Part shown: in pieces, positions 1 through 64,000 of the stretch
How positions within the stretch are numbered: position 1 is the first letter of the stretch
Layout of the letters: every line of letters starts with the position of its first letter
Made by a program: the position numbers and the translations under genes
Notes under the pieces: model-generated
The model's database searches: none
The model's input: only the letters and a program-made list of their open reading frames with translations
What the model was told of the DNA's origin: nothing
IMG/VR virus record: IMGVR_UViG_3300020172_006270
Location: 159,269-223,268 of that record
Strand: one strand, 5' to 3'
Length of the DNA: 64,000 bases

Positions 1-352
1 TAGTCATCGCATTGCGAGTTGTTTGAGTAGCACCTGTAGCACTGAGCTTGCCCCCACCAGCAACTTGTTGGATAATTGTAGTCAATAGAGTAGCGGTTTT
101 GTTCTTATTCAGATTGTGTCTATCTAGCACCTGGAAAAGACGGTGAACTTGACGTTGAATGTCGTTGGTGATGCCTTCCATTTCCGCTGCTGCTTCTGGC
201 GGTGGATCACGGTCTGTCCCCTGACCAGGATTTTGTCCCTCTGGACTTGGACCTGTAGGTGGCATTTGATTAGCAGCCGGGTTCATCTGGTTTTGAGCAG
301 GCGGCATCCCGTCTTCTTCTTTTAAGCAAACAAAATCATGAAAACTTTTCAT
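1..352 (-). CDS. Hypothetical protein with CTS-like N-terminus (partial, runs off window start)
   Basis: Not in ORF track; manual translation MKSFHDFVCLKEEDGMPPAQNQ..., ATG overlaps the TAA of the upstream ORF (TAATG), open to base 1. Confidence 0.8.
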   Translation of the reverse strand, partial: MKSFHDFVCLKEEDGMPPAQNQMNPAANQMPPTGPSPEGQNPGQGTDRDPPPEAAAEMEGITNDIQRQVHRLFQVLDRHNLNKNKTATLLTTIIQQVAGGGKLSATGATQTTRNAMT

Positions 353-732
353 TATCCCCTCGATGCGGCTGGAGTTTGTGGTTCATCTTGAGGCAACATC
401 TGTGGTGGTTGCTGCTGTTGTGGAGTCATGGGCGGTTGTCCGTGGCCCGTTTGAGCCGCTTGTGGGTCCATGCCACCAAAGAACGCTTCCAGCGTCGAGG
501 ACACGATTGCTTGGGCAAACTGATCTCGTACTTCAGGTGGAACATCCCTGAAGGATTTGATCTTTGGATTTCCTTCACTTAATCGAAGCACTATGGCTTC
601 TTGAAGTTTCCCCACCCTGGGTGCAATAAACGCTTTCATGTCAGGGCTTGTAGGGAACTTCATTGACTTGATGTGATCCCACTCAGCATTTTGAGTGTTC
701 TCTTTGATTCGCCAATCTTTAAGTGATTTCAT
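352..732 (-). CDS. Hypothetical protein, CTS-like N-terminus, Q/P-rich tail
   Basis: MKSLKDWRIKE start; translationally coupled to both neighbours. Confidence 0.75.
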   Translation of the reverse strand: MKSLKDWRIKENTQNAEWDHIKSMKFPTSPDMKAFIAPRVGKLQEAIVLRLSEGNPKIKSFRDVPPEVRDQFAQAIVSSTLEAFFGGMDPQAAQTGHGQPPMTPQQQQPPQMLPQDEPQTPAASRG

Positions 733-1070
733 TATTGCACCGGATTCATGACAATAGTATGTGGGTCAGGCTCGTCAGATTGCCCGGTCTTGAGCAACTT
801 GCCGTTATCTTTAGGGTCAGGCGAAGCATCGGCTTGCCTGACCTTATCGAGAACATGCTTTACCTTGTCATGCCAACCAGAAATCTTTGTGGTTGGAATA
901 TCAAGCAATTGTGAAAGACCTTCTGAGTTGTTGATGACCAATAGAAAATCATCCCAAAACTCATCACGAACGCCTATGCCAGTGCGTATAGCGGACATGG
1001 CCCTATCATCTTGGGGCGTCTTTTCTTTCTGAGCTTGGATATTTTCCCACAGTCGTTGAAACGAACTCAT
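732..1070 (-). CDS. Hypothetical protein, weak CTS-like N-terminus
   Basis: MSSFQRLWE; SD AGGTGG upstream; coupled to next ORF. Confidence 0.75.
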   Translation of the reverse strand: MSSFQRLWENIQAQKEKTPQDDRAMSAIRTGIGVRDEFWDDFLLVINNSEGLSQLLDIPTTKISGWHDKVKHVLDKVRQADASPDPKDNGKLLKTGQSDEPDPHTIVMNPVQ

Positions 1071-1103
1071 TTCCCACCCTATTGAATGACAAAGCTATGT
1101 AAA

Positions 1104-1403
1104 TTAGTCTTCTGATACGATTTGAAGAACGTCGTCGGCATTGCCCAACACATATGTCTTCTTCAAATACATAGCTTGCGAATCAGTGGCGGTAAACGTG
1201 TCGCCGTGGTGCAAGTACCCCTTTGGACCAATACCTTGTGTATTAGTGTGTAACAAGCCAGGGATGTAAATGGTGCGAGTAGCACGCATGTTGTCAGCTT
1301 CAGAAACAGTCTCATTGCCTTCCAGCGTCGTGCGGTTTGGCTGCAAGAAACCTTGACGGTTTACTGTTTCAAGATTTACTCTAAATGTAATTGTTTTCAT
1401 CAC
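1104..1403 (-). CDS. Hypothetical protein, paralog of N-terminal half of 62537..63151
   Basis: SD GGAGG; shares FxVxL..QG, RTIY(I/V)xG and LxxGxxFT with the 62.5-kb ORF. Confidence 0.7.
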   Translation of the reverse strand: MMKTITFRVNLETVNRQGFLQPNRTTLEGNETVSEADNMRATRTIYIPGLLHTNTQGIGPKGYLHHGDTFTATDSQAMYLKKTYVLGNADDVLQIVSED

Positions 1404-1641
1404 TTCCTCCAGTATTGGAATTCTTCTCTGTATCTAGTTTAGGGTTACGCTTTTTCGATATTCCAAAGAATAGCTTTTCAGGGTCTATCTCCACTTGACC
1501 TGACTTGTTTTGAGAGACATTTCTGGATTTAGCTCCAGTTCTCCCGAAATCGAGATCGGCATTGGAACGGTTGTCCCATATTTCGCCCCCGCCTTCTGGC
1601 GCAGTCTTAGATAGCCATTCTTTGAAACCTGATAAACTCAT
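1381..1641 (-). CDS. Hypothetical protein, CTS-like N-terminus, probably leaderless
   Basis: MSLSGFKEWLSK; TAAATA 5 nt before ATG. Confidence 0.7.
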   Translation of the reverse strand: MSLSGFKEWLSKTAPEGGGEIWDNRSNADLDFGRTGAKSRNVSQNKSGQVEIDPEKLFFGISKKRNPKLDTEKNSNTGGSDENNYI

Positions 1642-1646
1642 GCGGG

Positions 1647-1652
1647 TATTTA
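1647..1652 (-). promoter_or_regulatory. Putative late promoter box TAAATA
   Basis: Recurring TANATA motif, resembles T4 late promoter TATAAATA; directly after a terminator. Confidence 0.6.
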
Positions 1653-1665
1653 GGGTTGGCGCAAC

Positions 1666-1699
1666 AAAAAAGCGGACCCGAAATAAATCGGGTCCGCTT
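1666..1699 (-). terminator. Intrinsic terminator
   Basis: Stem agcggacccga/tcgggtccgct followed by T-run on - strand. Confidence 0.8.
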
Positions 1700-1725
1700 A
1701 GGGAAGAGGGGGCTTCAGTCGAAGG

Positions 1726-2304
1726 TCACTGTTTTTCAAAACAGGCCCAAGCAACTTCTCCCATTACATTTGACATATGTGGGATAAGATTGCATTCTTT
1801 GATCGTATCTTCAATGTCTTTTTTTCTGATTTCAATCCAATTCCAACCACAAGTGTTTTCTTCATAATCGTGTGCCATTATGAAATCGCCCGGCTTCAGA
1901 TAAGGGGCGAAAACATTGAATTCTCTGGGCTTGTCTCCACCATCACAGATCAACAAAACTTTCTTTTCTTCCAATATCATCCTGACAATATCTTCTTTTC
2001 CTTCAAAAAACACATTCTCTATGTGTTTCGTCGCTCCATCAATTCGATATTTCATCCATTCAGTTACATCAAAAGTGTGGATTTCTGCAAAGGGATTAAG
2101 ATCGACCAACAACATTGTCAAGCCGCCAAAAGCAGTTCCAATTTCAATTATTGTGTCAAATTGTTTATCTTTGAAAAATTCTTTGAAGCAACCAATGATT
2201 TTTGGAGCTTGGCGCATTTCTGATGAGCCGCAATGACCTTTGTATGGGCCACCACCAGAGACATAATTGAATTTCATATTTACTCCAAAAAGCGGTCCCG
2301 ACAT
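1726..2304 (-). CDS. Class I SAM-dependent methyltransferase (CmcI/Methyltransf_24-like)
   Basis: IIEIGTAFGG motif I, LICDGG, IMAHDY. Confidence 0.7.
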   Translation of the reverse strand: MSGPLFGVNMKFNYVSGGGPYKGHCGSSEMRQAPKIIGCFKEFFKDKQFDTIIEIGTAFGGLTMLLVDLNPFAEIHTFDVTEWMKYRIDGATKHIENVFFEGKEDIVRMILEEKKVLLICDGGDKPREFNVFAPYLKPGDFIMAHDYEENTCGWNWIEIRKKDIEDTIKECNLIPHMSNVMGEVAWACFEKQ

Positions 2305-2347
2305 AATCGGAACCGCTCAGTGGGAGAAAATGGGGAGAAGTGGGAGA

Positions 2348-3307
2348 TTACTTCTTCTTGATTCCACGCCGAACTACGTTCTGGACGGGCATGGCTGCTG
2401 CCATCGAGACTGCGGTTGCACCATGATTGCCCGCAAAATCCGCACCAGCTTCGCCAGTCCAGGCAACCTTCATGGAGTTGGCAAACAAAGGTCCACCATT
2501 CCACGTTGGAGACGCCTGAACTTCATACTTCGGCTGACGACTCAAGACGCTGGCGAAGTCAACTTTCGGCAAAGCAGCCACATCTACCAGCACAGGAGCC
2601 GGTGCCGATTCCACAACATCTTCAGTGAAGTCGGCAACACTCAGGCTGTCTGAGGCGTAATTGGCCGCAGCGGTTTGTCCCATAGCTCGTTCGGCGAAAT
2701 ACTTCGCTTGACGATTACGCATATTGGAGAATCCCTTGCCCGCATCGGCTGAGGTCTTGTTAGACCATGATGCCATATTGGAAGCACTGGTTCCAACATT
2801 GTGTGAGAGTTGTTCCATATACTCCTTGGTGCAACCCATATAGGTGAACGTCCACTTCTTGGTGGCTTCGCATCCCTGGGTCAACTCTTTCAGAGCATCC
2901 CAACTGTAATGACGGTCTTGGTTGGTTTGACCATCAGAGATTGTCACGATCAAGTAGGCCGTATTGGGGTCTTCATGATCGGTCGTGTTCAGCAATTTCT
3001 GAACTGTATATCCCACTGCATCTCGCATGGCAGTATTGCCAAGCGGTTGGAATTCTTCGACATTTGCTTCCGACAGTTTTTCTGCTGGAACATTCCACAG
3101 ATGCTCGAACACTTCACCGTTGAAAGTTACCAACGAGCAGTAAATTTCCTGCGTCTTGGAGTCTTCCTTCAATTGTTGAACTTGTTCGTTGAACCCACTG
3201 ATTGCTCCGGCCTTCGTCGCAGCCATTGAGCCGGACTTGTCCAGAATGATGGCAACATACGTCTTGGGCTTTGCGACTGCTACTGCTACTGCTTTCTTCT
3301 TCGCCAT
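2348..3307 (-). CDS. von Willebrand factor A (vWA) domain protein
   Basis: MIDAS motif ILDKSGSM, T(AMRDA), VTISDG. Confidence 0.85.
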   Translation of the reverse strand: MAKKKAVAVAVAKPKTYVAIILDKSGSMAATKAGAISGFNEQVQQLKEDSKTQEIYCSLVTFNGEVFEHLWNVPAEKLSEANVEEFQPLGNTAMRDAVGYTVQKLLNTTDHEDPNTAYLIVTISDGQTNQDRHYSWDALKELTQGCEATKKWTFTYMGCTKEYMEQLSHNVGTSASNMASWSNKTSADAGKGFSNMRNRQAKYFAERAMGQTAAANYASDSLSVADFTEDVVESAPAPVLVDVAALPKVDFASVLSRQPKYEVQASPTWNGGPLFANSMKVAWTGEAGADFAGNHGATAVSMAAAMPVQNVVRRGIKKK

Positions 3308-3341
3308 TATGATGTACCTTATTTGAGATGTGTGCTAAGAG

Positions 3342-3381
3342 AAAATATCCTGCCCACATACGAATGGGCAGGATATATTTT
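3342..3381. terminator. Hairpin between co-oriented genes (terminator or processing stem)
   Basis: atatcctgccca/tgggcaggatat inverted repeat with A/T flanks. Confidence 0.6.
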
Positions 3382-3389
3382 GCGTTTGC

Positions 3390-4394
3390 TTACTTCTTGG
3401 GAGCGATGTTATTGGTGAAGGTTCCACCACCACCGGCCCGGAAGTTACGAGGCGACTGGTTGCTGATGTAAGCATTGGGCAGAGCAGGGCTTTGACCCCA
3501 AACTACTTGCTTACCCCCGGAAAAAGGGCTGGTGCTTTCGCTGCCTCCGTCGAGAGGAATCTTCAGCGTCGGAAGATCGCCGGTCTTAGCAAGTTCATCG
3601 AACTTGATTGCTGCCTTGCGGTAGCGAGAACGGAGTTTCTTCAGAGCGCCAGCTTCCATCACGGCGTCGAGAGTGTCATGGGCGATTTCATGCGTGACTC
3701 GCAGTTCGCCTTCATCCATTGCAACACGGATGAGTTGACGGACAGAAAGATCAACGCCTTCCCAGCTTCTACCAGTCTGATCGCACGTTCCGTCAGGACG
3801 CAACGGACGATCTCGATACAAAGGATTCTCGTCAGCGTAGTTCTCCGGCAATTCGCCGATTCGGTACGTCTTCTTGATGGCCCCGTTTACATCCACATCA
3901 TCACGACCAGGATAGCCGCCCTTGATTTCCGAGAGCAACTTGAACGTGGTGTCCACGTCCACAATTCGTCCATCGGAATAAACGATGAACTTTTCGCCCT
4001 TGGAAATTGTGGCAAGACGGACCCCGACTGCGTTGCTGTAGTCTTCGGGATCGAATGCTTCCACCAATTCACGAGGCGTCATTTTGTCGGCTTTTTTGCC
4101 GGAAACTGGACGCTTTTCGTCGGTCTTGGAAGCAGCAGATTTACTGCGGAAGATGTCGGCGATTTCTTTCGCCAAGACACGGGGCTTGACCCCGGTTGGG
4201 GATGCTGGCATACAGGCCAGTAAATCCTCATGGGACAGAGCAGAGAGTCTTTCCTCGCTGGTCCCGCCAGAAGCCTTTACGCATTGGATGAATTCGTCAG
4301 GGCTAAGATACCCTGCTTTGCCTTCACCACCCACGGCTTCGTTGTGTTCTTTGATTGCTGCGAGCGCAGCCTCGATACGGTCGTTGTACGACAT
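3390..4394 (-). CDS. Hypothetical protein (334 aa)
   Basis: Long ORF, SD AAGGTGA, downstream of sigma70-like promoter; no family recognised. Confidence 0.8.
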   Translation of the reverse strand: MSYNDRIEAALAAIKEHNEAVGGEGKAGYLSPDEFIQCVKASGGTSEERLSALSHEDLLACMPASPTGVKPRVLAKEIADIFRSKSAASKTDEKRPVSGKKADKMTPRELVEAFDPEDYSNAVGVRLATISKGEKFIVYSDGRIVDVDTTFKLLSEIKGGYPGRDDVDVNGAIKKTYRIGELPENYADENPLYRDRPLRPDGTCDQTGRSWEGVDLSVRQLIRVAMDEGELRVTHEIAHDTLDAVMEAGALKKLRSRYRKAAIKFDELAKTGDLPTLKIPLDGGSESTSPFSGGKQVVWGQSPALPNAYISNQSPRNFRAGGGGTFTNNIAPKK

Positions 4395-4477
4395 TGTTCA
4401 CCTTACTTCTATCTAACTTCTTCTAACTTCAGTGGATTTGGGAAACACTCCCGTCGCTCCACAACTGCGACATCTGA

Positions 4478-4505
4478 ATCTTACCTGAGCAGGACACGAA
4501 GTCAA
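4478..4505 (-). promoter_or_regulatory. Sigma70-like (early) promoter TTGACT-N16-TAAGAT
   Basis: Close to consensus; same architecture at 18363 and 23537. Confidence 0.6.
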
Positions 4506-4541
4506 GTCAGGTTTTTGATTCTGATCTAGTTAGCCGGTTGC

Positions 4542-5339
4542 TCAGTAATTTTTCCAAATCACTTCGACCTTTTTCTCTTTCGTCTTCTGTTGCGACGAGT
4601 GATTTGCAATCTTTTTCTTTTCGACATTCCATTCTTTATACAGTCGATTGTATAAAGGCGAAGCGTATCCGCTAATCATCGCTTTGCCCTGAAATGCGTT
4701 CAAAGCATGAGCCAATTCAATATGATCGTCGGTAGTCATTTCCGACGCATATACGGTTTTGGATACTCGTGTTTCGTGCAAATATGGTGGATCACAATAT
4801 ACGAAAGTATTTGGCGAGTTAAATGCCTTCATGACCTCGGTAGCAGGCTTATTGAAGATATAGACTTCTCTTATTCGCTCTGCTAAATCCGGCAAGCCTT
4901 TTACAGCGGTCATCCATGCGTTGACATCTCCAGGTTGACCGCCTCGTAGACGATTGCTCCAAGCAAATGCTTTTTTCAACCCGCCACGGCTCATGCGTCG
5001 AACAATAAATTCGTTAACCGCTTGATCCAGATAATCGTCGTACTGAGTCTTCTTGCTGGCTCTGTCGAATGTTTCTTCGCAATACTTGCAGAGGTTCAGA
5101 CGCCGAATCAACTCTCTCGGCTCATCTCGTAAAGCCTGATAGATTTGAATGACGTTTGGATCGAGATCGTTCATTATCTCGATGGCAGATTTTTCTTTAT
5201 TCAAAAGGACATTCGCACCCCCACAAAAGGGTTCCAAGTACGTCATTTCTTTGTACTGTTCAGGAAAATGCGAAATGATCCATTGTGCCAAATAGAATTT
5301 TCCACCGTGGCACTTAAACACTGGTCTGATGGTTTTCAT
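4542..5339 (-). CDS. DNA adenine methyltransferase (Dam/D12 class)
   Basis: GGK, YLEPFCGG (motif I), NDLD, YCDPPY (motif IV). Confidence 0.9.
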   Translation of the reverse strand: MKTIRPVFKCHGGKFYLAQWIISHFPEQYKEMTYLEPFCGGANVLLNKEKSAIEIMNDLDPNVIQIYQALRDEPRELIRRLNLCKYCEETFDRASKKTQYDDYLDQAVNEFIVRRMSRGGLKKAFAWSNRLRGGQPGDVNAWMTAVKGLPDLAERIREVYIFNKPATEVMKAFNSPNTFVYCDPPYLHETRVSKTVYASEMTTDDHIELAHALNAFQGKAMISGYASPLYNRLYKEWNVEKKKIANHSSQQKTKEKKVEVIWKNY

Positions 5340-5577
5340 TCGTAATCCCTTGCCCTATCTCGTTGTTGGTATTGGACTTAGGGGCGGCGTGTACCACATG
5401 CCCGCATTTATTGCAGACAAATTCAAAAGGTCCGTAACCGAGCCTTGATCCTTCCCAAAACCATCCTAGACCGGGGTATTTCGGATGACACTGTTCACAC
5501 AACACGTTCATCGTTCGTTCTTCTTCGGGGATTGACTCGTCCATCCAAAGATAACAATCTTCTTGCCGCACGTCCAT
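5314..5577 (-). CDS. Small Zn-finger protein (start revised to 5577)
   Basis: CxxCH and CxxCGH pairs; TAGATA 4 nt before ATG 5577. Confidence 0.65.
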   Translation of the reverse strand: MDVRQEDCYLWMDESIPEEERTMNVLCEQCHPKYPGLGWFWEGSRLGYGPFEFVCNKCGHVVHAAPKSNTNNEIGQGITNENHQTSV

Positions 5578-5628
5578 ACTGTATCTACTCCCGCATAAAT
5601 AAGTTGTTCTTAATAGAGGGTAAAATTC

Positions 5629-5973
5629 ATGAATCCATATTTGCAAGCCTGTCTTCCCGACCAAAGATTGTCAAAAGCGACCCTTTTGGCCATGTTGGAC
5701 AGTCATATTGACACATCAAAGGTGATTGTTGTGTCATCTGGTGAGATTATAGACGTGAGCCAACTGGCTCAAACGGAGATAAACCCTCATTTGAATGATG
5801 GGACGTGGGTGTACTACGAAGACCGCCTCCCAAGGAGGCTGTTGTTGACCAACCAGAACTGGAGAATAGTGAGCTTTAATTCGGCGTCACGTCTGGTTTG
5901 TGTACAGATATTTCCCGCATCGGGTATGCGGGTGCTAAATTTTACATTGCCTCAATTGACGGCAAAATTTTAG
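5629..5973 (+). CDS. Hypothetical protein
   Basis: SD GAGGG, TAAATA upstream. Confidence 0.6.
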   Translation: MNPYLQACLPDQRLSKATLLAMLDSHIDTSKVIVVSSGEIIDVSQLAQTEINPHLNDGTWVYYEDRLPRRLLLTNQNWRIVSFNSASRLVCVQIFPASGMRVLNFTLPQLTAKF

Positions 5974-6230
5974 CCCGCCATTCCGTCTCTAATGCCAACT
6001 ATTACTTTGTCATTTTTAACGGAATAGGCAATTTCGCACCAATCTGAATCCTTGGCAGGATTGTATTTGTGCTTCGCTCTAACCGCCTGGAGAGCCGCTT
6101 TTTCGTATTTTTGCACTATTGCGAGTGCCGCACGCAGTTTTTCAGATTCTTCTCTCGTAATCTCAATGGAGACGTTGGTTAATCCCCAAACTACTCCACT
6201 AGGACCACGTTCGACGCTTTCAAGTTTCAT
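5970..6230 (-). CDS. Hypothetical protein
   Basis: ATGA overlap with gdh stop. Confidence 0.65.
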   Translation of the reverse strand: MKLESVERGPSGVVWGLTNVSIEITREESEKLRAALAIVQKYEKAALQAVRAKHKYNPAKDSDWCEIAYSVKNDKVIVGIRDGMAG

Positions 6231-7492
6231 CTCTGGAAATATCCCTTGTTGCCCAAGCAGGCGTTCGCTGCATTGATTCGCTTCAAAGCTAAGACATATG
6301 CTGCTGTCCGAGCAGAAATATCGTGCTTCATATGCAAGGCGATTACTTTCTCGGTTGCATATACCATCATCTCTCGTAAATCATGATCGACCTCTGGCAA
6401 TGTGCGGCTGATCGCAGTTCGGTTTTGAAGCCATTCAAAATAGCTGACTACAACACCACCAGCGTTAGCCAGAATATCGGGAATCACTAACACTCCACGA
6501 TCATTGAGAATTGCATCAGCCTCATTTGTGGTAGGGCCGTTGGCCATTTCCAAGATCACCTTTGCTTTGATCTTGTCTGCATTGTTAATGGTGATGACGT
6601 TCTCAACAGCAGATGGAGCCAATACGTCAATATCGAGGGACCACAATTCTTCATTGGTGATCTTATCGCCGTCGCCCCATTCTTTGCCACCACTCTCATC
6701 GAGGGACTTGCGGCACGCCGATACATTGAGTCCGTGTTCATTATATGAACCACCAAACTCATTGGTCAGGGCCACCACCTTCAATCCAGAACGGAAGCAT
6801 TTCTCGGCCAACCAATATCCTACCTTTCCGAATCCTTGAATTGCAATTCGGATGTCTTCTGGGTTAGACGGGATATTCACTTTGCTGATACTGTTGTTGA
6901 GAACATTTTCCAGAACGTAATATCCACCATATCCGGTGGCAGAACTTCTGCCTTCAATGCCGCCCAGGGCAACTGGTTTTCCAGTGACAATATCCTTTGG
7001 GTGTCCACCTTTGATTCTTTTATATTCGGAGTACATCCACCCCATGATTCGTTCGTCGGTGTACAAGTCAGGCGCAGGCACATCGACATCAGGACCGATA
7101 AAGTCGATCATGGATGCGATATATGCTTTGCTGAGTCGTTCCAATTCACGGTGCGATAATTTTGTCGCATCAACGCAAATACCGCCTTTGGCACCACCAT
7201 ATGGCAATTTTAAGCACGCACATTTGAACGTCATCCACAGGGCAAGAGCCTCGCAGTGGTCAGCATCTACAGATGGATGGTAACGAATGCCGCCCTTTGC
7301 CGGGCCAAGAGTTGTGTCGTATTGGCATCTAAATGCCTGATACATTTTGAGAGTCCCGTCATCATGTCGCATTGGGATTGTGACATTCAGGGTCTTTTGT
7401 GGATATTGAAGTCGCTGCCAGCTTTCATCATCAATTTCAGCAAATTTATAGGCAGCATCAAGTTGTTTTTTGGCTTCTTCTAACATCGACAT
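6227..7492 (-). CDS. gdhA: Glutamate dehydrogenase (Glu/Leu/Phe/Val dehydrogenase family)
   Basis: GPAKGGIRYHP, LPYGGAKGG, DVPAPD, TGKP, QGFGKVG, EMANGP, PDILANAGGVVVSYFEW. Confidence 0.95.
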   Translation of the reverse strand: MSMLEEAKKQLDAAYKFAEIDDESWQRLQYPQKTLNVTIPMRHDDGTLKMYQAFRCQYDTTLGPAKGGIRYHPSVDADHCEALALWMTFKCACLKLPYGGAKGGICVDATKLSHRELERLSKAYIASMIDFIGPDVDVPAPDLYTDERIMGWMYSEYKRIKGGHPKDIVTGKPVALGGIEGRSSATGYGGYYVLENVLNNSISKVNIPSNPEDIRIAIQGFGKVGYWLAEKCFRSGLKVVALTNEFGGSYNEHGLNVSACRKSLDESGGKEWGDGDKITNEELWSLDIDVLAPSAVENVITINNADKIKAKVILEMANGPTTNEADAILNDRGVLVIPDILANAGGVVVSYFEWLQNRTAISRTLPEVDHDLREMMVYATEKVIALHMKHDISARTAAYVLALKRINAANACLGNKGYFQR

Positions 7493-7584
7493 GAAAAAAT
7501 CCCTCGCACGGTCTGGAATAATGAACCTACAATATTCTAGTATGCGAGGGAGCTAATTCGCAACTGCGAATATTACCAAACCCT

Positions 7585-7890
7585 TCACGGATTTCGACGA
7601 TCTCTAAGCCGTCTTTTTAGCTGCCTTTGTTCTGGTTCCGTTTCTGGCTCTAGTTCTTCGGGTATACTAGGTTCCACCTGTGGTTCTTCTTTTGGCTCCA
7701 CATCAATAGGTGGAGGGACAATTTGAGCAGAGTCGTCCTTCAAAGGACCAGCTTCTTCTTGCCAAGGCTCCACTGTTGGTTTGTCGCCCACGATTTCAGA
7801 AAAGAAATTGGGGTTGTTCTTTTGAACATAAACGCCGCATAGCGCTATAGCTAAGAATGTAGCTATTCCATAAAGGAAATTCCTATCCAT
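7585..7890 (-). CDS. Membrane-anchored Pro/Glu-rich protein
   Basis: N-terminal hydrophobic helix; SD AGGAGG. Confidence 0.7.
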   Translation of the reverse strand: MDRNFLYGIATFLAIALCGVYVQKNNPNFFSEIVGDKPTVEPWQEEAGPLKDDSAQIVPPPIDVEPKEEPQVEPSIPEELEPETEPEQRQLKRRLRDRRNP

Positions 7891-7918
7891 TTGATTGTCC
7901 TCCTATAACAAGGAATAT

Positions 7919-8743
7919 ATGCACAAAATATTGTTCAGCATCGTGCTAACCCTTTGTACTTTTTCCACTCTTGTATTTAGTGAAGAAAGAGACAAAACTC
8001 CAAGGAAGAGACAGGGAACCAATGCAGTTGATAAAAAACTGCACAAACAGTGTATTTACCCAACTGTGAAAATCACAGATGGAGACGAGTCTGGCGGTAG
8101 CGGCGTCGTTGTAAGATCAACCCAAGTCGGGGATAAATGGCACAATACTGTCGTTCTCGCAGCCCATGTTGTTGAAGATGAAGATGTCCTTGAAGTCCAT
8201 GTGGCTGAATACCAGAATTGGTCTGAAATCAAAGACTACAAAAAGCATCGCATGGTGAGCTATGCGATAGACCCAGCCAGAGATTTGGCTGTTGGTTACT
8301 TCGTAAGTGACCAGAAAATGCCAGTGGCAAAACTATGTTTTGAATCAAAACTTTACATAAACACTAAGGTATTCCATTGCGGATATGCCTTATTGGACGA
8401 TGTTAGAATTGACTATGGGCAAGTCACACAGCCTAAAACTCTTCTCCCTAAAGGGTTTCAGGGCTTGATTCGAGCCAATTGCTTTGCCTTTATGGGTGAT
8501 TCAGGCGGTCCATTGTTTTTGGAGGACAATTACCAAGTAATTGGAATTTGTGTCGGCATCCGTTCTCACAGGCACACATTGCTTTCTAATGTGTCTTATT
8601 ATCGTCCTATCTCGGACCTCAAAACTTGGGACGCAGAGCTAAATAATGCTCTTGAATCGGTATATACGGAGTCGGCGGCGTTGCCTTTACTTCCCTTTGT
8701 GAAGTTAAAACTGAAAGAATACGAATACCAGTTGCCAGAATAG
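7919..8743 (+). CDS. Secreted trypsin-like (S1) serine protease (start revised to 7919)
   Basis: Signal-peptide-like N-terminus; triad motifs LAAHVV, RDLA, GDSGGPL. Confidence 0.85.
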   Translation: MHKILFSIVLTLCTFSTLVFSEERDKTPRKRQGTNAVDKKLHKQCIYPTVKITDGDESGGSGVVVRSTQVGDKWHNTVVLAAHVVEDEDVLEVHVAEYQNWSEIKDYKKHRMVSYAIDPARDLAVGYFVSDQKMPVAKLCFESKLYINTKVFHCGYALLDDVRIDYGQVTQPKTLLPKGFQGLIRANCFAFMGDSGGPLFLEDNYQVIGICVGIRSHRHTLLSNVSYYRPISDLKTWDAELNNALESVYTESAALPLLPFVKLKLKEYEYQLPE

Positions 8744-8756
8744 TATGAGGAACTAA

Positions 8757-10298
8757 ATGAGAACATTTACTGAAAGCCTACAAGTCACCACCAATCTCAG
8801 AATGGCCAAAGAATCATTCATTCTGATGTCCGAGCGTGGAGTTGACCCTAATGATTTTGTCGAGTGGTACACAACCGATGGAATCGGCATACAAGACCAG
8901 GGCTTGCTTGTAGAAGCATCCGAAGAATGGTTAGAAGGCCAAATCGCCAACTGGTTTAGAGACTATGCTGGTCAAAAGGGATTAGGCAAAGCTACCAATG
9001 CACTCGCCACAGGAATTGGTGGTGCTGCTGGTGCTGGCTTAGAAACGGCTAAAGGACTCGGTGGTGCCGCAGTTGATAATGCAACTGCTGCTGCCAATAG
9101 AGTTGGTGGGGCATTCAAGGCTGTAACAGGTTGGGGCAATAATCCCGCTCCTGCTTCTCCCGCAGGAGGCTCTGGCACTCCTGGTGGCAATCCCGGTGCT
9201 GCTCAACCACAAGCACAAGCACAAGCACAAGCACAAGCACAACCTCAAGCTCCTGAGCCTGCTTATGCACAACATGCCAAGAATGCGGCGACCGCAGTTG
9301 ACGCACTTTCTAAGCGTATGTCTAAGTCTAAATCGTTGATGGAAAAACTTGGCGGTCCATCTTTCCAAGCGGTAGTTGTTAATTTACTGAATATGCTCAA
9401 GAATCCATCTAATATGGTTCAAGCTGCTCCACAAGCAACTCCACAAGCACCAGCAAGTTCTAGTGCTGACACACCATCTTTTGAGTCAACTGGCTTCGGC
9501 AATTTCACTCGCAAGATTAGACTTCATAATGAAATCAAGACTGGTCTGCGAACTCTTCAACAACATAACATTGATCCTGTCAAGTTTGTTGATTGGTATA
9601 TCGAAGAAGGACAATACCTCAATGAAGGTATGTTTGATGGGGTAAAAGACTGGTTTGGTCGTCAATGGGCTAATGCTAAGGGTGCGTGGGGTCAATGGGG
9701 CAAGGCTGGTGACGAATATCAGGCCCAGAAAGATCAGGGTCGTGATAACGACGCTATTCAGCAAGCAATGCACGCCTTGGGCGAACTTGAAAAGGGAATG
9801 GGAGGCAGTCAGCCAGCAGAAGATTTTGCTGCTGTATTGAAGCAAGTTCAAGCAGGCTTGAATCAAGCATCACAGGCTCCGGCTGCTCCTGAATCACCAG
9901 CCGCCACTCCTGAAGCTGCTCCTGAAGCTGCTCCTGAAGCTGCTCCTGAATCACCAGCCGCCACTCCTGAAACACCTGCTCCATTTGATCCACTACAGTC
10001 ATACATGAAAGAATTGTTGAATGTCTCTAGTGCTGATCCTAAGACCATTCAATCCGAAGTACCAAAGATTATGGACTTTGCCAAGAAAGCAGGAGTCGAT
10101 CAAAACCAATTGTTGTCTCAACTGAAGGCACAGGGAATTGATCTCAAGAAATTGGGATTACCAGAACCAACTTACACTCCACCTTCAGAAGAAGAGTGGA
10201 TGAATGCAGTTCACGGTGGCGCAAACACACCGAGCTTTGAGAATAGAGTTCGTAGTGGAATGCCATTGTTCTTTGAGTATCTTAAACGGCGTGCTTAA
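8757..10298 (+). CDS. Large Ala/Pro/Gln-rich protein with internal duplication, putative internal head protein
   Basis: Repeated (V/I)DPxxFV(E/D)WY module; LVE/LNE/FE sites; QA and PEAA repeats. Confidence 0.7.
   Translation: MRTFTESLQVTTNLRMAKESFILMSERGVDPNDFVEWYTTDGIGIQDQGLLVEASEEWLEGQIANWFRDYAGQKGLGKATNALATGIGGAAGAGLETAKGLGGAAVDNATAAANRVGGAFKAVTGWGNNPAPASPAGGSGTPGGNPGAAQPQAQAQAQAQAQPQAPEPAYAQHAKNAATAVDALSKRMSKSKSLMEKLGGPSFQAVVVNLLNMLKNPSNMVQAAPQATPQAPASSSADTPSFESTGFGNFTRKIRLHNEIKTGLRTLQQHNIDPVKFVDWYIEEGQYLNEGMFDGVKDWFGRQWANAKGAWGQWGKAGDEYQAQKDQGRDNDAIQQAMHALGELEKGMGGSQPAEDFAAVLKQVQAGLNQASQAPAAPESPAATPEAAPEAAPEAAPESPAATPETPAPFDPLQSYMKELLNVSSADPKTIQSEVPKIMDFAKKAGVDQNQLLSQLKAQGIDLKKLGLPEPTYTPPSEEEWMNAVHGGANTPSFENRVRSGMPLFFEYLKRRA
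9209..9242 (+). repeat. (CAAGCA)n microsatellite encoding QAQAQA
   Basis: Tandem hexamer visible in sequence. Confidence 0.85.
9887..9972 (+). repeat. Direct repeats encoding PESPAAT / PEAA
   Basis: gaatcaccagccgccactcctgaa twice, flanking repeated gctgctcctgaa. Confidence 0.85.
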
Positions 10299-11541
10299 TG
10301 ATTTCGATGGCCTCGTCTACGTCGGCCATTGAGAATATCAAATGTGGTCTTAATCGAATTGACCGTTCTCCGCAAGGCAGGACGGTCATTCTTTTTAGTA
10401 GGTTATCTAAGACCGCATTGCGTGCTTCAGGCGTCTCTAAGTCAAACGCCAGCATCAATCCCTTGCCACGAACATTAGTGATGCGTGGAACCGTGAGAAG
10501 CTGCTTCAAGAAGTAGTCGCCTACTATGGCGACCCGATTCAGAATGTCGTCTTCCTTCATGATCTGAGCTATGTGCGTGAATCGGATCATGTCAATAATG
10601 TTGCCGCCCCACGTCGAGTTGATACGACTGGACTGCTTGAATACATTATCGGGAACTTCATCAATACGGGTGGTAGAAGCGAAACCACAGACCTGCGCTT
10701 TCTTCCCGAACGCTATCATATCTGGCCGCAGCCCGGCATGATGTTCGTAGGCCCATGTTGTCCCGGTCAAACCTACGCCGGTTTGAACTTCATCAAGTAT
10801 GAGCATAGCTTCATACTCAAAGGCCATTTTACGCAGGGCTGCAAAGTATTCGGAAGAAAAGTGGTTATCACCCCCTTCGCCTTGAATGGTTTCCAGAATA
10901 ATTGCGGCCACACGGTTTGTCTTGAGAGCGTCTTCTGCTTGTCGCAGCGAGAGTTCTTCGACCACCGTGGTTTCGCTTTCCACCAACGGGAAGTGTATCT
11001 TTGGATTCTTTATTCTGCTCCAATTGAATTTGGGGAACAAGGCAGTCTTATTTGCGAATGTATTGGTTAAAGAGAGTGTGTATCCGCTACGACCGTGGAA
11101 TGCTTGTTCCAGGTGTACGACATCTAGCGAATTAGCGTCGGCTTCGCTGAGGCCGAGTTTCTTCATCTTCCAATCAAATGCTGCTTTCAGGGCATTCTCT
11201 ACGCCCAGGGTGCCGCCTTCGACAAAGAAGAAATGATTGAAGTCTGGTGCAATACCTGCAAACGTATGGACGAACTCAGCCAATGGAACGCTGTAGTAGT
11301 CTGAGTTGGCAATTTTGTGGACAGCATACAGATTGATGCTTTCCATTTTTTCTTTTAGTTTGGGATGGTTCCATCCCAGGGGCATACTTGCGAATTGCGA
11401 GGAGCAATCAAGAAAAGGTTGTCCGGTTTTGGCGTCAACCAAGTGGGTGCCGAAACTTTTTTCAAAATCAATGACAATAGGCTCACCATCGCCGATGGTG
11501 TGTCTTTTCATGACATCATGTACTTGGTCCGGTCTAAACAT
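10282..11541 (-). CDS. lat: L-lysine 6-aminotransferase (class III PLP aminotransferase)
   Basis: VENALKAAFDWK, AFHGRSGYTLSLTNT, ETIQGEGGDNHF, DEVQTG, FGKK, RINSTWGG. Confidence 0.9.
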   Translation of the reverse strand: MFRPDQVHDVMKRHTIGDGEPIVIDFEKSFGTHLVDAKTGQPFLDCSSQFASMPLGWNHPKLKEKMESINLYAVHKIANSDYYSVPLAEFVHTFAGIAPDFNHFFFVEGGTLGVENALKAAFDWKMKKLGLSEADANSLDVVHLEQAFHGRSGYTLSLTNTFANKTALFPKFNWSRIKNPKIHFPLVESETTVVEELSLRQAEDALKTNRVAAIILETIQGEGGDNHFSSEYFAALRKMAFEYEAMLILDEVQTGVGLTGTTWAYEHHAGLRPDMIAFGKKAQVCGFASTTRIDEVPDNVFKQSSRINSTWGGNIIDMIRFTHIAQIMKEDDILNRVAIVGDYFLKQLLTVPRITNVRGKGLMLAFDLETPEARNAVLDNLLKRMTVLPCGERSIRLRPHLIFSMADVDEAIEIIKHAV

Positions 11542-11911
11542 TGAAGAACATCCTCGCCGTGGTCATCAGACAGAGTTGATGAATAAGCTGGTCTAGTCCG
11601 ACTACCACGAAAAATTTATGTACGTCCTGCTTTGCCCAAAAATACTTCGTGAATTGACTGGTGGTAATATCAGTCAGCCAATGTAAAACAAAGTTCACGC
11701 CGATGAACCAGAGGAGAGCTTCGCCGGTTACTTTATCGGCAAATGTAAGCCACGGGTTCAATAGGCCAACAAAGAGGACTAGACTGTATGTAGTGACGTG
11801 TAGGGTTAATGCCCAAGGGTTCTTGCTTTTGTTGTTTGCCATCCATCTGGTTTGGCAAACGAAATCCCCTAACCAATGGTTGAGAAACAAGACCCCTAGC
11901 ATTTCGTACAT
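11534..11911 (-). CDS. DUF3307-like membrane protein
   Basis: HWLGDFVCQT, H..TY, HWLTD, GLDQLIH. Confidence 0.8.
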   Translation of the reverse strand: MYEMLGVLFLNHWLGDFVCQTRWMANNKSKNPWALTLHVTTYSLVLFVGLLNPWLTFADKVTGEALLWFIGVNFVLHWLTDITTSQFTKYFWAKQDVHKFFVVVGLDQLIHQLCLMTTARMFFNV

Positions 11912-11924
11912 GGTCTACACCTTC

Positions 11925-12221
11925 TTAAATCCATCCATCTTTGATCGCCACCTTGATCTCTTCCATTGTAACCTTTCGGCTCAAGGTTTCGGATACCGCC
12001 TCGATAAAATGTTCCTCAATGCTTCGCTGAATCTCTCGGCGATACATTGGTCCCATTTTCATGGCGTCCAAATATGAGTTCATGTCAATTTGCCAATCCA
12101 GAAGCTCACCGTCAATGAAGATGGCTTTTTCAATACCACCGCCTTTGGCTGGCCGCATCTTAACTTCAAATCGTTTTTTTCCCTCTGGAGGCGTCGGGAA
12201 TTGGAGTATTTCTTCGCTCAT
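11925..12221 (-). CDS. Hypothetical protein (start revised to 12221)
   Basis: MSEEILQF..., ACTCTATTAT 4 nt before ATG; avoids overlap with divergent gene. Confidence 0.65.
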   Translation of the reverse strand: MSEEILQFPTPPEGKKRFEVKMRPAKGGGIEKAIFIDGELLDWQIDMNSYLDAMKMGPMYRREIQRSIEEHFIEAVSETLSRKVTMEEIKVAIKDGWI

Positions 12222-12254
12222 GACAATAATAGAGTTCGACTGCGTAAATATTGT

Positions 12255-12791
12255 ATGCGTTTTCACAATTGGCTAGTTTTGCAGGAATCTAACCTACAAG
12301 ACCTCTATACAAGTACGGTTCAAGCCTTCCCCCGGACGACCAAAAGACAACATGCCACCGATTTAGTTCGGATCATCGAGTTGAATTGGACGCCCTTCTT
12401 GGGGGTCAAAACCCTATTCATAAAGGGTATTGCGCATAGCGAAGAAAGCGGAAAAGAATATTCCCCAATGGTATTGTTCAAAGGTGTGAATTATCACAAC
12501 GCCAAGGACAACCAGAATTGGATCGAGATTGTAGCGAATGATGGTCGTCACTACGTCTTTGAAAGACTCAGTAACGATAACGATGTGTTAGTTCGGTGTG
12601 ATTGTAATGATTTCAAATGGCGTTTCAACTACACAGATCACATAGATACATCGTTGTATGGGAGAGTCAGAAAGAAGTACGAAGCGAATGTGAATCCTGG
12701 CTCGGCGAATCCGCTCGAAATGCCGGGAATGTGCAAGCACTTAATCAAACTCGTGCAATCTCTCGATCACGCTGGAATCTTGGAGGATTAA
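12255..12791 (+). CDS. SWIM Zn-finger protein with CTS-like N-terminus (start revised to 12255)
   Basis: CDCNDF...MCKHL; MRFHNWLVLQE; TAAATA 4 nt before ATG. Confidence 0.75.
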   Translation: MRFHNWLVLQESNLQDLYTSTVQAFPRTTKRQHATDLVRIIELNWTPFLGVKTLFIKGIAHSEESGKEYSPMVLFKGVNYHNAKDNQNWIEIVANDGRHYVFERLSNDNDVLVRCDCNDFKWRFNYTDHIDTSLYGRVRKKYEANVNPGSANPLEMPGMCKHLIKLVQSLDHAGILED

Positions 12792-12795
12792 CCAT

Positions 12796-13359
12796 ATGGA
12801 AAAGGAATTTGAATTGTTGATTGAGGCACTGAAAAAGTTCGATGGTTTTACACTGATCGACACCAGTGCTGAAGCAACCTGGATACATTTTAAGCTAACA
12901 GAAGAAACAAGTTTGGTGAACATATCAAACCAAGTTTCGGATATTAAAGAACAACACCCTTGCAGTCTCTTGGTATTGGCCAATCAGGACAATCCAGATG
13001 ACTTCTCGTACCAACTCATCATTGAAGCAGATGATCGGTTGATGGCAATGAAAGTATTGACAAAGAAGTTGAACACCATCCTAGAAGCTGGTGGTGATGC
13101 TATGCGGGCCAAGCATAAAGAATTGGGCCTGCCTGATCTTTCCCTTGTGACCATCCGTCAAATGGCAATGGAATTGAAGCAGCGTCACAACTTGACGTTT
13201 GCTCTGGTTTGGATTGAGAACAATGAGCGAGACAATATCGCTATTGAAGGAAGTGGCAATCCAACGCAGCTTGTGGGCCTCTTGGCAAGAGGATCACACA
13301 TGGCAATCGAATGGGCCGACAAGAACATTAAGTTCTATCGTCCACGAGATGAAGAATAA
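12796..13359 (+). CDS. Hypothetical protein
   Basis: SD GGAGG; followed by terminator. Confidence 0.75.
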   Translation: MEKEFELLIEALKKFDGFTLIDTSAEATWIHFKLTEETSLVNISNQVSDIKEQHPCSLLVLANQDNPDDFSYQLIIEADDRLMAMKVLTKKLNTILEAGGDAMRAKHKELGLPDLSLVTIRQMAMELKQRHNLTFALVWIENNERDNIAIEGSGNPTQLVGLLARGSHMAIEWADKNIKFYRPRDEE

Positions 13360-13372
13360 TCTCTGTAGAAAC

Positions 13373-13408
13373 AAAAACAGGTCCGGTGTATCGACACCGG
13401 ACCTGCTT
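13373..13408. terminator. Intrinsic terminator between convergent genes
   Basis: caggtccggtgt/acaccggacctg stem. Confidence 0.75.
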
Positions 13409-13513
13409 CTGCTTAATTAGAAAGGCTAATAAGGATGAGTTTTGCCTTTTTCCAAAAAGAAATGCTGCCGGGCATTTCAATTTGCTTCATTCAATTCTTT
13501 CGTGTTCAGTTAA

Positions 13514-13852
13514 TTAGCTGCCGATCTTAACGACGGCCCAATTGACTACTGCACCGGAACCACCTGTTGCTGTGAAGCCCCACTGATCGGTGTCTGAAAT
13601 CGCTGCCAAAGCAGTCGATACATAAACGTGTGCGCTTGTGTTGGCCGACAGGATAACGACATAATCGCTAACTGCACCAACCAAAGCTGGAAATTCTACG
13701 ACGCCAGTTGTGCCGGTCAAAGTAATCTTACCAGCAGCAGAAACCTTCGGACCAATCAACTTGGCTACGCCAAGAGACATATGCTCCGAACCCTTCTGAA
13801 TGCCAGCTACACTTCCTGGACCGCTAACGCCTGTTACGCTTGTTGCTCCCAT
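13514..13852 (-). CDS. Small beta-rich putative virion protein, paralog of 25581..25943
   Basis: MGATSVTGVSGPG N-terminus; G/S/T/V-rich; SD AAGGAG. Confidence 0.7.
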   Translation of the reverse strand: MGATSVTGVSGPGSVAGIQKGSEHMSLGVAKLIGPKVSAAGKITLTGTTGVVEFPALVGAVSDYVVILSANTSAHVYVSTALAAISDTDQWGFTATGGSGAVVNWAVVKIGS

Positions 13853-13988
13853 AGTATTTTATCTCCTTTAATACGAGTGAACTTTTTGTTCACAATAGCT
13901 ATGCAGGCCATATTTTTATTCCGATTTCGTCTACATATCTTCGGGAAAAATATTGCGAAACGTATATAGGGTATACAAGGAGACAATT

Positions 13989-14561
13989 ATGACTTATCAG
14001 TGCGGACCAACATTAAAAGACAGCCAGCGACAAGTATTGTACGGGACCATCCTTGGAGGTTCCTCGATCATTCACCCTGAGCGTGGCAAGAACTGCTACC
14101 TCGCCATGCGTGACCACGACAATATGTGGTTGTCCTATAAGATCGAGGTCTTGAAAGATTTTTTCAAGATCGACCAGAATACCATCAAAAAGGACAAGAA
14201 CACTTACAGGTGTTACAGTGTGGCGTTCCCGATTTTCAATGAAGCGTATGAAATGTACTACAAAGACGGGGCCAAGACGGTCACTCGTGAAATGCTGGAG
14301 ATTTTGACAGACGAAGCCTGGATGGTTTGGTTCGTTGATGCCGGTCGGAAAAGTAAAAGAAAAGCCTATCTGCGAACTCACAAGTTTGGAGAAGAAGGCA
14401 CCAAGATCATAGCGGAATACTTTAATTCCCTAGATTGCTTCTGTGATGTGCATCAATGCCGAGGCAGATACGAAATTGTGTTTACCAACAAGGGAGCTTT
14501 TGAATTGCTTTCAATTATCGCTCCCAAGTTGCCTTCGTTCTTGATTGAGAAGTACGAGTGA
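13989..14561 (+). CDS. LAGLIDADG_2-family protein with degenerate catalytic motifs (start revised to 13989)
   Basis: GTILGGSSI and WFVDAG in place of GxLLGDG / WxMDDG; LRTHKF; SD AAGGAG. Confidence 0.7.
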   Translation: MTYQCGPTLKDSQRQVLYGTILGGSSIIHPERGKNCYLAMRDHDNMWLSYKIEVLKDFFKIDQNTIKKDKNTYRCYSVAFPIFNEAYEMYYKDGAKTVTREMLEILTDEAWMVWFVDAGRKSKRKAYLRTHKFGEEGTKIIAEYFNSLDCFCDVHQCRGRYEIVFTNKGAFELLSIIAPKLPSFLIEKYE

Positions 14562-14590
14562 TACATAAGGCAAACCATTGAGGAATTGCC

Positions 14591-15310
14591 ATGTATGATG
14601 CGGTCATTATTTCTGATTTACACCTTGGCAGCACGATTTGTCAAGCAAAGCAAATTTTGAAGTTTTTGCATCTGATAGAAGAGGATCAGAGCTTCACACA
14701 GAGATTGATCCTCAATGGTGACGTTTTTGATTCATGGGACTTCCGGCGATTATGCAAGAATCAATGGAAGGTATTGTCAAAGCTAAGAAAACTTTCCGAT
14801 GAAATTCAAATCATTTGGATCAACGGCAATCACGATGGTCCAGCGGAGATTATTTCTCAGCTTTTAGGCATTGAGGTTGTTGAAGAACTTATATTTGAAA
14901 GTGGAGACAAAAAAGTATTGGCCTTGCATGGTCATATTTTTGATGACTTCATTAGTGATTACCCTGTGCTTACTTGTTTGGCCGATCAGATTTATCGCTG
15001 GCTTCAAAAGATTCATATCTATTGGGCCAGAAGTGCAAAGAAGTGCAGCAAGACATTTCTTCGTTGCTCCGATAAGATTGAACGAGATGCAAAGAAATAT
15101 GCTATTGCAAAAAAATGTCAAATAGTGTGTTGTGGTCATACGCATTTAGAAATAGAGCATCCAGGTGAAATAGGTTATTTCAATAGTGGATGCTGGACAG
15201 AACTGCCTTGTACTTATTTGATCGTTTCCAATGGAGATGTGTTTGTACACAAATTTTATGATGAGCAAGCAAATAATCATAGCGACGGATGCGTGGGAGC
15301 CGCAGCTTAA
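14591..15310 (+). CDS. Metallophosphoesterase, LpxH2/PlcP-like
   Basis: ISDLHLG, LNGDVFD, GNHD, LHGH, CGHTH, NSGCW. Confidence 0.85.
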   Translation: MYDAVIISDLHLGSTICQAKQILKFLHLIEEDQSFTQRLILNGDVFDSWDFRRLCKNQWKVLSKLRKLSDEIQIIWINGNHDGPAEIISQLLGIEVVEELIFESGDKKVLALHGHIFDDFISDYPVLTCLADQIYRWLQKIHIYWARSAKKCSKTFLRCSDKIERDAKKYAIAKKCQIVCCGHTHLEIEHPGEIGYFNSGCWTELPCTYLIVSNGDVFVHKFYDEQANNHSDGCVGAAA

Positions 15311-16274
15311 CGGCGTTGCCCGCACACTCAAACAAACTGCATACTGTCTCTCACAGATGGGACACACAGTCCAGGTTATTCAACCTGGACTCTTTCGTTC
15401 CGTTCCATGTCCATTCTCTTCTGACGTTAGATTGGCATACGGGATTAAGTCCAAGTATTTAGCAGATGTGATTCAGCGACCTTGTGCGGTTCACATCTCG
15501 ACAGAAGGGCCGATAGGCTTGGCTGTTCGTAGACATTGCATTAAAAACAAAATACCTTTCACCACTGCTTACCACACCAAGTTTCCTGAGTATTTGAAAA
15601 AATATACTCACGTTCCGCTTTGGATGACAAGAAGTTACTTGAGATGGTTTCACGGACCTTCTGAAGCAATCATGGCGACCACGCCGAGCTTGATGTCTTC
15701 TGTTAAAGGCATAAAGATTAAGTCTGATGTGAAACTTTGGACTCGTGGAGTTGATTTTGGTTTGTTTCATCCTCGGCCAAAAACCATTGCGATGGATAAG
15801 CCAGTTGGAATATACGTTGGAAGAATATCAAAAGAAAAAAGCATCGAAGACTTCTTGTCCCTGGATTTGGACATTGAAAAAATCGTGGTCGGCGATGGGC
15901 CTATTCTGAATAATCTTAAACGAAAATATCCACAAGCAATATTTACTGGTCCTTTAAGGGGCGAAGCATTAGCTCAGATGTATTGCAACGCAGATGTGTT
16001 TGTTTTCCCAAGTAAAACTGACACTTTCGGATTGGTCGTATTGGAATCAATTGCGTGTGGCGTGCCTGTGGCCTGCTATCCAGTCGAAGGTCCAGGCGAG
16101 ATCATTGGAGATGGACAAAATCCGGGTATAGGCAAAGCCTCGTGGGATTTGAAAGAGGCAGTAGAACACTGCCTAAAAATAAAATCCGTGCAAGCCTGTT
16201 TGACGTTTGCAAAAAAGCATTCGTGGGAGGCTTGCACGGATCAGTTTTTCAATAACTTAACTTTTGCGGATTAA
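15258..16274 (+). CDS. GT4 glycosyltransferase, Agt-like
   Basis: TDAWEPQLNGVARTL, HISTEGPIG, YHTKFPEY, YVGRISKEK, FPSKTDTFGLVVLE. Confidence 0.9.
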   Translation: MMSKQIIIATDAWEPQLNGVARTLKQTAYCLSQMGHTVQVIQPGLFRSVPCPFSSDVRLAYGIKSKYLADVIQRPCAVHISTEGPIGLAVRRHCIKNKIPFTTAYHTKFPEYLKKYTHVPLWMTRSYLRWFHGPSEAIMATTPSLMSSVKGIKIKSDVKLWTRGVDFGLFHPRPKTIAMDKPVGIYVGRISKEKSIEDFLSLDLDIEKIVVGDGPILNNLKRKYPQAIFTGPLRGEALAQMYCNADVFVFPSKTDTFGLVVLESIACGVPVACYPVEGPGEIIGDGQNPGIGKASWDLKEAVEHCLKIKSVQACLTFAKKHSWEACTDQFFNNLTFAD

Positions 16275-16475
16275 CGATCAGAATAACTCCTGGGGACATA
16301 AGCATCCCATTCCCATTTATCTGACCAGCTTTGCCATTCTACATTTCTGTATCGCTTGTTTGGCTTTTGTTTGATTTCAATATTTGAGGCCCGAATATCA
16401 ACATGATAGACGGGCTTTTCAAATACAAAAAAATTACAATAGTCCACAAAATTGAAAGACGTGAAAAGCCTTTCA

Positions 16476-16934
16476 CTATCTGATGTTTAAGCTAAAGCCT
16501 GGAACTCTCAGCGAGAACCCTGGTGGGCAATGCTGCTCGTGATAGTATGGACGATTGCAGCCACGATCATGAACTCCGATCTGGTAGCCCTGAACATATT
16601 CTGGGCAGTTCTGACGCATTCCTAGACCACTCCATCCATCTGAATATCCCTGCCAGAATTCGTTTCTGTTGTGATATTGTGGATAGGCTTGTGGGTATGG
16701 ACGACCAATGATGATCTGTTGTGCTGGTGGCGTCACGATGATTTGTGGCGCAGGTTGCTGTTGTGCTGGTCTTTCTCTTGGGAAATTGCCCTTGAAGTGC
16801 GGAGTGCTTATTTCGATCCGATCTCGGTGATCGCAATGCTCATCTTCGTCAAGAAGCCATTTTCCTGTAATGACAATCGCTACGAATCCTAACAGACCCA
16901 CAACGATAACAGCGACAGAGTTGTTGTTGCTCAT
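16476..16934 (-). CDS. Membrane-anchored protein with GYxDG motif domain (start revised to 16934)
   Basis: TM helix, Q/P linker, FWQGYSDGW...YVQGYQIGVHDR; paralog of 22501..22872. Confidence 0.7.
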   Translation of the reverse strand: MSNNNSVAVIVVGLLGFVAIVITGKWLLDEDEHCDHRDRIEISTPHFKGNFPRERPAQQQPAPQIIVTPPAQQIIIGRPYPQAYPQYHNRNEFWQGYSDGWSGLGMRQNCPEYVQGYQIGVHDRGCNRPYYHEQHCPPGFSLRVPGFSLNIR

Positions 16935-17041
16935 ATCTTCCTCCATGTTGATTGATGATTTCTCTATCAAATGTATTTATGTCTTTCTAAGGGCTTTTTT
17001 GAATAATCAAAGTTGCTTATAATGCACTCAGGAGAAAATAC

Positions 17042-17539
17042 ATGGGTCAGAAGTTTATTTGGTCTGCGGAATGGAGAGACGATAAGACATGGCAGCTTAT
17101 CGCACCGCCTGCTCCTGTACAAATTGGCACACGTCCACATTTGACCATAGAAGAAATAGCCGTGCAGCATGGCAATAATACTGCGTGGATACCCGGCAAG
17201 GCATCCTGGAATGAAACAAAGATCACCTATAACGACGTAGAAAATGAAGAAGGTGGTGCGTTGTTTATGCGATGGGTGTCTGAGCAATATCGTGCCTTAG
17301 ACACAACAGAAAGCCGTGGCTGGCAATCAGAACGAGCGACAGTTATTTTGAGGCTACATGGTGGAAATGGTGAAGTTTTAGAAGTGTGGTACTTGGAAGA
17401 TTCTTTTATCACCGCTCTGGATTTTGGCTGTCCAGGCTACACTAGCTCCTTAGATTACGAGCTAAATGTTGCTGTTAGATATTCCGATGTCAGCTATTCG
17501 ACACCTGATCCTAAAACATGGCTGAAGCCACTTACTTGA
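17042..17539 (+). CDS. T4 gp19-like tail tube family protein (orphan paralog)
   Basis: RPxLTIEE, PGKASW, ITYxD, NGEVLEVWxL, LDFG, VRY pattern of gp19 family. Confidence 0.7.
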   Translation: MGQKFIWSAEWRDDKTWQLIAPPAPVQIGTRPHLTIEEIAVQHGNNTAWIPGKASWNETKITYNDVENEEGGALFMRWVSEQYRALDTTESRGWQSERATVILRLHGGNGEVLEVWYLEDSFITALDFGCPGYTSSLDYELNVAVRYSDVSYSTPDPKTWLKPLT

Positions 17540-17732
17540 CGGGAACTGCTGTTGCACCACCTGCTCCTTTGCAAGCTCCACCTGGGCCGGGACCACCACC
17601 CATGCCACACAATTTTAGATCGTGTGGTTTTGGAGTTGTATCTTTTGGGCCGGGCTTAAACAAAGAGTCTTGAGCCTTCCCTTTGCTGATCCAACCGCCT
17701 TCGTTCAATGATAGCCAATGTTTGAAATCCAT
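17532..17732 (-). CDS. Small protein with CTS-like N-terminus
   Basis: MDFKHWLSLNE; TACATA 4 nt before ATG. Confidence 0.7.
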   Translation of the reverse strand: MDFKHWLSLNEGGWISKGKAQDSLFKPGPKDTTPKPHDLKLCGMGGGPGPGGACKGAGGATAVPVK

Positions 17733-17754
17733 GAAGTATGTACGCTCGGCGCAT

Positions 17755-17786
17755 AAAAAAAGGACGGCATGAAAGCCGTCCTTTAT
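17755..17786 (-). terminator. Intrinsic terminator
   Basis: aaaggacggc/gccgtccttt stem + T7 on - strand. Confidence 0.8.
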
Positions 17787-17804
17787 CCTTCCCGCAATTG
17801 GGTA

Positions 17805-18290
17805 CTACTTCTTCAACTGATACAACCCACGTCCCGACCGTTCGATGTAGCCACGTTTGACCATCCGACTCAGTTCGACACTAGGATTGGTGGAGTTTCC
17901 GTGCTTCTCCAGGAAGTCTTTGATTTGCTTCGTGTCCAACGGCCTTCCGTTCTTGCGAAGACATTCTGTAATCAAAGTTCCCGTCGCATCAGACGGTTCA
18001 CGAGTTCGACTTTCAGACCTTGGAGGCTGACTCAGGGTTTGACTCATCAATGGGCCGACATGCTTCCTCAACGAGTCTCGTAAATCGTTGATTTGATTCT
18101 CGTGGCCTTTGATGTCCTGTTTCCGTTCCTCGATCTGTTCTTCGTGCCATTTGATCTTCTCCAAGACCTTTCCAATGGCATTGTGAAGTCCAAGAATCTC
18201 TTGTTCGTCCGTGTCGGCAATGACCGGGGCGACAATCTTTTCCGGTTCTTCTGTTGCGGTGGCGTCCATGCCCTCTTGCGTTGTAGTCAT
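17805..18290 (-). CDS. Coiled-coil + C-terminal winged-HTH protein
   Basis: Heptad region then PLDTKQI...LSRMVKRGYIERSGRGLYQL. Confidence 0.7.
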   Translation of the reverse strand: MTTTQEGMDATATEEPEKIVAPVIADTDEQEILGLHNAIGKVLEKIKWHEEQIEERKQDIKGHENQINDLRDSLRKHVGPLMSQTLSQPPRSESRTREPSDATGTLITECLRKNGRPLDTKQIKDFLEKHGNSTNPSVELSRMVKRGYIERSGRGLYQLKK

Positions 18291-18362
18291 AGTTTGACTC
18301 CGTGAGGGGTTGACCAGCAGAAATGTAATTGGACGGCACGCTGATCTGTACTGCCAAGTTTT

Positions 18363-18390
18363 ATTTTACTTGGTGGACAACCGAATGCAA
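18363..18390 (-). promoter_or_regulatory. Sigma70-like promoter TTGCAT-N16-TAAAAT
   Basis: Same spacing as 4478 and 23537 promoters. Confidence 0.55.
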
Positions 18391-18398
18391 GCAGAATC

Positions 18399-18710
18399 TT
18401 ATCCGTCGAATTGAGAAACTTCCCAAGGATCGGTGATGCTTCTGTGGACTTTTGTTGGCTTTACAACCCCATAATCAACAAAAGCCTCATCAATTAGTTT
18501 CTTTCCATAACGTGTCAAAATGTCCTTGGTTGGAATGAACACATTTGGATCAAGGACAACTGGCGTTTGCGTGATGGGAATATATGGTGCGTAGAAATAT
18601 CCGCTGTCCATATAGGAACTTCCTTTGAATCCCATGAGATTTCCCCCGCCCGAAAAAAGAGGGTCTTTATAGGTTTTGAGTCGTATTTCTTTTGGTTCTC
18701 GGTCGATCAT
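18399..18710 (-). CDS. Stand-alone copy of major capsid protein C-terminal segment (mini-gp23)
   Basis: 45/62 aa identical by manual alignment to MCP segment YKDPLF...RYGKKLLRE. Confidence 0.85.
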   Translation of the reverse strand: MIDREPKEIRLKTYKDPLFSGGGNLMGFKGSSYMDSGYFYAPYIPITQTPVVLDPNVFIPTKDILTRYGKKLIDEAFVDYGVVKPTKVHRSITDPWEVSQFDG

Positions 18711-18762
18711 ATTTCATTATATTCACTTTCAAAGAATATGTACATCGGGAGATAAATAAGCT

Positions 18763-19494
18763 ATGAACTTTTCAGAATGGTTATCAACTAATGAAGCTCG
18801 CTGGCGAGGCCCCGTAGGTGGAGCCTTTGGCCGTGATTCTCGTCGTATGCAACAACAACAAAAGCCGGTGACACCTGTGGCAAAACCAGAAGAAGAATCG
18901 CCCAAGCCAGATTTAGGACATGCTCCCAACCCTGCTGAACGTACTCCACCGCCTCAAATGCGTATGGGCAATAGGTTCCAGAATATTGACCAGAGAGTTC
19001 AATATGGAAAGAGCATTGAAAAGCAAATATTTGATAGCTTGGTTCGATGTGGGATGAAGCTCCGTGAACCGTCCAGCCAAGAAGATATGTACGACAAGAT
19101 TGACGGCTGGTGGGAAACGCCGAGTGGTGAGAAGCCTATTCAGATCAAATATCGTGACACCGGAGATGATATTCTCTTCGAGGTAATGAAGGATTATCGA
19201 CGTGGCGTGCCAGGAAGAGACATGGTTGGTAAAGCTGAGTTTTATGCCGTGCTAACTCGTGCCGGAGGCAAAATCGTATTAGTGAGCGTTGCAGAAGCCA
19301 AAAAGCTCATAGAAGAGATGCGTACCAGAGCCGAAGATGAAGGGTTTGACCAGCGTGGCAACTTCCGCATGGGTGGTGCAATATTGCGAGTTCGACCTGA
19401 TCCACGATCACAACAAGATAAACTCATGGCGTATATTCCGGTTTCAATGCTCAAGCAAATCACGCCGCCATGTTCTGCCCAAGTAAAATTCTAA
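18763..19494 (+). CDS. Putative PD-(D/E)XK nuclease with CTS-like N-terminus
   Basis: E...DMYDKIDGW...IQIKYR; MNFSEWLSTNE; TAAATA 4 nt before ATG. Confidence 0.6.
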   Translation: MNFSEWLSTNEARWRGPVGGAFGRDSRRMQQQQKPVTPVAKPEEESPKPDLGHAPNPAERTPPPQMRMGNRFQNIDQRVQYGKSIEKQIFDSLVRCGMKLREPSSQEDMYDKIDGWWETPSGEKPIQIKYRDTGDDILFEVMKDYRRGVPGRDMVGKAEFYAVLTRAGGKIVLVSVAEAKKLIEEMRTRAEDEGFDQRGNFRMGGAILRVRPDPRSQQDKLMAYIPVSMLKQITPPCSAQVKF

Positions 19495-19501
19495 GGGCTA
19501 T

Positions 19502-20122
19502 ATGCTTAAAATTTTAAGGTCAAATGTGCCATCAACTCGTTTGGAATTGATTTCACATCTAATCCAAGAACTTGATTATAAAACTTACTTGGAAATTGGT
19601 GTGGGTGTATTCGATACCTTTAATCACATTGAATGCCCACATAAAGTCTGTGTAGACCCGGCTAATGTCGAGGCCACATATCACATGACTTCAGATCAGT
19701 TCTTTGCCATCAATACGCAAAAGTTCGATTTGATCTTTATTGATGGACTGCATCAGTCAGATCAAGTCGATAAAGACATCCTTAATTCTTTGAAGTGCAT
19801 CAATGAAGGCGGCACTATTGTCGTGCATGATTGCAACCCTTTTCTGGAAGAACACCAAACATATTTTCAAACCACTATTGCATGGACTGGTGATGTTTGG
19901 AAGTCCTTTGTGAAGTTCCGTAATTCATGGAACCTGCCTGCATATGTGGTGAATATTGATTGGGGGTGTGGCGTGATTGAATGCGACATCCCTGCAACTC
20001 AAATCCATAATTTCAACAGAAGCATCAGTTGGAATGAGTTTGCTATTGAAAAGGACAAATTGTTGGGGCTAATTCATCCAAATGAACTTATGGAAAAAGT
20101 GAAGTCTCGCCAGAAAGGATAA
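19502..20122 (+). CDS. Class I SAM-dependent methyltransferase (Methyltransf_24-like)
   Basis: YLEIGV, FDLIFIDGLH, IVVHDCNP, WTGDVWK. Confidence 0.85.
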   Translation: MLKILRSNVPSTRLELISHLIQELDYKTYLEIGVGVFDTFNHIECPHKVCVDPANVEATYHMTSDQFFAINTQKFDLIFIDGLHQSDQVDKDILNSLKCINEGGTIVVHDCNPFLEEHQTYFQTTIAWTGDVWKSFVKFRNSWNLPAYVVNIDWGCGVIECDIPATQIHNFNRSISWNEFAIEKDKLLGLIHPNELMEKVKSRQKG

Positions 20123-20154
20123 ATACATTCGGTTCCTTTGGCATAGGAGGCTGT

Positions 20155-20271
20155 ATGAACCGAATATGGAAATTCATCAAGGAGATTTTTCACGACGATG
20201 GATCGTGGGGAAAAATCGAAGCAGCACACATCAGAAGACTCATTTTGTTGTATTATCGGCGTCGGGATTAG
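20155..20271 (+). CDS. Putative 38-aa small protein
   Basis: Below track cutoff; TAAATA box, SD AGGAGG, MNRIWKFIKEIF... Confidence 0.45.
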   Translation: MNRIWKFIKEIFHDDGSWGKIEAAHIRRLILLYYRRRD

Positions 20272-20617
20272 GCATTTGATGATAGTTTTTTCCTTTACCT
20301 AAACAAGCCTGCTCGATAAGCGCAATGTAGTAATCATCAAGATTGTCGATGCCGAGTTCTTGCTCGCCGAATCCGTTTTTGCGAAGCAAGTTTCTCATAC
20401 TCATGCCCCAACCAAAATGGTGCGTCACCCACCATCTGGTTGGGCTTTCTTGTATCATATCTGATACAACTTCAATCAAAGGCCGCTCAGGGTCTTTGTC
20501 TTCTTCTTTGCCTGTCTGTTGGGATAGCCAGTTATTCAAAAAAATAATGGCACCATCCAATGTCTTAGGCGGTGAGTCTTTGCTTACTTCCCAAGGGTCG
20601 GTGATTTTGCGTGTCAT
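20240..20617 (-). CDS. Hypothetical protein starting with ITDPWEVS motif (start revised to 20617)
   Basis: ATGA overlap with hydrolase stop; HHFGWGMSMRNLLR. Confidence 0.7.
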   Translation of the reverse strand: MTRKITDPWEVSKDSPPKTLDGAIIFLNNWLSQQTGKEEDKDPERPLIEVVSDMIQESPTRWWVTHHFGWGMSMRNLLRKNGFGEQELGIDNLDDYYIALIEQACLGKGKNYHQMPNPDADNTTK

Positions 20618-21492
20618 CTTCCATCCAATAAATGCGACCAAAGTAAATCGTAATCAATATCAGCCAGGATATAATCCCCTTCGGGATTAGGCTTCGTGGT
20701 CCAACCACTTTCTTCTTTCACGGCATTGCCACGAATCCATTTGCCGATCTCAGGATGCAGATGGCAAGCAGCGGCAGTAGGGTCGTGAAACTTTTTGGAA
20801 TCATGTCGTTCCAAATACATCAATGCTGCCTTCTCAAAGAGATTGTGTGCAGCGACGTTTTTAACGACAACTTGATTGTCTCTCTTTTCCCAGGCTTCTT
20901 TGTTGAATAGAACCGTGTGACAAATGTTCTTGCCGACCATTCGTCGCTCACCAATATTGCCTGAAAGGAATGTAACGCCAGCAGGCCGGTCCCCATTCAG
21001 GTTGAACGTCGGCATCCAGTTCTTTCCCTCGAAATCAAGGTGTGGTTGCTTGGGGCCATAGAGAGAATAAGGCAGGAAGCCGCCCTGCATTGTGGCCCTT
21101 TTGAAATGAGTCTCAGGGTGTTTGCTCATGTATTTGCCAACACTCGAAACCGGGCCGATGATAAACAACTCACTCTCCGGGTAAGCGGCGACAACATCTT
21201 GAATGATGTCTACGCCTAACCCGTCAGCTTTCTGCTCAAGAGGGTAGTTATACTCCTTGAGCAGTTGATGATGAATCGAACCTGAAGACAGCTTGGTTCT
21301 ATCAGTCTTGCTCGTACCGATAGGGATTTTTAGCCCGGTTTCCTCACATAGAAATCTGGCAATGGCTATCTGATCGGGGTCGCCCGGAGAAATGAGTATG
21401 GCTCGAAGATTGACCCCGGCTGCGATCAGATAAGAGATCGCAAAGAAATCATCAGGGTCATGACCAATATCTGTTTCTACAATTAAATCCAT
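20614..21492 (-). CDS. Nucleoside hydrolase (IU-NH family)
   Basis: ETDIGHDPDD, IGP, MQGG, FN, FHDP. Confidence 0.8.
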   Translation of the reverse strand: MDLIVETDIGHDPDDFFAISYLIAAGVNLRAILISPGDPDQIAIARFLCEETGLKIPIGTSKTDRTKLSSGSIHHQLLKEYNYPLEQKADGLGVDIIQDVVAAYPESELFIIGPVSSVGKYMSKHPETHFKRATMQGGFLPYSLYGPKQPHLDFEGKNWMPTFNLNGDRPAGVTFLSGNIGERRMVGKNICHTVLFNKEAWEKRDNQVVVKNVAAHNLFEKAALMYLERHDSKKFHDPTAAACHLHPEIGKWIRGNAVKEESGWTTKPNPEGDYILADIDYDLLWSHLLDGR

Positions 21493-21499
21493 GTTGACA

Positions 21500-22450
21500 T
21501 TATACCTTCTTCCTGTTCGGGGAGAAGCCATTCATTAAAACGTGCAGGGAGTCTAGTCTGGTGTATTCTTCAAATGTCATCCACTCGCTGCCAGTCAACA
21601 ACAGTCTTGCTATTTCTCTTTTACTTTCTTTTTGAGCCTTGGTCCAGTCCAAGTGATGGATGTGCTTCCATAGTCCAACCGTGTAATATACAGCAACAAC
21701 GAGCAGCACGTCCACATATGGCAGTTTCTTTTGTATTTCATGCAACCGTTCTTTGGTGGCATACAGATAAACGTCTGGATACATGCGGTGCATACTTTCT
21801 GGGCCTCTCACATGCAGAGCTTTGACTTCGTGTTCTATTTGAGTCTTCTCAACCAAGGCACAATACAGACCAAATTCATCAAAGGTGTCTGGGTTCTGAT
21901 ACATCGACATGGTGATATGACCACCGAATTCTTCGTCATATTTCTTTTGGTTTTTGGTCAAGAACGTATTGCGAACAAAAGAGAAGTCGATGCCGAACTC
22001 GATTGCATTTTGGACAATGCTGCTGTGAATCGCCTGAGCGCCTTCCCAAATCCTGTTGTGCATAATTTGGTCGTTCAACATGATGTTGCGATATGACCCA
22101 CGAGGCAGAAATCCACGAATCATTTTGGGATCATCTTGAATGGGCGGCTTTGCGAAGAACCAAATATCCTCTTCCATAAACAAAAACCATTCAGGATATA
22201 TTTGGTACTCTTTTATGATTCTGGGAAAATGTTTCCAAAAGTTGATGAATCCGTTTTCCGTCACATTCTGGGCAATGAAGGGAATGTAGGTAACTTGATT
22301 GTCGTTCTTCAGGCCGAAAGACTCAATAAAAGCTGGCAATGTAATGATGAAAATGTGATCGTCTTCCGACAACGCCCACTTCAAGTTTCGTACATGAATG
22401 TCAATTCCATCAGGAAATTGGCCGACCATCGTGATAGATGCAACTCGCAT
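21500..22450 (-). CDS. Putative GT-A glycosyltransferase-like protein
   Basis: FLFMEEDIW (ExD) after a beta-alpha N-terminal region. Confidence 0.45.
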   Translation of the reverse strand: MRVASITMVGQFPDGIDIHVRNLKWALSEDDHIFIITLPAFIESFGLKNDNQVTYIPFIAQNVTENGFINFWKHFPRIIKEYQIYPEWFLFMEEDIWFFAKPPIQDDPKMIRGFLPRGSYRNIMLNDQIMHNRIWEGAQAIHSSIVQNAIEFGIDFSFVRNTFLTKNQKKYDEEFGGHITMSMYQNPDTFDEFGLYCALVEKTQIEHEVKALHVRGPESMHRMYPDVYLYATKERLHEIQKKLPYVDVLLVVAVYYTVGLWKHIHHLDWTKAQKESKREIARLLLTGSEWMTFEEYTRLDSLHVLMNGFSPNRKKV

Positions 22451-22500
22451 TTAACCCCCGAATTTTTCTGGTGTGCAGTATATACGGTAAAGGAGGACTT

Positions 22501-22872
22501 ATGAAAAAGAGTTTCTTTGCCGTACTAATGTTGGCGATCCTTGCCACTCCTATTGTGGTCTTGAGTATCATCGGCATTATGCGAGTCAAGCCGGAGGTCC
22601 ATCAGCCTATAAATGAAGTTCCTGTAGAAGTGAAGCCAGTTCAGCCTGCAACACCATCAGAAACACCAGTCGCACCAGTTACACCAGCAACCGGAGTGCC
22701 GACTCAGCCAGTCAGCCCAACAGCTACTTTTATGAGTGGATATTGGGATGGTTGGCATGGAAAGTGGCTCGGTCCAATTCGTTGGACATTGAGTGATGAT
22801 TATCGTCAGGGTCATATGCTTGGGTCTTATGACCGGAGAAACGGCATTGACCGTTATCCAGCACCTAAGTAA
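22501..22872 (+). CDS. Membrane-anchored protein with GYxDG motif domain
   Basis: SD AAGGAGG; TM helix, P/T/V linker, FMSGYWDGW...YRQGHMLGSYDR. Confidence 0.75.
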   Translation: MKKSFFAVLMLAILATPIVVLSIIGIMRVKPEVHQPINEVPVEVKPVQPATPSETPVAPVTPATGVPTQPVSPTATFMSGYWDGWHGKWLGPIRWTLSDDYRQGHMLGSYDRRNGIDRYPAPK

Positions 22873-22877
22873 ACGAC

Positions 22878-22907
22878 AAAAGCCAGGGGAAAAATCCCCT
22901 GGCTTTT
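22878..22907. terminator. Bidirectional intrinsic terminator
   Basis: aaaagccagggg/cccctggctttt. Confidence 0.85.
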
Positions 22908-22932
22908 GCCTTTTCACGCATTCGCAGAAAAA

Positions 22933-23478
22933 TTACTTAGAGTAACTTCCGTATGCCATGTTGCCCGTCAACCGGGAATACGTTCCATCGGAAATCTTGG
23001 CGTAACTGCCATTTGGCAGTCTTCCATAAGACTCGCCGTCGATCTGAATGCCAGCACCACCAGGGAAACCTTCTTGGTGAGGGTTCGGCGGCTGAATCTT
23101 CTTTGGCGGCAAAGGAAGTTCTTCCGGCTGAGTGGTCTTCTTTGGAGCCGGAGCAGGGAACTCACGGTACTCGCCCTTATACGGCAGATAGTTCGGCTCA
23201 GGCATCACGGCCTTCTTGCCTTCAGTGTATTGAGGCTGAGGTTGAGGCTGACCAACAATCACATATCCACCGCTCGAAGAACAACCGCTGTTGTAGCTAT
23301 AGACGGGAGCAGAGTGGTAAAAAGGTGCCGAGTGGAACACTCGCCCACCAAAGACATGGCCAGAGCCACACTGGTTTCCACCAAAGAAACGCCCGCCCGT
23401 GTTGCACTGAGCCGATGCGGTGTCGCTCCAAGCGACGAGGACTGCGATTGCAGCCACGATTACAAGAAACTTCTTCAC
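22933..23478 (-). CDS. Secreted low-complexity Gly/Pro/Tyr-rich protein
   Basis: Signal peptide ending ASA-Q; SD AAGGAG; GTG start. Confidence 0.75.
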   Translation of the reverse strand: MKKFLVIVAAIAVLVAWSDTASAQCNTGGRFFGGNQCGSGHVFGGRVFHSAPFYHSAPVYSYNSGCSSSGGYVIVGQPQPQPQYTEGKKAVMPEPNYLPYKGEYREFPAPAPKKTTQPEELPLPPKKIQPPNPHQEGFPGGAGIQIDGESYGRLPNGSYAKISDGTYSRLTGNMAYGSYSK

Positions 23479-23536
23479 TGCAAGACTCCTTCAGAGAATC
23501 GGAAATTCCAGTCGGTCGTTCCAACTGATCCCCCAC

Positions 23537-23564
23537 AGTTTACTCGATCTCGGTCGGAAGTCAA
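23537..23564 (-). promoter_or_regulatory. Sigma70-like promoter TTGACT-N16-TAAACT
   Basis: Same spacing as 4478 and 18363 promoters. Confidence 0.55.
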
Positions 23565-23568
23565 CCCG

Positions 23569-23811
23569 TCATTTCTTCTGCACCAACTTGGTGAACTCGC
23601 TGTCGGAAAGGTAGGTTTTCGGGTTGCGAAGAATCTTTTCCATCAGTTCTTTCCCCCGTGGGCTGTTGAGATGCTCCCAGATGAAACGTCGGGTGGATAT
23701 ATCGTACTGATCGAGTGCGGTTTTCAGAGCAGATACGAGGGTCGATATAGCCTGGACTTTATTGTTGCCCCGGTCTTTGCCTTCGTTGATGTATTCCTTG
23801 AATGATTCCAT
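23569..23811 (-). CDS. Small protein with CTS-like N-terminus
   Basis: MESFKEYINE; TAGATA 4 nt before ATG. Confidence 0.75.
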   Translation of the reverse strand: MESFKEYINEGKDRGNNKVQAISTLVSALKTALDQYDISTRRFIWEHLNSPRGKELMEKILRNPKTYLSDSEFTKLVQKK

Positions 23812-23898
23812 GCTTTATCTAGGGTATTGGCTAAAGTTATTGTCGGCACTGCCGATATAACTTGTAACTTCCAACTACTTTCAACAACTAGGTGAACT

Positions 23899-24351
23899 AT
23901 GAAAAAGATCAACAAAACCGACCCCGCACGAATCAAAGCTGGCGACCTGATGGCAATCGTGCATTATGTCAAAGTTAAGAGTGCCATTCCAAGCAACTAC
24001 GAACTCTTCACATCCGACGTAGACTTAGACAACCACACCATGCGAGTTCAAGGAAAAGAACTTCTGGAATGTGCCTTCTCTGCCGATCAATACTCCGAAG
24101 AAATCAAAGTCTCGAAGACACAAGCAGCGGAACTGTTGATTCATTCTCCCAACCGCCCATTCACGGTCAGCTTCAATAAGACTGATGGCTCGGAACGCAC
24201 ACTGAGAGGCCGTCTGATCTCTCCAGAGCCACTATTGGGTCGGTCAATGGTAGAAGACCTGGATGAAACCAGCGACCATAAATTGCGACAAGTGGATCAC
24301 AGAACGATCAATTGGTTGATCGTCGAAGGCACGAAGTATATCGTGAAGTAA
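23899..24351 (+). CDS. Protein with C-terminal SH3/WYL_2-like beta-barrel
   Basis: FTVSFNKTDGSERTLRGRL; SD AGGTGA. Confidence 0.6.
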   Translation: MKKINKTDPARIKAGDLMAIVHYVKVKSAIPSNYELFTSDVDLDNHTMRVQGKELLECAFSADQYSEEIKVSKTQAAELLIHSPNRPFTVSFNKTDGSERTLRGRLISPEPLLGRSMVEDLDETSDHKLRQVDHRTINWLIVEGTKYIVK

Positions 24352-24352
24352 T

Positions 24353-24631
24353 TCAGCACCATACGACTTGGTTTTCTCTAATGAAGTAATGCGTCCTACA
24401 GGGCAATTGAAAGTTGCCGATAGAAGGACTTAGGGAAACCTTCCCATTGTCGTTTGTAAGCGTCCAACCGTTGTGTGGTGGGTTTGGATCAATAGGGGTG
24501 CATACTTGGTGTCCACAGCCACAGCAGCACTTGTGAATGGCAGTAGTGTACTCCAGAGAGATGTAGAGTACGCCTTCTTTCATGTCTTCTGGGATGTAGT
24601 GAACGAATTCGGGCGTTATGTTTGTTAGCAT
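24353..24631 (-). CDS. DUF6527-like Cys/His protein (start revised to 24631)
   Basis: GVLYIS, HKCCCGCG, W.L, SLSPSIGN, CRTHYFI; TAGATA 4 nt before ATG. Confidence 0.75.
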   Translation of the reverse strand: MLTNITPEFVHYIPEDMKEGVLYISLEYTTAIHKCCCGCGHQVCTPIDPNPPHNGWTLTNDNGKVSLSPSIGNFQLPCRTHYFIRENQVVWC

Positions 24632-24705
24632 GGTGTATCTATTGTCTCGCCACAATTTGTTTTGATGGCTTGCTGGCTAAATACATTAGCCACAAAGGAG
24701 ATGAT

Positions 24706-25164
24706 ATGGCACCACAAGAAAATGAACAGAATCCAATGTCTCTTGAAAACCTACCTGCTTACTTGAAGTCTCTTAAAGAGAAAGGAAGCACAGGTGATTG
24801 TCTTGTTGATATGGGAAGGATTGAGGAACCAAAGAAAATGCCTAATAAATGGTTATGGACTCAGCGAATCTTGTTTACGCTTGCTATCTGCATGATCGCT
24901 GGCACAACCGGGTTAATTACTTATGATTTAGCGTCACGACAAGAGCTTACTGTCGTGGTGAATCTCAACAAAGACGCCAACCCAGCCCAGGCAATTCCAG
25001 AAATGGTTTCTGACAGTGGCGGCACTGTTATAGCAGTCAAACAACATGACAGCACTTCAGCTTATGAAGTCAAGGTGTCTACCCGCAAGAGCCGGAAAGC
25101 GCTTTTGGAATGGCTCAACAAGAACAAGAACGTCAAAGAAGTGAAGCTAAAAGAAGACAAATGA
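24706..25164 (+). CDS. Single-pass membrane protein
   Basis: SD AAGGAG; central TM helix. Confidence 0.7.
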   Translation: MAPQENEQNPMSLENLPAYLKSLKEKGSTGDCLVDMGRIEEPKKMPNKWLWTQRILFTLAICMIAGTTGLITYDLASRQELTVVVNLNKDANPAQAIPEMVSDSGGTVIAVKQHDSTSAYEVKVSTRKSRKALLEWLNKNKNVKEVKLKEDK

Positions 25165-25577
25165 TAATTGAATTCAAACAATGGTTGGAGAATAGCTTTC
25201 CAGAAGCAGCCTGGGGTCCATCTTCTTTAGTTGGAAGCAATGGAACTTCGCTCAGAGTCAATGGTGGATACATCGACATTCAACCTGTTACTAAATGGTC
25301 GCCCAGAAGCCAATCTGTAATCGACTTTTACGTTGATGAAGCCAAAAGGAATCAAGGAATTGGAGATTGGCTAGTCAAACAAGCTAAATTGAAATTCAAA
25401 GATTTGGGAGCGCAAGTATCATCAATTCCTTCGATGAAAGTTTTCTTCAATAATGGATTTAGAAATCCAAATATGGCAAATCAATCATTTGAAGATCATG
25501 TGAAAGAATTTCAAAACAATGGCTCATCACTCTTCCTAGCCATGAATGACGACCAAGGAAAGCCTTACTTTAATTGA
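25161..25577 (+). CDS. GNAT acetyltransferase with CTS-like N-terminus
   Basis: FYVDEAKRNQGIG (AcCoA motif A), FFNNGF; MIIEFKQWLE. Confidence 0.75.
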   Translation: MIIEFKQWLENSFPEAAWGPSSLVGSNGTSLRVNGGYIDIQPVTKWSPRSQSVIDFYVDEAKRNQGIGDWLVKQAKLKFKDLGAQVSSIPSMKVFFNNGFRNPNMANQSFEDHVKEFQNNGSSLFLAMNDDQGKPYFN

Positions 25578-25580
25578 CGT

Positions 25581-25943
25581 TTATTCAACAGGAATAGCAG
25601 CTTGACCTTGGCTTATGACAGCGTAGGAAATTGATTTGTTGATTCCACTAACGCCACCCATGAAAGTCAGGTTGACTAAATAGCCATCACTTTCAGCACC
25701 ACCTACACTTACAGCAAACTGATCGACTCCCAGAGCAGTACAGATATAGGAATAACTATAGAATCCTCCTGGCAATGGATCGGGGAATTCTAGTGTGTAG
25801 CCACCCCCGCCGTTTAGCGTAGCTATGCCAGCCACGATGATTCGTGGTCCTGCTAATGGCACATATGTATCACGATTATTGTGTGGACCTTTACTTGTTG
25901 CTGCGCCTGGTCCTGATACGCCTGTTACTGATGATGCTCCCAT
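25581..25943 (-). CDS. Small beta-rich putative capsid decoration/fibre protein (start revised to 25943)
   Basis: MGASSVTGVSGPG; directly downstream of MCP; TACATA 4 nt before ATG. Confidence 0.65.
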   Translation of the reverse strand: MGASSVTGVSGPGAATSKGPHNNRDTYVPLAGPRIIVAGIATLNGGGGYTLEFPDPLPGGFYSYSYICTALGVDQFAVSVGGAESDGYLVNLTFMGGVSGINKSISYAVISQGQAAIPVE

Positions 25944-25965
25944 ACTGTATGTATTACAGCGCAAC

Positions 25966-26003
25966 AAAAAACCCACTGGCTTTCACCAGTGGGTCTTGTT
26001 TTT
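25966..26003. terminator. Intrinsic terminator after MCP
   Basis: acccactgg/ccagtgggt with T-runs on both strands. Confidence 0.85.
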
Positions 26004-26027
26004 TCTTTTCTACTGACCTGTCATTGA

Positions 26028-27464
26028 TTAGATGACGAAGTTAGCGATGCTCATACGAGCATAGAACTTGGCACCTTCACGCAGCAATTTCTTGCCGTAG
26101 CGTGTCAGAATACCCTTGCGTGGGCAGAAGGATTCTGGGTCGAGGACCACAGGTGTCTGTGTCAGTGGAACGTATGGGCAGTAGAAGTAACCACTGTCCA
26201 TGTAGCTGTCGCCCTTGTAACCCATCAAAATCTGGTTGGATGGGAAGAGAGGGTCTTTGTACAGTCTCCAACGGTTGTTAACAGTACCAACATACTGGAT
26301 GCCCAGGCTGCTAGTGAATGTTTCGCTTGGGGCTGGAGCAAAACCTGCGGTTGCTGTCTCGAAGATCGAGGCAACTTCAGGGCTGGTTACGAGCCAGTTA
26401 GCTCCACCACGAAGCGTCTTACGGTGGATGACGTTAGAAACTTCAACAACCTTGACATACAACGACTCATACTTTTCCTTGATGGTTTCACCAAGAGCAG
26501 TATTGAAGTCCCAAGCGGTTACTGTACCGCTGTTGTTGCGAAGGTCGGTTAGAACTTCACGGTCGATTTCGAGGTTGATTTCCTGGGCCAATACAGCGGT
26601 CAGTTCGGCTTCTGCGTCCAGGTTGTGCTGGCTGCGGAGGTCTTGCTGTGCTTCATAGGACCATACAGCCTTCAACTTACGGGTCTTGGCGGCAATTTCT
26701 TCCGACTCGATCACGAGGTTGATTTCTGGGAGGTCTTGCTGGCACTCCATGTTGTACTCATAGCTGATGACAGCGTGGTTAGCGCCAGGAGCCGAGTTCC
26801 ATGTGAGGGCGAGTTCGCCAGTGTTGTTGTTCAAGCTACCTGCTGTAACCTTAACGCTAGGAGCGCCAATGTCAGTGAAGGTGAAGCTACCACCGGACGA
26901 AACGATGAATGTCTGGACAGCAGTGCTGCCATCATAAATCGTACCAGTTACAGTACCGGCCAAAACTGGTGTGTGTTCCAAAGGAGTGAACACAGCAGCG
27001 GTGTCAGTACCAGCGTCAGTCGAGGTCGTCTCGTTCTGAATGAACTGGTGGGTGTAGAAGATGTCCAGGTTGGCAGTACCGTCAGCGGTCTGCATCAACG
27101 AGTTGGCGTCATCACCAGGGAAACCACCGTTGTTAGAAGCGCCACGGGTTGCACCCTTGTTGCTGCTATAACGGAAGCGTAGGTAATACACCAGACCTGT
27201 TGGGCCTAGCAATGGCTGAACGCTAACAATCTTGTTGGCGATCAACTGTGGGTAAATACGACGGACAAGCGGAATCGAGATTCGCTTGAACTGAGCGATG
27301 TCGCCAGTGTCGGTTGAGACTTCATTCATGAGTCTCTGGTTTTCGAGTAGAACTGCTGTGGCAGAGCGAACGTAACGGTCCTGAATACCTTCGAGGAGTC
27401 CGGTCTTGCCCCAACGAGATTCTAGCTCCTTAGCCTCATTCAAAAATCGAGAATTTGCGTTCAT
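26028..27464 (-). CDS. gp23: Major capsid protein, T4 gp23-like
   Basis: LLENQ, PLVRR, VQPLxGPTGLV, AKTRKLKAVW, QDLRSQH.LDAEAEL, EINLEIDRE, YCPYVPL, TRYG. Confidence 0.97.
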   Translation of the reverse strand: MNANSRFLNEAKELESRWGKTGLLEGIQDRYVRSATAVLLENQRLMNEVSTDTGDIAQFKRISIPLVRRIYPQLIANKIVSVQPLLGPTGLVYYLRFRYSSNKGATRGASNNGGFPGDDANSLMQTADGTANLDIFYTHQFIQNETTSTDAGTDTAAVFTPLEHTPVLAGTVTGTIYDGSTAVQTFIVSSGGSFTFTDIGAPSVKVTAGSLNNNTGELALTWNSAPGANHAVISYEYNMECQQDLPEINLVIESEEIAAKTRKLKAVWSYEAQQDLRSQHNLDAEAELTAVLAQEINLEIDREVLTDLRNNSGTVTAWDFNTALGETIKEKYESLYVKVVEVSNVIHRKTLRGGANWLVTSPEVASIFETATAGFAPAPSETFTSSLGIQYVGTVNNRWRLYKDPLFPSNQILMGYKGDSYMDSGYFYCPYVPLTQTPVVLDPESFCPRKGILTRYGKKLLREGAKFYARMSIANFVI

Positions 27465-27508
27465 ATTAGAGTTATCCTCTGGTTATGTGTTGCTTGGAGT
27501 TAAAAGCC

Positions 27509-28405
27509 TTATTGAGCTTGTTTCAAACCCGACAGGATCAACAGTTGATCCACGTCATTGTTTGTGGGTGCAGCGTATTCCGAAATCACTACACCATCAT
27601 CGGATGTCTTACCTCTCCCCGTTACATTCGTTGCATTCGTTGTTCTTTCTTTCTGCTCGTTGACAACCTCGGTCTTCTTCACAGACTTGATGGCCTTACG
27701 GCTCTCTGTGATAAGTTCCTGAGACTGACGCACGGCTTCGTTCAACTTGGTGTTTTCTGTGGAGAGACGGATGTTGCGTGCTTCCATAATGCGAAGCTGG
27801 CCCTTCATCTCTTCTACACTCTTGTTGACTTCTTCCAGCTTGCTGGAAGAAACTGATGCGAAATCATCGTCCGACAAGTAGTTGCTGGTCAGATCAATGA
27901 TCTTGTCCAGAGTAACCTTGTGTTCGGCCATACGAGGATCGTTTAATACGTCCCGCTTGGCTTGTTCATAGATTTCCTGGCCCTTGAATTGCAAGAACTG
28001 GTCAACCTTATCGACAATGTATTCCTTCATCTCAGCCAGTTTCTTGTCGTACTCTTCGTACATCTCGACTTCTAGCTGCTGATTCTTGTCTCGCTCGCCC
28101 TTGAGCATCTGGTATGCTTCTTCATACCCTTCCTCAAGTGCTGCCTTGTACTCTTCACCCTGAAGCTCAAGACGGTTACGAAGATCGCCAATAATAGCGT
28201 ATGCTTCTTCGTAGCCTTTCTCTGCTGTCTTTTCAGCGTTCGCCAACTCGCTAGTAAGCTCGGCGTAGGCTTCTTCAAGTTTCTGATTGTACTCAGTTTC
28301 GAGATTTACCTTAGCCTGCTCTAGCATGTCCTTGACGGCGGCTGCGACTTCGTTAATCTCAGATTCAGGTAGGAGCTTCTTCAGTGCTTCTGTAATCTTA
28401 TCCAT
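27509..28405 (-). CDS. Prohead scaffold/core protein, gp22-like
   Basis: Acidic coiled coil between protease and MCP. Confidence 0.75.
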   Translation of the reverse strand: MDKITEALKKLLPESEINEVAAAVKDMLEQAKVNLETEYNQKLEEAYAELTSELANAEKTAEKGYEEAYAIIGDLRNRLELQGEEYKAALEEGYEEAYQMLKGERDKNQQLEVEMYEEYDKKLAEMKEYIVDKVDQFLQFKGQEIYEQAKRDVLNDPRMAEHKVTLDKIIDLTSNYLSDDDFASVSSSKLEEVNKSVEEMKGQLRIMEARNIRLSTENTKLNEAVRQSQELITESRKAIKSVKKTEVVNEQKERTTNATNVTGRGKTSDDGVVISEYAAPTNNDVDQLLILSGLKQAQ

Positions 28406-29088
28406 TAGCCTAACCTCGCTTTGATATTGCTAGTTTGTTGTTCAATGATCCCGCCCAAGCAAGCAATAAGTGCTTCTTTATTTACATTATGTATGCGGCT
28501 ACATTCATTTTTCGCCACATTTTTGTGAATTTCAGAACTTGGTGCTGGTGTGTAACTTTCTTTCTTGCCAACGACCTTCTCCTGAAAGGCGTTGTAGGTG
28601 CTAGGATCAGCAACAGCATCGAAAGTAATTAGCTTGTAGCTTTCGCCAATAACTAAAATTCCATTCTCATCACTGCGACCGTTGCCAACGCCTCGGCTGC
28701 TGATTCCAACTCTCACCCCGTCAGACAAAAGACTTCGTAGTATTCTGCCGTGCGGTGTATTAAGAATCTCTCCTTCACCCATGAGGTTGTTTCCCTCCCA
28801 CCACAATTTAGTGATGACGTGAGAACATTTCTCAAAGTGAATGATCGAATCTGTAGGGTGATCTAACTCTCCCACCAGCCCACGGGCTTCTACGATGGGA
28901 ATCAATTTCTTGACGTTCTCATCGAGAACACCATAGGGGTAAATTCTTTTGTTTTTGTTAACTGCCTCGGCCTCTTGGAACTTGCCCTTGAACTTAGTCA
29001 GCCCCTTATCGGTAGCTGACTCGTTCAAATTCAAGACAAACCCGCCATTGTCACAGCAGTCAACGAATAGACTTAATCTTTCATCCAT
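28405..29088 (-). CDS. gp21: Prohead protease, T4 gp21-like
   Basis: NKNKRIYP, GELDHP, SHVI, TPHG, GISSRGVG, FDAVADPS. Confidence 0.95.
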   Translation of the reverse strand: MDERLSLFVDCCDNGGFVLNLNESATDKGLTKFKGKFQEAEAVNKNKRIYPYGVLDENVKKLIPIVEARGLVGELDHPTDSIIHFEKCSHVITKLWWEGNNLMGEGEILNTPHGRILRSLLSDGVRVGISSRGVGNGRSDENGILVIGESYKLITFDAVADPSTYNAFQEKVVGKKESYTPAPSSEIHKNVAKNECSRIHNVNKEALIACLGGIIEQQTSNIKARLG

Positions 29089-29111
29089 TGACGCACTCCT
29101 TTTTGTGTGTG

Positions 29112-31016
29112 TTAGACCTTGGTTTCGCCTTTATCGACAACTAGGTTGTCGGACTTCATCTTGTACTTGCTCTTGTCCCAAGGGGAGTCAGGCACATACG
29201 GGTTCTTCAAGTTCGGCCATGTATCGCCAGACTGCCAACGGCTCCAATCGCTTTCGCCGTCATCAACTGCCGACTTCTCTTTCATCTTGTAGTCACCGAA
29301 AGGCTTCGGTACATATGGGTTCTTCATGTCCGGCCAAGTGTCTGCACCGCCAATGTTGCTCCATGAACGATTTCGCATTTCATCTGCTAGTCCGTTCTTG
29401 TAGCTCTTGCCGTCAGATACCGGAGCTTCGTCGCCCCAATCGCCGGTGTACTTGGATGGAACTGCATCATGCTGTTTAGCGTTCCAAGACATTTTTGGGT
29501 GATCGCCATTAACAGTGTGGTGTACATCACTGTTTGAAACGTCCCATGTGCTTTCAGCACCGGAAACATTCGCCTCAACTAGATCGTGCAGGTAATTGGC
29601 AATAGCCTCTGCAAGATTCAGGTCAACTTGAACTTCACGGTTCAGAACAGCAGCACATTCCTGCATGTAGTTCTCAACTTCAGCCTTGGTTGCTTCGTCG
29701 CCAGTTTCAGCAGCAACACGGTGGACTTCGTGGAGAGCCTTGAACAAGTCAGCAAACACTCGCAGATCAGCCGAGTCAGACTCGTCTAGCTGGGTGTAGA
29801 ACTTGTCAGCAACAGTCTTGAATTCCTTGTAGGAATCTTCACAAGTCTTGCATTCAGCGGTCAGGTCAGCAGTGCTACCGGCCAGGGAGCCGATCTTACG
29901 AACTCGATCTGTGAAGGCGTTGTGAGCAGTACGGAGAATTGCTTCTGCCATGAAAGAACACATATTGTCGTCATAATTGGTGACATTAGCTGTCTCCAAT
30001 GCTGTCGAAATCTGCTCTGCCAATTCACCTTCGGTGATGTACAGAACGTCCGGCCAACGGCTGACAATAGCTTCTAGGGTTTCTTCGAGTGAAGAATTGT
30101 CCGAAATATTGTTGTATCGCTTCAGATCGGTCATCGCCTTGATGAAAGTCTGGTCTTCTGAGAGCTTCTTGACGTTTCCACGGAGAACCTTGATCTCATG
30201 ATCCATAGTCTTCCAGTTGAAGGTCAAAATCTTGCCCTCGTTACGCTTCTGGATTGTTGGCATAGCCACACCAGTTACGTTGCCTCTGTCGTCTGTCTGA
30301 ATCATGGATTCGGACATTACAGGGCCAAATTCTTTGTAGTCCAAATAGCTCATGACGTTCTCGCACATCATCGACCATTCCTTAATGGTGGTCGGCTTGA
30401 CTTTACGAGCGTATGTACGCCAACGTGGGTTGGAAGAACCACCTAACTGCTTAGAAGCAGATGATCGCTTGCGACCGAGTTGTTCTTTCTGGCTCTTGGA
30501 TACACGGGAGAGGGTTTTGTTGCGTGAACGAGTACGCTTGGCGACCAAAGAACGGCTCTGCTTCTTGCCCCGCAGCGGAGAGTTGCTGCCAGTAGGCTTG
30601 GAAACAGTGACCTTAAATGCTTCGCTGACGAGCAATTCACGTCGAACGAACGGCATAGAAAGATAAGCCTCAAACTGCTGGCTTGCCTTAGCGTCGTTGC
30701 TCTCAAGTAGTGAATCTACCATATTGACTAGGATTTGGCGGGCGTTTTTCTTCTCGCTTTCCTCTTCAATAACCAATTGTTCAAGGTTCTCAAGAACCAA
30801 CTGGTCCTTGTCTAACTTGTAGCTGGCGTGTACGAAACTTCCGTCCGGTGCTTGGTATGTGACATCGGATTCCCCGAAGGTGAATAACTTTAAGTCATCT
30901 ACACCCAAGGTTTTTGCCAGCACTTCTTCTGCCCCGATTAACTCTTCCTGGGCGTTTGTAAGTGATGCTTCTTCGATTTTCTTAAACGCATCGAAGCTGA
31001 TTAGTTTTCTTTTCAT
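29112..31016 (-). CDS. Large head-core/assembly-like protein (start revised to 31016)
   Basis: First gene of head operon, SD GGGAG; MKRKLISFDAFKKIEE; basic central segment; C-terminal tandem repeat. Confidence 0.7.
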   Translation of the reverse strand: MKRKLISFDAFKKIEEASLTNAQEELIGAEEVLAKTLGVDDLKLFTFGESDVTYQAPDGSFVHASYKLDKDQLVLENLEQLVIEEESEKKNARQILVNMVDSLLESNDAKASQQFEAYLSMPFVRRELLVSEAFKVTVSKPTGSNSPLRGKKQSRSLVAKRTRSRNKTLSRVSKSQKEQLGRKRSSASKQLGGSSNPRWRTYARKVKPTTIKEWSMMCENVMSYLDYKEFGPVMSESMIQTDDRGNVTGVAMPTIQKRNEGKILTFNWKTMDHEIKVLRGNVKKLSEDQTFIKAMTDLKRYNNISDNSSLEETLEAIVSRWPDVLYITEGELAEQISTALETANVTNYDDNMCSFMAEAILRTAHNAFTDRVRKIGSLAGSTADLTAECKTCEDSYKEFKTVADKFYTQLDESDSADLRVFADLFKALHEVHRVAAETGDEATKAEVENYMQECAAVLNREVQVDLNLAEAIANYLHDLVEANVSGAESTWDVSNSDVHHTVNGDHPKMSWNAKQHDAVPSKYTGDWGDEAPVSDGKSYKNGLADEMRNRSWSNIGGADTWPDMKNPYVPKPFGDYKMKEKSAVDDGESDWSRWQSGDTWPNLKNPYVPDSPWDKSKYKMKSDNLVVDKGETKV

Positions 31017-31185
31017 AATCAATTGACTCCCTGTGCTGTTGTTGGATTCCTCATGCGCAACTGCTTCACTGCTGCTTGTGATGAGGGTATGTATTAACTC
31101 TATCTCAAATTTTACACCGTAATTCGTAAAATCCCTCACCGCCTAGTACATAGGTATGCAGAGAACATCAAAAACGGGATTCAAA

Positions 31186-31587
31186 ATGAAAACATTTCAA
31201 GACTATGTGAGCTTAAAAGAGTTAGCAGCATACGATGTTGGCACTAATGTACTTGGCAATTCCAGCCTGGATGCCAATTCGGAAAAGGCTCTGACTGCCG
31301 CTATGCAGGCGTTCGAGGTCATAATGTCCAAGAACAGCCAAGCTGCCGCACAGTTCCTCAACCGTATGTCCGAAGTAATGCCCGAAATTAAAGCAATACT
31401 TCAGCAACATGGATTAGATAGTTTCAAAGACGGTAATTTCAAAACAGATATGCGAAAAGGAGCTTCAAAAGGCCGCAGGGTAATTTCAAAAGGTCTGGCC
31501 GATGTGTCTCCCGAAGATGTAAAAAATCATGGGACCGATGTATTGGCTACAAATTCCGCAGATTCTTTCCACAACCCAATTGGTTAA
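31186..31587 (+). CDS. Hypothetical protein with strong CTS-like N-terminus
   Basis: MKTFQDYVSLKE; alternative ATG at 31156. Confidence 0.7.
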   Translation: MKTFQDYVSLKELAAYDVGTNVLGNSSLDANSEKALTAAMQAFEVIMSKNSQAAAQFLNRMSEVMPEIKAILQQHGLDSFKDGNFKTDMRKGASKGRRVISKGLADVSPEDVKNHGTDVLATNSADSFHNPIG

Positions 31588-31669
31588 CAAAACCACGTCA
31601 GATAATTGTTGATCTTTTTGAATACATATGGATGCCTAATGTCCCGTTGTAACAAGGAGGAGCTTCAAT

Positions 31670-32587
31670 ATGGACGAACTTTGTGTTATCACCGTTTTTT
31701 TCAACCCTGCTGGCTTTACATCCCTATTAAGTAATTACTTCATCTTTGCCGAACAACTCAAGCGGCAAGGGGTGAGGTTAATCACCGTTGAATGTGCTTT
31801 TAATGGTGGTCCGTTCTATATTCCTGATGGCCCGGATGTCCATCGCTTGCGTAGCAATAGTATTATGTGGCAGAAGGAACGCCTAATAAACTATGGCGTT
31901 ACGAAATTGCCAGACGATTGCAAGTATTACGCTTGGATCGACTGCGACGTGCTTTTCCACTCAGAAGATTGGGCGCAGCAAGCCTGCGACAAACTCAAAA
32001 CGGCTGATGTCATTCAGCTATTCAAGAAGGTTTACTACATGCCTAAAGGCATGTTGAAGTACGACGGCAGCAAAATTCCAAACCTTCAAAGCGTTGCATG
32101 GCAATGGAAGATTCACAAGAATTGGCTACACCGTCGCCGCCAGCGTGAATTAAACTTTTCGGTCCCTGGATTTGCCTGGGCCGCTCGTCGTGATACTTTC
32201 AAAGAATTGGGTGGTCTTTATGACCGCAACATCGTTGGAAGTGGCGACACATTTTTCGTTGATTGCTACTTGGATTCGTGGGACATCCACGGATTTGCTA
32301 GTAAATTCAACGATCACATGAAAATAGACTTAATGAAATGGTGTGACGGATTACGAGCCAATAAGCCAGTGCTGGATTATATCCCCGTGGATATTTCTCA
32401 CTTGTGGCACGGCTCTTTGAAGAATCGTAAGTACATGGACCGCCATGACATTATTTTGAATTACGACTACAATCCAAGCACTGACATCACATTAGTCAAT
32501 GATGTTTACGAATGGTCTTCGGACAAGCCTGGGATGCACGATGACATCCGACAATACTTCTTCAACAGACAAGAAGACCAAGACTAA
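31670..32587 (+). CDS. GT-A fold glycosyltransferase-like protein
   Basis: WQKERLIN, AWIDCD (DxD), GSGD, HLWHG; SD AAGGAGG. Confidence 0.7.
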   Translation: MDELCVITVFFNPAGFTSLLSNYFIFAEQLKRQGVRLITVECAFNGGPFYIPDGPDVHRLRSNSIMWQKERLINYGVTKLPDDCKYYAWIDCDVLFHSEDWAQQACDKLKTADVIQLFKKVYYMPKGMLKYDGSKIPNLQSVAWQWKIHKNWLHRRRQRELNFSVPGFAWAARRDTFKELGGLYDRNIVGSGDTFFVDCYLDSWDIHGFASKFNDHMKIDLMKWCDGLRANKPVLDYIPVDISHLWHGSLKNRKYMDRHDIILNYDYNPSTDITLVNDVYEWSSDKPGMHDDIRQYFFNRQEDQD

Positions 32588-32835
32588 CGCTTGGCGTACC
32601 AAAATTGATGAGCTTTCTTGAGGATGTCCTCGGAAAGCTCAAAGCCGCACATATCGCCAACAACTGAATCCACGCCGCATAGCGGACAGATCACAGTTTT
32701 GTCATTGTCGGTATAGTCTTTAATTTCCGTCACGTTGAAAATCTTCAAACAGTGAAAACAACCGGCGTTAGTGGATTGCTCCACTAACTGCCGGTTTTTC
32801 ATTGCTAACGTGGGGAATTGTGTGATTCCTGTCAT
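32584..32835 (-). CDS. Small Zn-ribbon protein
   Basis: GCFHCLKIF...TVICPLCGVDSV. Confidence 0.8.
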   Translation of the reverse strand: MTGITQFPTLAMKNRQLVEQSTNAGCFHCLKIFNVTEIKDYTDNDKTVICPLCGVDSVVGDMCGFELSEDILKKAHQFWYAKR

Positions 32836-35378
32836 TAACCCTCGTCGCCTACGCTATAGTCGATGTCTTCTCGGTCCTGCTCGGCTTCGTAGTCTTGAAT
32901 CTCAAGATCATACTTCTTGATGTCCTCTCCATCTGGCTCTGGAATATTCGCACCTTCAGGTGCCTTCGAGCCTGGATCAGCATCGGGCGTTTCATCTGCC
33001 CCAGAAGCCGTCGCCGTTGGTGGAGGAGGAGCGCCTGCCCCACCGCCTGCTGCCGCCATTGGATCACCGCCTGCCATCGGATCAGGCGACATGCCCGGTC
33101 CACCCGGTTCGGTTCCAAGTTCTCCCTGACCACCGCCTGCATCAGCCCCAGGAATGCCCACGCCCAATAGCTGTGGATTTTGTGCCAATACTTGCAGTTT
33201 GAGGTCTTCCAGCTTTTGCAACTTCAGACGTGCCAACATTTCGTCAGCTTCGTCTTCAGAAAACTTCAATATCTTTGTGACAATATCATAGTCAGCCATA
33301 AGCTGACCACTCTTTAACGTGCCAGCATTAGTATAGCGGGCCGTAACCACTTCCGCACGGGACAGTTCCCGCCAATCCGAAGGAGCCGTCATCTTGATCT
33401 TCAAGTCTTGATAGCTTTCTTCAGGATACCCTCTTAAATGCAAGTGGTGTTCTGCCATTTCCAGGATTCCATCCTCGAAGTGACTTTGCAGCCGCTCAAT
33501 CATGCGAGCGAATTTAACGTCTTGAGCAGACAAAGTAATTCTTGTCGCTCCTGGGTCTTCATTATTGAAATAGTTCTTCGGGAAATTCAAGCTGGTCAAC
33601 AACTTGTTTCTGAAGTAAACGGCGTCATCAATTTCACCCAGGTTTTCTGCACCCGGCAAAGTATCAATACGAGTGTTGCTATTTGGTCGAATTGGTAGCC
33701 AATAGTCCTCGTCCTGAGCAGGTGGTTGCCAGCGTTCTTCTACAGAATTCGCCCCAGGTGTTCCACGACCACTTGTAACCTTACGCTTGCGGAATTGATC
33801 CTTTAGTCGATCAATAAATGCTTCAGCCTTGAATGGAGGAAGCTGTCCAACGTCAATATAGAATACACGACGTTCTGGCGCACGGGTGAGTCGATAGACC
33901 ACCATTGCGTCTTCCATCAATCTCAAGCTGTGTGCCGGTCCACGGGCCGGTTCGATCAAGCTCTGGCCATACGGATAGAATGTCTTGCGATCATCGCCGA
34001 TTCGGAAGTGAACGATCTGACTCGGAGCGAACCGAATGGCTGTCGTCTGATTCAATTCCATTTCATTCTGGCCGGTGACTGGTCCCCGCACGATGGCCTG
34101 ATAATCGGGGCCTTCTTTACTTTGTTGGTACTCGATCATCTTGCCCTTCACCGTCTCAATGCGATACATCGTTTCGGGAGGCAATGGCATAGCCCGATAA
34201 ATGCCCTCTTTGGGATTGTCCGGGTTGATTACCATTTCAACGAACCAGTCTCCAGCAATGCACAGGTTCTTAAACCATGTCCAACCCTGTCGGTTCATAT
34301 TGAGCATCTTGCGATGCAACAACAGGAATTCTACTTCTTCACGGATTTCATCGTTGGCCGTAAGCACCTTGAAGATATTGCCATCTTCATCTTTTTGACA
34401 ATTGTGCAGGATCACAGAATCCGTGGCGAAGCATTTGTGTCCTTCAACTGAGATGTCGTAAACATCTTGCTCTGGTCCTTCCTCAACGCCTATGACTCTA
34501 CGGCGATCTTCATGCTTGTACAGAGTTCTAATCTCTGCTGGCGTGAAACCTTCTTTCTTGACCCAGCCATCTATTGATGACCAATCAAAATCCAGTTTTT
34601 TGGCAATTTGACGGGTGGTTAGTCCACCACCAATCATGCGAATCACCCTATTCACTTTTTCATATGCAGGGTTGCTTTTGCCAGTTTTCCAGTCGTCAAC
34701 AAATTGACGTTCGCTGATCCAGCCCTTCGTGAAGGTGAATAGGCGAGGAAATTGTTTATGTTTGAGTTCAGATGCCGCTGACAACCGATAGAATGGCATC
34801 AATTCGTCACCGAACCGAAGTTCTCCAGTTTCTACCCATGTTCCATCTTTCTTCAGAACACGATGATCTGAAGTAGCGGTGAACTTTGTCCCATTGTCCA
34901 TGACAATAGTTGTAGTTTTAGCTCGTTTGACGAGTCGTGGGGCGAAAGCCCAACCCAGGTTGTAGTCTTTTTTCTGGGCGTCATAACAGTAAACCAAAAA
35001 TCGTTCTTCGGCTCTCTTCTCTGCTAACTCTTTTATGGTAGTGAACCCGAACGGCGTAGCGATCTTAGTGTCACCGGCAACGCAGGCTTCGTCAGCAAAG
35101 ACCGTCATTGCCATTTCGATTTCCGGGACATTACGCAGACGCTCATACTCTTTATACCGCATGGAGCGGTTGGATAGAGTCGTCGTGTCGATCATGTCGT
35201 TGGTTTGACGGTAGCTTGTTTGGCCACCCGGTCCACCACCGCTTTGAAAATCCGTCCCTAGAGCTTCTGGTTGCGCAATACCAGCAGTCCCGAAGTTCTT
35301 AGGGTCTTTACGAGCCGACAGAGGGTCTTTCTCTGTGGCGTATGCGAACAATTTGAAAAAGTCTGACCAAAGTGGCAT
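32835..35378 (-). CDS. gp20: Portal protein, T4 gp20-like, intein-containing
   Basis: LRLMEDAMVVYRLTRAPERRVFYIDVG, EDYWLP, IDTLPG, LGEIDD. Confidence 0.95.
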   Translation of the reverse strand: MPLWSDFFKLFAYATEKDPLSARKDPKNFGTAGIAQPEALGTDFQSGGGPGGQTSYRQTNDMIDTTTLSNRSMRYKEYERLRNVPEIEMAMTVFADEACVAGDTKIATPFGFTTIKELAEKRAEERFLVYCYDAQKKDYNLGWAFAPRLVKRAKTTTIVMDNGTKFTATSDHRVLKKDGTWVETGELRFGDELMPFYRLSAASELKHKQFPRLFTFTKGWISERQFVDDWKTGKSNPAYEKVNRVIRMIGGGLTTRQIAKKLDFDWSSIDGWVKKEGFTPAEIRTLYKHEDRRRVIGVEEGPEQDVYDISVEGHKCFATDSVILHNCQKDEDGNIFKVLTANDEIREEVEFLLLHRKMLNMNRQGWTWFKNLCIAGDWFVEMVINPDNPKEGIYRAMPLPPETMYRIETVKGKMIEYQQSKEGPDYQAIVRGPVTGQNEMELNQTTAIRFAPSQIVHFRIGDDRKTFYPYGQSLIEPARGPAHSLRLMEDAMVVYRLTRAPERRVFYIDVGQLPPFKAEAFIDRLKDQFRKRKVTSGRGTPGANSVEERWQPPAQDEDYWLPIRPNSNTRIDTLPGAENLGEIDDAVYFRNKLLTSLNFPKNYFNNEDPGATRITLSAQDVKFARMIERLQSHFEDGILEMAEHHLHLRGYPEESYQDLKIKMTAPSDWRELSRAEVVTARYTNAGTLKSGQLMADYDIVTKILKFSEDEADEMLARLKLQKLEDLKLQVLAQNPQLLGVGIPGADAGGGQGELGTEPGGPGMSPDPMAGGDPMAAAGGGAGAPPPPTATASGADETPDADPGSKAPEGANIPEPDGEDIKKYDLEIQDYEAEQDREDIDYSVGDEG
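34401..35084 (-). mobile_element. Intein (228 aa) in portal protein
   Basis: Block A CVAGDTKI, block B ATSDHRVL, block F VYDISVEGHKCF, block G ILHN followed by Cys+1. Confidence 0.92.
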
Positions 35379-35465
35379 AATTTATCCCTCTCTAATTAAG
35401 TAAAGTACCGGCAGGTACAATGCTAGTTATTAAGGTGAATGTGTTTTTTCTACCAAAGGACCGTA

Positions 35466-36077
35466 ATGAAGAAAATACTTTTCGTTTGCAGCCATCTACA
35501 TTCGGGTTCTTCTGCGTTATGTGACGCATTAAATCACCATCCTCGGATTCAGGGTTACAACTTAGCGGCTCGCAGTCCGTATGTTGGACCACCGAATCTA
35601 TTGACACTCACAGAGCAGCATCATAAGTTAGATAATCGGTCGGCAATTTACATGGATGAATTGCTTCATAATCATCACCTTTCAACGAAGGCAGCTTATA
35701 AAGAGTGTAAGTTCATCTATGTTGTGAGAGAACCTGCTGCTGTTTTGAATTTATTGATCGGTAATGAAAAAATGAAACCGTCCTTCGCCGTTAGGTATTA
35801 CACCTATCGACTCAGACGGTTGTGCGAGATGGCCAAGCGAACGCCTGGGGCTGTATTGTTGACTTGGGACGATTTAGTGGAGAATCGAGGAATTCCGCTG
35901 ATTGAAGATTACTTGAATCTCCGTCAGCCTATTTCCTACGACCCTACATCTTTGGCTCCCTTCAAAAGAACTTATTCTACCGATCTTGTCGGCTTGCAGT
36001 TACGCTCGAAAGTGGAAGATACCTACCAACGATACCTGTATTACCTGAAAAATCAAAATCTTCATTATTGGTCTTAA
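35466..36077 (+). CDS. Sulfotransferase-like P-loop protein
   Basis: HSGSSALCDALNHHP, FIYVVREP, LLTWDDL. Confidence 0.6.
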   Translation: MKKILFVCSHLHSGSSALCDALNHHPRIQGYNLAARSPYVGPPNLLTLTEQHHKLDNRSAIYMDELLHNHHLSTKAAYKECKFIYVVREPAAVLNLLIGNEKMKPSFAVRYYTYRLRRLCEMAKRTPGAVLLTWDDLVENRGIPLIEDYLNLRQPISYDPTSLAPFKRTYSTDLVGLQLRSKVEDTYQRYLYYLKNQNLHYWS

Positions 36078-37044
36078 TTGGCAATACTGGAGCTTCCTTG
36101 ATAAACCACAATACACCAGTCCAAGTTCGAGAGTATTCGCTCACGATTTCCTCTCGTGTAGGGTTTCTTTGGTGTGTTCCAAATTCCATAACAACTGCAA
36201 ATGCACCATTGCGATAATACCAGTCTACTTCGCTGCCATGAATGGGTCGGCCATACATATTGCAGGCACGATCCATTCTGTAGTCACACATCTTTCCCAT
36301 TTGTCCAACGATACGCTGGTAGTCAGCCTCGTTAGGACATTTTTGATTCGTGTCTCCGAACGGAGTTAAAAAGATGCGACCGAAAGTGTGTCCTGAAATG
36401 ACAGCGTTGGGTTTAATCTTTAAGAAGAAATCCTGTAGAGCTTGAATGCTAGGCGTCGATTTGTAAGTGGGACGGGACGGACCAGGGAAGTCACGATTAG
36501 GGTCAACTCCATCAACGTGGCGGCTGTGTGGATAACTGTCAGGAGAAACAACTGGAATGATGTAAATGTCTCTGGACTCAATCAAATCGGTAATTTCTTT
36601 GTTCTTCCCATAGCCAGCCAGGAGATTACCTGCGTAAGCCATGACGCAACCTGTGGACCAAGGTTCATTTCCGTGAATACAACCAGTGATAAGAACTCGT
36701 GGGCGATCTTTTACTTCAATTTTGTTGCATATTCTGATGTAACAAATATCAACGCCTCTTTTTGTTTTGCCATAGAATCCAACATCTGTTAGATCAGGCG
36801 CTTCTTCTTGCCATTTTTGAACTTGGTTTATAACTTCTGAATAGCTTAAATGCGGCGGTACTTGAACAGTAATGTTCGGCAAGCGTGGAGTTTTGGGTGG
36901 CTCAGGAATAACTTCAACAGGCGGTTGAACCTGAGTGATTGGTTGTGTCTGCAATTCACGATTATTGCGTGTTTTGACGTTGAATGCGACAAATAGGGCT
37001 AATGTGAGAACTCCTACGGCCCAACCTAAATTGAATCCTTTCAT
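35977..37044 (-). CDS. Membrane-anchored M14 zinc carboxypeptidase
   Basis: IHGNE, PVVSPD, DPNRDFP, ISGHTF, MEFG; N-terminal TM. Confidence 0.88.
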   Translation of the reverse strand: MKGFNLGWAVGVLTLALFVAFNVKTRNNRELQTQPITQVQPPVEVIPEPPKTPRLPNITVQVPPHLSYSEVINQVQKWQEEAPDLTDVGFYGKTKRGVDICYIRICNKIEVKDRPRVLITGCIHGNEPWSTGCVMAYAGNLLAGYGKNKEITDLIESRDIYIIPVVSPDSYPHSRHVDGVDPNRDFPGPSRPTYKSTPSIQALQDFFLKIKPNAVISGHTFGRIFLTPFGDTNQKCPNEADYQRIVGQMGKMCDYRMDRACNMYGRPIHGSEVDWYYRNGAFAVVMEFGTHQRNPTREEIVSEYSRTWTGVLWFIKEAPVLPIKTNNEDFDFSGNTGIVGRYLPLSSVTASRQDR

Positions 37045-37121
37045 GTGCCTCCCTTGGCTTCAAATACTTCCGTGTACTCTATATATGGCACACGGTATTT
37101 ATTTGCGAAGGGCGTGACTCA

Positions 37122-37358
37122 ATGATTGGATTTACAAACTGGTTGAACAGACGAGACGAGAGTTTTGGTGGATCGGCTGGCGATCCATCAGGGGCCGGTT
37201 TGGATCAACCTGAGAATGGGGAAAGAGAAGTCGCTATTGAACCTAACTCTTCGCTTGATGGAAGTGATCGACCGCCTACTGCTAAAAACCGCAGCAAGAG
37301 AATTGTGGGTCGTGCTGGCGGTGTGATCTTCAGCAAGAAGAAATGTAACTGCAAATGA
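37122..37358 (+). CDS. Small protein with CTS-like N-terminus
   Basis: MIGFTNWLNRRDE; ends at terminator. Confidence 0.6.
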   Translation: MIGFTNWLNRRDESFGGSAGDPSGAGLDQPENGEREVAIEPNSSLDGSDRPPTAKNRSKRIVGRAGGVIFSKKKCNCK

Positions 37359-37387
37359 AAAAAGCCCGGCAAATTGCCGGGCTTTCT
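37358..37387. terminator. Bidirectional intrinsic terminator
   Basis: aaagcccggcaa/ttgccgggcttt. Confidence 0.85.
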
Positions 37388-37389
37388 CG

Positions 37390-38118
37390 TTACTTACTTG
37401 GTTGGAGTATGTAATCTTTTGGATAGACCCCTTGTGGGCCATTTCTATCTACAATTGGAATCTCCGGTACTATTGGTCGGTATTTTTGTGGCACAATGTC
37501 GTTGTCGGCATACACCACACAAATCCACCCATCCCAACGACGGTTAAATTCTTCCATAGTCCAAGTGCGAATCTTGAGCGAACTATCGCTGTTGTTGATG
37601 TACTTGACTATTCCCTTTTGTTCGTCGTAATGCACCAAGGTCATTGCGTGACCTGGGACTGCGAACAAACAACCACGTCTTTCTTGGACAACTGACTTGA
37701 TGATTAAACTACGATCAGACCTACTTGTTGTCTGTTCGTATCTCACCCGTAGTTGTTTTAGTTTAGTGGCGGCACTGCTTGGACTAGCATAGCTTTTGCA
37801 ATCTGCTAAGTCAGTCATGTTGATTAGTTTTGGTTCTTCAGCGTATCGTCCGCAAGTTTCAAGCGAACACCATACACACTGAATTCCCGTCTTGTTGAAG
37901 ACACGATCCTTCATTGGGATCGGCACCATTACATCGGTGAGGTCTTCGTCCGCTTCTCCTTCATACTCAGCTACAGGATTCTGTACTGGAATGCCAGGAT
38001 TTGGATTTGGATATTGATGATTGGTAGTTTGTCCACGCAAAGTGTGTTTTGGAAGCGTGATTGCAACGCTGCTCAAAGCCACAACTGCGCAGGCTAAAAC
38101 CGCAAGCAACTTCTTCAT
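37390..38118 (-). CDS. Secreted papain-fold (C39-like) cysteine peptidase
   Basis: Signal peptide; QCVWCS, GHAMTLV, YINNS; SD AGGAGG. Confidence 0.65.
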   Translation of the reverse strand: MKKLLAVLACAVVALSSVAITLPKHTLRGQTTNHQYPNPNPGIPVQNPVAEYEGEADEDLTDVMVPIPMKDRVFNKTGIQCVWCSLETCGRYAEEPKLINMTDLADCKSYASPSSAATKLKQLRVRYEQTTSRSDRSLIIKSVVQERRGCLFAVPGHAMTLVHYDEQKGIVKYINNSDSSLKIRTWTMEEFNRRWDGWICVVYADNDIVPQKYRPIVPEIPIVDRNGPQGVYPKDYILQPSK

Positions 38119-38136
38119 GAGCCTCCTGCTCGTGCG

Positions 38137-38769
38137 TTAGTTGTTTACGTTCAGATACTCCTTATAAAAGACAAGTTCTCCAGGGGCCAGCAGCAAATAC
38201 TTTCGCCACATTAGCCAGAACTTCCATTGTCTTTTCATATACTTACAAATGAGATCACGTTGCTCATCTGCAAGGCTCGCCTCCGAACGATATACTGAAG
38301 ATATATAGCCCTGGCAGGACGATAAATGCGGGGTATAGATGCGAACGAACTGCTTCCAGAGCCAGTTTATCCGCCTTTTGGTGTGAAGTGTGCTTTCTGT
38401 CGTGTTTTCGTAGTAGTAACCATACAACTCAGGAGACATCGGTTGTCTAAATGAGTTGTGGTGTGAACTGATGGATTCTTGGTGATATGAAAGCAGCGAA
38501 TGGTTTGGCAATATAGTTGCCGGGTGATTGAAGACTCTATTCTTCTCTATTCGACATTCAGTCATGAATGGTAGCGCTTGCTCCTCCGAACACTGACTTA
38601 GATGCCAGTGCTTTATTGAGTAGTGATCGCTTGGCTTAAATTCCTCACAAATGGTGACGACTACCTTTTGGTAGTCGTCACCATTTGTATAGAGGAACAA
38701 AGAAGACGGAACGACTAGCCACTCTTTAATGAGATCGGTGCGGATTAAGTATTCAAGCGCAGGAGTCAT
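38137..38769 (-). CDS. Hypothetical protein
   Basis: 210-aa ORF filling the gap in a co-oriented run. Confidence 0.6.
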   Translation of the reverse strand: MTPALEYLIRTDLIKEWLVVPSSLFLYTNGDDYQKVVVTICEEFKPSDHYSIKHWHLSQCSEEQALPFMTECRIEKNRVFNHPATILPNHSLLSYHQESISSHHNSFRQPMSPELYGYYYENTTESTLHTKRRINWLWKQFVRIYTPHLSSCQGYISSVYRSEASLADEQRDLICKYMKRQWKFWLMWRKYLLLAPGELVFYKEYLNVNN

Positions 38770-38776
38770 TCATTAG

Positions 38777-39136
38777 TTACTCGTCATCGTCGTCATCATC
38801 GTCATCGTCGAAGTCATCATCATCGTCGTCATCGTCGTCGTCCCAATCGTCATCGTCGTAGTCGTCGTCTTCATCATCGTCGTCATCGAGATCATCCTCG
38901 TCGTCGTCATCTTCATCTTCATCCCAATCGTCATCGAGGTCGTCATCGTCCTCGTCGTCATCGAGATCGTCATCGTCTAAATCATCATCGTCGTCGTCCT
39001 CGTCGTCGTCATCGTCGTCTTCGAGGTCGTCATCTTCCCAATCTTCGTCATCATCGAGGTCGTCCTGGGCAAAGACAATACGATCCTCTTCAATATCGAA
39101 ATCGAGTTCACAATCGCTATAGTACAGGCCGCTCAT
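38777..39136 (-). CDS. Poly-aspartate acidic protein (119 aa; start revised to 39136)
   Basis: SD AAGGAG; about 95 C-terminal residues are D/E with sparse L/W/Y/F. Confidence 0.8.
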   Translation of the reverse strand: MSGLYYSDCELDFDIEEDRIVFAQDDLDDDEDWEDDDLEDDDDDDEDDDDDDLDDDDLDDDEDDDDLDDDWDEDEDDDDEDDLDDDDDEDDDYDDDDWDDDDDDDDDDFDDDDDDDDDE

Positions 39137-39188
39137 GGGTATTCTCCTTTTTTGATGGTGACGGCAATACATATCATAGGAGGAGCCT

Positions 39189-39620
39189 ATGAAAAAACTA
39201 CTGCTTTTTGCGTCTTTATGTTTACCAATTTTTGCAGGTTGCACCGCAGCCCCATTGCTTATCAGCCCAATTGTGACGGGTGTAATCATGTGGAAAGACG
39301 GTGAAGCTCACAAATATTATAACGAGGAAGCCCATACTCTGTATCGGGCTACGAAAACATCTTTGAAAGAATTGGATCATCCAATTATCAAAGAGGAACC
39401 CTACAGGGACGGCGGCTACTATATCGTTGCTGGTGAAGGTGATAAATTCAAGATCACCATCCGACAAGTAAAGCCGCACATCACTGAGGTCAAAATTCGC
39501 ATAAACTTCATGGGCGACAAGCCTTATGCGGAGTTGGTGTATCGCCAAATTGACTCAAACACCAACACCATCGACTTTGATGACCAAGGTAAACCAACAA
39601 AACGTAAACAAAGACGGTAA
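39189..39620 (+). CDS. Lipoprotein, DUF3568-like
   Basis: Lipobox FAGC; TEVKIRI..GD; SD AGGAGG. Confidence 0.7.
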   Translation: MKKLLLFASLCLPIFAGCTAAPLLISPIVTGVIMWKDGEAHKYYNEEAHTLYRATKTSLKELDHPIIKEEPYRDGGYYIVAGEGDKFKITIRQVKPHITEVKIRINFMGDKPYAELVYRQIDSNTNTIDFDDQGKPTKRKQRR

Positions 39621-39636
39621 GTCGGTCAATGGGTCT

Positions 39637-41373
39637 TTAGCAGACTTTTCTTGACGCACTGCTGCCATATTTATACGTTGTTCTTCCTCCGGCCCTGACA
39701 GTGGTATAACAGCCAACTTTCGGGGCCGGAGTCGTTGGTACAGGGTCACAATCGCATGATCTAGGCTTGCAATTGGCATTGTGGCAGGCAACACAGCCGG
39801 AATTATTGGCTGGCTTCCACGGTTTGCCATATTCTGGGGCATTCGGATCACAATAGTTGGGCTTACCACAGGTGCAAACAATTTGCTTACGCATGAGCTT
39901 GCCATGACGGTTCTCGAACAGAGCGGAATCATGTTCGCCGACCAAGCCGCCATCATTCAATATACGCAGGCAGTTATATGCTGCGTCCAGAATTTCTCCC
40001 TCATGGGATTCCGATACGCCCACCAATTTATCATTGTCGAAATAATATGCCGTTTGATCTGGCACGGTAATTTCCAAGTCGAACAATGGATTCGCATCCA
40101 AAGCCGTCACTGGTCCGAGTTTATCTGACAACTTCATTGTCTTGGTCGTAAGCGTGCGGACAATTTTCATGTCGCCATACGTTTGAACTTCGTGCGGCTT
40201 TTTGATGTCTTTCAAAACGGACTCGACATCGGCATCTTCCAGCATCATTACACGTTGACGTAATATTCCTCTCTGAGAAAATACCTCACGCATAATAGTT
40301 TGATATTTCCCGCCCTCGGCGTGGTCAATTGCCAACATCTGTTGTGCAATGGCGTCGAACAAGCGAACCGTAGTCGGTGCCTGCACAACAGCCTTCAGCA
40401 AATAATTTGCAACAATGTCTCTGGACAATTTCATTCCATCACGAAGAACGTGGCCCTGGTTAATGTGAGCTACGCCAATTCGCACAACGATTTCCCAGAA
40501 GGCTCCAGTGAACACACGGCTAAAGCTGTGCGATTCGCCTAACAGTTGATCGTCTCGACCTTCGCTTGGCAATTTTTCTGGTTCTGTGTAGTTGAATACC
40601 TGGGTCATATCTCGCAAGCAATTTGGCAACTCGCCATTTTTGCCTTCTGTCAGGTGGTGCAATCCCGTTCCCATCTCTGCCGCAAGACGAGTTATGATAT
40701 TTGACTTCATTAAGTCGCCATTGGTTTCAATGATGGCGTGGTCAATTAACTGATCGTACTGTAAAGAAATCAACGCAGCCGTCATGTCGCCGAAGGCTTC
40801 ATGGAAAGCCCAAACCTCGGCAGCTTGAGTGTCCCACCAATCTGGTCGCAGGATGTCTAGGAACGCATGACCGAACTCATGAACAACGACCGGGCGTGCG
40901 TCACAAGCAAAGATGTTTTTGTTTATCTTTGGATCGCCAAAAAAGAAGAATCGTAGTGATCCACGATCATAATAAGCGTTAAGGTCTTTTCCAGCACGAG
41001 GCATCAGGATCAACGATTGTACCGCTGCCCAATTTCTGATTTGCTTTGGAGATTTGCTTGCCATATACACGAGAGCATCGTGTACCATAATCTTTAACGC
41101 CAGAGCTTGCTGCTGAAGACTTCCCAACGGATAGCCGCCACCCATTTCACCAATGGATCGCATGGCCAACATTGTGTCTGCTGGCTCCAGCACATTGACG
41201 ATCATGTTTGGGTAGGTTGGATCACTCAGGTAAACTTTAGTATTCGGGTCTGTTGGACGAGCCACTGGCACAGGACGTGGTTTTCTGTTGACAATAATTG
41301 CCTGAGCCGTCACTTCGTCTGATGTTTTTCCTAGACTTTTGATCCAGTTGATTATTCCTTTAAGCATCTTCAT
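39637..41373 (-). CDS. Gluzincin metalloprotease (M4/M36-like) with Cys-rich tail
   Basis: NAYY, VVHEFGH, AFHEAFGD, ESHSFS. Confidence 0.82.
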   Translation of the reverse strand: MKMLKGIINWIKSLGKTSDEVTAQAIIVNRKPRPVPVARPTDPNTKVYLSDPTYPNMIVNVLEPADTMLAMRSIGEMGGGYPLGSLQQQALALKIMVHDALVYMASKSPKQIRNWAAVQSLILMPRAGKDLNAYYDRGSLRFFFFGDPKINKNIFACDARPVVVHEFGHAFLDILRPDWWDTQAAEVWAFHEAFGDMTAALISLQYDQLIDHAIIETNGDLMKSNIITRLAAEMGTGLHHLTEGKNGELPNCLRDMTQVFNYTEPEKLPSEGRDDQLLGESHSFSRVFTGAFWEIVVRIGVAHINQGHVLRDGMKLSRDIVANYLLKAVVQAPTTVRLFDAIAQQMLAIDHAEGGKYQTIMREVFSQRGILRQRVMMLEDADVESVLKDIKKPHEVQTYGDMKIVRTLTTKTMKLSDKLGPVTALDANPLFDLEITVPDQTAYYFDNDKLVGVSESHEGEILDAAYNCLRILNDGGLVGEHDSALFENRHGKLMRKQIVCTCGKPNYCDPNAPEYGKPWKPANNSGCVACHNANCKPRSCDCDPVPTTPAPKVGCYTTVRAGGRTTYKYGSSASRKVC

Positions 41374-41421
41374 CTCCTTTTGTGTCAAAGACACTGGTAT
41401 ATATTCAGCGGAGGATGAATC

Positions 41422-41940
41422 ATGAGCAGAGAACAACAGATAAAAGAAGCCCGAACCATAGAAGCCATGAAAAAAGGTTACATGGGGTTAGAAGGCAAAT
41501 TTTGCAGCATTACCAAGTACATCGGCCAGCCGATATTCCATCAAGGAAGTCGTGTGTTTGAGCAGACATTTCTTGATGATCCTTATGAAATTCCTGAAGC
41601 TGACGATATTCCCATGATGGAAGAAGACCAAAATTCCTACGAAGTTGGTCAACAGTTTGATGGGTTGACTCGTGGAATGAATCTGACCATTTCAGTCGCT
41701 TATCATTTGCGTGAGATCACTTGCCGGTATGAAGGAAGAATTGTTTATAAGGAAATTGCTGGAGAACTCGAAGGGTATGCGCCTGAACCCGCCTGGGAAG
41801 ATAAAATAGAGATATTGGCTGCACTCGCCAGGAAGCTCGAACGGCAGGATCGACCAATTGAACGTCGTAAGCTAATCGAGTCAAATCAAAAGAAAAGAAC
41901 CGAAATACTTGAATACTTGAAGTTAAAATGGGGACTCTGA
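41422..41940 (+). CDS. Hypothetical protein
   Basis: TATATA box and SD GGAGG. Confidence 0.75.
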   Translation: MSREQQIKEARTIEAMKKGYMGLEGKFCSITKYIGQPIFHQGSRVFEQTFLDDPYEIPEADDIPMMEEDQNSYEVGQQFDGLTRGMNLTISVAYHLREITCRYEGRIVYKEIAGELEGYAPEPAWEDKIEILAALARKLERQDRPIERRKLIESNQKKRTEILEYLKLKWGL

Positions 41941-41986
41941 TGAAAGAGAAATTTGAAATGAGTATATATCGAAAAGGAGTGATCCT

Positions 41987-42346
41987 ATGAACGACATCCT
42001 GCGTGATCTATTGTTGAACGGGTTCATGATTTACCCGAACAATGGCAAATTTATCGTCAAAAAAGAAGCCGTCCCGTCAAACCTAATTGTCCTCAAAGAA
42101 ACTGAGTACGACAGTTACGAGCTTGCCGTTGAAGCTGCTGGAGCCATGCTTAATGCCCCTCAAATGGTGGATTGGGTAGTTATTGCCCGATACAACCGTG
42201 GGTTAGGGATTGAGTATAAAAACCTCCCGGATGTTCGGGCTGCAAACAAAGAACAGGCAAAAGCTCTTGCTGAGTGTATGGCAGGAGAACTATTAGGCGG
42301 TTCTACCGTGGTAATATCCGAAGTTAAAGTGCGTCTAAAAATTTGA
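41987..42346 (+). CDS. Hypothetical protein
   Basis: TATATA box and SD AAGGAG. Confidence 0.75.
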   Translation: MNDILRDLLLNGFMIYPNNGKFIVKKEAVPSNLIVLKETEYDSYELAVEAAGAMLNAPQMVDWVVIARYNRGLGIEYKNLPDVRAANKEQAKALAECMAGELLGGSTVVISEVKVRLKI

Positions 42347-42402
42347 CCTGACGAGGATACATAACTGAAGACCGTCTCTTCATTAAAAGAGGGAGAAAAA
42401 TT

Positions 42403-43020
42403 ATGGATGACTTCAAAACTGAGAAATGGACGCTGGATGATGGCCGTCGAGCCGAGCGTCGGGTCACGGAAAATACATCTGAAAATGGGCAGTCCGAACG
42501 AGTAGTCGAATTGCACGTCGAAGACGAGCGACCCCTAAGACTCCAGCAGCGTGTAGTGGAAAAGAGCAAGCCTATCGTTTATGAGCGTAAGGTTGAAACT
42601 CTTGACCCAAAGACAGGTAGTGTTGTAGAGCAGCGGGTTGAATCTATTGAACCCAAAGTGCAAATGCAGTTGGTGGAACATATCGCTTCTGCAAGCACCG
42701 TCGCCGCACAATCTATCCAAGATGACTGTGATTGCCACGTCACCAAAGATGAAATGATTGAAACCATTGTTGCCGCTATTAAGGCAACTCGTGAAACAGC
42801 CCCGGTTCGAGAAGTGGTCCGTGAGGCACCAGTTCAAACGGTTCGTGCGCAGTCTGCACCAAGTTCAGGCAGCTTTACAAGTGGCTTGAATAGTCTTGGT
42901 TTGGCTGATGAGATCGCAGGACGTGTCGATCCAAATGGGATGTCGATGATGGATAAAGTATTGCTAGGAGTCATTGCGGCTCAGATTGTGGGTCTTGGAT
43001 ACATAATTTTCTTTATGTAA
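42403..43020 (+). CDS. Tail-anchored membrane protein
   Basis: C-terminal hydrophobic helix; TACATA box, SD GGGAG. Confidence 0.75.
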   Translation: MDDFKTEKWTLDDGRRAERRVTENTSENGQSERVVELHVEDERPLRLQQRVVEKSKPIVYERKVETLDPKTGSVVEQRVESIEPKVQMQLVEHIASASTVAAQSIQDDCDCHVTKDEMIETIVAAIKATRETAPVREVVREAPVQTVRAQSAPSSGSFTSGLNSLGLADEIAGRVDPNGMSMMDKVLLGVIAAQIVGLGYIIFFM

Positions 43021-43233
43021 GCTAGGATATAACCATGCCGAATGAAGGCTGGCGGTCATTACTAGAGTCAACAACATGGGGAGGTTGTGCTATTACTTTG
43101 CATAACCTCCCCTTTGGGTATACTGAGATTGTTGTTGCATTGGCCAAGCCAGCATCTACTGTAATCGTTTCTCATTCTCGCTCATCGCTATATGAGCTTC
43201 AGAAATCTGCTGCCTCCTGGGACTTCCCAGATT

Positions 43234-44265
43234 TTAAGGCGTCACCAAGTCACTAGCCGTTAAAACATACGGCAATTCAATTGCAGTGCTGGGCGTTGTG
43301 TTGGCACCAGAATAAGTGTTGACGATCTTCTTTGCCAATTGTCCAGCCTTTGCTCCAGCTTGCCAAACAATCTGAGTCGTAATGCGACCCGATCCGTCGA
43401 GCGTGTTCTTTGTGAACATATAACTGCTGGTGCGGCCTCGCAGATGCGCCCAATCTCCCAACATGGTGCTGTAATCCAGACCATAATCTGTAACCATCTC
43501 ATACTCAGCAGCACTCAACCATTCGCCTGTTGTTCCAGCCGTTGTGACGTTGACTGGTACTGTGAAGGTGTTTGGTCCAGTCACAGTCACTACTCTGGAG
43601 CCATTCAGAGTGGGTGTGCTATTGGAGTCCACAAAGTAAACCACATCATTGTTGGAGAGTCCGTGAGCGACAGACGTGACGACTGATGGGTTGGCAGCAG
43701 TATTGCCCGTAATTGCGTGACTCAAACGAACAAGTCGCCCATTTGACTCTGGCGTAGCAAAACGATTTGCAATGGTGTCCTTCTCAAAATAAGAAGGAAT
43801 GTCAGCGACACCAGCAAACTTATTGAACTTGAGCTTTAGTTCTGCGCCCGTATTGGAAACATATGTGCGGAAAGCTGTATTTGATTTCTTTTGACGGATG
43901 AATAAACGGAATGGACCTCCTGCACCGCCCCGTGTTCCGTTGTCAATTCCTGCCGTGAACCAGTCAGAGAACCCAGCAGTAGAATTCAGGATGTCTCTGA
44001 TTTCAGATGCCAGTGTTGCCCCAGGTGTTGCCCCGGCCACATTTACAGTCAATGAAGCGAAGTTCTTGAATTCTGGATCGTAGGCGAAATTGATCGTAAG
44101 GTTCCCACTGGCCGAAAGGTCATAGGGTTCCATGTTCCAGGCGATAAATGCTTCGCCTTTGTTTTTGTTTGCTGGCACTTTGAAGGTAAGTGAATACCCT
44201 TTGTAATCGCCTAGCGTCCAGTAGCCTTCGTATTCGGCATCAAATAGATTTTGGAAGAATGACAT
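43234..44265 (-). CDS. Putative virion structural protein
   Basis: T/G/S-rich; ANPSVVTSVAHGLSNNDVV...LNG...VTGPNTFTV module typical of phage tail proteins. Confidence 0.65.
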   Translation of the reverse strand: MSFFQNLFDAEYEGYWTLGDYKGYSLTFKVPANKNKGEAFIAWNMEPYDLSASGNLTINFAYDPEFKNFASLTVNVAGATPGATLASEIRDILNSTAGFSDWFTAGIDNGTRGGAGGPFRLFIRQKKSNTAFRTYVSNTGAELKLKFNKFAGVADIPSYFEKDTIANRFATPESNGRLVRLSHAITGNTAANPSVVTSVAHGLSNNDVVYFVDSNSTPTLNGSRVVTVTGPNTFTVPVNVTTAGTTGEWLSAAEYEMVTDYGLDYSTMLGDWAHLRGRTSSYMFTKNTLDGSGRITTQIVWQAGAKAGQLAKKIVNTYSGANTTPSTAIELPYVLTASDLVTP

Positions 44266-44286
44266 TGTTACCTTTCAGTTCAAAAG

Positions 44287-44335
44287 AAAATACCCGTCTA
44301 GCTCGATGTATTTAGAGCGTGACGGGTATTTTTTT
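44287..44335. terminator. Long hairpin with TAAATA box in its loop
   Basis: aaaatacccgtc/gacgggtatttt stem. Confidence 0.65.
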
Positions 44336-44356
44336 GAGAAACTTACTGAGTAAGGT

Positions 44357-44659
44357 TTAAGCTCCTGATTCGATAATATCGAGAAGGGGCTTCCTGACCA
44401 GTGTGCTTTTGTTGGGGTTTAGCTTCCGAATGGGACTATCTGTTCGGAGCGAAACGCCCTTGGCAATACGATCACGCCTGTAGGTCTTCACTGGAGCTTT
44501 TCCAGCAGTTCTGATGGTTCTTCCTTCTCGCAGTTCATAACCACGGATAAATTCCTTGGTTTGTTCCACGACAAGCACTGTTCGACGCACTGGATGGGTA
44601 TGTGTACCCTTGTACCAGAAACGGGCAACCGGCATATTTTTGACTATTTCGTACTTCAT
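44357..44659 (-). CDS. Basic WYL-like protein (start revised to 44659)
   Basis: FWY...RTV...IRGYEL...KTYRRDRI. Confidence 0.5.
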   Translation of the reverse strand: MKYEIVKNMPVARFWYKGTHTHPVRRTVLVVEQTKEFIRGYELREGRTIRTAGKAPVKTYRRDRIAKGVSLRTDSPIRKLNPNKSTLVRKPLLDIIESGA

Positions 44660-44669
44660 CGTCGTTTCC

Positions 44670-45203
44670 TCACTTCCTGAGAATCTCATTGAGCAATTCT
44701 GCCGCATATTTGGCATTGCTCAATAGTTTATTTGAAAAGCGATTGTCGGTCAACGGAACCTTGAACAACATATTTCTTTTCACAATATCCGGGATAGTAT
44801 CCGGTTCCATCTGATCTTCAGGCAGTTCCACTTCGGCGACCGCCATATACGTTTGATTTTTGTAGTCTTTGAAAAAGTCCAGTTCCCAGGTATTTTTCCC
44901 GTGCTTGACAATATACCGAACCTTTTCCAACTGGTTCAAGGCCAACAACCAAAGATCATTGAAGTCTCTTTGATCGAGTTTGGTTTCCACTTCAACGCAC
45001 CGCCCAGCGGTATTGACCTTGAGCGTGAAGTAGTAGGATTCTGAACCATTGGATTTTTTAACTGACTTTCGGATGCGTGTGGTGATTCCTCGTGTGGCAA
45101 TGAGGTATCCCTGAGAGATCGAATACTGCTCAGAAGAAAGCTCATTGACGGCCATCTCGCACTCGGTCTTCAACACATACTTCCGCTCGTTTTCGGTCGG
45201 CAT
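44670..45203 (-). CDS. CYTH-domain (triphosphate tunnel) protein
   Basis: ENERKY, ISQGYL, RIR, TLK, EVE, KVRY, WELDFF, AEVEL. Confidence 0.9.
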   Translation of the reverse strand: MPTENERKYVLKTECEMAVNELSSEQYSISQGYLIATRGITTRIRKSVKKSNGSESYYFTLKVNTAGRCVEVETKLDQRDFNDLWLLALNQLEKVRYIVKHGKNTWELDFFKDYKNQTYMAVAEVELPEDQMEPDTIPDIVKRNMLFKVPLTDNRFSNKLLSNAKYAAELLNEILRK

Positions 45204-45215
45204 TATTTTCCCTTT

Positions 45216-45647
45216 TTAGAGTCCACGCACGATTTGTTTGAAATGATCCAAGTCTTCACGGCTGGCTTGCACCTGTCCTTCGAGGAAGATTTCAAGCCAT
45301 GTTCCATCAACGCCGCCCAAGTCGTCGGCGTCTTTCATCCGTTGCACATAGTTATTGACGACTTCTTCTTCCATTGCAACAGCATATTCCATGATGTCTT
45401 TAGGGTCGGTGTATTTTCCGAAATCATTTGACTCAAAAGTGGCAACGCCACCCAAACCAATGATAACGTCTGAAAACTGCGACACATGCAGCATTTCTGA
45501 AGCTGCCTCTTTGAGAAACAACTCCTTGTATTCAGCACAATGCAGGCCAGTCACAGCGCTCGCATGATACAAGTAAAAACGTAAATGCTTCCATTCATTT
45601 TTGAGGTCGTCATTCAACATCTGAATCATCTTGTCTTTGTTCATCAT
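45216..45647 (-). CDS. Ferritin-like / bacterioferritin-family protein
   Basis: LNDDLKNE...Y, EMLH, LGG, EEEVVNNY, EDLDH. Confidence 0.85.
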   Translation of the reverse strand: MMNKDKMIQMLNDDLKNEWKHLRFYLYHASAVTGLHCAEYKELFLKEAASEMLHVSQFSDVIIGLGGVATFESNDFGKYTDPKDIMEYAVAMEEEVVNNYVQRMKDADDLGGVDGTWLEIFLEGQVQASREDLDHFKQIVRGL

Positions 45648-46775
45648 TTAATCCTTGTGAAAATGTACATCTTTGTGTCCGTGATCGTGCGTGTATTCCA
45701 TCTCCCGGAATCCACCATAATTGAACGATGGCTTGGTATCTGAATTGACGACTTTCCACGTCAATTCAAATCCATACTTTGCTACCTTCTCAATGCCAGA
45801 GAAATTGATTTTATCTGCTGTATCTCTCGGCGTGTGATAATTGTCGTGCATTCCAGTGTGCAAGAACGCAATTGGAACCTTCTTATTGTAGAAGCAAGCG
45901 TGATCGCTGCCACCACTGCTACGGCCTGTAATGCTCTTAGCAAATGAGTATTTTCCACTCAATTCCCCAATGATGCTCGACACGTCAGGAGAGCTTTCCC
46001 CTTCGTTGAAGGCAACGGCAGTGCGAGCTTTGCCCAAATATCCAACCATATCCATATTGAGCATGAATATATGCTTGCGAATATTGGGGTCGCCTTTCGG
46101 GAAAATAGGGTTGTCGCAATAATATCGTGACCCAATTAACCCCATTTCCTCGGCACTAAAAGACATAAAGACCACGGTTCTTTTGTTCTGACCACGCAGA
46201 GACGCAAAGGTTTTGGCTATTTGAAGCAAAGCCACCGTCCCTGAAGCGTTATCGTCAGCCCCAGGGTGAATTTTCCCGCCACCCGACCGGCTCATGGCTG
46301 GTCCCCAGCCAATGTGGTCCATGTGTGCGCCAACAACTACGATCTCATCTTTTAATTCGGTGCCTTCAATCCAGGCAATGATATTCTGCGTGAAATCATC
46401 ACCAGTTTCATTGTTCGGCCCAGGATTCATTCTTTTGATATTGAACTTTTGATATGCCGTATCGAGGCCGAAACTTTCATATATCTTTTTCAGATAATCG
46501 GCAGCGACAACATTTCCTTTTTTGCCCGACATTCGACCTTCAAGCTCGGCAGAACACAAATATTCTAAATGTTTTTGCAATTCGCTTTCAGATATATCTG
46601 CGATGGCTTCATCATAAGTCTTTTTGCGTGGCGGGTCCACGTCAGGTGGCGGCAAAGGCTCGACCGGAGGAACGAATTCTTCTTGAACAATGGGCGGCGG
46701 GACATCACGTTTGCTGATATACACAGCAAGCAAAATGATTCCCAGCGACAGTACAACGAGAGGGAGCTTACGCAT
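45648..46775 (-). CDS. Membrane-anchored M28 peptidase (start revised to 46775)
   Basis: GAHMDH, GADDNASG, AEEMGLIGS, NMDM, SDH, YHTPRD. Confidence 0.92.
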   Translation of the reverse strand: MRKLPLVVLSLGIILLAVYISKRDVPPPIVQEEFVPPVEPLPPPDVDPPRKKTYDEAIADISESELQKHLEYLCSAELEGRMSGKKGNVVAADYLKKIYESFGLDTAYQKFNIKRMNPGPNNETGDDFTQNIIAWIEGTELKDEIVVVGAHMDHIGWGPAMSRSGGGKIHPGADDNASGTVALLQIAKTFASLRGQNKRTVVFMSFSAEEMGLIGSRYYCDNPIFPKGDPNIRKHIFMLNMDMVGYLGKARTAVAFNEGESSPDVSSIIGELSGKYSFAKSITGRSSGGSDHACFYNKKVPIAFLHTGMHDNYHTPRDTADKINFSGIEKVAKYGFELTWKVVNSDTKPSFNYGGFREMEYTHDHGHKDVHFHKD

Positions 46776-46869
46776 GGCAAACCCTGTTTTATTAGTGTGT
46801 TGGCTATATATTCTGTCCAAACAACCTACAAGGAAGCGAGGACTCCAACTTAATTAGAAAAGGAATATA

Positions 46870-48741
46870 ATGGATCAAGCCGTATTTTTCAAGAGCAAAC
46901 GTGACTCTGTTTGGCGGGGCAAACACAAAACCCTGGAAGAATTCTATAAGAGTGGTGGGAAGATACTTAAACGAGGGGAGGGCAAAAAGAGTCGTCTCCA
47001 ATATGATCCCGACTATTACACTCTCGACAAGTATGAACTTGAAATTGATCCCGATGAGCCGCTGGAAAACTTCGATACTTACGATTCGGCCCGTCGTCAA
47101 AAAGAGATCATCAAGTGCTGCAACAGCTTCGCTTATTTCTGCCACAAATATGTGAAGATTCTTCACCCGATGGATGGTTTGATTCCTTTCGTATTATACA
47201 ACTATCAGCGAAAGGTTATCCAAGAATACGAAAACCACCGATTTAACATCATCAGTAAGTTTCGTCAAGGGGGACTGACGACAGTAACTTTGCTGTGGGG
47301 CATGTGGCGCTGCATGTTCCAACTCGACCAACAGATCATGATCTTGGGTCGAACTGACCGTGACGCCACAGATATTGGCATGATGGTGGATCGTTCCATT
47401 GAGAACTTCCCAGATTGGTTGAAGCCAATAAAAGATGGTAAGTGGAATGACCACATGAAGATGTTCACGGACACCGGGTCGGCCTTAAAATTTCACTCTC
47501 CTGAAGCTGCTCGTGGTAAGTCCGTTACATTCTTGATTGTGGACGAAGCTGCGTTCATTGATGACATGGACAAGCACTGGAAAGCTATGTGGCCTATCCT
47601 TTCGACGGGTGGTGGTTGCACCCTTGTATCCACGGTTAATGGTCTGGGCAACTGGTATGAACAAACCTACCACGAAGCACAAGAAAAGCAAAACCGATTC
47701 AATATCATCGACTTGGATTATTGGGAACATCCCGACTACAACGACGATGAATGGGTTAAAGAACAAAAGGCACAACTCGGCGAGAAAGGCTTCTTGCAGG
47801 AAGTGTTGCGTGAGTTCCTTGGCTCCGGTGACACTTACTTCTCTGCTAAGGTCATCACACAACTCACAGAGCAAACCAGAAACAATTACCCTAGCCGCAA
47901 GTTATTCCCGAAATGGGTCAACAAGGCAGGCCGTATTGCTGTGTTGGAAAGTGAAGACCACAACAAGGGTGCTATGTGGGTCTGGAAAGAACCAATTGAT
48001 GGCCATGAATATATCATTGGCGCTGACGCCTCTGAAGGCCAAGGCAACAATAACGACAATTGCTGTTTTCAGGTAATTGATACAGCAACTTTGGAACAAG
48101 TGGCCGAGTTTTACTCCAATATCATTGTGCCTCACGAATTCGCTCAGGTGCTTAATGAAGTGGGCATTTATTACAACAATGCTCTGATTGTTGTCGAAAA
48201 CATGGGTCCAGGCGGGGCTGTTCTAAGCAACCTGCAATTCACCTTGTTTTACGAGAACCTTTATTACGAAAGCCTTAAATCGGCCAACGTAAAACCGGGC
48301 ATCAAAATTGGTCAAGTAAACCGATCTCTATATTTGGAATCTCTCCAAAATCGGCTATTGAACCAAACTGTGCGTATTAACAGTATGCGATTTGTTATGG
48401 AACTTCAGACTTTTGAGTACAACCCTGTCACTCGCAAGGCTGAAGCCCAAAAAGGCAAGCACGACGACGCTATTATGTCTATGTGTATGGCCCTTTATGT
48501 TCGTGATTCCATGTTGCGAGACATACCTATGGGGGCAGAGATTCCGAAAGAAGTAACGGCCACGCTAAAAGCTCAGGTATATGAAGAAATCAAACGTGAA
48601 TTGATGGAAGGAAGACCAGAAGATTTCCTTATGGATGATGAAATAGACCTTTTAGCGCCCGACAAAGATACTGTCATGCCCGGTGTTATTTTCAACATTG
48701 AGCGTCGGAACGATAGACTGCTTAAAGAATTTGGGTGGTAA
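46870..48741 (+). CDS. gp17: Terminase large subunit, T4 gp17-like
   Basis: LYNYQ, KFRQGGLTT, IVDEAAF, VSTVNG, GADASEG, VENMGPG, HDDAIM. Confidence 0.95.
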   Translation: MDQAVFFKSKRDSVWRGKHKTLEEFYKSGGKILKRGEGKKSRLQYDPDYYTLDKYELEIDPDEPLENFDTYDSARRQKEIIKCCNSFAYFCHKYVKILHPMDGLIPFVLYNYQRKVIQEYENHRFNIISKFRQGGLTTVTLLWGMWRCMFQLDQQIMILGRTDRDATDIGMMVDRSIENFPDWLKPIKDGKWNDHMKMFTDTGSALKFHSPEAARGKSVTFLIVDEAAFIDDMDKHWKAMWPILSTGGGCTLVSTVNGLGNWYEQTYHEAQEKQNRFNIIDLDYWEHPDYNDDEWVKEQKAQLGEKGFLQEVLREFLGSGDTYFSAKVITQLTEQTRNNYPSRKLFPKWVNKAGRIAVLESEDHNKGAMWVWKEPIDGHEYIIGADASEGQGNNNDNCCFQVIDTATLEQVAEFYSNIIVPHEFAQVLNEVGIYYNNALIVVENMGPGGAVLSNLQFTLFYENLYYESLKSANVKPGIKIGQVNRSLYLESLQNRLLNQTVRINSMRFVMELQTFEYNPVTRKAEAQKGKHDDAIMSMCMALYVRDSMLRDIPMGAEIPKEVTATLKAQVYEEIKRELMEGRPEDFLMDDEIDLLAPDKDTVMPGVIFNIERRNDRLLKEFGW

Positions 48742-48745
48742 ACGA

Positions 48746-49708
48746 ATGTCGTTCATGAAATACCTTGAAAATAAAGCTCGACCAAGCATCCTTGTCGTCA
48801 TGGACGAATACAAGGAAAAGCTGCACGCTGATATGGCGAGCCTTATGCTCAAACCAGACAAACAACTTATCGAAGCTCGTAAAAACATCGTCAACATCAA
48901 AGAGGTCGCCAGAACACTATCAGAACTGGCGTATCCGTTATCTGACGAGTTCAAGATGGCAATACGCACAGGTGATCCTAAAAGAGTAAATCACGCCCAC
49001 ATGACCTTCCGTCGCTGGGTGGATTATCACAACGCAGATCGTGCCTTGTCTGACAAGATTGAGACAGCAATGTTTCAATATCAGACCAAGTTGTATGGAA
49101 AAGAATTTGGTCCAGAAGAAGCTGATGCGGTTGCCAAATCTTCTTTATCTGAATCAACGGCTATTCTCGACCAGATGGCCCACAATATAAATTTGGCAAT
49201 ATCCAAAATCCCTACATGGCATAATCATAAAATTGTCATAGAGGCCATTTGCCCAGAAGTGGGATGGGTGGTTTCAGAAGCCAAAATCACCGTAGGCGAA
49301 GCGTTCCATGCAGTTTTCTTGTACGAACACACGTCAACGGGATTTAAGGCGAAATTGCTCACAGAAGAGGACATGCCTGCAAGTCTTAAAGTTGACATGC
49401 AAGATTTGCTGGCAAAGCTAAGAACCAACCCTAAATACAACAAGATATTGACTTTGTATATGACAAGGCCAATATCCGAACGTCGATATTTTGAAATTGC
49501 AAAAAGAGATTTGTCACTTGGAATTGAAGCGGTTTTGCCGAGCCACATCACCTTGGCGACAAGTCCTTTGCCTGGAGATTCCGATGTATGGAAAGTCCGG
49601 GTTGAAGAAAAATATCTCAAAGAATATCTCCATGAGGGAGATGTAAAAGAATATCAAGTCATCGGGGAAGAAGCCCCAATGCGCTGGATTGAAAGGATGA
49701 GTAAATGA
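48746..49708 (+). CDS. Hypothetical protein with CTS-like N-terminus (start revised to 48746)
   Basis: MSFMKYLENK just after terminase stop. Confidence 0.7.
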   Translation: MSFMKYLENKARPSILVVMDEYKEKLHADMASLMLKPDKQLIEARKNIVNIKEVARTLSELAYPLSDEFKMAIRTGDPKRVNHAHMTFRRWVDYHNADRALSDKIETAMFQYQTKLYGKEFGPEEADAVAKSSLSESTAILDQMAHNINLAISKIPTWHNHKIVIEAICPEVGWVVSEAKITVGEAFHAVFLYEHTSTGFKAKLLTEEDMPASLKVDMQDLLAKLRTNPKYNKILTLYMTRPISERRYFEIAKRDLSLGIEAVLPSHITLATSPLPGDSDVWKVRVEEKYLKEYLHEGDVKEYQVIGEEAPMRWIERMSK

Positions 49709-50043
49709 AAACAAACACAAACGAGACAAAAGCGGCTTTGCAGAAAGCATTAGCGCAAGTACCGCAAGACCATGCTTTGTCAGAAGTACGTTATCACATA
49801 CGGGCCGCTCTAGGAAAGCTGGAGACTGTTGAGAAGAAACGGGATCGTCGTGAGGTTAACTCGGAACGTCGTGAATTGGCACGGGGCCAAGGCAATGCGT
49901 ATTCGTATGATCCATTCCGGGCAATTCAGGCTATTGACGAAGAAATCGCCAAAGAAAAAGCCAAGATTGAAAATATTCAACGCCGCCGTACACAAGATGA
50001 CGAGAAAGATGACGGCGATGAGCTTCAAACAGTTCTTGGTTAA
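49705..50043 (+). CDS. Small coiled-coil protein
   Basis: Overlaps upstream stop by 4 nt; charged helical composition. Confidence 0.7.
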   Translation: MKTNTNETKAALQKALAQVPQDHALSEVRYHIRAALGKLETVEKKRDRREVNSERRELARGQGNAYSYDPFRAIQAIDEEIAKEKAKIENIQRRRTQDDEKDDGDELQTVLG

Positions 50044-50575
50044 TGAAGGACGTAGAAACAAATACGACTACTCTTCATTATTGGTCGAACCGCCAGAAGA
50101 AATTGCAGACAATGTAATTTCTTGGGGGTGGGATCATGTACCTAATGAATCCGTGTTTCTTGATCCTAAAGACCCCAGCTTTGGTCGAGAAGATGACCCT
50201 CACATTACTTTAATCTATGGCATTCACACAGACATCTTAAAAGAAGTGTCTGATCTGTTTGTTGACGAGAAAGAGTTTGAGTGTAAGTTGGGCAAGATTG
50301 ATATGTTTACGAAAAGCGATAAATTCGATGTGCTAATCGTAAGCGTGGAATGCGAAGAGTTACACAGGCTAAATCGTAAGATGCGAAGAAATTTAGAAGC
50401 CACTGAAAGCTATCCTGTTTATGTGCCTCACGTTACAATTTGCTACCTGAAAAAAGGTCAAGGCAAACAATACATTGGCAATGACGTTTTTGTAGATGAA
50501 AAGTTTACGATCAACAAGATTTTCTTTTCTTCAAAGACTGGCGAAAAAACTCCAATAAAGTTAGGTGCAAAATGA
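50018..50575 (+). CDS. 2H phosphoesterase, Acb1/T4 gp57B-like (start revised to 50018)
   Basis: Two HxT motifs PHITLIYG and YVPHVTICY; MSFKQFLVNE. Confidence 0.8.
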   Translation: MSFKQFLVNEGRRNKYDYSSLLVEPPEEIADNVISWGWDHVPNESVFLDPKDPSFGREDDPHITLIYGIHTDILKEVSDLFVDEKEFECKLGKIDMFTKSDKFDVLIVSVECEELHRLNRKMRRNLEATESYPVYVPHVTICYLKKGQGKQYIGNDVFVDEKFTINKIFFSSKTGEKTPIKLGAK

Positions 50576-51087
50576 AAAAAGATTGGCATGGCTTAGTTAA
50601 GATTCTCGAAATCCAACACGTCCGAGATGGCAAGGTGATCTGGGAAGAGAAAAATCTACTCAACACTTTGCATATTGGTGGAGAAATGTTTATGTTGACC
50701 TGTGCATTTGACAGCAGCCCAGGAACATACCCACCAGCAAACTATTACTTCGGACTCGATAATCGAGGGGCAATCACCGTTGATGATCTCATGACGGATA
50801 TTGCCGATGAGCCATCTGGCAATGGATATTTGCGGCAGGCTGTAAGCTCGTCAAATCAATTTACAATTGACATTGTAAGTGGCGTTTACCGAGCCACCAG
50901 CCAGATCGTTACCTTTAGTGCAACAGGCGCAGGCTGGGGTCCAGTATCCAATTTGTTCATGGCGACTAGCGCAGATGGGTCCGGCATTTTATTGGCCAGT
51001 AATCCACTATCAAATTCAATTACATTGACAAATGGCGATGCCATCAATATGCGCATGGCCCTAGCCCTCAGAGATGTGCCAGCTTAA
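50572..51087 (+). CDS. Putative tail/baseplate structural protein
   Basis: NGYLRQAV, VTFSATGAGWGPV, ITLTNGD pattern. Confidence 0.65.
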   Translation: MKKDWHGLVKILEIQHVRDGKVIWEEKNLLNTLHIGGEMFMLTCAFDSSPGTYPPANYYFGLDNRGAITVDDLMTDIADEPSGNGYLRQAVSSSNQFTIDIVSGVYRATSQIVTFSATGAGWGPVSNLFMATSADGSGILLASNPLSNSITLTNGDAINMRMALALRDVPA

Positions 51088-51533
51088 CTCATGGTGTCTT
51101 GAAGCAATTCGTCAGGCTTAATTTCAACAAAATGCACCACATTAAATTTGTGAATGCCTTGTTGAACTTTATTGTATTGCCTGAACTCCAACCATTCAGA
51201 ACCGCCGTCTTTCACATCCAACAGTCTTTCCGATGTGCCTAGCTGAACTGCTACAACATCCTGGACTTCTTCAGGCACATTGTCGCCACCAAGCTCCAAT
51301 TTCTGCGGCAGATTGATGTTGTAGCCTTCTTCCATAGGCATGATTGCCTTGTTGATAGCTTCGTTCGTCAATTTGTACTTACAGAACATTTCTTTAGCAG
51401 GCTCGGAAGTGGTGCCACGATGGAACCATACCGGCACACTCACGCCCATAACTTCAAGAGATTCGCCAGAATGCAGCTTATAGCGTTGCTCTCGGTTCAA
51501 ATAGATGTAATGCGAAATAGTCAATGTTGCCAT
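51084..51533 (-). CDS. Hypothetical protein
   Basis: SD GAGG; TATATA box. Confidence 0.7.
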   Translation of the reverse strand: MATLTISHYIYLNREQRYKLHSGESLEVMGVSVPVWFHRGTTSEPAKEMFCKYKLTNEAINKAIMPMEEGYNINLPQKLELGGDNVPEEVQDVVAVQLGTSERLLDVKDGGSEWLEFRQYNKVQQGIHKFNVVHFVEIKPDELLQDTMS

Positions 51534-51589
51534 TCTTTGTTCCTCACGAATATATAGATGGTAGGAGTCTTCATGCTAAGGAGTAGCAA

Positions 51590-52489
51590 ATGTTCAAATT
51601 ATCTTCTATTCTTGTCTTGTTGGTTAGTTTCCTGGCCCCGATTGCCAGCGCCGAAACGCCCTCTGTGTATTCATATGATCCATTAGACAATATGCCGATT
51701 ATGGAGCGTCGGCCTACTGGCTTTGCAGGCATGGCTCCAATCGAGCAACGTGGTCCAGAGTTCCGTAAGTTTCTCGCTGCATCTGTCAAAATCAGCGTGG
51801 GCGGCGGTTCTGGTTCTGGAACCATTGTTTATTACGATGCAGCTAAAAATCTCGCTTACGTCGCATCTTGCGGGCATATGTGGAGTCAAGGAACCATGTC
51901 CGTAGAAGAAGGCAAGCGTCGAAATATGACTTGCAAAGTAATCACTTGGTATCATAACGAAAAGAAGCTGGACTCTCCCAAGAGTTACAATGCCAATGTA
52001 ATATTCTATAGCTATATCAGCGGTCAGGATACGTCACTTGTGACTTTTACTCCAGATTGGCAACCTGAGTATTTCCCCATTGCTCCTGTGAACTACGAGT
52101 ACAAGGCTGGTCGCCATGCTCACTCATTGGGATGTGATGGCGGCAATGAGGTCGCACACTATGACATTGAAATAATTGGACTTGGTGGCGGTGATTTGGT
52201 TACGAATCAAAACAGCCCACGCCCAGGACGTTCTGGTGGTGGGCTGATGGATGACGACGGATATTACATCGCAACTTGCTGGGGAACTCAATATCGTGAT
52301 GGAAGCGGCAAGGGATATTTTACGCCTCTATCTGCCATTCATGGATATTGGAACAAGCAAAGTGGATATGAGTTCTTGTTGAACCAGAAGCCGGGCGGCA
52401 CAGCAGCACGCCAGATTCCGGTCAAAGACCGCAGTGGTCCTCAAGGCACATATAAGCCAGAATATATTTTGCTTCCAGGTGGACGTTAA
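51590..52489 (+). CDS. Secreted trypsin-like (S1) serine protease
   Basis: Signal peptide ending ASA; GSGT, SCGH, DTSL, PGRSGGGL. Confidence 0.85.
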   Translation: MFKLSSILVLLVSFLAPIASAETPSVYSYDPLDNMPIMERRPTGFAGMAPIEQRGPEFRKFLAASVKISVGGGSGSGTIVYYDAAKNLAYVASCGHMWSQGTMSVEEGKRRNMTCKVITWYHNEKKLDSPKSYNANVIFYSYISGQDTSLVTFTPDWQPEYFPIAPVNYEYKAGRHAHSLGCDGGNEVAHYDIEIIGLGGGDLVTNQNSPRPGRSGGGLMDDDGYYIATCWGTQYRDGSGKGYFTPLSAIHGYWNKQSGYEFLLNQKPGGTAARQIPVKDRSGPQGTYKPEYILLPGGR

Positions 52490-53133
52490 TGTTGAAAGTT
52501 GAAAAAAGACATCATTATATCCAATTTGGACTTGGAGATCGGTGGGCTTCTGTTTCTTTTCTTCTCAGAAAATCAGAAGAAAAAGGCCGTCCAATCTTTG
52601 TTGATGGTGACTTCGACCCAGAACATCTTTACGAGTTAGCCAGTTGTTTTGATACAACTGGCAAACTCATTTATGAGAAGGGTCATCCAATATTGCCAAT
52701 GAATTACCATGATGCTTTTTCAACAAAATATCTTCCAACCAAAAAGACTTGGAGAGATACAAATAGCAACGTGGTGGCATACCAATTCGATGGCATTTCT
52801 TCATTCTGGAATAAAAATCCACCAGACGAAGAAATAGCTGAATTTTTGAGCTATCTTTCTCGCCGTGGATTTACGCCAGTAGATTTAGGACACATGAAGC
52901 CATTGCCTTATATCATCGAAACATTAGCCACATGCAAATTCTTCGTTGGATGCGCAAGTGGTATAGGCCACATCAGTATGAGCGTCAATACGCCTATGTA
53001 CATTATTTTGCACAATCTGCAAGAAGGCACTGGCCCACCATACAGTGTTGAATATCAACAAACAGTTTACAGCAGCAAGCCAGATGTTCAATTCTTCAAA
53101 TATCTGAAGGACTTGATGAACCATTTAGGTTAA
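52489..53133 (+). CDS. GT9-like (GT-B) glycosyltransferase-related protein
   Basis: GLGD, FFVGCASGIGHI...NTP. Confidence 0.55.
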   Translation: MLKVEKRHHYIQFGLGDRWASVSFLLRKSEEKGRPIFVDGDFDPEHLYELASCFDTTGKLIYEKGHPILPMNYHDAFSTKYLPTKKTWRDTNSNVVAYQFDGISSFWNKNPPDEEIAEFLSYLSRRGFTPVDLGHMKPLPYIIETLATCKFFVGCASGIGHISMSVNTPMYIILHNLQEGTGPPYSVEYQQTVYSSKPDVQFFKYLKDLMNHLG

Positions 53134-53901
53134 GCTGTAAAATGGACAAATCTTCCGGTAATCACATCGTCGGCACTGGTCATTCACACGACCGTAGACA
53201 TCATCAGGATGGGTGCCGATAATTTCGTTATATGCGTCGTGCAATTCCTGCTCGGCAGAAATCAGCGATTCTTCACTGAACTTGGTGGCGATTAAATCCC
53301 CGCCTTCCAGGTAATATAACGCAGCCCGAATATTCTCGGCCTTTGCCCCGAATTCTTTTTGCACAACCCGTGCGTAACAACGAAGCTGAATATCGTTGCG
53401 GATCGTATTTGCAGTCTTCCGGTAAAATCCCTTTTTCGTCGTCTTGTAATCCAAGATGAAATATTTGTCGCCACGGATAATCAATCGGTCGATAAATCCC
53501 GTGATGAAATGCTTTTCGGGCGGCTGGAGATCGTAATGGAATTGCCATTCCAAATGGCCGTCAAATCCAATGCGGTCGCTTAATTGCTTGAGATTCCGAA
53601 TGTGTTCTGGTAACTTCTTTTTATAGCTCGCATCCAGAACTGGTGGCCCTTGCCCCTTCTCGACTTCGATAATTCCGTGCAGGCAGTCGTGGGCAATATC
53701 TTCAATTGCACGTTGGCCTTGTTCTTGGACGTATACTTCGGCTATCTTATGAACCAGTTTCCCGTACACGAAGTACGGCTGGACCGGACCTTCAACCGGA
53801 ACCTTCAGGTGGTATCGGAATTTGTATTTGGCTTGGCATTCATTCCAGGTTTGCTTACGAGAAACGCTGATGTGTTCACAGATCAAATGGTCTTGGCTCA
53901 T
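53125..53901 (-). CDS. PD-(D/E)XK Cas4/RecB-like nuclease
   Basis: C..KY, GKLVH, GFIDRL, LDYKT, QLRCY, CRRCDYRKIC (4-Cys staple). Confidence 0.88.
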   Translation of the reverse strand: MSQDHLICEHISVSRKQTWNECQAKYKFRYHLKVPVEGPVQPYFVYGKLVHKIAEVYVQEQGQRAIEDIAHDCLHGIIEVEKGQGPPVLDASYKKKLPEHIRNLKQLSDRIGFDGHLEWQFHYDLQPPEKHFITGFIDRLIIRGDKYFILDYKTTKKGFYRKTANTIRNDIQLRCYARVVQKEFGAKAENIRAALYYLEGGDLIATKFSEESLISAEQELHDAYNEIIGTHPDDVYGRVNDQCRRCDYRKICPFYSLT

Positions 53902-53964
53902 AATGACTCCACCAAAGGGTAAGTATATTGTAAAGTATATGGATCAGTCGAACTAGAGGGAAAT

Positions 53965-55014
53965 ATGTCTGTTGACTTCAACAAATTTGTGAAATGGGCA
54001 ACCGCCCGCTTTGGCGAGGACAATATTCTCGTCAAGGGTAAAGAAGTACGCATCAACAGCATATTCGACAAAGGCGACGACGATTATCACCTTTGGTGTT
54101 CGCCCACAGGCGGCAAGAAGAAGCGAAAGTTTGGTGTATATCACTGCTTTAAGACTGACCAGAAAGGCAGTCTGGTAAAGCTGGTTCAGATCGTTGACAG
54201 TTGCGACAGAGAAGACGCACTGACAACACTTGATGGCCGCACCAGCATTCGGGACTTAGAGAAACAGCTTGAGGCCATGTTCGCCGATCCGGTCGAACAG
54301 GAGCCAATAGTCCCCAAGCCAGACTTGCAATTGCCATTAGGATGCGAGTTGATTTCTGCCCTCGGCACCAATAATTGGTGGCGAAAGAAGGCAGAAGAAT
54401 ACCTTACAAATCGGCATCTTCCAATTGATGGTCTGTATATCTGCACAGAAGACAGATACAAAGCCAGAATCATCATTCCCTATTACGACCGCAATAAAAA
54501 GCTCGTCTATTGGAATGGTCGCCATATTGGAAAGTCTAAATGCAAGTATCTCGGTCCACCTAAAGAGGTTGGCGTCGGCAAAGAAGATGTCGTTTTCATG
54601 GCAGGCCCCTGGCCGAGTGCAGGTGCGACTCTCTATCTTTGTGAAGGCGAATTCAACGCAATCAGCCTGTCTCTCTGTGACTTAAATGCCGCTGCCTGCG
54701 GTGGCAAAAACATGAGCGAAAAGCAAGCTCTAATGCTCACGGACTACAAAATCGTATTGTGTCTTGACCGAGACAAAGCCGGTAAACAAGGCACTACGAA
54801 GATGACTTCCATGATTTCTTCGGTGGAAACCGTCAAGGGAAATGAAAAACTAAAATTCGTGATCCCACCGCCAGGATATAATGATTGGAACGAAATGTTG
54901 GTCAAATTAGGGCCAGCAGTTCTGCATCACTATATTCAAAAAAATCAGCGGCCACTTGACTATTCTTGGCCTCACGGAACTCATGCAAGTTATGTCAAGG
55001 ATTTACTCGGTTAA
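53965..55014 (+). CDS. DNA primase (TOPRIM), gp61-like
   Basis: YHCFK, YLTNR, RIIIP, WNGR, KYL, CEGEFNA, CLDRDKAG, DWNE. Confidence 0.85.
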   Translation: MSVDFNKFVKWATARFGEDNILVKGKEVRINSIFDKGDDDYHLWCSPTGGKKKRKFGVYHCFKTDQKGSLVKLVQIVDSCDREDALTTLDGRTSIRDLEKQLEAMFADPVEQEPIVPKPDLQLPLGCELISALGTNNWWRKKAEEYLTNRHLPIDGLYICTEDRYKARIIIPYYDRNKKLVYWNGRHIGKSKCKYLGPPKEVGVGKEDVVFMAGPWPSAGATLYLCEGEFNAISLSLCDLNAAACGGKNMSEKQALMLTDYKIVLCLDRDKAGKQGTTKMTSMISSVETVKGNEKLKFVIPPPGYNDWNEMLVKLGPAVLHHYIQKNQRPLDYSWPHGTHASYVKDLLG

Positions 55015-55017
55015 GGC

Positions 55018-55431
55018 ATGAAAGCACTTACAGTTAAAAAACTCCAGGAAGCATTTGTGGGCAAGGTATGCACCATACTCACTTCTACCGTTGCCAAGAC
55101 GGACTTCCAGGACCAGCAATTCTCTGACTTCTTTACGGCAATTGTCGAGTCTTTGGATGAAGATGGCATCTTCGCCAAGCACCACATGACAGGATGCCGG
55201 AACTATTACACTTGGCCACACATCATAGGCGTTCTTGAAGAACAAGTGATTCAACAAGATGACCCTAAGTATGAAGAAATCATGCAGGAGATCAAAAAGG
55301 CACCTGTTGAGCGTCAACAGAATATTGTGCCTGTTGATCCTAATGCTTCCCTTTTTGTAGACCCCGAAATGATGGCATCCCTGGCACGACAAGCTAAGGA
55401 GGCCCAAGGAAAAATGTTGAGGAAACAATAA
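55018..55431 (+). CDS. Hypothetical protein
   Basis: Coupled between primase and glpX. Confidence 0.75.
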   Translation: MKALTVKKLQEAFVGKVCTILTSTVAKTDFQDQQFSDFFTAIVESLDEDGIFAKHHMTGCRNYYTWPHIIGVLEEQVIQQDDPKYEEIMQEIKKAPVERQQNIVPVDPNASLFVDPEMMASLARQAKEAQGKMLRKQ

Positions 55432-56372
55432 TGCGTAACAATATGGATTTGATCCGTGTAACTGAAGCTGCTGCAATCGCTGCCGCAGCCTGGGTGGGCA
55501 GTGGCAAGAAACTAGAAGCTGATTTGGCCGCTACTAACGCCATGCGTGACAGACTTGATCGCATGGATGTTGCAGGAACAGTCCAGATTGGAGAAGGCAA
55601 AAAGGACCAAAGCTATGGTCTTTTCAAAGGCGATCTCGTTGGACGTGGCTGGCACCATAATGAAGATGGCGAAATCATTATGTGGGATCGAAATACAAAT
55701 GAAGTGGACATCGCTCTTGATCCCATTGATGGAACAACGCCCACGGTAACGTCAGGGCCAGAAGCCATGAGTGTTATTGCTATGGCCGACAAAGGGGCCA
55801 TGTATGACACAGATGAGCATTACATGCTTAAACTAGCTGTCAGTGGCGATGTAGCCCGCAGAACCAATCTGTACCTTAGCACGCCATTGCCTGCATTGTG
55901 CAAGCAAGTTGCCGACGTATTGAATAAGCCTGTAGATAAATTGATGGTTTGTATTCTTAACCGTCCACGTCACGAAGAATACATTGCCCAAATGAGAGAG
56001 CTAGGAGTCAGAATCAAACTGATCCAGGACTGTGACATCTCTGGTGCAATCGCTGCTGCCGATGGTGGAAATATTGATATGCAGTTTGGCGTAGGTGGCG
56101 CACCTGAAGCTGTAGTCACTGCTGCTGCGGTCAAGTGCCTGAGAGGATTCTTCTTAGCCCAAGTTTGGGACAAAGATGTGGGTCTAAAGGGAGACACCTT
56201 CTCCCATGATGACTTGGTGAGAAGTCACTGTTGTTTTGCTGCCACCGGAATTACTGATGGCAGTCTATTGAAGGGAGTTTCTGTGAACTCTCGTGGTCCT
56301 ACAACTCACAGTGTCATTATGCGATCTGAAAGTGGCACAGTCCGCTGGGTTCAAACCAGACACGGCAATTAG
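55431..56372 (+). CDS. glpX: Fructose-1,6-bisphosphatase class II
   Basis: RVTEAAAIAA, IGEG, DIALDPIDGT, YMLKL, RPRH, GVGGAPE, ATGITDG. Confidence 0.93.
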   Translation: MRNNMDLIRVTEAAAIAAAAWVGSGKKLEADLAATNAMRDRLDRMDVAGTVQIGEGKKDQSYGLFKGDLVGRGWHHNEDGEIIMWDRNTNEVDIALDPIDGTTPTVTSGPEAMSVIAMADKGAMYDTDEHYMLKLAVSGDVARRTNLYLSTPLPALCKQVADVLNKPVDKLMVCILNRPRHEEYIAQMRELGVRIKLIQDCDISGAIAAADGGNIDMQFGVGGAPEAVVTAAAVKCLRGFFLAQVWDKDVGLKGDTFSHDDLVRSHCCFAATGITDGSLLKGVSVNSRGPTTHSVIMRSESGTVRWVQTRHGN

Positions 56373-56767
56373 TTTTTGGACTTCAGATTGAAGCTGCCAA
56401 TGTAACGACTACCATCAAAGGTTCCCTTGAATACGCCAGGGGATTCTTTGCTCATTTCGCCCTTCCATTCATAATCAGCACCGTCAATTTTGGCGGTGCC
56501 TGTTAGTTTATCGGGAGGACCACTGAACTTCACTTCGTAGTCGAATTTAACGCCCATCCAGATTCCATAGAAGCGACCTTTCCATTTGTCGCCTCCCAGG
56601 TCTGTAACTTCGGCAGTCATAATGCCGTCGAGTTTTCTATTGGTCGTAATCCACTCCCCTTCATAAACGAACTGAGCCGCTTCATTAGCGGCTACAGTCG
56701 GATGGATTGTGGATGTCGTTGTTGCCAATACTGTCATTAGCAACAAAGCTGCAAATGCACTTTTCAT
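56369..56767 (-). CDS. Secreted beta-barrel-like protein
   Basis: Signal peptide; G/W/F-rich strands. Confidence 0.75.
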   Translation of the reverse strand: MKSAFAALLLMTVLATTTSTIHPTVAANEAAQFVYEGEWITTNRKLDGIMTAEVTDLGGDKWKGRFYGIWMGVKFDYEVKFSGPPDKLTGTAKIDGADYEWKGEMSKESPGVFKGTFDGSRYIGSFNLKSKN

Positions 56768-56770
56768 CTA

Positions 56771-58672
56771 TCACCTTTTTTGAAGTTGTTCTTTGAAATA
56801 TTGCGTTCTCTCTGTGAACGAAAGCATTTCAATCTTCTTTTGTTCTACTAAAGGCTGTGGCACGCCTTTACGTTCATGAAGACGCTGTTTGTAAAAGTTC
56901 TTCACATCTGTTGCATTCCACTCTATTTCCATATTGGCAAGTTCGTGAACTCCCAACTCGCTTTCGAGTTCAGCAAGGTCTGCTCGGTCTTTCATATTCT
57001 TCAAATGCAATAGCAATTGACGTTTTGTATCTTCGTCCGACAACGCTTTAATGCGAACCCTCAAATCATCTTTGATTTGTCTGACAGACTTTTCTTTTGG
57101 TTCTTCTTTCGGCGTCGGATTTGGAATGGCCTCGGCACCATCCATGCCCGCAACTCTGGTCTTTGGATCAGGCGGTGCATCTGTAGGAGTGTCGTCGCCC
57201 TTGTGCATAGGCTCGCTCAATCCAGAGCCGTCTCCAGTGAACTTTTTCACTTCAGGGACTTCATCGCCAATACTTCCAACACGGTCCCTCAAAGAAGGCT
57301 TGGCTGGCTCAGGGGTTGGCATTGTAGGGGCTGGATCAGGCATAGGCGCAGTCTTTGGCACTTCAGTCTCATCGCCGCCCATTGCTGCATCACGAGCCGC
57401 ATCAACGTCCGAAGGGGCCGTTGAACGAGGCATCTTTCTACGAGCCTCTTCAGTCGTTGCTTTTGCTTTTTCTACTCTGGACTGAAAGTCCATTGCATTT
57501 TTGATTGGATCGCCATCTTGTTCCCAACGACCCAGACGGTGCAAGAAGTCAAACCAGTGTGAACCAACTTTCTTGTTGCCGCACTTTTTGCTGTCTGGCA
57601 ACTTGCCTTCTTTTTGAGCGGCAAGAATGTTTCTTCGTGGATCGCCAATACGCATAATCCAAGGCATCTTGAAAATACCGTGGTCGTTTAAGCAGCCATC
57701 AACCTTGGTTCCAGAACCATGTGATGCTCCACCACCATAGATGTCCCATTTGGCTTTCTCATCAGGATTAAGTTCATCCCAACGCTTACCACTGGACGGT
57801 GGCGTAAACAATGCTCCCTTTTCAGAAGCAGCAGACGCAGGACTAGCACTTGGGCCAGCGGGACTTGGAGAAGCACTTGCTTTGGCCTCAAGACCATTTT
57901 TGACACTAATGAACTCATCTTCAGCAATTTTTCTAATTGATGCTTTTTTGCTTTTAAGCCTGTCGATTAAATCTTGTGCTTTTTTTGCATCCAATTTTCC
58001 AGTTTTGCCCCAATCGGCGATTATGCCGATGACTTGATCCATGCCTTTATCCATCTTGGAATCAGGCTCCTCTTCAACAGGATTTGGAGATACAGCAGGC
58101 TCAGATACAGCAGGCACTTCAGGTTCTTCTTTTGTTCCCATTGAAGCAGCGGCAGACATAGGAGAACTGTCTTCTGCACCGCCAATAATAGACATGAGCT
58201 TTTGCTTGAGTTCTTGAGCTTTGGTGTCGATCATGCCTACCAGACGTAGGTTCTCAGCACCAGCAGGAACATCTTCGTTGAGTTGTTCTTCTAGTGATTC
58301 GCAGATGTCTCGAAGAGACTTATAATCGGCCAAAGAGAGATTGTTGGGATTGAAAGATTCCTGAGTAGAACCCAGGTCGTCGCCGAGCTTGTTTTGCCAG
58401 AAATATGGGTTGGTTTGGTTGTAACGACCGTGCCACATATTGGACATAGTGTTCTTAAAGCGGTCCCATAGACCCCGACGTTGCGCAAGGGGCGTCATCG
58501 GGTTCATAAGGGTCCGTTTCAGATCAGAAACCCAAGCATCAACGATTTGATTGACTTGTTTTTGGATATTTGCAGCCTTCTCGTGTTTTAGCACGTCTTC
58601 AGGCTGGACTCCAGTTTCAACGTCAGGTGCGGCTTCTGTAAGCCTATTGCGATATTCTTTGAATCCCAGCAT
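56771..58672 (-). CDS. Large Pro/Ala-rich protein with CTS-like N-terminus, putative internal head protein
   Basis: MLGFKEYRNRLTE; internal LNE/LVE sites; TATATA box and SD AAGGAG. Confidence 0.7.
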   Translation of the reverse strand: MLGFKEYRNRLTEAAPDVETGVQPEDVLKHEKAANIQKQVNQIVDAWVSDLKRTLMNPMTPLAQRRGLWDRFKNTMSNMWHGRYNQTNPYFWQNKLGDDLGSTQESFNPNNLSLADYKSLRDICESLEEQLNEDVPAGAENLRLVGMIDTKAQELKQKLMSIIGGAEDSSPMSAAASMGTKEEPEVPAVSEPAVSPNPVEEEPDSKMDKGMDQVIGIIADWGKTGKLDAKKAQDLIDRLKSKKASIRKIAEDEFISVKNGLEAKASASPSPAGPSASPASAASEKGALFTPPSSGKRWDELNPDEKAKWDIYGGGASHGSGTKVDGCLNDHGIFKMPWIMRIGDPRRNILAAQKEGKLPDSKKCGNKKVGSHWFDFLHRLGRWEQDGDPIKNAMDFQSRVEKAKATTEEARRKMPRSTAPSDVDAARDAAMGGDETEVPKTAPMPDPAPTMPTPEPAKPSLRDRVGSIGDEVPEVKKFTGDGSGLSEPMHKGDDTPTDAPPDPKTRVAGMDGAEAIPNPTPKEEPKEKSVRQIKDDLRVRIKALSDEDTKRQLLLHLKNMKDRADLAELESELGVHELANMEIEWNATDVKNFYKQRLHERKGVPQPLVEQKKIEMLSFTERTQYFKEQLQKR

Positions 58673-58705
58673 GATTTCTCCTTGCTTTATATATCTCTGC
58701 TGAGA

Positions 58706-59164
58706 TTAGTTATGATCGCTAACGTATTCACCAATCTTTTTTAGGGACATTAGGCAAGAATCGAATCGGTGATAGTCGCTAGAAATATAATCCAGGGCTA
58801 TTTCATCAAATTTGTCCGAAATCTCATCGTCTACTTCAAAGTAGATTGCTTTGCCTTTCTTCCCGACAACCTTGTACTTGTGCATGAGAATATAAGCGGC
58901 AGCACCCAAGTCCGTTACGAAGCGGTGATTCCTCGTCTCGAAGTTGTATTCGCCGATCTTCTTCAGCGACATGATGCAGGCATCAAATCGGTGAAACTCA
59001 CTTGATAAGTAATCAAGGGTCAATTGGTCAAACTTCTCAGCAGTATGGTCTTCAGTGAGCAAGAAGTAAATATCCTTGCCTCGGCGACCAATAACCTTGA
59101 TGTCGTGCATCAACAAGTATGCTGCGGCTCCAAGGTCGCTAACACTCTTCTGATTCTTTTTCAT
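58706..59164 (-). CDS. Two-repeat protein (DUF5659-like; start revised to 59164)
   Basis: Duplicated DLGAAAY.LMH...IYF...LDY.SS..HRFD.C.MSLKKIGEY. Confidence 0.7.
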   Translation of the reverse strand: MKKNQKSVSDLGAAAYLLMHDIKVIGRRGKDIYFLLTEDHTAEKFDQLTLDYLSSEFHRFDACIMSLKKIGEYNFETRNHRFVTDLGAAAYILMHKYKVVGKKGKAIYFEVDDEISDKFDEIALDYISSDYHRFDSCLMSLKKIGEYVSDHN

Positions 59165-59228
59165 TTCTAGCCTTTCTCTTTCTGTAAATCCCGCATCCAA
59201 ATTGAATGCGGGATGGGGTTGCATCTTC

Positions 59229-60179
59229 TTAGAACACTTTCTTCAACTGGCCTGCGACCAGCTTTCCTACGGTCCTCTCTGCGATCTTAGCAGAAACCAG
59301 ACCTTTCAAACCACTGTATGCAGCCTGAACTTCACTGTATGTGATTTTAGTCTGCGCACCATTGACGCAAAGGACATCGTTTTCCCACTGCAAACATAGA
59401 TGAGGAACATTCAAACGAATTGCTTTGATAATTCCATCTGGGTCTGCAATCTTGTTGGCTCCGAAAACCTTATCAATAGCCGCCATACATTTGGTAGCGT
59501 TATTCATCAAGTCGTTCCCGGTGTCCTTTACCAAGCCTTCACTGATGTCGCTCTTGTGTTCAAAAATCTGTCGCTTCTTCTTGCGACAGGTCCACAAGTT
59601 ATTGTGGCTAAAACCAGTGCTGCGAGCTTCGTGATAAGCTGTCCCGTCGTATTCCGATTCAGTAAGTCCCGAAAGAGTTAGGTTCTCCTTCAAGCCATCA
59701 TCTAAAACCTCAAGTGGCTTTACATTCTTCTCAGAGGCCATCTTGCGAATATCACACAGGTCAATAATGCCATCCTCAGCAGCGACATTCCAATCCAAAT
59801 TGTCCTCTCTTGGAGTGAAGCCACCAACGGCAGCTTCGTGCATTAGGCCAACTGCAATGGGAATGAAATACTTTTCATCGACCCATACTGTTTCTTCTTT
59901 ATCGTTAATGGTCTTGAAGCCATAGCTTGGCTTGCCCCGAACGTATTCATGCCTTTTTTCAATCACCGGATACTTTTTACCAAGTGTGAAACTCAAGTGC
60001 TTGATGTTATTGTTTTGCAAAAAATGCAAAGGTTCTGGTGCATATTCCATCATCGAGTATTCTTTAGGTTTCTCGAAGCTGGTATTCGTCTTCTCTTCGT
60101 GTTCTCTTCGCTCGCTACCCGACATTTCTCCGAGTGGCTTGTAAAAGCGATCTGTATCCTCTGTTGTAACTTCGTTCAT
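59229..60179 (-). CDS. Hypothetical protein
   Basis: 316-aa ORF in co-oriented run. Confidence 0.75.
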   Translation of the reverse strand: MNEVTTEDTDRFYKPLGEMSGSERREHEEKTNTSFEKPKEYSMMEYAPEPLHFLQNNNIKHLSFTLGKKYPVIEKRHEYVRGKPSYGFKTINDKEETVWVDEKYFIPIAVGLMHEAAVGGFTPREDNLDWNVAAEDGIIDLCDIRKMASEKNVKPLEVLDDGLKENLTLSGLTESEYDGTAYHEARSTGFSHNNLWTCRKKKRQIFEHKSDISEGLVKDTGNDLMNNATKCMAAIDKVFGANKIADPDGIIKAIRLNVPHLCLQWENDVLCVNGAQTKITYSEVQAAYSGLKGLVSAKIAERTVGKLVAGQLKKVF

Positions 60180-60202
60180 TGGTTCTCATCCTTTTTTCTA
60201 AC

Positions 60203-61207
60203 TTACTTTGCTGCTTCCGCTGCCAGCAGACAGCCACGAGCAACACTGTATAACGGATCACTTGGCTTAATGATCTCGCCGATTTGAATAGGCAAATCAG
60301 CCTGCTGAATCGTTTCCTTAAAGATGGTAGCAAAACCATAAGGAGAAGAAGTTCCACCAGCAATTACCACGTCAACCGGAGCGTCGGCACGAACCGATTT
60401 GGTAATGTCTGCAAAACCCTTCTTGATACCCTGTACGGTATGTTCTATCATCAGCCTGTATTGAGTATGAATGGCTCGTTCCACCAACGAGGCAGGAGCC
60501 TTAGTCAAGTCAATCTTCGTCTTTTCTCTATTGATGAAAGAAATTGACTCGCCCGTGGCCTTAGCAGCCTGACGGTCGATCCAATCTCCTGAGTTGACAA
60601 TCGAAAAAGCGAAAACAGGATTGCCATACATCGCATAGCATAGGTTAACCATGCCAGCACCAAAGCTCACGCCAATACCAGTGAAAGCCTTCTTGCCAAG
60701 TTCTGCATAGACCAGAGCTAGGGCTTCATTGATTGGGTGTGCATCTACCTTTCGACCCGTCTCATCCTTGTATGCCTTGAAGATGGCTTCAAGGATTCTC
60801 TGGTGATAATCGGCGTCTGTATCTTCATTGATGGCGTTGGCTGGTACGCAGTAGTACAACACTTCGCCGTCTTTTGTAAGGCCGTCAATCAATGAGTGCA
60901 TCATGATCGACATAATCTGGAATGCGTCTTTTTCTTTTGGATTAACGCATCCGTGAATCATGGGCCGCTTCAGTTCAAGCTGGCTCATTGTGTAAGTCAT
61001 ATTGCAAGCCGCCTCGCCCAATGCGTAGGCTACCTTGTCCCGTTCAATCAACGGGACGCCTGCCGTCTTCATCATGTTAAAGACGAAACGATTGTCTAAC
61101 GGGAGTTCCAAGAAAGCATTGACTTCTCTCTTGTATACAAAATCTCCCTTGTCGTCTCTGTGGCAGCAGACGAGATTGTATGTTCCGCAGTCAAATCCAA
61201 TTGGCAT
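60203..61207 (-). CDS. Actin-fold ATPase (MreB/ParM/FtsA superfamily)
   Basis: Phosphate-1 IGFDCGT, connect-1 INEALA, phosphate-2 VSFGAG, adenosine IAGGTS, connect-2 VARG. Confidence 0.85.
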   Translation of the reverse strand: MPIGFDCGTYNLVCCHRDDKGDFVYKREVNAFLELPLDNRFVFNMMKTAGVPLIERDKVAYALGEAACNMTYTMSQLELKRPMIHGCVNPKEKDAFQIMSIMMHSLIDGLTKDGEVLYYCVPANAINEDTDADYHQRILEAIFKAYKDETGRKVDAHPINEALALVYAELGKKAFTGIGVSFGAGMVNLCYAMYGNPVFAFSIVNSGDWIDRQAAKATGESISFINREKTKIDLTKAPASLVERAIHTQYRLMIEHTVQGIKKGFADITKSVRADAPVDVVIAGGTSSPYGFATIFKETIQQADLPIQIGEIIKPSDPLYSVARGCLLAAEAAK

Positions 61208-61210
61208 AAT

Positions 61211-61441
61211 TTACTCCCGTTTTCCAAAATCAATTTTAGGTGAAGACCCAAAGTCAGGAATCATAAACTCACTATCTTTAGGTGATTCCATTTTCTTTTC
61301 AGTTCTTTGTTCCACTGCTTGTGCAGAAACCTTAACACCATCGGTGTTTAAGTTTATGGTTAGCTCCAAGGCAATTGATACCTGGATTTCACCATCTTGG
61401 GTCAATATTTTGACCGATCCTGGTTTGATTAGCTGTGGCAT
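61211..61441 (-). CDS. Small hypothetical protein upstream of actin-like gene
   Basis: Tightly coupled ORF. Confidence 0.7.
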   Translation of the reverse strand: MPQLIKPGSVKILTQDGEIQVSIALELTINLNTDGVKVSAQAVEQRTEKKMESPKDSEFMIPDFGSSPKIDFGKRE

Positions 61442-61476
61442 ATCCTATTTACCTTCCCTGCTATTTTTTTCCCAAA

Positions 61477-62463
61477 TTAAGCTAGTGATATGCGATTTTT
61501 TCCATATGGCCATCGTTCAAACATTATCCTGATCCCGGTCTGTAATTCCTCTCGACTTAGCTCGGTCAAGCAGGGTTTTTGAGCTTTATTGCACTTGGGA
61601 CAATCACCGAATTTGAAGCACGGTCCACAATCCCAATTACCATTATCACGGTGTTTCTGAACTAATACGAAGTTAAAATGCTTCCCATAAGCCTTTCCAT
61701 CTGCAAATGTAAAGATGCCTACGAGCGGCTTTTTGAGTCCTCCGGCCATGTGAAAGGTTGCAGTATCAACAGATATGACATAATCTGCCACTGCTATGTA
61801 CGCCATCCACTCTTTGATAGTAGCCCCATATATCCCTGGGACGCCCAGGCGTGTAAGGTCTGCTATCTCTTTGTTATGTAGTCCAACCAAATTGCAATCT
61901 TTTGTGGCCTCAACGACAGCCTCAATTTGAGATGGCATCAAAGTCTTCACGGCCATTTTTGAGACTGGTGCAAATAACACGGTCGGCTTGCTCGCATCTG
62001 GAGCAATGACTCTTAACTTCTTGCGACAGTATTCCAGAAACGCTGGGTTGAATCGAAACTGCATTTCATGTTTGTTTAACGTGACGCCACAGTATTTAGC
62101 CCATATATCCGCTCTGTGTTCCAGGCACATTGGAGCGTTTAGGTTTTCATATCTATCTGCAATTGAGACGCAGGTATTGTAATGATTGATGTAGTCGTTG
62201 ATGTTGACTGTCCTGGAATCAACTACTTCACTAAGACAGGGATGATCTTTGGCGGCGTCCATGTATTCTGGCAAGCAAGCAAAAATCAAATCGACTTCTG
62301 GACATATGGCTTTGAAGTCGGCGAATAGCATTCGTTGCATTAAAACATCGCCCAATCCTCCTTTGTCGTGCCATATGAGGATGCGATTTCGTTTGATGTG
62401 GAAGTCCCTAAGACTCAGTGGTTTAGGCTTAGAAACGGCGGCTGGTTTACGAAGATGTCCCAT
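61477..62463 (-). CDS. GT9-family glycosyltransferase (heptosyltransferase-like)
   Basis: GGLGDVL, VISVDTATFHMAGGLKKPLVGIF, Cys-rich C-terminus. Confidence 0.82.
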   Translation of the reverse strand: MGHLRKPAAVSKPKPLSLRDFHIKRNRILIWHDKGGLGDVLMQRMLFADFKAICPEVDLIFACLPEYMDAAKDHPCLSEVVDSRTVNINDYINHYNTCVSIADRYENLNAPMCLEHRADIWAKYCGVTLNKHEMQFRFNPAFLEYCRKKLRVIAPDASKPTVLFAPVSKMAVKTLMPSQIEAVVEATKDCNLVGLHNKEIADLTRLGVPGIYGATIKEWMAYIAVADYVISVDTATFHMAGGLKKPLVGIFTFADGKAYGKHFNFVLVQKHRDNGNWDCGPCFKFGDCPKCNKAQKPCLTELSREELQTGIRIMFERWPYGKNRISLA

Positions 62464-62484
62464 GCCATGATAGAGTGTGTCAAT

Positions 62485-62520
62485 AAAAAAACCCCGGTAG
62501 GAGATTCCTACCGGGGCCTG
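62485..62520 (-). terminator. Intrinsic terminator
   Basis: ccccggtagg/cctaccgggg + T-run on - strand. Confidence 0.8.
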
Positions 62521-62536
62521 AAATTCAAAGAATCAA

Positions 62537-63151
62537 TTAGCTATTGCAGACGCTCTTGACCGAGACAAGAACTTGAACTGCTGTGGTGCTACCACCAGAA
62601 ACAGTGTTTGCAAACTCCAACTTCGTGACCGAGAGATCGCCGTGGTTGAAGACCTGGGTTTCGCCAGCGCCAAGATCGAAGATTGCATTTGCTGTGCCGT
62701 TCAGACGAACCTTGACAGCAGTGCCGCCCTGGTTAGCAATCTGTACGAACACTGCGAAGCCGCCTGTGTCGCCAAGGATGTCCACGACGTTAGCCGTGTA
62801 GGTCGATCCATTGGTAACAGACAGGTCGTAAACCTTCGGAAATACGTTTTCGTCGGAAACGTCGCTGTATACAGAGCCGTCATCGGTAACGACTTCAATG
62901 AAGGCGTCGGCCAATGCGCACTGAGGATAAGCAAAACGCTTCCAGTAGTTGCAGTCGGTGAACTGTTCGCCGTCCTTCAACTTACGATATGTGTGATTTG
63001 GGCCAGCAACGTAGATTGTACGTTGAATCGAAGGACTCATTTCAGCACCCAATTGGCTATGATTCAAAGCCGAAATGGATGTTGCTGTTGCTGGGTTCAG
63101 GTCCATATATCCCTGAGCAATGCTGTTCAAAGCTACCTTAAATACGCTCAT
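62537..63151 (-). CDS. Putative structural protein (start revised to 63151)
   Basis: SD AGGAG; beta-rich C-terminal half; N-half resembles 1104..1403. Confidence 0.65.
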   Translation of the reverse strand: MSVFKVALNSIAQGYMDLNPATATSISALNHSQLGAEMSPSIQRTIYVAGPNHTYRKLKDGEQFTDCNYWKRFAYPQCALADAFIEVVTDDGSVYSDVSDENVFPKVYDLSVTNGSTYTANVVDILGDTGGFAVFVQIANQGGTAVKVRLNGTANAIFDLGAGETQVFNHGDLSVTKLEFANTVSGGSTTAVQVLVSVKSVCNS

Positions 63152-63204
63152 GTTTTCTCCTAAGAGTGTATCAGAGTTGTGTGATTCCCCTAACTTCACA
63201 TTAG

Positions 63205-63822
63205 CTATGCAGGTAACATGAGGATTTGTCCGCTTGGGAAGAGTTTCTTGAATAGATTCTCACCAAATCCCGTTGGAATCAACGTCACGGCCCTGCCAGC
63301 GGCGGCAGCTTGATAGAATTCCTCATTTTCAACACCCACAACCCAGCCTGCATCTTCAGTGCTTCCGTTGATCTCCGGCTGGTATCCTTTACTTTGAATG
63401 TGAGATATTGCCAGTTTGATTTGATTGCCTGTAAGTGTTTTTACAGGAGCGATGGCATTTGTAAGGAGAACGCACTTTTTGTTTCTCAACGGTTGGTCGG
63501 CCCGAATTGGACCAAAAGGGATTTCAGATTCATTCATGAATTCCTCTATTGGATTTGATTGCATGTCACAAAGCAATTCACGAACGTAGCCAAATAAATG
63601 CTTGTTCTCTTTTAATTCTTCTCTTGTGATTATTCTCTCTTCACCTTTGAGTAAATAAGCTGAGTCTTCTCGACACGCCAAGTAAACCTTGACTCCAGGG
63701 AAAGCGGACTCCATATAGGGTCTGAGCAACTTTAGTTGAACGATGTGTTCTTTGTTATTGCCGAAGTAAGCAATACAATAGTTGTCTTTGACTTTGGCGT
63801 ACTGAGGTAAAGGTATTGGCAT
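63205..63822 (-). CDS. Hypothetical protein, possibly degenerate GT-B fold
   Basis: WVVGVE..FY.AAAAG..V resembles GT9 C-terminal motif. Confidence 0.5.
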   Translation of the reverse strand: MPIPLPQYAKVKDNYCIAYFGNNKEHIVQLKLLRPYMESAFPGVKVYLACREDSAYLLKGEERIITREELKENKHLFGYVRELLCDMQSNPIEEFMNESEIPFGPIRADQPLRNKKCVLLTNAIAPVKTLTGNQIKLAISHIQSKGYQPEINGSTEDAGWVVGVENEEFYQAAAAGRAVTLIPTGFGENLFKKLFPSGQILMLPA

Positions 63823-64000
63823 GAATAAAAACCATAATGAAGCTATTGCTGGAACAAGTGCGTTTCAGGCTTTTGCAAAAGAGTTTGGCCCGGACGACGT
63901 TTACAATAGAATTATAGTAGAAGAAATCCTGAAGGCATTATTGGGCATCAAAGATAAAGAAGATGCCGAGGAGAAGAAAGATGGCAATAAAATCAACTGA

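Follow-up and report, generated by a model that had tools for sequence, protein, structure and literature searches.

At least 11 unrelated proteins encoded in a 64,000-nucleotide stretch of DNA (hereafter the window) from an uncultivated huge T4-related phage begin with the head-loading peptide of T4, and probable head cargo of this phage can hence be predicted from sequence. We propose, with a probability of roughly 70%, that these N-termini represent a capsid targeting sequence (CTS) of the T4 type, which would have spread within the clade over many unrelated head cargo proteins. Judged by the sequences, this clade of huge T4-superfamily phages appears to have placed the tag on many proteins, most of them clade-specific. 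The tag is an N-terminal peptide of 9-13 residues, predicted to be helical, with the consensus M-K-T-F-x-(E/D)-(W/Y/F)-(L/V/I)-x(0-3)-E. The original prediction had named 15 such proteins, and all 15 quoted N-termini translate exactly from their start coordinates. They are given below with scores from a held-out profile HMM, which was trained on related contigs only, without the contig of the window or its near-identical counterparts; in the text, genes are named by start coordinate and strand.

2-352 (-): tagged ORF, MKSFHDFVCLKE, 17.2 bits; 3' end past the window start
352-732 (-): marginal tag MKSLKDWRIKE, 126 aa, 2.3 bits; Leu replaces the first aromatic
732-1070 (-): marginal tag MSSFQRLWE, 112 aa, 0.1 bits
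1381-1641 (-): tagged small protein MSLSGFKEWL, 86 aa, 10.6 bits
12255-12791 (+): tagged protein MRFHNWLVLQE, 178 aa, 13.6 bits
17532-17732 (-): tagged small basic protein MDFKHWLSLNE, 66 aa, 7.6 bits; body pI 9.6
18763-19494 (+): tagged protein MNFSEWLSTNE, 243 aa, 11.2 bits
23569-23811 (-): tagged small basic protein MESFKEYINE, 80 aa, 11.8 bits
25161-25577 (+): tagged protein MIIEFKQWLE, 138 aa, 9.0 bits
29112-31016 (-): atypical marginal tag MKRKLISFDAFKKIEE, 634 aa; N-terminus not recognised by the tag HMM
31186-31587 (+): best tag MKTFQDYVSLKE, 133 aa, 23.2 bits
37122-37358 (+): tagged small basic protein MIGFTNWLNRRDE, 78 aa, 8.0 bits
48746-49708 (+): tagged protein MSFMKYLE, 320 aa, 12.7 bits
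50018-50575 (+): tagged 2H phosphoesterase (LigT/Acb1-like) MSFKQFLVNE, 185 aa, among those at 7.6-23.2 bits
56771-58672 (-): marginal tag MLGFKEYRNRLTE, 633 aa, 2.4 bits; Arg in the aliphatic position

Eleven of the 15 claimed tags score 7.6-23.2 bits with the held-out HMM, and none of the 73 remaining window proteins exceeds 3.4 bits. We treat 732-, 1070-, 31016- and 58672- as marginal because they obtain only 0.1-2.4 bits, no better than untagged proteins. The consensus first written for the set, M-x(1-4)-F-x-x-[WFY]-[LVI]-x(0-4)-E, fits ten of the 15 N-termini; it fails for 732-, 1070-, 1641-, 31016- and 58672-. The expected concentration at gene starts was found, as the motif is about 12-fold enriched there compared to internal positions in the window: a generic motif core, [FWY]xx[FWY][LIVM] with its first residue at position 2-7, occurs in 12 of 88 predicted window proteins versus 1.03 expected from internal positions (binomial P = 6e-10). 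Primase 53965+, one of these 12, is a false positive and not a tag, since its N-terminus belongs to the body and is conserved with it. The enrichment repeats in 79 related contigs, with the motif on 118 of 1,067 genes in related contigs, and in the independent 595-kb relative LR756511.1, where the original consensus, left unchanged, matches 25 of 1,084 gene starts; among internal Met it matches 9 of 3,592 (Fisher P = 6e-10), and among ATGs elsewhere 22 of 20,966. The tagged set is indeed far larger than that of T4, as originally claimed: 11-15 proteins in 64 kb (11 robust, four marginal) and about 30-40 per genome, as in the 595-kb relative, compared to three known T4 cases, with gp61.1 as a further candidate by sequence.

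Several tags recur in relatives. The start of 25161+ is backed by an ortholog beginning MIQFKQWLE, relatives of 23811- begin MKTFGEYLTE, MKSFDEFLTE and MKSFNEYLAE, and the LR756511 ortholog of 12255+ is tagged too (MNFSGWLNE), while that of the marginal 1070- begins MTFLEAWE. The conserved gene 31186+ is flanked by the 634-aa gene and the portal gene, and its orthologs (n = 20, mean column identity 28%) never vary at M1, F4 and Y7 and retain E12 to at least 90%. Members of the 37122+ family carry (N/S)(F/Y)GG after the tag Glu, and 352- is the first of four small tagged genes in a row (2-1641).

A CTS borne by T4's internal proteins IPI, IPII and IPIII was reportedly described by Mullaney and Black in 1996, with later reviews in PMC9026906 and PMC3012670. 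Employing an HMM built from 112 tags, all from the clade, against all 1,992 ATG-started T4 ORFs, with internal protein N-termini taken from NC_000866, we found gp61.1 (MKTFKEFIKE) at rank 1, ipII at 2, ipIII at 3 and ipI at 4. The T4 CTS relies on residues 4 and 7 for targeting and on residues 8 and 10 for processing (PMC9026906), and these are the positions corresponding to the conserved residues of the clade tags (aromatic 4, aromatic 7, aliphatic 8, later Glu). Together with the presence of a gp21-family protease in the phage, the ranks and the shared key residues uphold the proposed equivalence with the T4 CTS. Both share the M-K-T start, the two aromatics, the aliphatic and the final Glu, and near copies such as MRSYAEYLAE and MKTFVEYLAE occur among the clade tags. 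Among 114 distinct clade tags, the logo shows the first aromatic at residue 4 in 68 (60%), the second three residues on and the aliphatic directly thereafter; a Glu follows within nine residues in 105 of the 114, and two positions ahead of the first Glu, L/I occurs in 46 of these 105 and a hydrophobic residue in 82. The clade tags differ from the T4 CTS in falling into two length classes, with the Glu either 1-2 or 4 residues after the aliphatic, and in often having Trp as the second aromatic; in the short ...W-L-E class, Trp stands two before the Glu, unlike the (L/I)xE rule of T4.

The two phages also share unrelated, fast-evolving bodies behind the tags, a gp21-family protease and gp20/gp23-type head genes. 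No body-to-body BLASTP match below E 0.2 was found among the tagged proteins, in line with the view that the bodies are unrelated. The head module of the window comprises the following genes.

26028-27464 (-): gp23-type major capsid protein (PF07068, E 2e-87)
27509-28405 (-): gene in scaffold (gp22) position, by synteny portal...protease-27509..28405 gene-major capsid protein
28405-29088 (-): gp21-family (S77) prohead protease (PF03420 Peptidase_S77, E 5e-26; phrog_207)
32835-35378 (-): gp20-type portal protein with intein (PF07230, E 7e-76; PF14890, E 5e-12)

The protease, correctly placed by the original prediction, is 31% identical to T4 gp21 with conserved GEL(D/N)HP and SSRG blocks, and is presumed to be the tag-processing enzyme. 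The product of 27509-28405, presumably the docking partner of the tag, contains 12 (L/I)xE sites versus 6.4 expected, about twice as many; no similarity to T4 gp22 was detected. Aligned with T4 gp23, the major capsid protein has an N-terminal extension of about 50 residues containing LNE, LLE (twice) and MNE. During head assembly, the tag would dock its protein onto the prohead scaffolding core; the gp21-family protease would then cleave after the tag Glu, and the mature protein would remain with the DNA inside the head and exit with it at infection, where tagged proteins may serve as effectors.

But, what kind of cargo would such a tag load? The 2H phosphodiesterase among the claimed cargos (50018+) was substantiated by Pfam, both HxT motifs, and AlphaFold together with Foldseek. 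It matches PF13563 (E 1.2e-9) and PF23474 Acb1 (E 1.5e-8; score 34.9 versus a cut-off of 27), and H62-x-T64 and H138-x-T140 are invariant among 24 homologs. The AlphaFold model has an overall pLDDT of 88, with the body above 90 and residues 1-12 below 50, and shows a helix at residues 3-12, then a short linker into the confident body. The top Foldseek matches are 2H enzymes including Acb1 7t26; since LigT-like enzymes rank above Acb1, breakdown of cyclic oligonucleotide immune signals is no more than a candidate activity of 50018+. The body thus shares its 2H fold and the two HxT motifs with phage Acb1/2H phosphoesterases (T4 gene 57B; PDB 7t26), but 50018+ differs in the tag and short linker, about 15-20 residues, ahead of the fold; a 2H phosphoesterase as predicted cargo also sets the clade apart from the T4 CTS system. 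Other originally proposed cargos fared less well: the acetyltransferase (GNAT) suggested for 25161+ retains a weak GNAT-like signal below the Pfam cut-off (PF13508, 21.5 bits versus 27), 12255+, the supposed SWIM zinc finger protein (CxCxnCxH), gives no Pfam match up to E 5 and no SWIM-like signature (regular expression with 5-25 residues between CxC and CxH), and the nuclease found no Pfam support up to E 5. Most tagged bodies in the window have no detectable family, with no Pfam family found for 18763+ and none assigned to 48746+ or 58672-, and because they have no recognisable function, the term 'effector' is a guess for most of them. Cargo enzymes and a 600-aa cargo have a precedent in T4 Alt (ADP-ribosyltransferase, 682 aa), likewise a large packaged enzyme with a short N-terminal propeptide in a T4-type head; its N-terminus, MELITELFDE, in contrast departs from the aromatic-4/aromatic-7 motif, and the tagged proteins of the window yielded no ADP-ribosyltransferase.

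We consider it unlikely that the tag loads heads mostly with structural or DNA-condensing internal or core proteins instead of injected effectors, the proteins acting as counter-ions or scaffold helpers and maybe being degraded after assembly. Such a role would suit 17732-, 23811- and 37122+, which are small, low-complexity and basic (body pI 9.2-9.9), and T4 core proteins gp67, gp68 and gp22 are destroyed by gp21 (PMC5694885). Also, 31186+ and 31016- are conserved head-module genes, not variable cargo; 31016-, a conserved core head-module protein located directly upstream of the protease, has 78 homologs in related loci, among which the N-terminus hardly varies; its own N-terminus places two aromatics at residues 8 and 11, then I-E-E, and the protein further has a central basic stretch and repeats at the C-terminus. 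However, a structural role is not obvious for a tagged 2H phosphoesterase with intact catalytic motifs, and T4 IPI* and others are packaged and also active after injection (PMC3012670). Furthermore, a homolog in the syntenic relative LR756511 is absent for 12 of 15 tagged genes, which would be unusual for essential structural parts, versus 36 of 73 untagged genes (P = 0.045). Genes with no homolog in this relative are thus modestly over-represented among the tagged ones, a variability similar to that of the hypervariable internal proteins of T-even phages (PMC3012670).

Clear tags were not seen in the head regions of the distant T4-superfamily phages Atu_ph07, XacN1, immuto, Mel-JY01 and LR756508, which have S77-type proteases, indicating that the tag does not simply travel with the protease; Atu_ph07 is a relative with a virion proteome. 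This distribution and the dissimilarity of the scaffold-position product to gp22 would be compatible with a signal for interaction or protein fate that has nothing to do with the capsid, recognised for example by a shared hub protein of phage or host, by a chaperone or by a protease adaptor, with convergent likeness to the T4 CTS, the more so as short amphipathic helices with two aromatics are a common type of linear motif. We nevertheless judge such a signal quite improbable, as the clade profile ranks exactly the three T4 proteins with a validated CTS second to fourth among 1,992 ORF starts, the Met-Lys-Thr start, residue spacing and terminal Glu all match the T4 CTS, and some tagged genes are conserved and located within the head module.

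The proposed loading of many proteins via a T4-type CTS also invites comparison with the giant phages SPN3US, phiKZ and 201phi2-1, whose ejection proteins have long N-terminal propeptides (PMC5694885, PMC7411985). In these phages many head-internal proteins enter a large capsid and are processed by a protease homologous to T4 gp21, as is predicted here for the tagged proteins. In contrast, several of their propeptides span 79 to about 130 residues, whereas the clade tag has 9-13 and is T4-like, and a common decapeptide is not reported for their propeptides.

Should the tag function as it does in T4, searching with a simple profile would list the head-carried and maybe injected proteins of uncultivated huge phages, yielding a shortlist of candidate anti-defence or takeover factors for the first minute of infection, mostly without known family. 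The T4 CTS would then not be peculiar to T-even phages, but part of a scalable system able to load tens of cargos into capsids sized for genomes of 500-600 kb, and the clade would offer a natural library of working tag variants for T4-based protein delivery.

The starts of many tagged genes display a second feature at the DNA level. Eight matches to TAnATA-N4-ATG occur in the window versus 1.3 expected, a number reached in 0 of 100 shuffles; all eight lie at predicted gene starts and four belong to tagged genes.

12245-12257 (+), 17730-17742 (-), 18753-18765 (+) and 23809-23821 (-): TAnATA-N4-ATG at tagged genes
5575-5587 (-), 24629-24641 (-), 25941-25953 (-) and 61439-61451 (-): TAnATA-N4-ATG at untagged genes 5577-, 24631-, 25943- and 61441-

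In 30-60% of the tagged genes, TAnATA precedes the ATG by 4 nt and a Shine-Dalgarno sequence (SD) is absent, an arrangement suggestive of leaderless mRNAs; the T4 ip genes, in contrast, lack TAnATA-N4-ATG. This arrangement and the slight over-use of TTT and AAA codons within the tag could be taken to mean that the conserved first codons act as an mRNA-level signal, e.g. for leaderless translation, and not as a protein signal, which is highly improbable given that tagged genes such as 352- and 37122+ have ordinary SD sites, that the same element precedes the four untagged genes, and that the conserved positions are amino-acid classes drawn from many codons (W/Y/F from 5, the aliphatic from 14). 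All synonymous codons are in use at the conserved positions and the tags have no DNA identity in common; their conservation lies in the protein and not in the DNA.

A promoter-like element directly next to the start codon, linked with the tag, suggests a separately regulated gene class. Extending the capsid targeting reading in this direction, we tentatively envisage, at somewhat less than even odds, a cargo regulon in which dozens of leaderless accessory genes, each controlled by a late-type TAnATA element set 4 nt ahead of its ATG, share a universal head-loading peptide and give rise to a pre-armed virion. The large, fast-evolving injected set, including a cyclic-nucleotide-type phosphodiesterase, would then work before any phage gene is expressed, and the injected proteome of uncultivated megaphages would become legible from sequence. 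At 1641-, TAAATA is located 5 nt before the ATG without an SD. The element itself varies among the tagged genes, being TAAATA at 12255+ and 18763+, TACATA at 17732- and TAGATA at 23811-.

Fifteen ORFs of the window, referred to here by start coordinate and strand, had been listed in the original prediction as carriers of a shared N-terminal tag, and all 15 N-termini translate as quoted; tags in the window include MKTFQDYVSLKE, MSFKQFLVNE and MNFSEWLSTNE. The window gene call of 87 genes was adjusted by moving the starts 12255, 48746 and 50018 to the predicted positions and by adding 25161, which gave 88 genes; three of the four adjusted starts (12255, 25161 and 50018) are backed by orthologs or by a start element. 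With this gene set, the generic core [FWY]xx[FWY][LIVM] was found at residue 2-7 in 12 of 88 proteins compared to 1.03 expected from internal positions of proteins (P = 6e-10), confirming the anticipated positional enrichment, while the unadjusted gene call yielded 8 of 87.

A megablast search against phage GenBank records returned no nucleotide-level relative of the head module. At the protein level, the uncultured phage LR756511.1 is the closest record (capsid protein identity 79.8%), and its positions 494-552 kb are syntenic with the window. Applied unchanged to this independent genome, the predicted consensus matched 25 of 1,084 gene starts versus 9 of 3,592 internal methionines (P = 6e-10). 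It also matched 22 of the 20,966 remaining ATGs, and several of these matches look like true starts missed by the gene caller. Searching IMG/VR with the protease as query recovered 206 relatives, including the window's own contig IMGVR_UViG_3300020172_006270 (223,268 bp, of which the window is the last 64 kb). Across 80 related contigs, the motif was present on 118 of 1,067 genes.

Explanations at the nucleotide level, in which the tags would serve as recombination handles or translation signals, were rejected since the tags share no DNA identity and their conserved positions use all synonymous codons (five codons for Trp/Tyr/Phe, 14 for the aliphatic residue, and both GAA and GAG for Glu). 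The bodies behind the tags are indeed unrelated, as body-against-body BLASTP gave no match below E 0.2, and 12 of 15 tagged compared to 36 of 73 untagged genes are without a homolog in the syntenic relative (P = 0.045). Wherever orthologs exist, the tag is conserved better than the rest of the protein: at a mean column identity of 28%, all 20 orthologs of 31186+ have M1, F4 and Y7, and E12 shows at least 90% conservation; the family of the 2H enzyme 50018+ keeps its tag down to approximately 41% identity.

The 15 N-termini were graded with a held-out profile HMM, the training set of which contained neither the window's contig nor its near-identical relatives. Eleven (352-, 1641-, 12255+, 17732-, 18763+, 23811-, 25161+, 31186+, 37122+, 48746+ and 50018+) scored 7.6-23.2 bits, while the top score among the remaining 73 window proteins was 3.4 bits. 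The other four (732-, 1070-, 31016- and 58672-) reached only 0.1-2.4 bits, so that the claim of about 15 tagged proteins stands for 11 robust cases and is marginal for four. The primase 53965+ also fits the loose generic core; its N-terminus, however, belongs to the conserved body, and it was rejected as a false positive. In LR756511.1, the held-out model found 34 ATG starts with at least 7 bits, 26 of them at called gene starts, which would put the number of tagged genes at roughly 30-40, distributed over all of the 595-kb genome.

By sequence, the head module in the window is T4-type and comprises the following genes:

26028-27464 (-), gp23-type capsid protein
27509-28405 (-), gene in scaffold position
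28405-29088 (-), S77 gp21-family prohead protease
32835-35378 (-), gp20-type portal
46870-48741 (+), T4-type large terminase

In an alignment with T4 gp21 (31% identity), the protease conserves the GEL(D/N)HP and SSRG blocks, and the capsid protein is extended N-terminally by about 50 residues, among which are the triplets L-N-E, L-L-E (twice) and M-N-E. No similarity to T4 gp22 was found for the protein in scaffold position. An intein splicing domain (PF14890) occupies residues 113-326 of the 847-aa portal, and as the LR756511 ortholog has 857 aa, an intein is probably present there as well. A stray duplicate of the C-terminal part of the gp23-type gene is found at 18399-18710 (-), where a 103-aa ORF matches the major capsid protein (residues 411-477) with 67% identity. 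Outside the head genes, we noted two auxiliary metabolic genes, a glutamate/leucine-type dehydrogenase (6227-7492, -; PF00208, PF02812) without LR756511 ortholog and a class-III aminotransferase (10282-11541, -; PF00202) with one.

In the T4 record, MKTYQEFIAE begins the internal proteins ipII and ipIII, and MKTFKEFTSTTTPVSTITE begins ipI. According to a review (PMC9026906), the first 10 residues of this capsid targeting sequence (CTS) suffice in T4; residues 4 and 7 chiefly determine targeting, and residues 8 and 10 govern processing. The logo of 114 distinct tags from the clade of huge T4-superfamily phages related to the window reads M-K-T-F-x-(E/D)-(W/Y/F)-(L/V/I)-x-L-(K/R)-E; in 60% of them residue 4 is the first aromatic, and the first Glu follows 1, 2 or 4 residues past the aliphatic position. 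Some clade tags, among them MRSYAEYLAE, MKTFVEYLAE and MKSFDEFLTE, come close to being copies of the T4 peptide. The decisive test for CTS identity is the ranking of T4 ORFs by an HMM built from clade tags only: among all 1,992 six-frame ORFs that start with ATG and encode at least 30 aa, gp61.1 (MKTFKEFIKE) ranked first, followed by ipII, ipIII and ipI at ranks 2, 3 and 4. This ranking backs the predicted capsid-targeting nature of the tag, and we consider it probable (roughly 70%) that the tag is a T4-type CTS, i.e. a head-loading tag, a reading well supported by the sequence evidence. By analogy with T4, the tagged proteins would be packaged, cleaved and injected, and may act as effectors.

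T4 gp61.1 (gene 61.1, NC_000866 18966-19130, -, 54 aa, annotated as hypothetical) is a possible fourth CTS-bearing protein of T4; the first 22 nt of gene 61.1 and ipI are identical. Also in T4, gene 57B/Acb1 (11953-12411, -) directly adjoins ipI (11592-11879), and in its start MMEFKDFST the aromatics are spaced as in the CTS (ipI: MKTFKEFTST). In the family alignment, this stretch of Acb1 aligns with the tag of the window enzyme 50018+.

Of the cargo functions proposed originally, the 2H phosphodiesterase was substantiated: 50018+ scores above cut-off with PF13563 and with PF23474 (Acb1), all 24 homologs retain both HxT motifs, and Foldseek matches of its AlphaFold model (pLDDT 88) are LigT-like enzymes, viral cGAMP phosphodiesterases and Acb1. 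In this model, pLDDT stays below 50 over residues 1-12; a helix is predicted at 3-12, and a short linker comes next. For the GNAT label of 25161+, only sub-threshold matches were obtained, and the labels 'SWIM' and 'nuclease' found no family-model support. Small basic tagged proteins are 17732-, 23811- and 37122+ (body pI 9.2-9.9). The genes 31016- (634 aa) and 31186+ (133 aa) belong to the head module and are conserved across the clade. Encoded upstream of the protease, the 634-aa protein (29112-31016, -) is very basic and rich in R/K/S in its central stretch and carries two TWP(D/N)(M/L)KNPYVP...YKMK-type repeats near its C-terminus; no family match was found for it. The remaining tagged bodies belong to no recognisable family, as Pfam, PHROGs, PDB sequence search and ESM Atlas gave nothing usable.

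The tag was absent from all 43 CDS of the head region of Atu_ph07, for the virion of which 131 proteins were reported, and no clear tags occur in about 41 kb around the capsid genes of XacN1, Flavobacterium phage immuto, Microcystis phage Mel-JY01 and LR756508. Since the head regions of these five more distant T4-superfamily phages are without clear tags, the expansion appears specific to the window's clade. The loading mechanism is already known from T4; for the expansion, i.e. mass CTS tagging in huge phages, we found no description in the searchable literature (CTS and T4-decapeptide literature, a jumbo-phage comparative review).

Many tagged genes carry a TAnATA hexamer ending 4 nt before the ATG, and such genes are without a Shine-Dalgarno sequence. 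The arrangement TAnATA-N4-ATG occurs eight times in the window compared to 1.3 expected (0 of 100 shuffles reach 8); all eight matches lie at predicted gene starts, and four belong to tagged genes; the list below ends with one further site, which has N5 spacing:

12245-12257 (+), TAnATA-N4-ATG
17730-17742 (-), TAnATA-N4-ATG
18753-18765 (+), TAnATA-N4-ATG
23809-23821 (-), TAnATA-N4-ATG
5575-5587 (-), TAnATA-N4-ATG
24629-24641 (-), TAnATA-N4-ATG
25941-25953 (-), TAnATA-N4-ATG
61439-61451 (-), TAnATA-N4-ATG
1639-1652 (-), TAnATA with N5 spacing before ATG

Counting hexamers that end 2-9 nt upstream of the ATG, we found the element at 5 of 15 tagged versus 4 of 73 untagged genes in the window (P = 0.006), at 16 of 26 versus 61 of 1,058 in LR756511 (P = 3e-13) and at 30 of 100 versus 29 of 941 in the IMG/VR loci (P = 3e-17). 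It resembles the T4 late promoter TATAAATA, which sits 25-30 nt upstream of the T4 genes 22, 24, alt and soc; the T4 ip genes do not show the TAnATA-N4-ATG arrangement. The element looks like a T4-late-type promoter placed for leaderless mRNAs, and it is from its distance of only 4 nt to the ATG that we infer leaderless transcripts. The starts 1641(-), 17732(-) and 25943(-) all share one upstream order, with a GC-rich hairpin and its T-run first, then (T/A)TGCGC(C/T), TAnATA and the ATG, which looks like a compact terminator-promoter-start cassette. Two small paralogs share the start MGA(T/S)SVTGVSGPG: the second (25581-25943, -) has a TACATA-N4-ATG start element, and the first (13514-13852, -) has a homolog in LR756511.

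What the first reader, a model, noticed from the sequence alone, without database searches (positions are those of the whole stretch)
1641..25953. TANATA box 4-5 nt before ATG: probable leaderless late transcripts and terminator-promoter cassettes
Seen: TAAATA-5-ATG (1641-), TAGATA-4-ATG (5577-), TAAATA-4 (12255+), TACATA-4 (17732-), TAAATA-4 (18763+), TAGATA-4 (23811-), TAGATA-4 (24631-), TACATA-4 (25943-), leaving no room for a transcribed SD. The same box precedes many SD-led genes (near 13963, 14562, 20120, 22479, 24677, 39167, 41398, 41963, 42358, 46805, 51551, 58689), and palindromic TATATA serves divergent pairs. Three copies lie 12-13 nt after a terminator T-run with TGCGC in between. 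Established: T4 gp55 late promoters are a lone TATAAATA about 5 nt before +1. Inference: a relaxed gp55-type promoter starting at or next to the AUG; 5 of the 8 leaderless genes also carry the CTS-like tag.
Basis: partly seen in the sequence, partly recalled or inferred. Interest (0 to 1): 0.65.

Follow-up and report, generated by a model that had tools for sequence, protein, structure and literature searches.

The report
Leaderless promoter boxes in huge phage
In a roughly half-megabase T4-related phage from fresh water, a short TAnATA promoter box sits 4-5 bases before the ATG of dozens of genes, many with a T4-like capsid-targeting tag, so their messages probably start at the start codon with no ribosome-binding leader; T4 itself does not do this.

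Summary
All eight sites exist. The window holds 8 TANATA-N4-ATG matches against 1.3 expected. In the 223-kb genome all 18 such sites open ORFs of at least 60 codons.

The box is the genome's main upstream motif. Its distance to start codons is bimodal: 4-8 nt with no SD, none at 10-14 nt, then 15-60 nt with an SD in between. There is no -35 element. Only ATG follows the close boxes, and the base before the ATG is C or T in 17 of 18 cases.

A 595-kb relative (LR756511.1) shows the same peak at about 88 sites. Every leaderless gene with an orthologue there keeps the box and spacing while the flanks have diverged. T4 has no such sites; its box lies at least 13 nt from the ATG.

The genome encodes one sigma with region 2 only, of gp55 type. 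No gp33 or gp45 was detected. It also carries a separate class of host-type promoters (-35 plus extended -10).

About 15 of about 21 genes with a T4-CTS-like N-terminus (M-x-F-K-x-W-L...E) are leaderless, and a gp21-type protease is present.

No RNA data exist, so the start sites and the late timing remain inferred. Verdict: a new variant of known kinds, namely gp55-type promoters used to make leaderless mRNAs.

The parts
1639..1652 (-). TAAATA box (1647-1652), 5-nt spacer and ATG (1639-1641) of a tagged 86-aa gene (1381-1641, MSLSGFKEWL...)
   Evidence: The ORF scores best in its own frame.
1665..1699 (-). Intrinsic terminator (12-bp stem, T-run) whose tail GTTGCGC runs into the box 12-13 nt downstream
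5575..5587 (-). TAGATA box, 4-nt spacer and ATG of an 87-aa ORF (5314-5577). This is the weakest of the set: no orthologue was found and GGGAG lies just upstream of the box.
12245..12257 (+). TAAATA box, 4-nt spacer and ATG of a tagged 178-aa gene (12255-12791, MRFHNWLVLQE...)
   Evidence: The orthologue in LR756511.1 (56% aa identity) also starts at TAAATA-N4-ATG.
17730..17742 (-). TACATA box, 4-nt spacer and ATG of a tagged 66-aa gene (17532-17732, MDFKHWLSLNE...)
17759..17784 (-). Intrinsic terminator followed by a T-run, ATGCGC, and the box 12 nt after the T-run
18753..18765 (+). TAAATA box, 4-nt spacer and ATG of a tagged 243-aa gene (18763-19494, MNFSEWLSTNE...). GGGAG lies just upstream of the box.
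23809..23821 (-). TAGATA box, 4-nt spacer and ATG of a tagged 80-aa gene (23569-23811, MESFKEYINE...)
24629..24641 (-). TAGATA box, 4-nt spacer and ATG of an untagged 92-aa gene (24353-24631, DUF6527)
   Evidence: Pfam PF20137, E 1e-21.
25941..25953 (-). TACATA box, 4-nt spacer and ATG of an untagged 120-aa gene (25581-25943), directly downstream of the major capsid gene
25971..25994 (-). Terminator hairpin after the capsid gene. On the minus strand its T-run plus GTTGCGC precedes the box by 12 nt.
61439..61451 (-). TAAATA box, 4-nt spacer and ATG of a 76-aa gene (61211-61441).
   Evidence: The orthologue in LR756511.1 starts at TATATA-N4-ATG.
22479..22484 (.). Example of a palindromic TATATA shared by a divergent SD-led pair. 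Other boxes before SD-led genes are at 13963, 14562, 20120, 24678, 39168, 41398, 41963, 42358, 46805, 51551 and 58688.
26028..27464 (-). gp23-like major capsid protein gene (context: late head module)
   Evidence: phrog_138, E 1e-84
28405..29088 (-). gp21-type prohead protease (Peptidase_S77), the enzyme expected to cut off the CTS-like tags
   Evidence: PF03420, 91.7 bits
32835..35378 (-). gp20-like portal gene (context; used to find relatives)
   Evidence: phrog_213, E 2e-74

Best explanation
TAnATA is the -10-like element of a promoter class specific to this phage. It works without a -35 element and is most likely read by host RNA polymerase carrying the phage's gp55-type sigma, which has region 2 only.

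Transcription starts about 5 nt downstream of the box. At about 26-30 genes of this 223-kb genome (nine in the window) the box lies 4-5 nt, rarely 7, before the ATG. The A of the ATG, preceded by a pyrimidine, would then be the first transcribed base, and the mRNA has no leader and no Shine-Dalgarno sequence. Such mRNAs would be translated by the leaderless route, in which a ribosome binds a 5'-terminal AUG. At other genes the same box lies at least 15 nt upstream, which is just enough for a leader that begins with the SD.

About half of the leaderless genes encode small proteins with an N-terminal tag like the T4 capsid-targeting sequence. These proteins are probably loaded into the prohead and trimmed by the gp21-type protease, so this promoter class is probably late.

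What is shown: the motif, its spacing, its conservation, the presence of the sigma and the protease, and the contrast with host-type promoters and with T4.

What is inferred: the start site, the timing, which sigma reads the box, and the fate of the tag.
For: (1) Spacing peak. All 18 TANATA-N4-ATG sites open long ORFs. The window holds 8 against 1.3 expected.

(2) An unbiased hexamer scan finds only two signals at fixed positions before the ATGs of long ORFs, in both genomes: SD hexamers, and TAAATA/TATATA/TACATA/TAGATA at spacer 4-5.

(3) TATATA is the most enriched hexamer upstream of genes. Box-to-ATG distances are bimodal: 4-8 nt, none at 10-14 nt, then 15-60 nt with an SD. The relative shows the same trough. 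In the shortest leadered cases the SD begins right where a start site about 6 nt after the box would fall.

(4) There is no -35 motif, only a weak A/T patch 14-18 nt upstream of the box. Sigma-70-type sites are not enriched in window 1-40000, while terminators are. Three leaderless genes start 22-24 nt after a strong terminator's T-run.

(5) The base at -1 is C or T in 17/18 and 29/31 N4 sites. Only ATG follows the close box, never GTG or TTG. Both are expected if the A of the ATG is +1 and a 5'-AUG is needed.

(6) Conservation. LR756511.1 (portal 60% aa identity) has the same peak, with 88 sites. All G000 leaderless genes with an orthologue there (28-61% identity) keep the box and spacing while the flanks are at random-level identity. 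The DNA of the tagged 5' ends differs at synonymous sites and in register, so the sites are not recent copies of one another.

(7) A 183-aa sigma is encoded at G000 114596-115147. Its best PHROG is the gp55 family (E 6e-9), it hits Sigma70_r2 at 30.9 bits, and no region 4 is found anywhere in the genome. The model has pLDDT 84 and folds as sigma domain 2, with T4 gp55 (7d7c_F) at Z 9.5 and rmsd 2.8 A. T4 pocket residues Y97 and T99 align to invariant Y and T.

(8) The same genome has a distinct host-type class, TTTACA-N13/14-cGTGGTAnnAT, at about 10 sites. All are outside the window and lie ahead of tRNA clusters and other genes. The lone TAnATA box, which ends in A rather than T, is therefore a separate specificity.

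(9) T4 control: TATAAATA lies at least 13 nt from the ATG, with a mode of 25-28 nt. The T4 ip genes carry the same tag but have SD leaders.

(10) Geometry: the T4 box spans -13 to -6, so TAnATA-N5-ATG puts the A of the ATG exactly at +1.
Against: - There is no transcript evidence. No RNA run holds this phage, so start sites are inferred from geometry only.
- The commonest spacer, 4 nt, is one base shorter than the T4 geometry.
- The box is not the T4 8-mer: the third base is free and the two bases in front are not TA.
- If the box's two A's (positions 2 and 6) were aligned with T4's flipped A-12 and A-8, the predicted start would fall inside the ATG.
- gp33 and a gp45-type or beta-type clamp were not detected in G000 or in the complete relative. 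The sigma lacks T4's C-terminal clamp-binding motif, so the T4 activation mechanism cannot simply be assumed.
- The box also precedes a DnaB-like helicase gene, so 'late' may be too narrow.
- Two sites have GGGAG 10-11 nt upstream of the ATG.
- A crude look at a candidate host genome shows no sign that leaderless genes are common there.
Confidence: 0.68

Rival explanations
1. The box is an ordinary -10 element read by the host's primary sigma. The leaderless layout would then simply copy a host habit, as in Actinobacteria or Deinococcus, where a TANNNT box lies about 6-7 nt before many start codons.
For: The box is AT-rich and sits in the -10 position. Leaderless genes with only a -10 box are common in some phyla (abstracts listed). 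The host is unknown; Acidobacteriota are hinted at.
Against: The last base of the box is invariably A, whereas primary sigmas need T there. The same genome has clear host-type promoters with a -35, an extended -10 and a final T, so two specificities coexist. A phage sigma of gp55 type is encoded. A sample of a candidate host genome shows no -10-like peak near start codons (crude test).
Confidence: 0.12
2. The box acts in the RNA, not the DNA. It would be an SD-independent translation signal, such as an AU-rich ribosome or S1 landing site or the site of a phage factor, at a fixed distance from the AUG in mRNAs that start further upstream.
For: There is a fixed 4-5 nt distance to the ATG and no SD. 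Some of these genes lie inside same-strand gene runs where read-through RNA is likely.
Against: The identical box lies 15-60 nt upstream of SD-led genes, with the SD in between, and never at 10-14 nt. A palindromic TATATA sits in 15 divergent intergenic regions. Three sites follow strong terminators by 12-13 nt. In the relative, two divergent genes are only 22 bp apart with overlapping boxes. The pyrimidine at -1 and the exclusive use of ATG fit a start site.
Confidence: 0.1
3. The box marks an RNA cleavage site. A phage or host endonuclease would cut longer transcripts next to the AUG and so create leaderless mRNAs by processing.
For: T4 uses sequence-specific mRNA cleavage (RegB, annotated). 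5' ends made by processing and by initiation cannot be told apart without 5'-PPP mapping.
Against: This does not explain boxes far upstream of SD-led genes, the divergent-pair palindromes, the terminator-box cassettes or the presence of a dedicated sigma. No nuclease candidate was sought.
Confidence: 0.04
4. The pattern is a by-product of chance or of recent duplication of one 5' cassette among paralogues.
For: Many of the genes share an N-terminal tag, so shared ancestry of the 5' ends is conceivable.
Against: Shuffles never reach the observed count. About half of the sites belong to untagged, unrelated genes. The tagged 5' ends differ in DNA sequence and register. Orthologues at 28-61% identity keep the box while their flanks diverged.
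Confidence: 0.02

Closest known systems
Bacteriophage T4 late promoters (TATAAATA, gp55 with gp33 and the gp45 clamp)
   Same: A lone AT-rich -10-like box with no -35 element. The TAAATA variant equals the 3' six bases of the T4 box, as in the Aeh1 variant, where the first two bases are not TA. A small sigma with only region 2 and gp55-family similarity is encoded. The phage has T4-type portal, capsid, protease and sheath genes.
   Different: The third base of the box is free (A, T, C or G). Box-to-ATG distances of 4-5 nt do not occur in T4, where the minimum is 13 nt and the mode 25-28 nt. gp33 and gp45 were not detected. The sigma lacks the T4 C-terminal clamp-binding tail.
Leaderless mRNAs of bacteria and phages (e.g. 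lambda cI from PRM; abundant in Actinobacteria and Deinococcus)
   Same: A -10 element a few bases before the start codon, no SD, and ATG as the start codon.
   Different: Here a subset (about 10% of genes) in an otherwise SD-using phage genome is driven by a phage-specific box rather than the host TANNNT. That subset is tied to one functional class, tagged head proteins. Dual RNA-seq of the giant phages phiKZ and AR9 found no leaderless transcripts.
T4 capsid-targeting sequence (CTS) of internal proteins IPI, IPII and IPIII
   Same: The N-termini are MKTFKEF.. and MKTYQEFIAE in T4. Here they are M-x-F-K-x-(W/F)-(L/M)...E, and MKTFKEF.., MKTFNQWLE.. in the relative. A gp21-type protease is present. 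Most tags end in an (L/I)-x-E motif 10-13 residues in.
   Different: There are many more tagged genes: about 21 in 223 kb, and 40 or more in the relative. T4's tagged genes have SD leaders. Packaging and cleavage are untested here.
Terminator-promoter modules between T-even genes (promoter-plus-stem-loop units proposed to aid gene shuffling; recalled from memory, not checked here)
   Same: A hairpin terminator directly abuts the next promoter in compact cassettes.
   Different: Here the cassette continues straight into the ATG. It also carries a conserved (G/A)TTGCGC tail of unknown role.

Membership tests
T4-type late promoter system (gp55 / gp33 / gp45) | Promoter is a single -10-like AT-rich box with no conserved -35 element | tested here: met
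   The profile of 73 boxes upstream of genes shows no -35, only a weak A/T patch 14-18 nt upstream. Sigma-70-type sites are not enriched.
T4-type late promoter system (gp55 / gp33 / gp45) | Box sequence TATAAATA (8 bp, tightly kept in T4) | tested here: not met
   The consensus is TAnATA. The third base is A 88, T 66, C 59, G 42 of 255. The base before the box is A, C or G, and there is no conserved TA in front.
T4-type late promoter system (gp55 / gp33 / gp45) | Phage-encoded gp55 homologue (small sigma, region 2 only) | tested here: met
   G000 114596-115147: phrog_234 E 6e-9; PF04542 30.9 bits; no region 4. Fold Z 9.5 to T4 gp55 7d7c_F, tied with sigma-A domain 2. hhalign to T4 gp55 alone is weak (E 0.06).
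T4-type late promoter system (gp55 / gp33 / gp45) | gp33 co-activator | tested here: inconclusive
   phrog_254 finds nothing in G000 or in the complete 595-kb relative. gp33 is small and diverges fast, so absence is not proven.
T4-type late promoter system (gp55 / gp33 / gp45) | gp45 sliding clamp as activator, and a clamp-binding tail on gp55 | tested here: not met
   phrog_223 and PF02768 find nothing in G000 or the relative. The sigma's C-terminus lacks the T4 SLDFLYEAND-type tail.
T4-type late promoter system (gp55 / gp33 / gp45) | Active late in infection, start site about 6 nt after the box | not testable with these tools
   No RNA runs hold this phage.
Leaderless mRNA genes | Primary 5' end at, or within a few nt of, the start codon | not testable with these tools
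   No RNA runs. Inferred from the 4-5 nt box spacing and the T4 geometry.
Leaderless mRNA genes | No Shine-Dalgarno sequence before the start codon | tested here: met
   There is no room between box and ATG. 14 of 16 tagged box-led starts have no SD-like core within 4-11 nt. Exceptions: GGGAG 10-11 nt upstream at 5577 and 18763.
Leaderless mRNA genes | Start codon is AUG (needed for binding of a 5'-terminal start) | tested here: met
   At spacers 4-5 ATG is strongly enriched, while GTG and TTG stay at background in both genomes.
T4-like CTS-bearing internal head proteins | N-terminal tag of about 10 aa resembling MKTYQEFIAE / MKTFKEF | tested here: met
   T4 ip genes were read directly. For the tags here and in the relative.
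T4-like CTS-bearing internal head proteins | gp21-type prohead protease in the genome | tested here: met
   PF03420, 91.7 bits, at window 28405-29088(-).
T4-like CTS-bearing internal head proteins | Packaged in the head and cleaved after (L/I)-x-E | not testable with these tools
   Most tags show L/I-x-E 10-13 residues in. No virion proteome is available.

The most novel reading that the evidence does not exclude
A whole clade of roughly 0.5-Mb T4-related phages, possibly infecting Acidobacteriota, runs a second, SD-free expression channel. A gp55-like sigma that works without gp33 or gp45 would fire from a 6-bp box placed so that dozens of messages begin at their AUG; the 595-kb member has about 90 such sites. 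The compact unit 'box - 4 nt - AUG - capsid-targeting tag' would serve as a portable module that turns any small ORF into a late-made, head-packaged and probably injected protein. Leaderless translation would let the phage set these proteins' output apart from SD-dependent translation late in infection.
Probability: 0.3. Interest if true: 0.75.

Novelty: new variant of a known kind. Interest (0 to 1): 0.62.

Why it matters
If the start sites are confirmed, this would be the first large, conserved set of leaderless genes driven by a phage-specific sigma in the T4 superfamily. It would show that gp55-type promoters can work with a looser box and apparently without the clamp and co-activator that define T4 late transcription.

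It gives a simple rule for calling true start codons in huge-phage genomes: TAnATA, then 4-5 nt, then ATG. My own codon-score-based greedy ORF caller dropped three of these genes or extended them to upstream TTG or GTG codons.

It also flags a large repertoire of CTS-tagged small proteins as candidate injected proteins. In T4, proteins of this kind are anti-defence factors. They are natural targets for functional screens.

Tried and rejected
- Megablast of 8 kb against the phage collection: no match.
- RNA evidence: no RNA run holds the phage. Read laying on window 20000-25999 (6000 letters) showed only contigs of the same phage at low depth in three other samples and no variant inside a box. 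It says nothing about transcripts.
- Portal-neighbourhood loci from IMG/VR (76 loci): only a modest N5 peak, because few leaderless genes lie near the portal and the loci are redundant.
- phrog_12791 (another late-sigma family), gp45, gp33, beta clamp, Rpb2-type and T7-type RNA polymerase families: nothing significant in G000 or the 595-kb relative.
- PDB sequence search with the sigma: nothing significant. Foldseek E-values were weak although every top hit is a sigma. hhalign against T4 gp55 alone gave E 0.06.
- PHROG and Pfam scans of the nine leaderless proteins in the window: only DUF6527 and two families of unknown function.
- Host habit: a crude scan of 164 kb of a candidate Acidobacteriaceae genome showed no leaderless signature. 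This is not decisive.
- Literature: no paper in the held library links leaderless transcripts with gp55-type promoters or huge phages.
- No alternative genetic code was needed; table 11 gives 90% coding density.
- The large protein searches were not used.

Full report
**What the window is.** The window is the last 64 kb of a 223,268-bp IMG/VR virus record (G000, CheckV 46% complete). GC content is about 46%. PHROG scans show a T4-superfamily myovirus:
- gp20-like portal, tail sheath, large terminase, SbcC-like nuclease, ribonucleotide reductase and DnaB-like helicase;
- gp23-like major capsid protein at window 26028-27464;
- gp21-type prohead protease at 28405-29088.

The nearest public genome is LR756511.1, an unannotated 595,163-bp 'uncultured phage' (portal 60% aa identity). 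IMG/VR holds many relatives, on contigs up to 527-533 kb. The DNA occurs in freshwater and sediment metagenomes, and no RNA run holds it.

**The observation.** All eight sites are as described. The window has 8 TANATA-N4-ATG matches against 1.30 expected, and no shuffle out of 100 reaches 8.

With N5 there are 4 matches against 1.36 expected. Only 1641 is a convincing start; 55944 is an in-frame internal ATG of gene 55431-56372.

Genome-wide, spacer 4 has 18 sites and all 18 open ORFs of at least 60 codons, although only a quarter of ATGs do so. Spacer 5 has 8 of 13, and neighbouring spacers 0-2. Each window ORF scores best in its own frame among the six.

An unbiased scan of all hexamers at all spacers before long-ORF ATGs returns only two signals, in both G000 and the relative: Shine-Dalgarno hexamers, and TAAATA/TATATA/TACATA/TAGATA at spacer 4-5.

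**The box is a promoter element, not a private feature of these genes.**
- Most genes are SD-led: 206 of 273 by my calls.
- TATATA is the most enriched hexamer in the 70 nt upstream of genes. TAAATA and TACATA follow the SD words.
- The distance from box to start codon is bimodal: 24 cases at 4-8 nt, none at 10-14 nt, then a broad group at 15-60 nt in which an SD lies between box and ATG.
- In the shortest leadered cases (15-18 nt) the SD begins just where a start site about 6 nt after the box would fall.
- The 595-kb relative shows the same peak (31, 40 and 17 long ORFs at spacers 4, 5 and 6), the same trough at 9-15 nt and a rise at 16-19 nt.
- There is no -35 motif, only a weak A/T patch 14-18 nt upstream. 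The base before the box is rarely T.
- Sigma-70-type promoter matches are not enriched in window 1-40000, while terminator-like hairpins are.
- Of the 33 TATATA palindromes, 15 lie in divergent intergenic regions.

**Why leaderless.**
- Three genes (1641, 17732, 25943) start 22-24 nt after the T-run of a strong terminator, so there is room for a -10-only promoter and nothing else.
- For about 15 genes the ATG is fixed as the true start by a shared N-terminal tag that begins there.
- At N4 sites the base before the ATG is a pyrimidine in 17/18 (G000) and 29/31 (relative), which matches the usual Y(-1)R(+1) start rule.
- Only ATG follows the close box. GTG and TTG stay at background, although SD-led genes use them in about 16% of my calls. 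Leaderless translation is known to depend on a 5'-terminal AUG (reference cited).
- The T4 box spans -13 to -6, so TAnATA-N5-ATG puts the A of the ATG at +1 and N4 puts it one base closer.

**Conservation.**
- Ten G000 sites (nine genes) have an orthologue in the relative at 28-61% aa identity. For the eight pairs inspected, the orthologue starts at a box with 4-7 nt spacing, while the remaining upstream sequence is at random-level identity.
- In the relative, two divergent genes are 22 bp apart with overlapping boxes.
- The tagged 5' ends differ at synonymous sites and in the register of the tag, so the sites are not copies of one DNA cassette.

**Control.** In 79 kb of T4, including most late genes, TATAAATA never lies closer than 13 nt to the ATG of a long ORF, and the mode is 25-28 nt. 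T4 ipI, ipII and ipIII carry the tag (MKTFKEF.., MKTYQEFIAE) behind ordinary SD leaders.

**Which polymerase.** G000 encodes a single sigma-like protein (114596-115147, 183 aa).
- Its best PHROG is the gp55 'late sigma' family (E 6e-9). It passes Pfam Sigma70_r2, and no region 4 is found anywhere in the genome.
- It is conserved at 55-98% identity in 281 IMG/VR stretches.
- A model built from 23 homologues (pLDDT 84) matches only sigma domain 2 structures. T4 gp55 (7d7c_F) scores Z 9.5, rmsd 2.8 A over 114 residues, tied with primary sigmas at Z 9.4-10.7.
- The T4 residues that hold flipped promoter bases (Y97, T99) align with an invariant Y and T, while H95 is F.
- The relative has a second, shorter paralogue.
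- No gp33, gp45-type clamp, beta clamp or phage RNA polymerase family was detected in G000 or in the complete relative. The sigma lacks T4's clamp-binding tail.

**A second promoter class gives an internal contrast.** About ten sites between 33 and 139 kb of G000 read TTTACA-N13/14-cGTGGTAnnAT, that is a -35 plus an extended -10 ending in T. None is in the window. They lie ahead of the tRNA clusters and other genes. These look like host-sigma promoters. The lone TAnATA box, always ending in A, is therefore a different specificity. This is the main argument against the rival that the host's primary sigma reads it.

**The tag.** About 21 G000 genes begin M-(x)1-5-F-(K/S/R)-x-(W/F/Y)-(L/M/I), mostly followed by (L/I)-x-E within 10-13 residues. 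About 15 of them are box-led and leaderless. In the relative about half of the 88 sites carry tags such as MKTFNQWLE and MKTFKEF. With a gp21-type protease present, and given the published role of the T4 CTS, the tagged proteins are probably loaded into the prohead and trimmed. That places this promoter class late, but neither point is shown. The nine leaderless proteins in the window have no known function apart from one DUF6527.

**Limits.**
- There are no transcripts, so start sites, timing and the pairing of sigma with box are inferences.
- The commonest spacer is one base shorter than in T4.
- The box is looser than the T4 8-mer.
- The box also precedes a helicase gene.
- Two sites have GGGAG upstream of the box.
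- The rivals (host sigma, RNA-level translation signal, RNA processing site, chance or paralogy) are weighed in their own sections. Together I give them about 0.3.

**Verdict.** It is a new variant of known kinds. I found no description of it in the held literature.

Noticed in passing
G000 33199(+), 65109, 75213, 80394, 85851, 101850, 104803, 106494, 131652, 138851 (all -); outside the window: A second promoter class, TTTACA-N13/14-cGTGGTAnnAT (-35 plus extended -10, ending in T). It sits ahead of tRNA clusters and other genes and is absent from the window. These are probably host-sigma (early) promoters.
   Followed up: partly
window 1659-1665, 17743-17758, 25954-25970 (minus strand); LR756511.1 369676, 400549, 487219, 523458: Terminator T-runs are followed by (G/A)TTGCGC. 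In G000 all three such sites run into a leaderless box. In the relative the same tail follows at least five good hairpins, twice followed by N4-TATAAT. Its role is unknown.
   Followed up: partly
L190 / G001:C5 (CAVSYW010000005.1) about 888,950; L203 8522-9238: A 933-kb contig of an Acidobacteriaceae MAG is about 60% GC for 889 kb. It then switches sharply to about 49% GC, with 43 hits to G000 proteins, up to the contig end. The switch falls inside an open frame and there is no tRNA nearby. This is either integration of a huge phage (IMG/VR also labels G000 'provirus') or an assembly chimera. A second hit lies in a Chloracidobacterium MAG, so Acidobacteriota are a host hint.
   Followed up: partly
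LR756511.1 400576 (L102): The relative has a second, 124-aa gp55-like sigma. Its own gene is preceded by terminator-TTGCGC-N4-TATAAT-N5-ATG, a leaderless-looking layout with a box ending in T. No counterpart was found in the 223 kb of G000.
   Followed up: partly
LR756511.1 468317(-) / 468340(+): Two divergent orthologues of G000 123159 and 123719 start only 22 bp apart, with overlapping TAGATA and TATATA boxes between them.
   Followed up: partly
window 31147-31200: TACATA-N3-ATG at 31156 opens the ORF, but a perfect tag (MKTFQDYVSLKE) begins ten codons later at 31186. The real start is probably 31186, about 33 nt after the box and with only a weak SD.
   Followed up: no
G000 75075-85385 (L005, L006): There are 14 tRNA genes in clusters (Leu x7, Ser x4, Phe x2, Tyr), all on the minus strand.
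   Followed up: no
window 5314-5664, 12090-12791, 24353-24655, 25581-25976: The longest-ORF starts (TTG or GTG) of four leaderless genes lie upstream of the box-led ATG. A simple gene caller extends three of these genes or drops them through overlap. The box rule gives the better start.
   Followed up: yes
window 55933-55946: TAGATA-N5-ATG lies inside gene 55431-56372, in frame. It may be an internal start or chance.
   Followed up: no

What the first reader, a model, noticed from the sequence alone, without database searches (positions are those of the whole stretch)
6227..11541. Phage-encoded lysine 6-aminotransferase and glutamate dehydrogenase: a possible trans-deamination loop
Both enzymes look full-length with intact motifs and sit among phage genes. 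Established: Lat moves the lysine epsilon-amino group to 2-oxoglutarate giving glutamate; GDH interconverts glutamate and 2-oxoglutarate + NH4+ + NAD(P)H. Inference: with the proteases, they could turn host protein into nitrogen and reducing power for nucleotide synthesis. I do not recognise lat as a common phage auxiliary gene.
Basis: partly seen in the sequence, partly recalled or inferred. Interest (0 to 1): 0.62.

Follow-up and report, generated by a model that had tools for sequence, protein, structure and literature searches.

The report
Huge-phage lysine aminotransferase–glutamate dehydrogenase gene pair
A very large freshwater phage carries intact, selected genes for a lysine-type side-chain aminotransferase and a glutamate dehydrogenase, and the pair is inherited together across a clade of 260-690 kb phages, so it looks like an undescribed viral module feeding basic amino-acid nitrogen into the glutamate/2-oxoglutarate pool.

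Summary
Window 10282-11541(-) encodes a full-length LAT-family class-III aminotransferase. It scores 501 bits against TIGR03251 and keeps all 16 M. tuberculosis LAT active-site positions or the usual cellular state. Window 6227-7492(-) encodes a full-length hexameric-type glutamate dehydrogenase.

Both genes are phage genes, not host DNA. The window is the end of a 223-kb fragment of a T4-like huge phage. Its major capsid protein is 80% identical to that of the 595-kb LR756511.1, and about 25 kb around the two genes is collinear with 430-690 kb phage contigs.

LAT followed by GDH 2.7-4.5 kb downstream recurs in about 20 viral loci, against 1 of 80 cellular LAT loci. Viral LATs form one clade (SH-aLRT 99). 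Viral GDHs separate from cellular ones. The two genes' divergences correlate (Mantel 0/2000), and dN/dS is 0.02-0.12.

A sister group of ~160-kb phages places LAT in an operon with an aldehyde dehydrogenase and an arginine-dihydrolase-like enzyme. The window's own phage also has the latter.

The transdeamination reading is coherent and is supported by linkage, but substrate (lysine or ornithine) and GDH direction are not shown. The link to the protease is not supported. I rate it a new auxiliary metabolic gene pair of moderate interest.

The parts
10282..11541 (-). LAT-family (L-lysine 6-transaminase-like) PLP-dependent class-III aminotransferase, 419 aa
   Evidence: Aminotran_3 1.4e-76. TIGR03251 501 bits against a cut-off of 520.8. 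E 1.2e-110 to Mtb LAT 2CIN. PLP lysine K280, glutamate switch E222, R151 and R398 are all kept. dN/dS 0.06-0.12.
6227..7492 (-). Glutamate dehydrogenase, ~420-aa hexameric type, 421 aa
   Evidence: Both ELFV Pfam domains. GdhA_Arch 424 bits, below its 750 cut-off. E 1e-107 to 1e-100 to Pyrococcus, Thermotoga and B. subtilis RocG/GudB structures. dN/dS 0.02-0.03.
7895..8743 (+). Trypsin-like serine protease, 282 aa from TTG 7895; the more likely start is the ATG at 7919. It has a signal-peptide-like N-terminus and lies between LAT and GDH in many relatives.
   Evidence: Trypsin_2 4.9e-13. Sequence read: His, Asp and GDSGG serine motifs are present, with a hydrophobic N-terminus. Homologue between LAT and GDH in about 16 loci.
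8757..10298 (+). 513-aa low-complexity Ala/Pro/Gln-rich protein with two internal repeats, convergent with LAT and overlapping it by 17 nt. Function unknown.
   Evidence: No Pfam, NCBIfam or PHROG hit. Sequence read. Variable-length homologues (502-608 aa) at the same place in L003, L005-L008. Its QA repeat at 9204-9250 breaks short-read contigs.
7585..7890 (-). 101-aa ORF upstream of GDH with an N-terminal hydrophobic segment and an acidic, proline-rich tail
   Evidence: Sequence read. No family hit. Homologues in L003 and L005.
11534..11911 (-). DUF3307 small membrane protein. Its stop overlaps the LAT start by 8 nt, so the two are probably co-transcribed.
   Evidence: PF11750 1.3e-09. phrog_2470 1.9e-20. 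Coordinates.
5970..6230 (-). 86-aa ORF overlapping the GDH stop by 4 nt, co-directional with GDH and Dam
   Evidence: No family hit.
4542..5339 (-). Dam-type N6-adenine DNA methyltransferase, the syntenic anchor downstream of GDH in the module
   Evidence: MethyltransfD12 7.6e-26. Found 4-8 kb downstream of LAT in 23 loci.
13953..14561 (+). LAGLIDADG homing endonuclease, the syntenic anchor upstream of LAT
   Evidence: PF03161 1e-23. Homologue near LAT in 35 viral loci.

Best explanation
The two genes are auxiliary metabolic genes of a T4-like huge phage of freshwater and sediment, with a genome probably 480-600 kb. Inside the infected cell they work as a pair coupled through 2-oxoglutarate and glutamate.

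The LAT-family enzyme moves the side-chain (omega) amino group of a basic amino acid onto 2-oxoglutarate. By active-site conservation the substrate is most likely L-lysine. The products are glutamate and a semialdehyde that cyclises to piperideine-6-carboxylate.

The glutamate dehydrogenase connects that glutamate to 2-oxoglutarate, NH4+ and NAD(P)H. With 2-oxoglutarate recycled, the net reaction deaminates the lysine side chain. It releases usable nitrogen, reducing power and a TCA-cycle intermediate during a long, costly infection.

What is shown: the enzyme families, intact catalytic residues, phage location, conserved linkage, co-inheritance and purifying selection. What is inferred: the substrate, the GDH direction and cofactor, the coupling in vivo and the benefit to the phage.
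For: Enzyme identity and residues:
- Families were identified.
- All Mtb LAT active-site and PLP-pocket positions listed in PMC9780415 are kept in the window protein and in every viral group. These are G128, F167, H168, R170, E238, E243, D271, V273, Q274, K300, N328, S329, T330 and R422. V63 is F here, as in 65 of 80 cellular LATs.

Phage location:
- Capsid, portal and terminase genes lie in the window.
- The major capsid protein is 79.8% and the large terminase 53.4% identical to the 595-kb phage LR756511.1.
- 32 of 38 ORFs of a 21-kb stretch of a 602-kb contig hit G000 in collinear order around the pair.

Linkage and co-inheritance:
- GDH lies 2.7-4.5 kb downstream of LAT in about 20 viral loci, on the same strand in the loci whose gene maps or coordinates I read. 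LAT identity across these loci runs from 44 to 96%. The contigs include ones of 428, 669, 693 and 532 kb.
- Only 1 of 80 cellular LAT loci has a GDH within 6 kb.
- The viral LATs form a 54-row clade with SH-aLRT 99, apart from the best 80 cellular species hits at 46-50% identity.
- Cellular GDHs reach at most 46% identity and fall on one side of a branch.
- LAT and GDH pairwise identities correlate (Spearman 0.61, Mantel 0 of 2000).
- dN/dS is 0.02-0.12.

Catabolic context:
- A sister viral subclade has an ALDH, arginine-dihydrolase-like, LAT operon.
- 26 of 80 cellular LATs sit beside an aldehyde dehydrogenase.
Against: - There is no biochemical or expression evidence. No RNA run holds the region.
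- The TIGR03251 score is just under its trusted cut-off.
- In this phage LAT and GDH are not one operon. Two genes on the other strand separate them.
- Each gene can be lost alone in close relatives. GDH is replaced by a DUF6065 gene in the 602-kb contig. LAT is a deletion-plus-frameshift remnant in L005.
- About half of the viral LAT loci with adequate flanks lack GDH.
- No gene for removing the piperideine-6-carboxylate product was found in the 223-kb fragment: neither an aldehyde dehydrogenase nor a P5C-reductase-type enzyme.
- The arginine-dihydrolase-like partner in related viruses, and in G000 itself, points to ornithine as a possible true substrate.
- GDH cofactor and direction cannot be read from the sequence.
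Confidence: 0.55

Rival explanations
1. This would be a Roc-like arginine/ornithine route. The LAT-family enzyme would really be an ornithine delta-aminotransferase. It would act after the phage arginine-dihydrolase-like enzyme (arginine to ornithine plus NH3 and CO2). An aldehyde dehydrogenase would then give glutamate, and GDH would give 2-oxoglutarate plus NH4+.
For: - In all 22 loci of the ~160-kb phage subclade, LAT lies directly after an aldehyde dehydrogenase and an arginine-dihydrolase/DDAH-like gene.
- G000 itself encodes an arginine-dihydrolase-like protein. It covers the whole NF052232 model at 257 bits, which is below that model's 450-bit cut-off.
- The 381-kb record G041 has all four enzymes.
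- The megaphage ALDHs are 48-58% identical to the operon ALDH.
- The GDH is as close to B. subtilis RocG as to any solved GDH.
Against: - The active-site signature is that of lysine aminotransferase and matches typical cellular LATs.
- The best HMM by a wide margin is LAT, not ornithine aminotransferase: 501 against 138 bits.
- The same operon also carries a saccharopine-dehydrogenase-like gene, which is lysine chemistry.
- The arginine-dihydrolase-like gene is missing from two complete relatives.
Confidence: 0.2
2. This would be glutamate supply rather than deamination. GDH would run in the assimilatory direction (NH4+ plus 2-oxoglutarate plus NADPH to glutamate). LAT would be a second, parallel source of glutamate. 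Together they would enlarge the glutamate/glutamine pool that donates nitrogen for nucleotide synthesis.
For: - The closest NCBIfam and JGI labels are NADP-type or archaeal GdhA.
- Both reactions yield glutamate.
- Nitrogen-assimilation genes such as glnA, asnB and GDH are listed as viral auxiliary genes in surveys (PMC9356048, PMC13196213).
Against: - No glutamine synthetase or asparagine synthase was found in the 223-kb fragment.
- The same GDH subfamily includes catabolic NAD enzymes.
- Direction cannot be inferred from sequence.
Confidence: 0.2
3. There would be no functional coupling. LAT and GDH would be independent accessory genes that merely share a conserved syntenic block with Dam, the LAGLIDADG gene and the VWA gene.
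For: - The whole ~25-kb block is collinear, so linkage alone is expected for any two genes in it.
- Each gene is lost alone in close relatives.
- They lie in different transcription units here.
Against: - The intervening genes vary: protease plus disordered protein, or Fe-S biogenesis plus thioredoxin, or DUF6065. LAT followed by GDH persists down to 44% LAT identity.
- The two enzymes share the 2-oxoglutarate/glutamate pair by their established chemistry.
Confidence: 0.12
4. The region would be host DNA, through a provirus flank, binning error or chimeric assembly.
For: - IMG/VR labels the record 'provirus'.
- Both enzymes are typical cellular families.
Against: - No integrase was found in the record.
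- GC content is even across the window, 0.42-0.50.
- Phage genes lie on both sides of the pair, collinear with many independent assemblies including L003 from another sample.
- Among relatives the CheckV/IMG-VR figures rate as complete, a 572-kb genome with terminal repeats carries LAT and Dam, and a 532-kb record (itself flagged 'provirus') carries LAT plus GDH.
- Contigs of the likely source run match at 100% identity.
- The best cellular identity is 50% for LAT and 46% for GDH, against 53-98% among phage contigs.
Confidence: 0.01

Closest known systems
Bacterial L-lysine epsilon-aminotransferase (M. tuberculosis Rv3290c, PDB 2CIN; TIGR03251 family) and the LAT / piperideine-6-carboxylate dehydrogenase lysine catabolic route
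   Same: Same fold and family (E 1.2e-110). Every listed active-site residue, including the glutamate switch, is kept. Related viruses and 26 of 80 cellular loci pair LAT with an aldehyde dehydrogenase.
   Different: The viral sequences form their own clade at no more than 50% identity to cellular ones, and the score is just under the family cut-off. In megaphages the linked partner is GDH rather than the dehydrogenase. No activity has been measured.
B. subtilis Roc arginine catabolism (arginase RocF, ornithine aminotransferase RocD, P5C dehydrogenase RocA, GDH RocG); the pathway is recalled from general knowledge
   Same: The logic is the same: a class-III omega-aminotransferase, an aldehyde dehydrogenase and a RocG-type GDH funnel a basic amino acid to 2-oxoglutarate plus ammonium. 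The viral gene pool holds counterparts of all four steps, and G041 has all of them.
   Different: An arginine-dihydrolase-like enzyme stands in place of arginase. The aminotransferase is of LAT type, not OAT type. The genes are scattered in the megaphage genomes. Nothing has been tested.
Viral auxiliary metabolic genes for nitrogen metabolism (glnA, asnB, and occasional GDH calls in virome surveys)
   Same: A host-type metabolic enzyme carried in a virus genome. GDH has been listed as a viral AMG in a hadal-ocean survey (PMC9356048), and glnA and asnB on a rumen viral MAG (PMC13196213).
   Different: No paper in the searched library links lysine aminotransferase with phages. Here the two genes form a conserved, co-inherited pair with virus-specific clades, not a one-off capture.
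Huge phage LR756511.1 (595 kb, uncultured)
   Same: Major capsid protein 79.8%, large terminase 53.4% and LAT 56% identical. It shares the VWA gene and the neighbouring 334-aa gene.
   Different: It has no GDH and no arginine-dihydrolase-like gene.

Membership tests
L-lysine 6-transaminase family (TIGR03251) | Whole-protein HMM score at or above the curated cut-off (520.8 bits) | tested here: not met
   501 bits, full-length match 4-418 on 1-431/433. The next model scores 211 bits. This is a marginal miss.
L-lysine 6-transaminase family (TIGR03251) | PLP Schiff-base lysine and PLP pocket of Mtb LAT (K300, D271, Q274, E238, F167, H168, G128, S329, T330) | tested here: met
   K280, D250, Q253, E217, F148, H149, G110, S309 and T310 correspond by alignment. 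They are conserved in all viral groups. The residue list comes from PMC9780415.
L-lysine 6-transaminase family (TIGR03251) | Substrate-recognition residues: the Glu243 switch, Arg422, and Arg170 that binds the lysine carboxylate | tested here: met
   E222, R398 and R151 are invariant. V63 is F here, as in 65 of 80 cellular family members.
L-lysine 6-transaminase family (TIGR03251) | Transamination of the epsilon-amino group of L-lysine to 2-oxoglutarate | not testable with these tools
   Needs an enzyme assay. Ornithine remains a candidate substrate because of the arginine-dihydrolase-like partner.
Glutamate dehydrogenase (ELFV family, ~420-aa hexameric type) | Both ELFV domains over the Pfam cut-offs | tested here: met
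   176.9 and 206.3 bits against cut-offs of 25.3 and 23.4.
Glutamate dehydrogenase (ELFV family, ~420-aa hexameric type) | NCBIfam equivalog cut-off (GdhA_Arch 750 bits, GdhB_Halo 620 bits) | tested here: not met
   424.5 and 412.1 bits. These are lineage-specific models, and the viral clade is at most 46% identical to the cellular GDHs sampled.
Glutamate dehydrogenase (ELFV family, ~420-aa hexameric type) | Glutamate-type motifs: lysine in GPxKGG (leucine in Leu/Phe dehydrogenases), GGxKGG, PAPD, the Rossmann GxGxxG and NAGGV. Residue roles are from general knowledge. | tested here: met
   All are seen in the alignment to 1GTM.
Auxiliary metabolic gene of a virus | Located inside a bona fide viral genome with viral genes on both sides | tested here: met
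   The record is only about 46% complete.
Auxiliary metabolic gene of a virus | Expressed during infection and changes host metabolism | not tested
   No RNA run holds the stretch, and there is no cultured host.

The most novel reading that the evidence does not exclude
A large group of uncultured freshwater, sediment and marine phages would share a virus-specific, mix-and-match catabolic toolkit for basic amino acids. The group spans 260-690 kb megaphages, ~160-kb phages and some T4-like phages. The toolkit comprises an arginine-dihydrolase-like enzyme, a LAT-type omega-aminotransferase, an aldehyde dehydrogenase, a saccharopine-dehydrogenase-like enzyme and a GDH. It would convert host lysine and arginine pools into glutamate, 2-oxoglutarate, ammonium and NAD(P)H. 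That would be a near-complete viral amino-acid degradation pathway maintained for a very long time, not a single borrowed gene.
Probability: 0.3. Interest if true: 0.7.

Novelty: new member of a known kind. Interest (0 to 1): 0.5.

Why it matters
Phage auxiliary metabolic genes for nitrogen are known mostly as single assimilation genes. Here two enzymes share a cosubstrate pair, have virus-specific clades, stay linked across deep divergence and are strongly selected. Related viruses add the neighbouring pathway steps.

If the chemistry holds, huge phages would actively break down host basic amino acids to fund their very large genomes. That bears on how megaphages meet nitrogen and energy costs in nutrient-poor waters, and on viral effects on amino-acid and ammonium turnover. 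It also provides ready-made, compact enzymes for a simple in vitro test.

Tried and rejected
- **Host contamination or provirus: rejected.** No integrase was found, GC is even, and the region is collinear with independent huge-phage assemblies. The 5' end of the record holds methyltransferases, glycosyltransferases and a DnaB-like helicase rather than host markers.
- **Protease as supplier of lysine: not supported.** It has a signal-peptide-like N-terminus and is absent from several module variants.
- **The 513-aa and 101-aa ORFs.** No family hit in Pfam, NCBIfam or PHROGs. By eye they are low-complexity or membrane-anchored, so I left them as unknown.
- **Promoter and terminator scan.** Promoter-like sites were no more frequent than in shuffled sequence, so transcription units rest on gene overlaps only.
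- **tRNA scan of the window.** None found.
- **Downstream enzymes in the 223-kb fragment.** Aldehyde dehydrogenase, P5C reductase, glutamine synthetase and asparagine synthase were all absent. The fragment is only about 46% complete, so this is weak evidence.
- **LR756511.1.** It has neither GDH nor the arginine-dihydrolase-like gene.
- **Whole ENA/JGI contigs behind L006, L007, L090 and L091.** These could not be searched because they are not held.
- **Literature.** No paper pairs lysine aminotransferase terms with phage, and the megaphage plus aminotransferase hits were irrelevant.
- **GDH cofactor preference.** I judged it not predictable from sequence, so no claim is made.

Full report
**What is there.** The stated coordinates are the outer ends of two minus-strand ORFs, 6227-7492 (421 aa) and 10282-11541 (419 aa).

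The first is a glutamate dehydrogenase.
- It carries both ELFV domains (E 1.8e-52 and 7.6e-61).
- It aligns over residues 8-409 with P. furiosus GDH at E 7.9e-107. It is about equally close to the Thermotoga enzyme and to the B. subtilis RocG/GudB enzymes.
- The GPAKGG, PYGGAKGG, PAPD, Rossmann and NAGGV motifs are present in that alignment.

The second is a class-III aminotransferase.
- Its best curated model by far is TIGR03251, L-lysine 6-transaminase. It scores 501 bits against 211 for the next model, but sits just under the 520.8 cut-off.
- It matches M. tuberculosis LAT at E 1.2e-110.
- I took the active-site list for that enzyme from PMC9780415 and mapped it through the alignment. K300, E243, R422, R170, F167, H168, E238, D271, V273, Q274, N328, S329, T330 and G128 are all retained.
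- V63 is Phe here, which is also the state in 65 of 80 cellular family members.
- Both proteins are full length against their homologues.

Five other ORFs lie between and beside the two genes:
- a 101-aa membrane-anchored acidic ORF at 7585-7890(-);
- a trypsin-like protease with an intact catalytic triad and a signal-peptide-like N-terminus at 7895-8743(+);
- a 513-aa low-complexity protein at 8757-10298(+);
- a DUF3307 membrane protein at 11534-11911(-), overlapping the LAT start;
- a Dam methylase at 4542-5339(-), downstream of GDH.

**It is a phage, not host DNA.** The window is the last 64 kb of a 223,268-bp IMG/VR record with an estimated completeness of 46%.
- The window contains a T4-type major head protein, a portal and a large terminase.
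- The capsid protein is 79.8% and the terminase 53.4% identical to the 595-kb uncultured phage LR756511.1.
- The record is flagged 'provirus', but it has no integrase and GC is even across the window.
- Its far end carries methyltransferases, glycosyltransferases and a DnaB-like helicase rather than host markers.
- In a 21-kb stretch of a 602,679-bp metagenome contig, 32 of 38 ORFs hit the record in strict collinear order across the LAT/GDH region. Stretches of 428-, 669- and 693-kb contigs behave likewise.
- Related IMG/VR records carry the same capsid family. They include a 572-kb genome with terminal repeats and a 532-kb record flagged 'provirus', both rated complete by the CheckV/IMG-VR figures.
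- An independent 21-kb assembly (L003) holds LAT, the disordered ORF, the protease, GDH, Dam and the VWA gene in one piece at 93-99% protein identity for every gene except the low-complexity ORF (78%).
- Contigs of the likely source run match at 100% and break only at the QA repeat of the disordered ORF.
- Near-identical or related sequence occurs in freshwater, lake and sediment metagenomes from 19 studies. None is an RNA run.

**The pairing is a conserved viral feature.** A scan of IMG/VR with a LAT alignment returned 72 loci.
- In about 20 viral loci a GDH of 63-98% identity lies 2.7-4.5 kb downstream of LAT. It is on the same strand in the loci whose gene maps or coordinates I read. A Dam gene usually follows, and the protease often lies between.
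- The genes in between vary. One 693-kb contig has Fe-S biogenesis and thioredoxin genes there instead.
- Among the 80 best cellular LAT loci, drawn from 185,579 species genomes, only one has any GDH within 6 kb, at 36% identity.
- On a maximum-likelihood tree of 147 LATs, 54 viral sequences form one clade (SH-aLRT 99) and the cellular ones sit on the other side. GDH-linked members are spread through the clade, including its deep branches, which fits an old linkage with later losses.
- Cellular GDHs from 40 diverse genomes reach only 46% identity. They fall on one side of a branch from the viral sequences and the top metagenome hits (support 84).
- Across 19 genomes that have both genes, LAT and GDH pairwise identities correlate (Spearman 0.61; no permutation of 2000 was as high).
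- Both genes are under strong purifying selection. dN/dS is 0.02-0.03 for GDH and 0.06-0.12 for LAT.
- The pair is not obligatory. In the closest 602-kb relative a DUF6065 gene replaces GDH and the protease. In L005 LAT is reduced to a frameshifted remnant (residues 1-21 and 245-419) beside an intact GDH.

**Context that bears on function.** A 19-row LAT subclade without GDH belongs to phages of about 160 kb. One of them is a 161-kb record rated complete that has a terminase-like gene.

In that subclade LAT sits in a co-directional array:
1. glyoxalase-like protein;
2. aldehyde dehydrogenase;
3. arginine-dihydrolase/DDAH-like enzyme;
4. LAT;
5. a short nucleotide-sugar-dehydrogenase-like protein;
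6. often a saccharopine-dehydrogenase-like protein.

The window's own phage encodes a homologue of the arginine-dihydrolase-like enzyme about 140 kb away. It covers the whole arginine dihydrolase model at 257 bits, below that model's cut-off. Two of five related large records have this enzyme too.

Three megaphage-type records carry an aldehyde dehydrogenase that is 48-58% identical to the operon enzyme. The cellular LAT-adjacent ones are only 29-38% identical. One 381-kb record has LAT, GDH, the dihydrolase-like enzyme and the aldehyde dehydrogenase together.

In cells, 26 of 80 LAT loci have an aldehyde dehydrogenase nearby. This is the expected lysine-catabolic pairing. The viral LAT clade is therefore consistently embedded in the catabolism of basic amino acids towards glutamate.

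**Most likely mechanism.** The two enzymes share the 2-oxoglutarate/glutamate couple through their established chemistry. The aminotransferase would load a side-chain amino group onto 2-oxoglutarate. GDH would link the resulting glutamate to 2-oxoglutarate, ammonium and NAD(P)H.
- The active-site signature favours lysine as the substrate.
- The arginine-dihydrolase-like partner keeps ornithine in play, which would be a Roc-like route.
- The GDH could instead run towards glutamate.

Direction, cofactor, substrate and in vivo coupling are all inferences. In this phage the two genes are in separate transcription units, and no RNA data exist. I put 0.55 on the coupled side-chain deamination reading, 0.2 each on the ornithine and glutamate-supply variants, about 0.1 on mere synteny and about 0.01 on host DNA.

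**Comparison and novelty.** The enzymes are ordinary members of well-known families, although both fall below lineage-tuned equivalog cut-offs. No cultured phage in a 50,697-record collection has a LAT homologue above 30% identity. The only close hit is one uncultured 595-kb phage. The other GDH and aminotransferase hits in that collection are low-identity or lie on records that look like bacterial contigs.

The searchable literature has no paper that links lysine aminotransferase with phages. GDH appears only as an occasional item in AMG lists. The finding is thus a new auxiliary metabolic gene pair, a new member of a known kind. It has the added interest of virus-specific clades and a wider viral toolkit around it.

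**Limits.**
- The record is a fragment.
- The trees are unrooted quick searches.
- The cellular sampling for GDH is only 40 genomes.
- Some IMG/VR loci are duplicates of one another.
- The absences reported for fragments are weak evidence.

Noticed in passing
L009 (ena:ERZ25039540:contig_19076, 933,350 bp; last 12.9 kb seen): A LAT homologue (61% identity) sits at the end of a 933-kb contig. The visible genes look like megaphage genes: a LAGLIDADG endonuclease, an intein-bearing thymidylate kinase and a metallophosphatase, in the same order as in the window. If the whole contig is phage, it would exceed the largest phage genomes I know of (about 735 kb, from memory). It could also be a concatemer or a chimera.
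   Followed up: no
L005:10001-10580 (IMGVR_UViG_3300032462_000002): In a close relative (GDH 97% identical) LAT is a remnant. Residues 1-21 and 245-419 lie in different frames, and about 220 codons are deleted. The flanking genes are intact.
   Followed up: partly
L109-L160 group, e.g. L112:7193-13121: Phages of about 160 kb carry an operon of glyoxalase-like protein, aldehyde dehydrogenase, arginine-dihydrolase-like enzyme, LAT, short UDP-glucose-dehydrogenase-like protein and saccharopine-dehydrogenase-like protein. It lies next to a DNA polymerase III alpha gene. In L109 a class-I fructose-bisphosphate aldolase is also nearby.
   Followed up: partly
G000 C1:20064-21350 and C1:27308-28132 (L162:2065-3351 and 9309-10133): The same phage record encodes an FAD amine-oxidase-family protein (Amino_oxidase 5.4e-50) and an arginine-dihydrolase-like protein. 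A histidine phosphatase, large glycosyltransferases and a radical SAM/SPASM enzyme lie beside them.
   Followed up: partly
window 13953-14561 (+): A free-standing LAGLIDADG homing-endonuclease gene holds a conserved position near LAT in 35 viral loci. That is unusually stable for a mobile endonuclease.
   Followed up: no
window 9204-9250: The CAAGCA-type repeat that encodes the QAQAQA run in the 513-aa ORF attracts hundreds of unrelated metagenome contigs. Summed depth there is 400-1700 against about 13. Short-read contigs break at this point.
   Followed up: yes
window 6218-6264, in run X4: A relative about 95% identical, from a sediment metagenome, has 893 extra bases between the GDH stop and the downstream 86-aa ORF.
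   Followed up: no
window 17805-18290 (-), 20614-21531 (-), 14591-15310 (+), 15231-16274 (+): Neighbouring genes include an AbiEi-antitoxin-like HTH protein, an inosine-uridine nucleoside hydrolase, a metallophosphoesterase and a GT4 glycosyltransferase. The hydrolase and the phosphoesterase recur in the related megaphage loci.
   Followed up: no
IMG/VR records G042, G043, G046, G047, G051 and G000: Several of these 170-530 kb records are flagged 'provirus', although they carry T4-type capsid genes and no integrase was found in G000. The flag may come from their glycosyltransferase-rich, host-like stretches.
   Followed up: partly
L141, L155-L158, L161 (GVMAG records): LAT-like genes at 32-47% identity also occur on giant-virus (GVMAG) contigs. 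Four of them form a long-branched group next to the phage clades.
   Followed up: no
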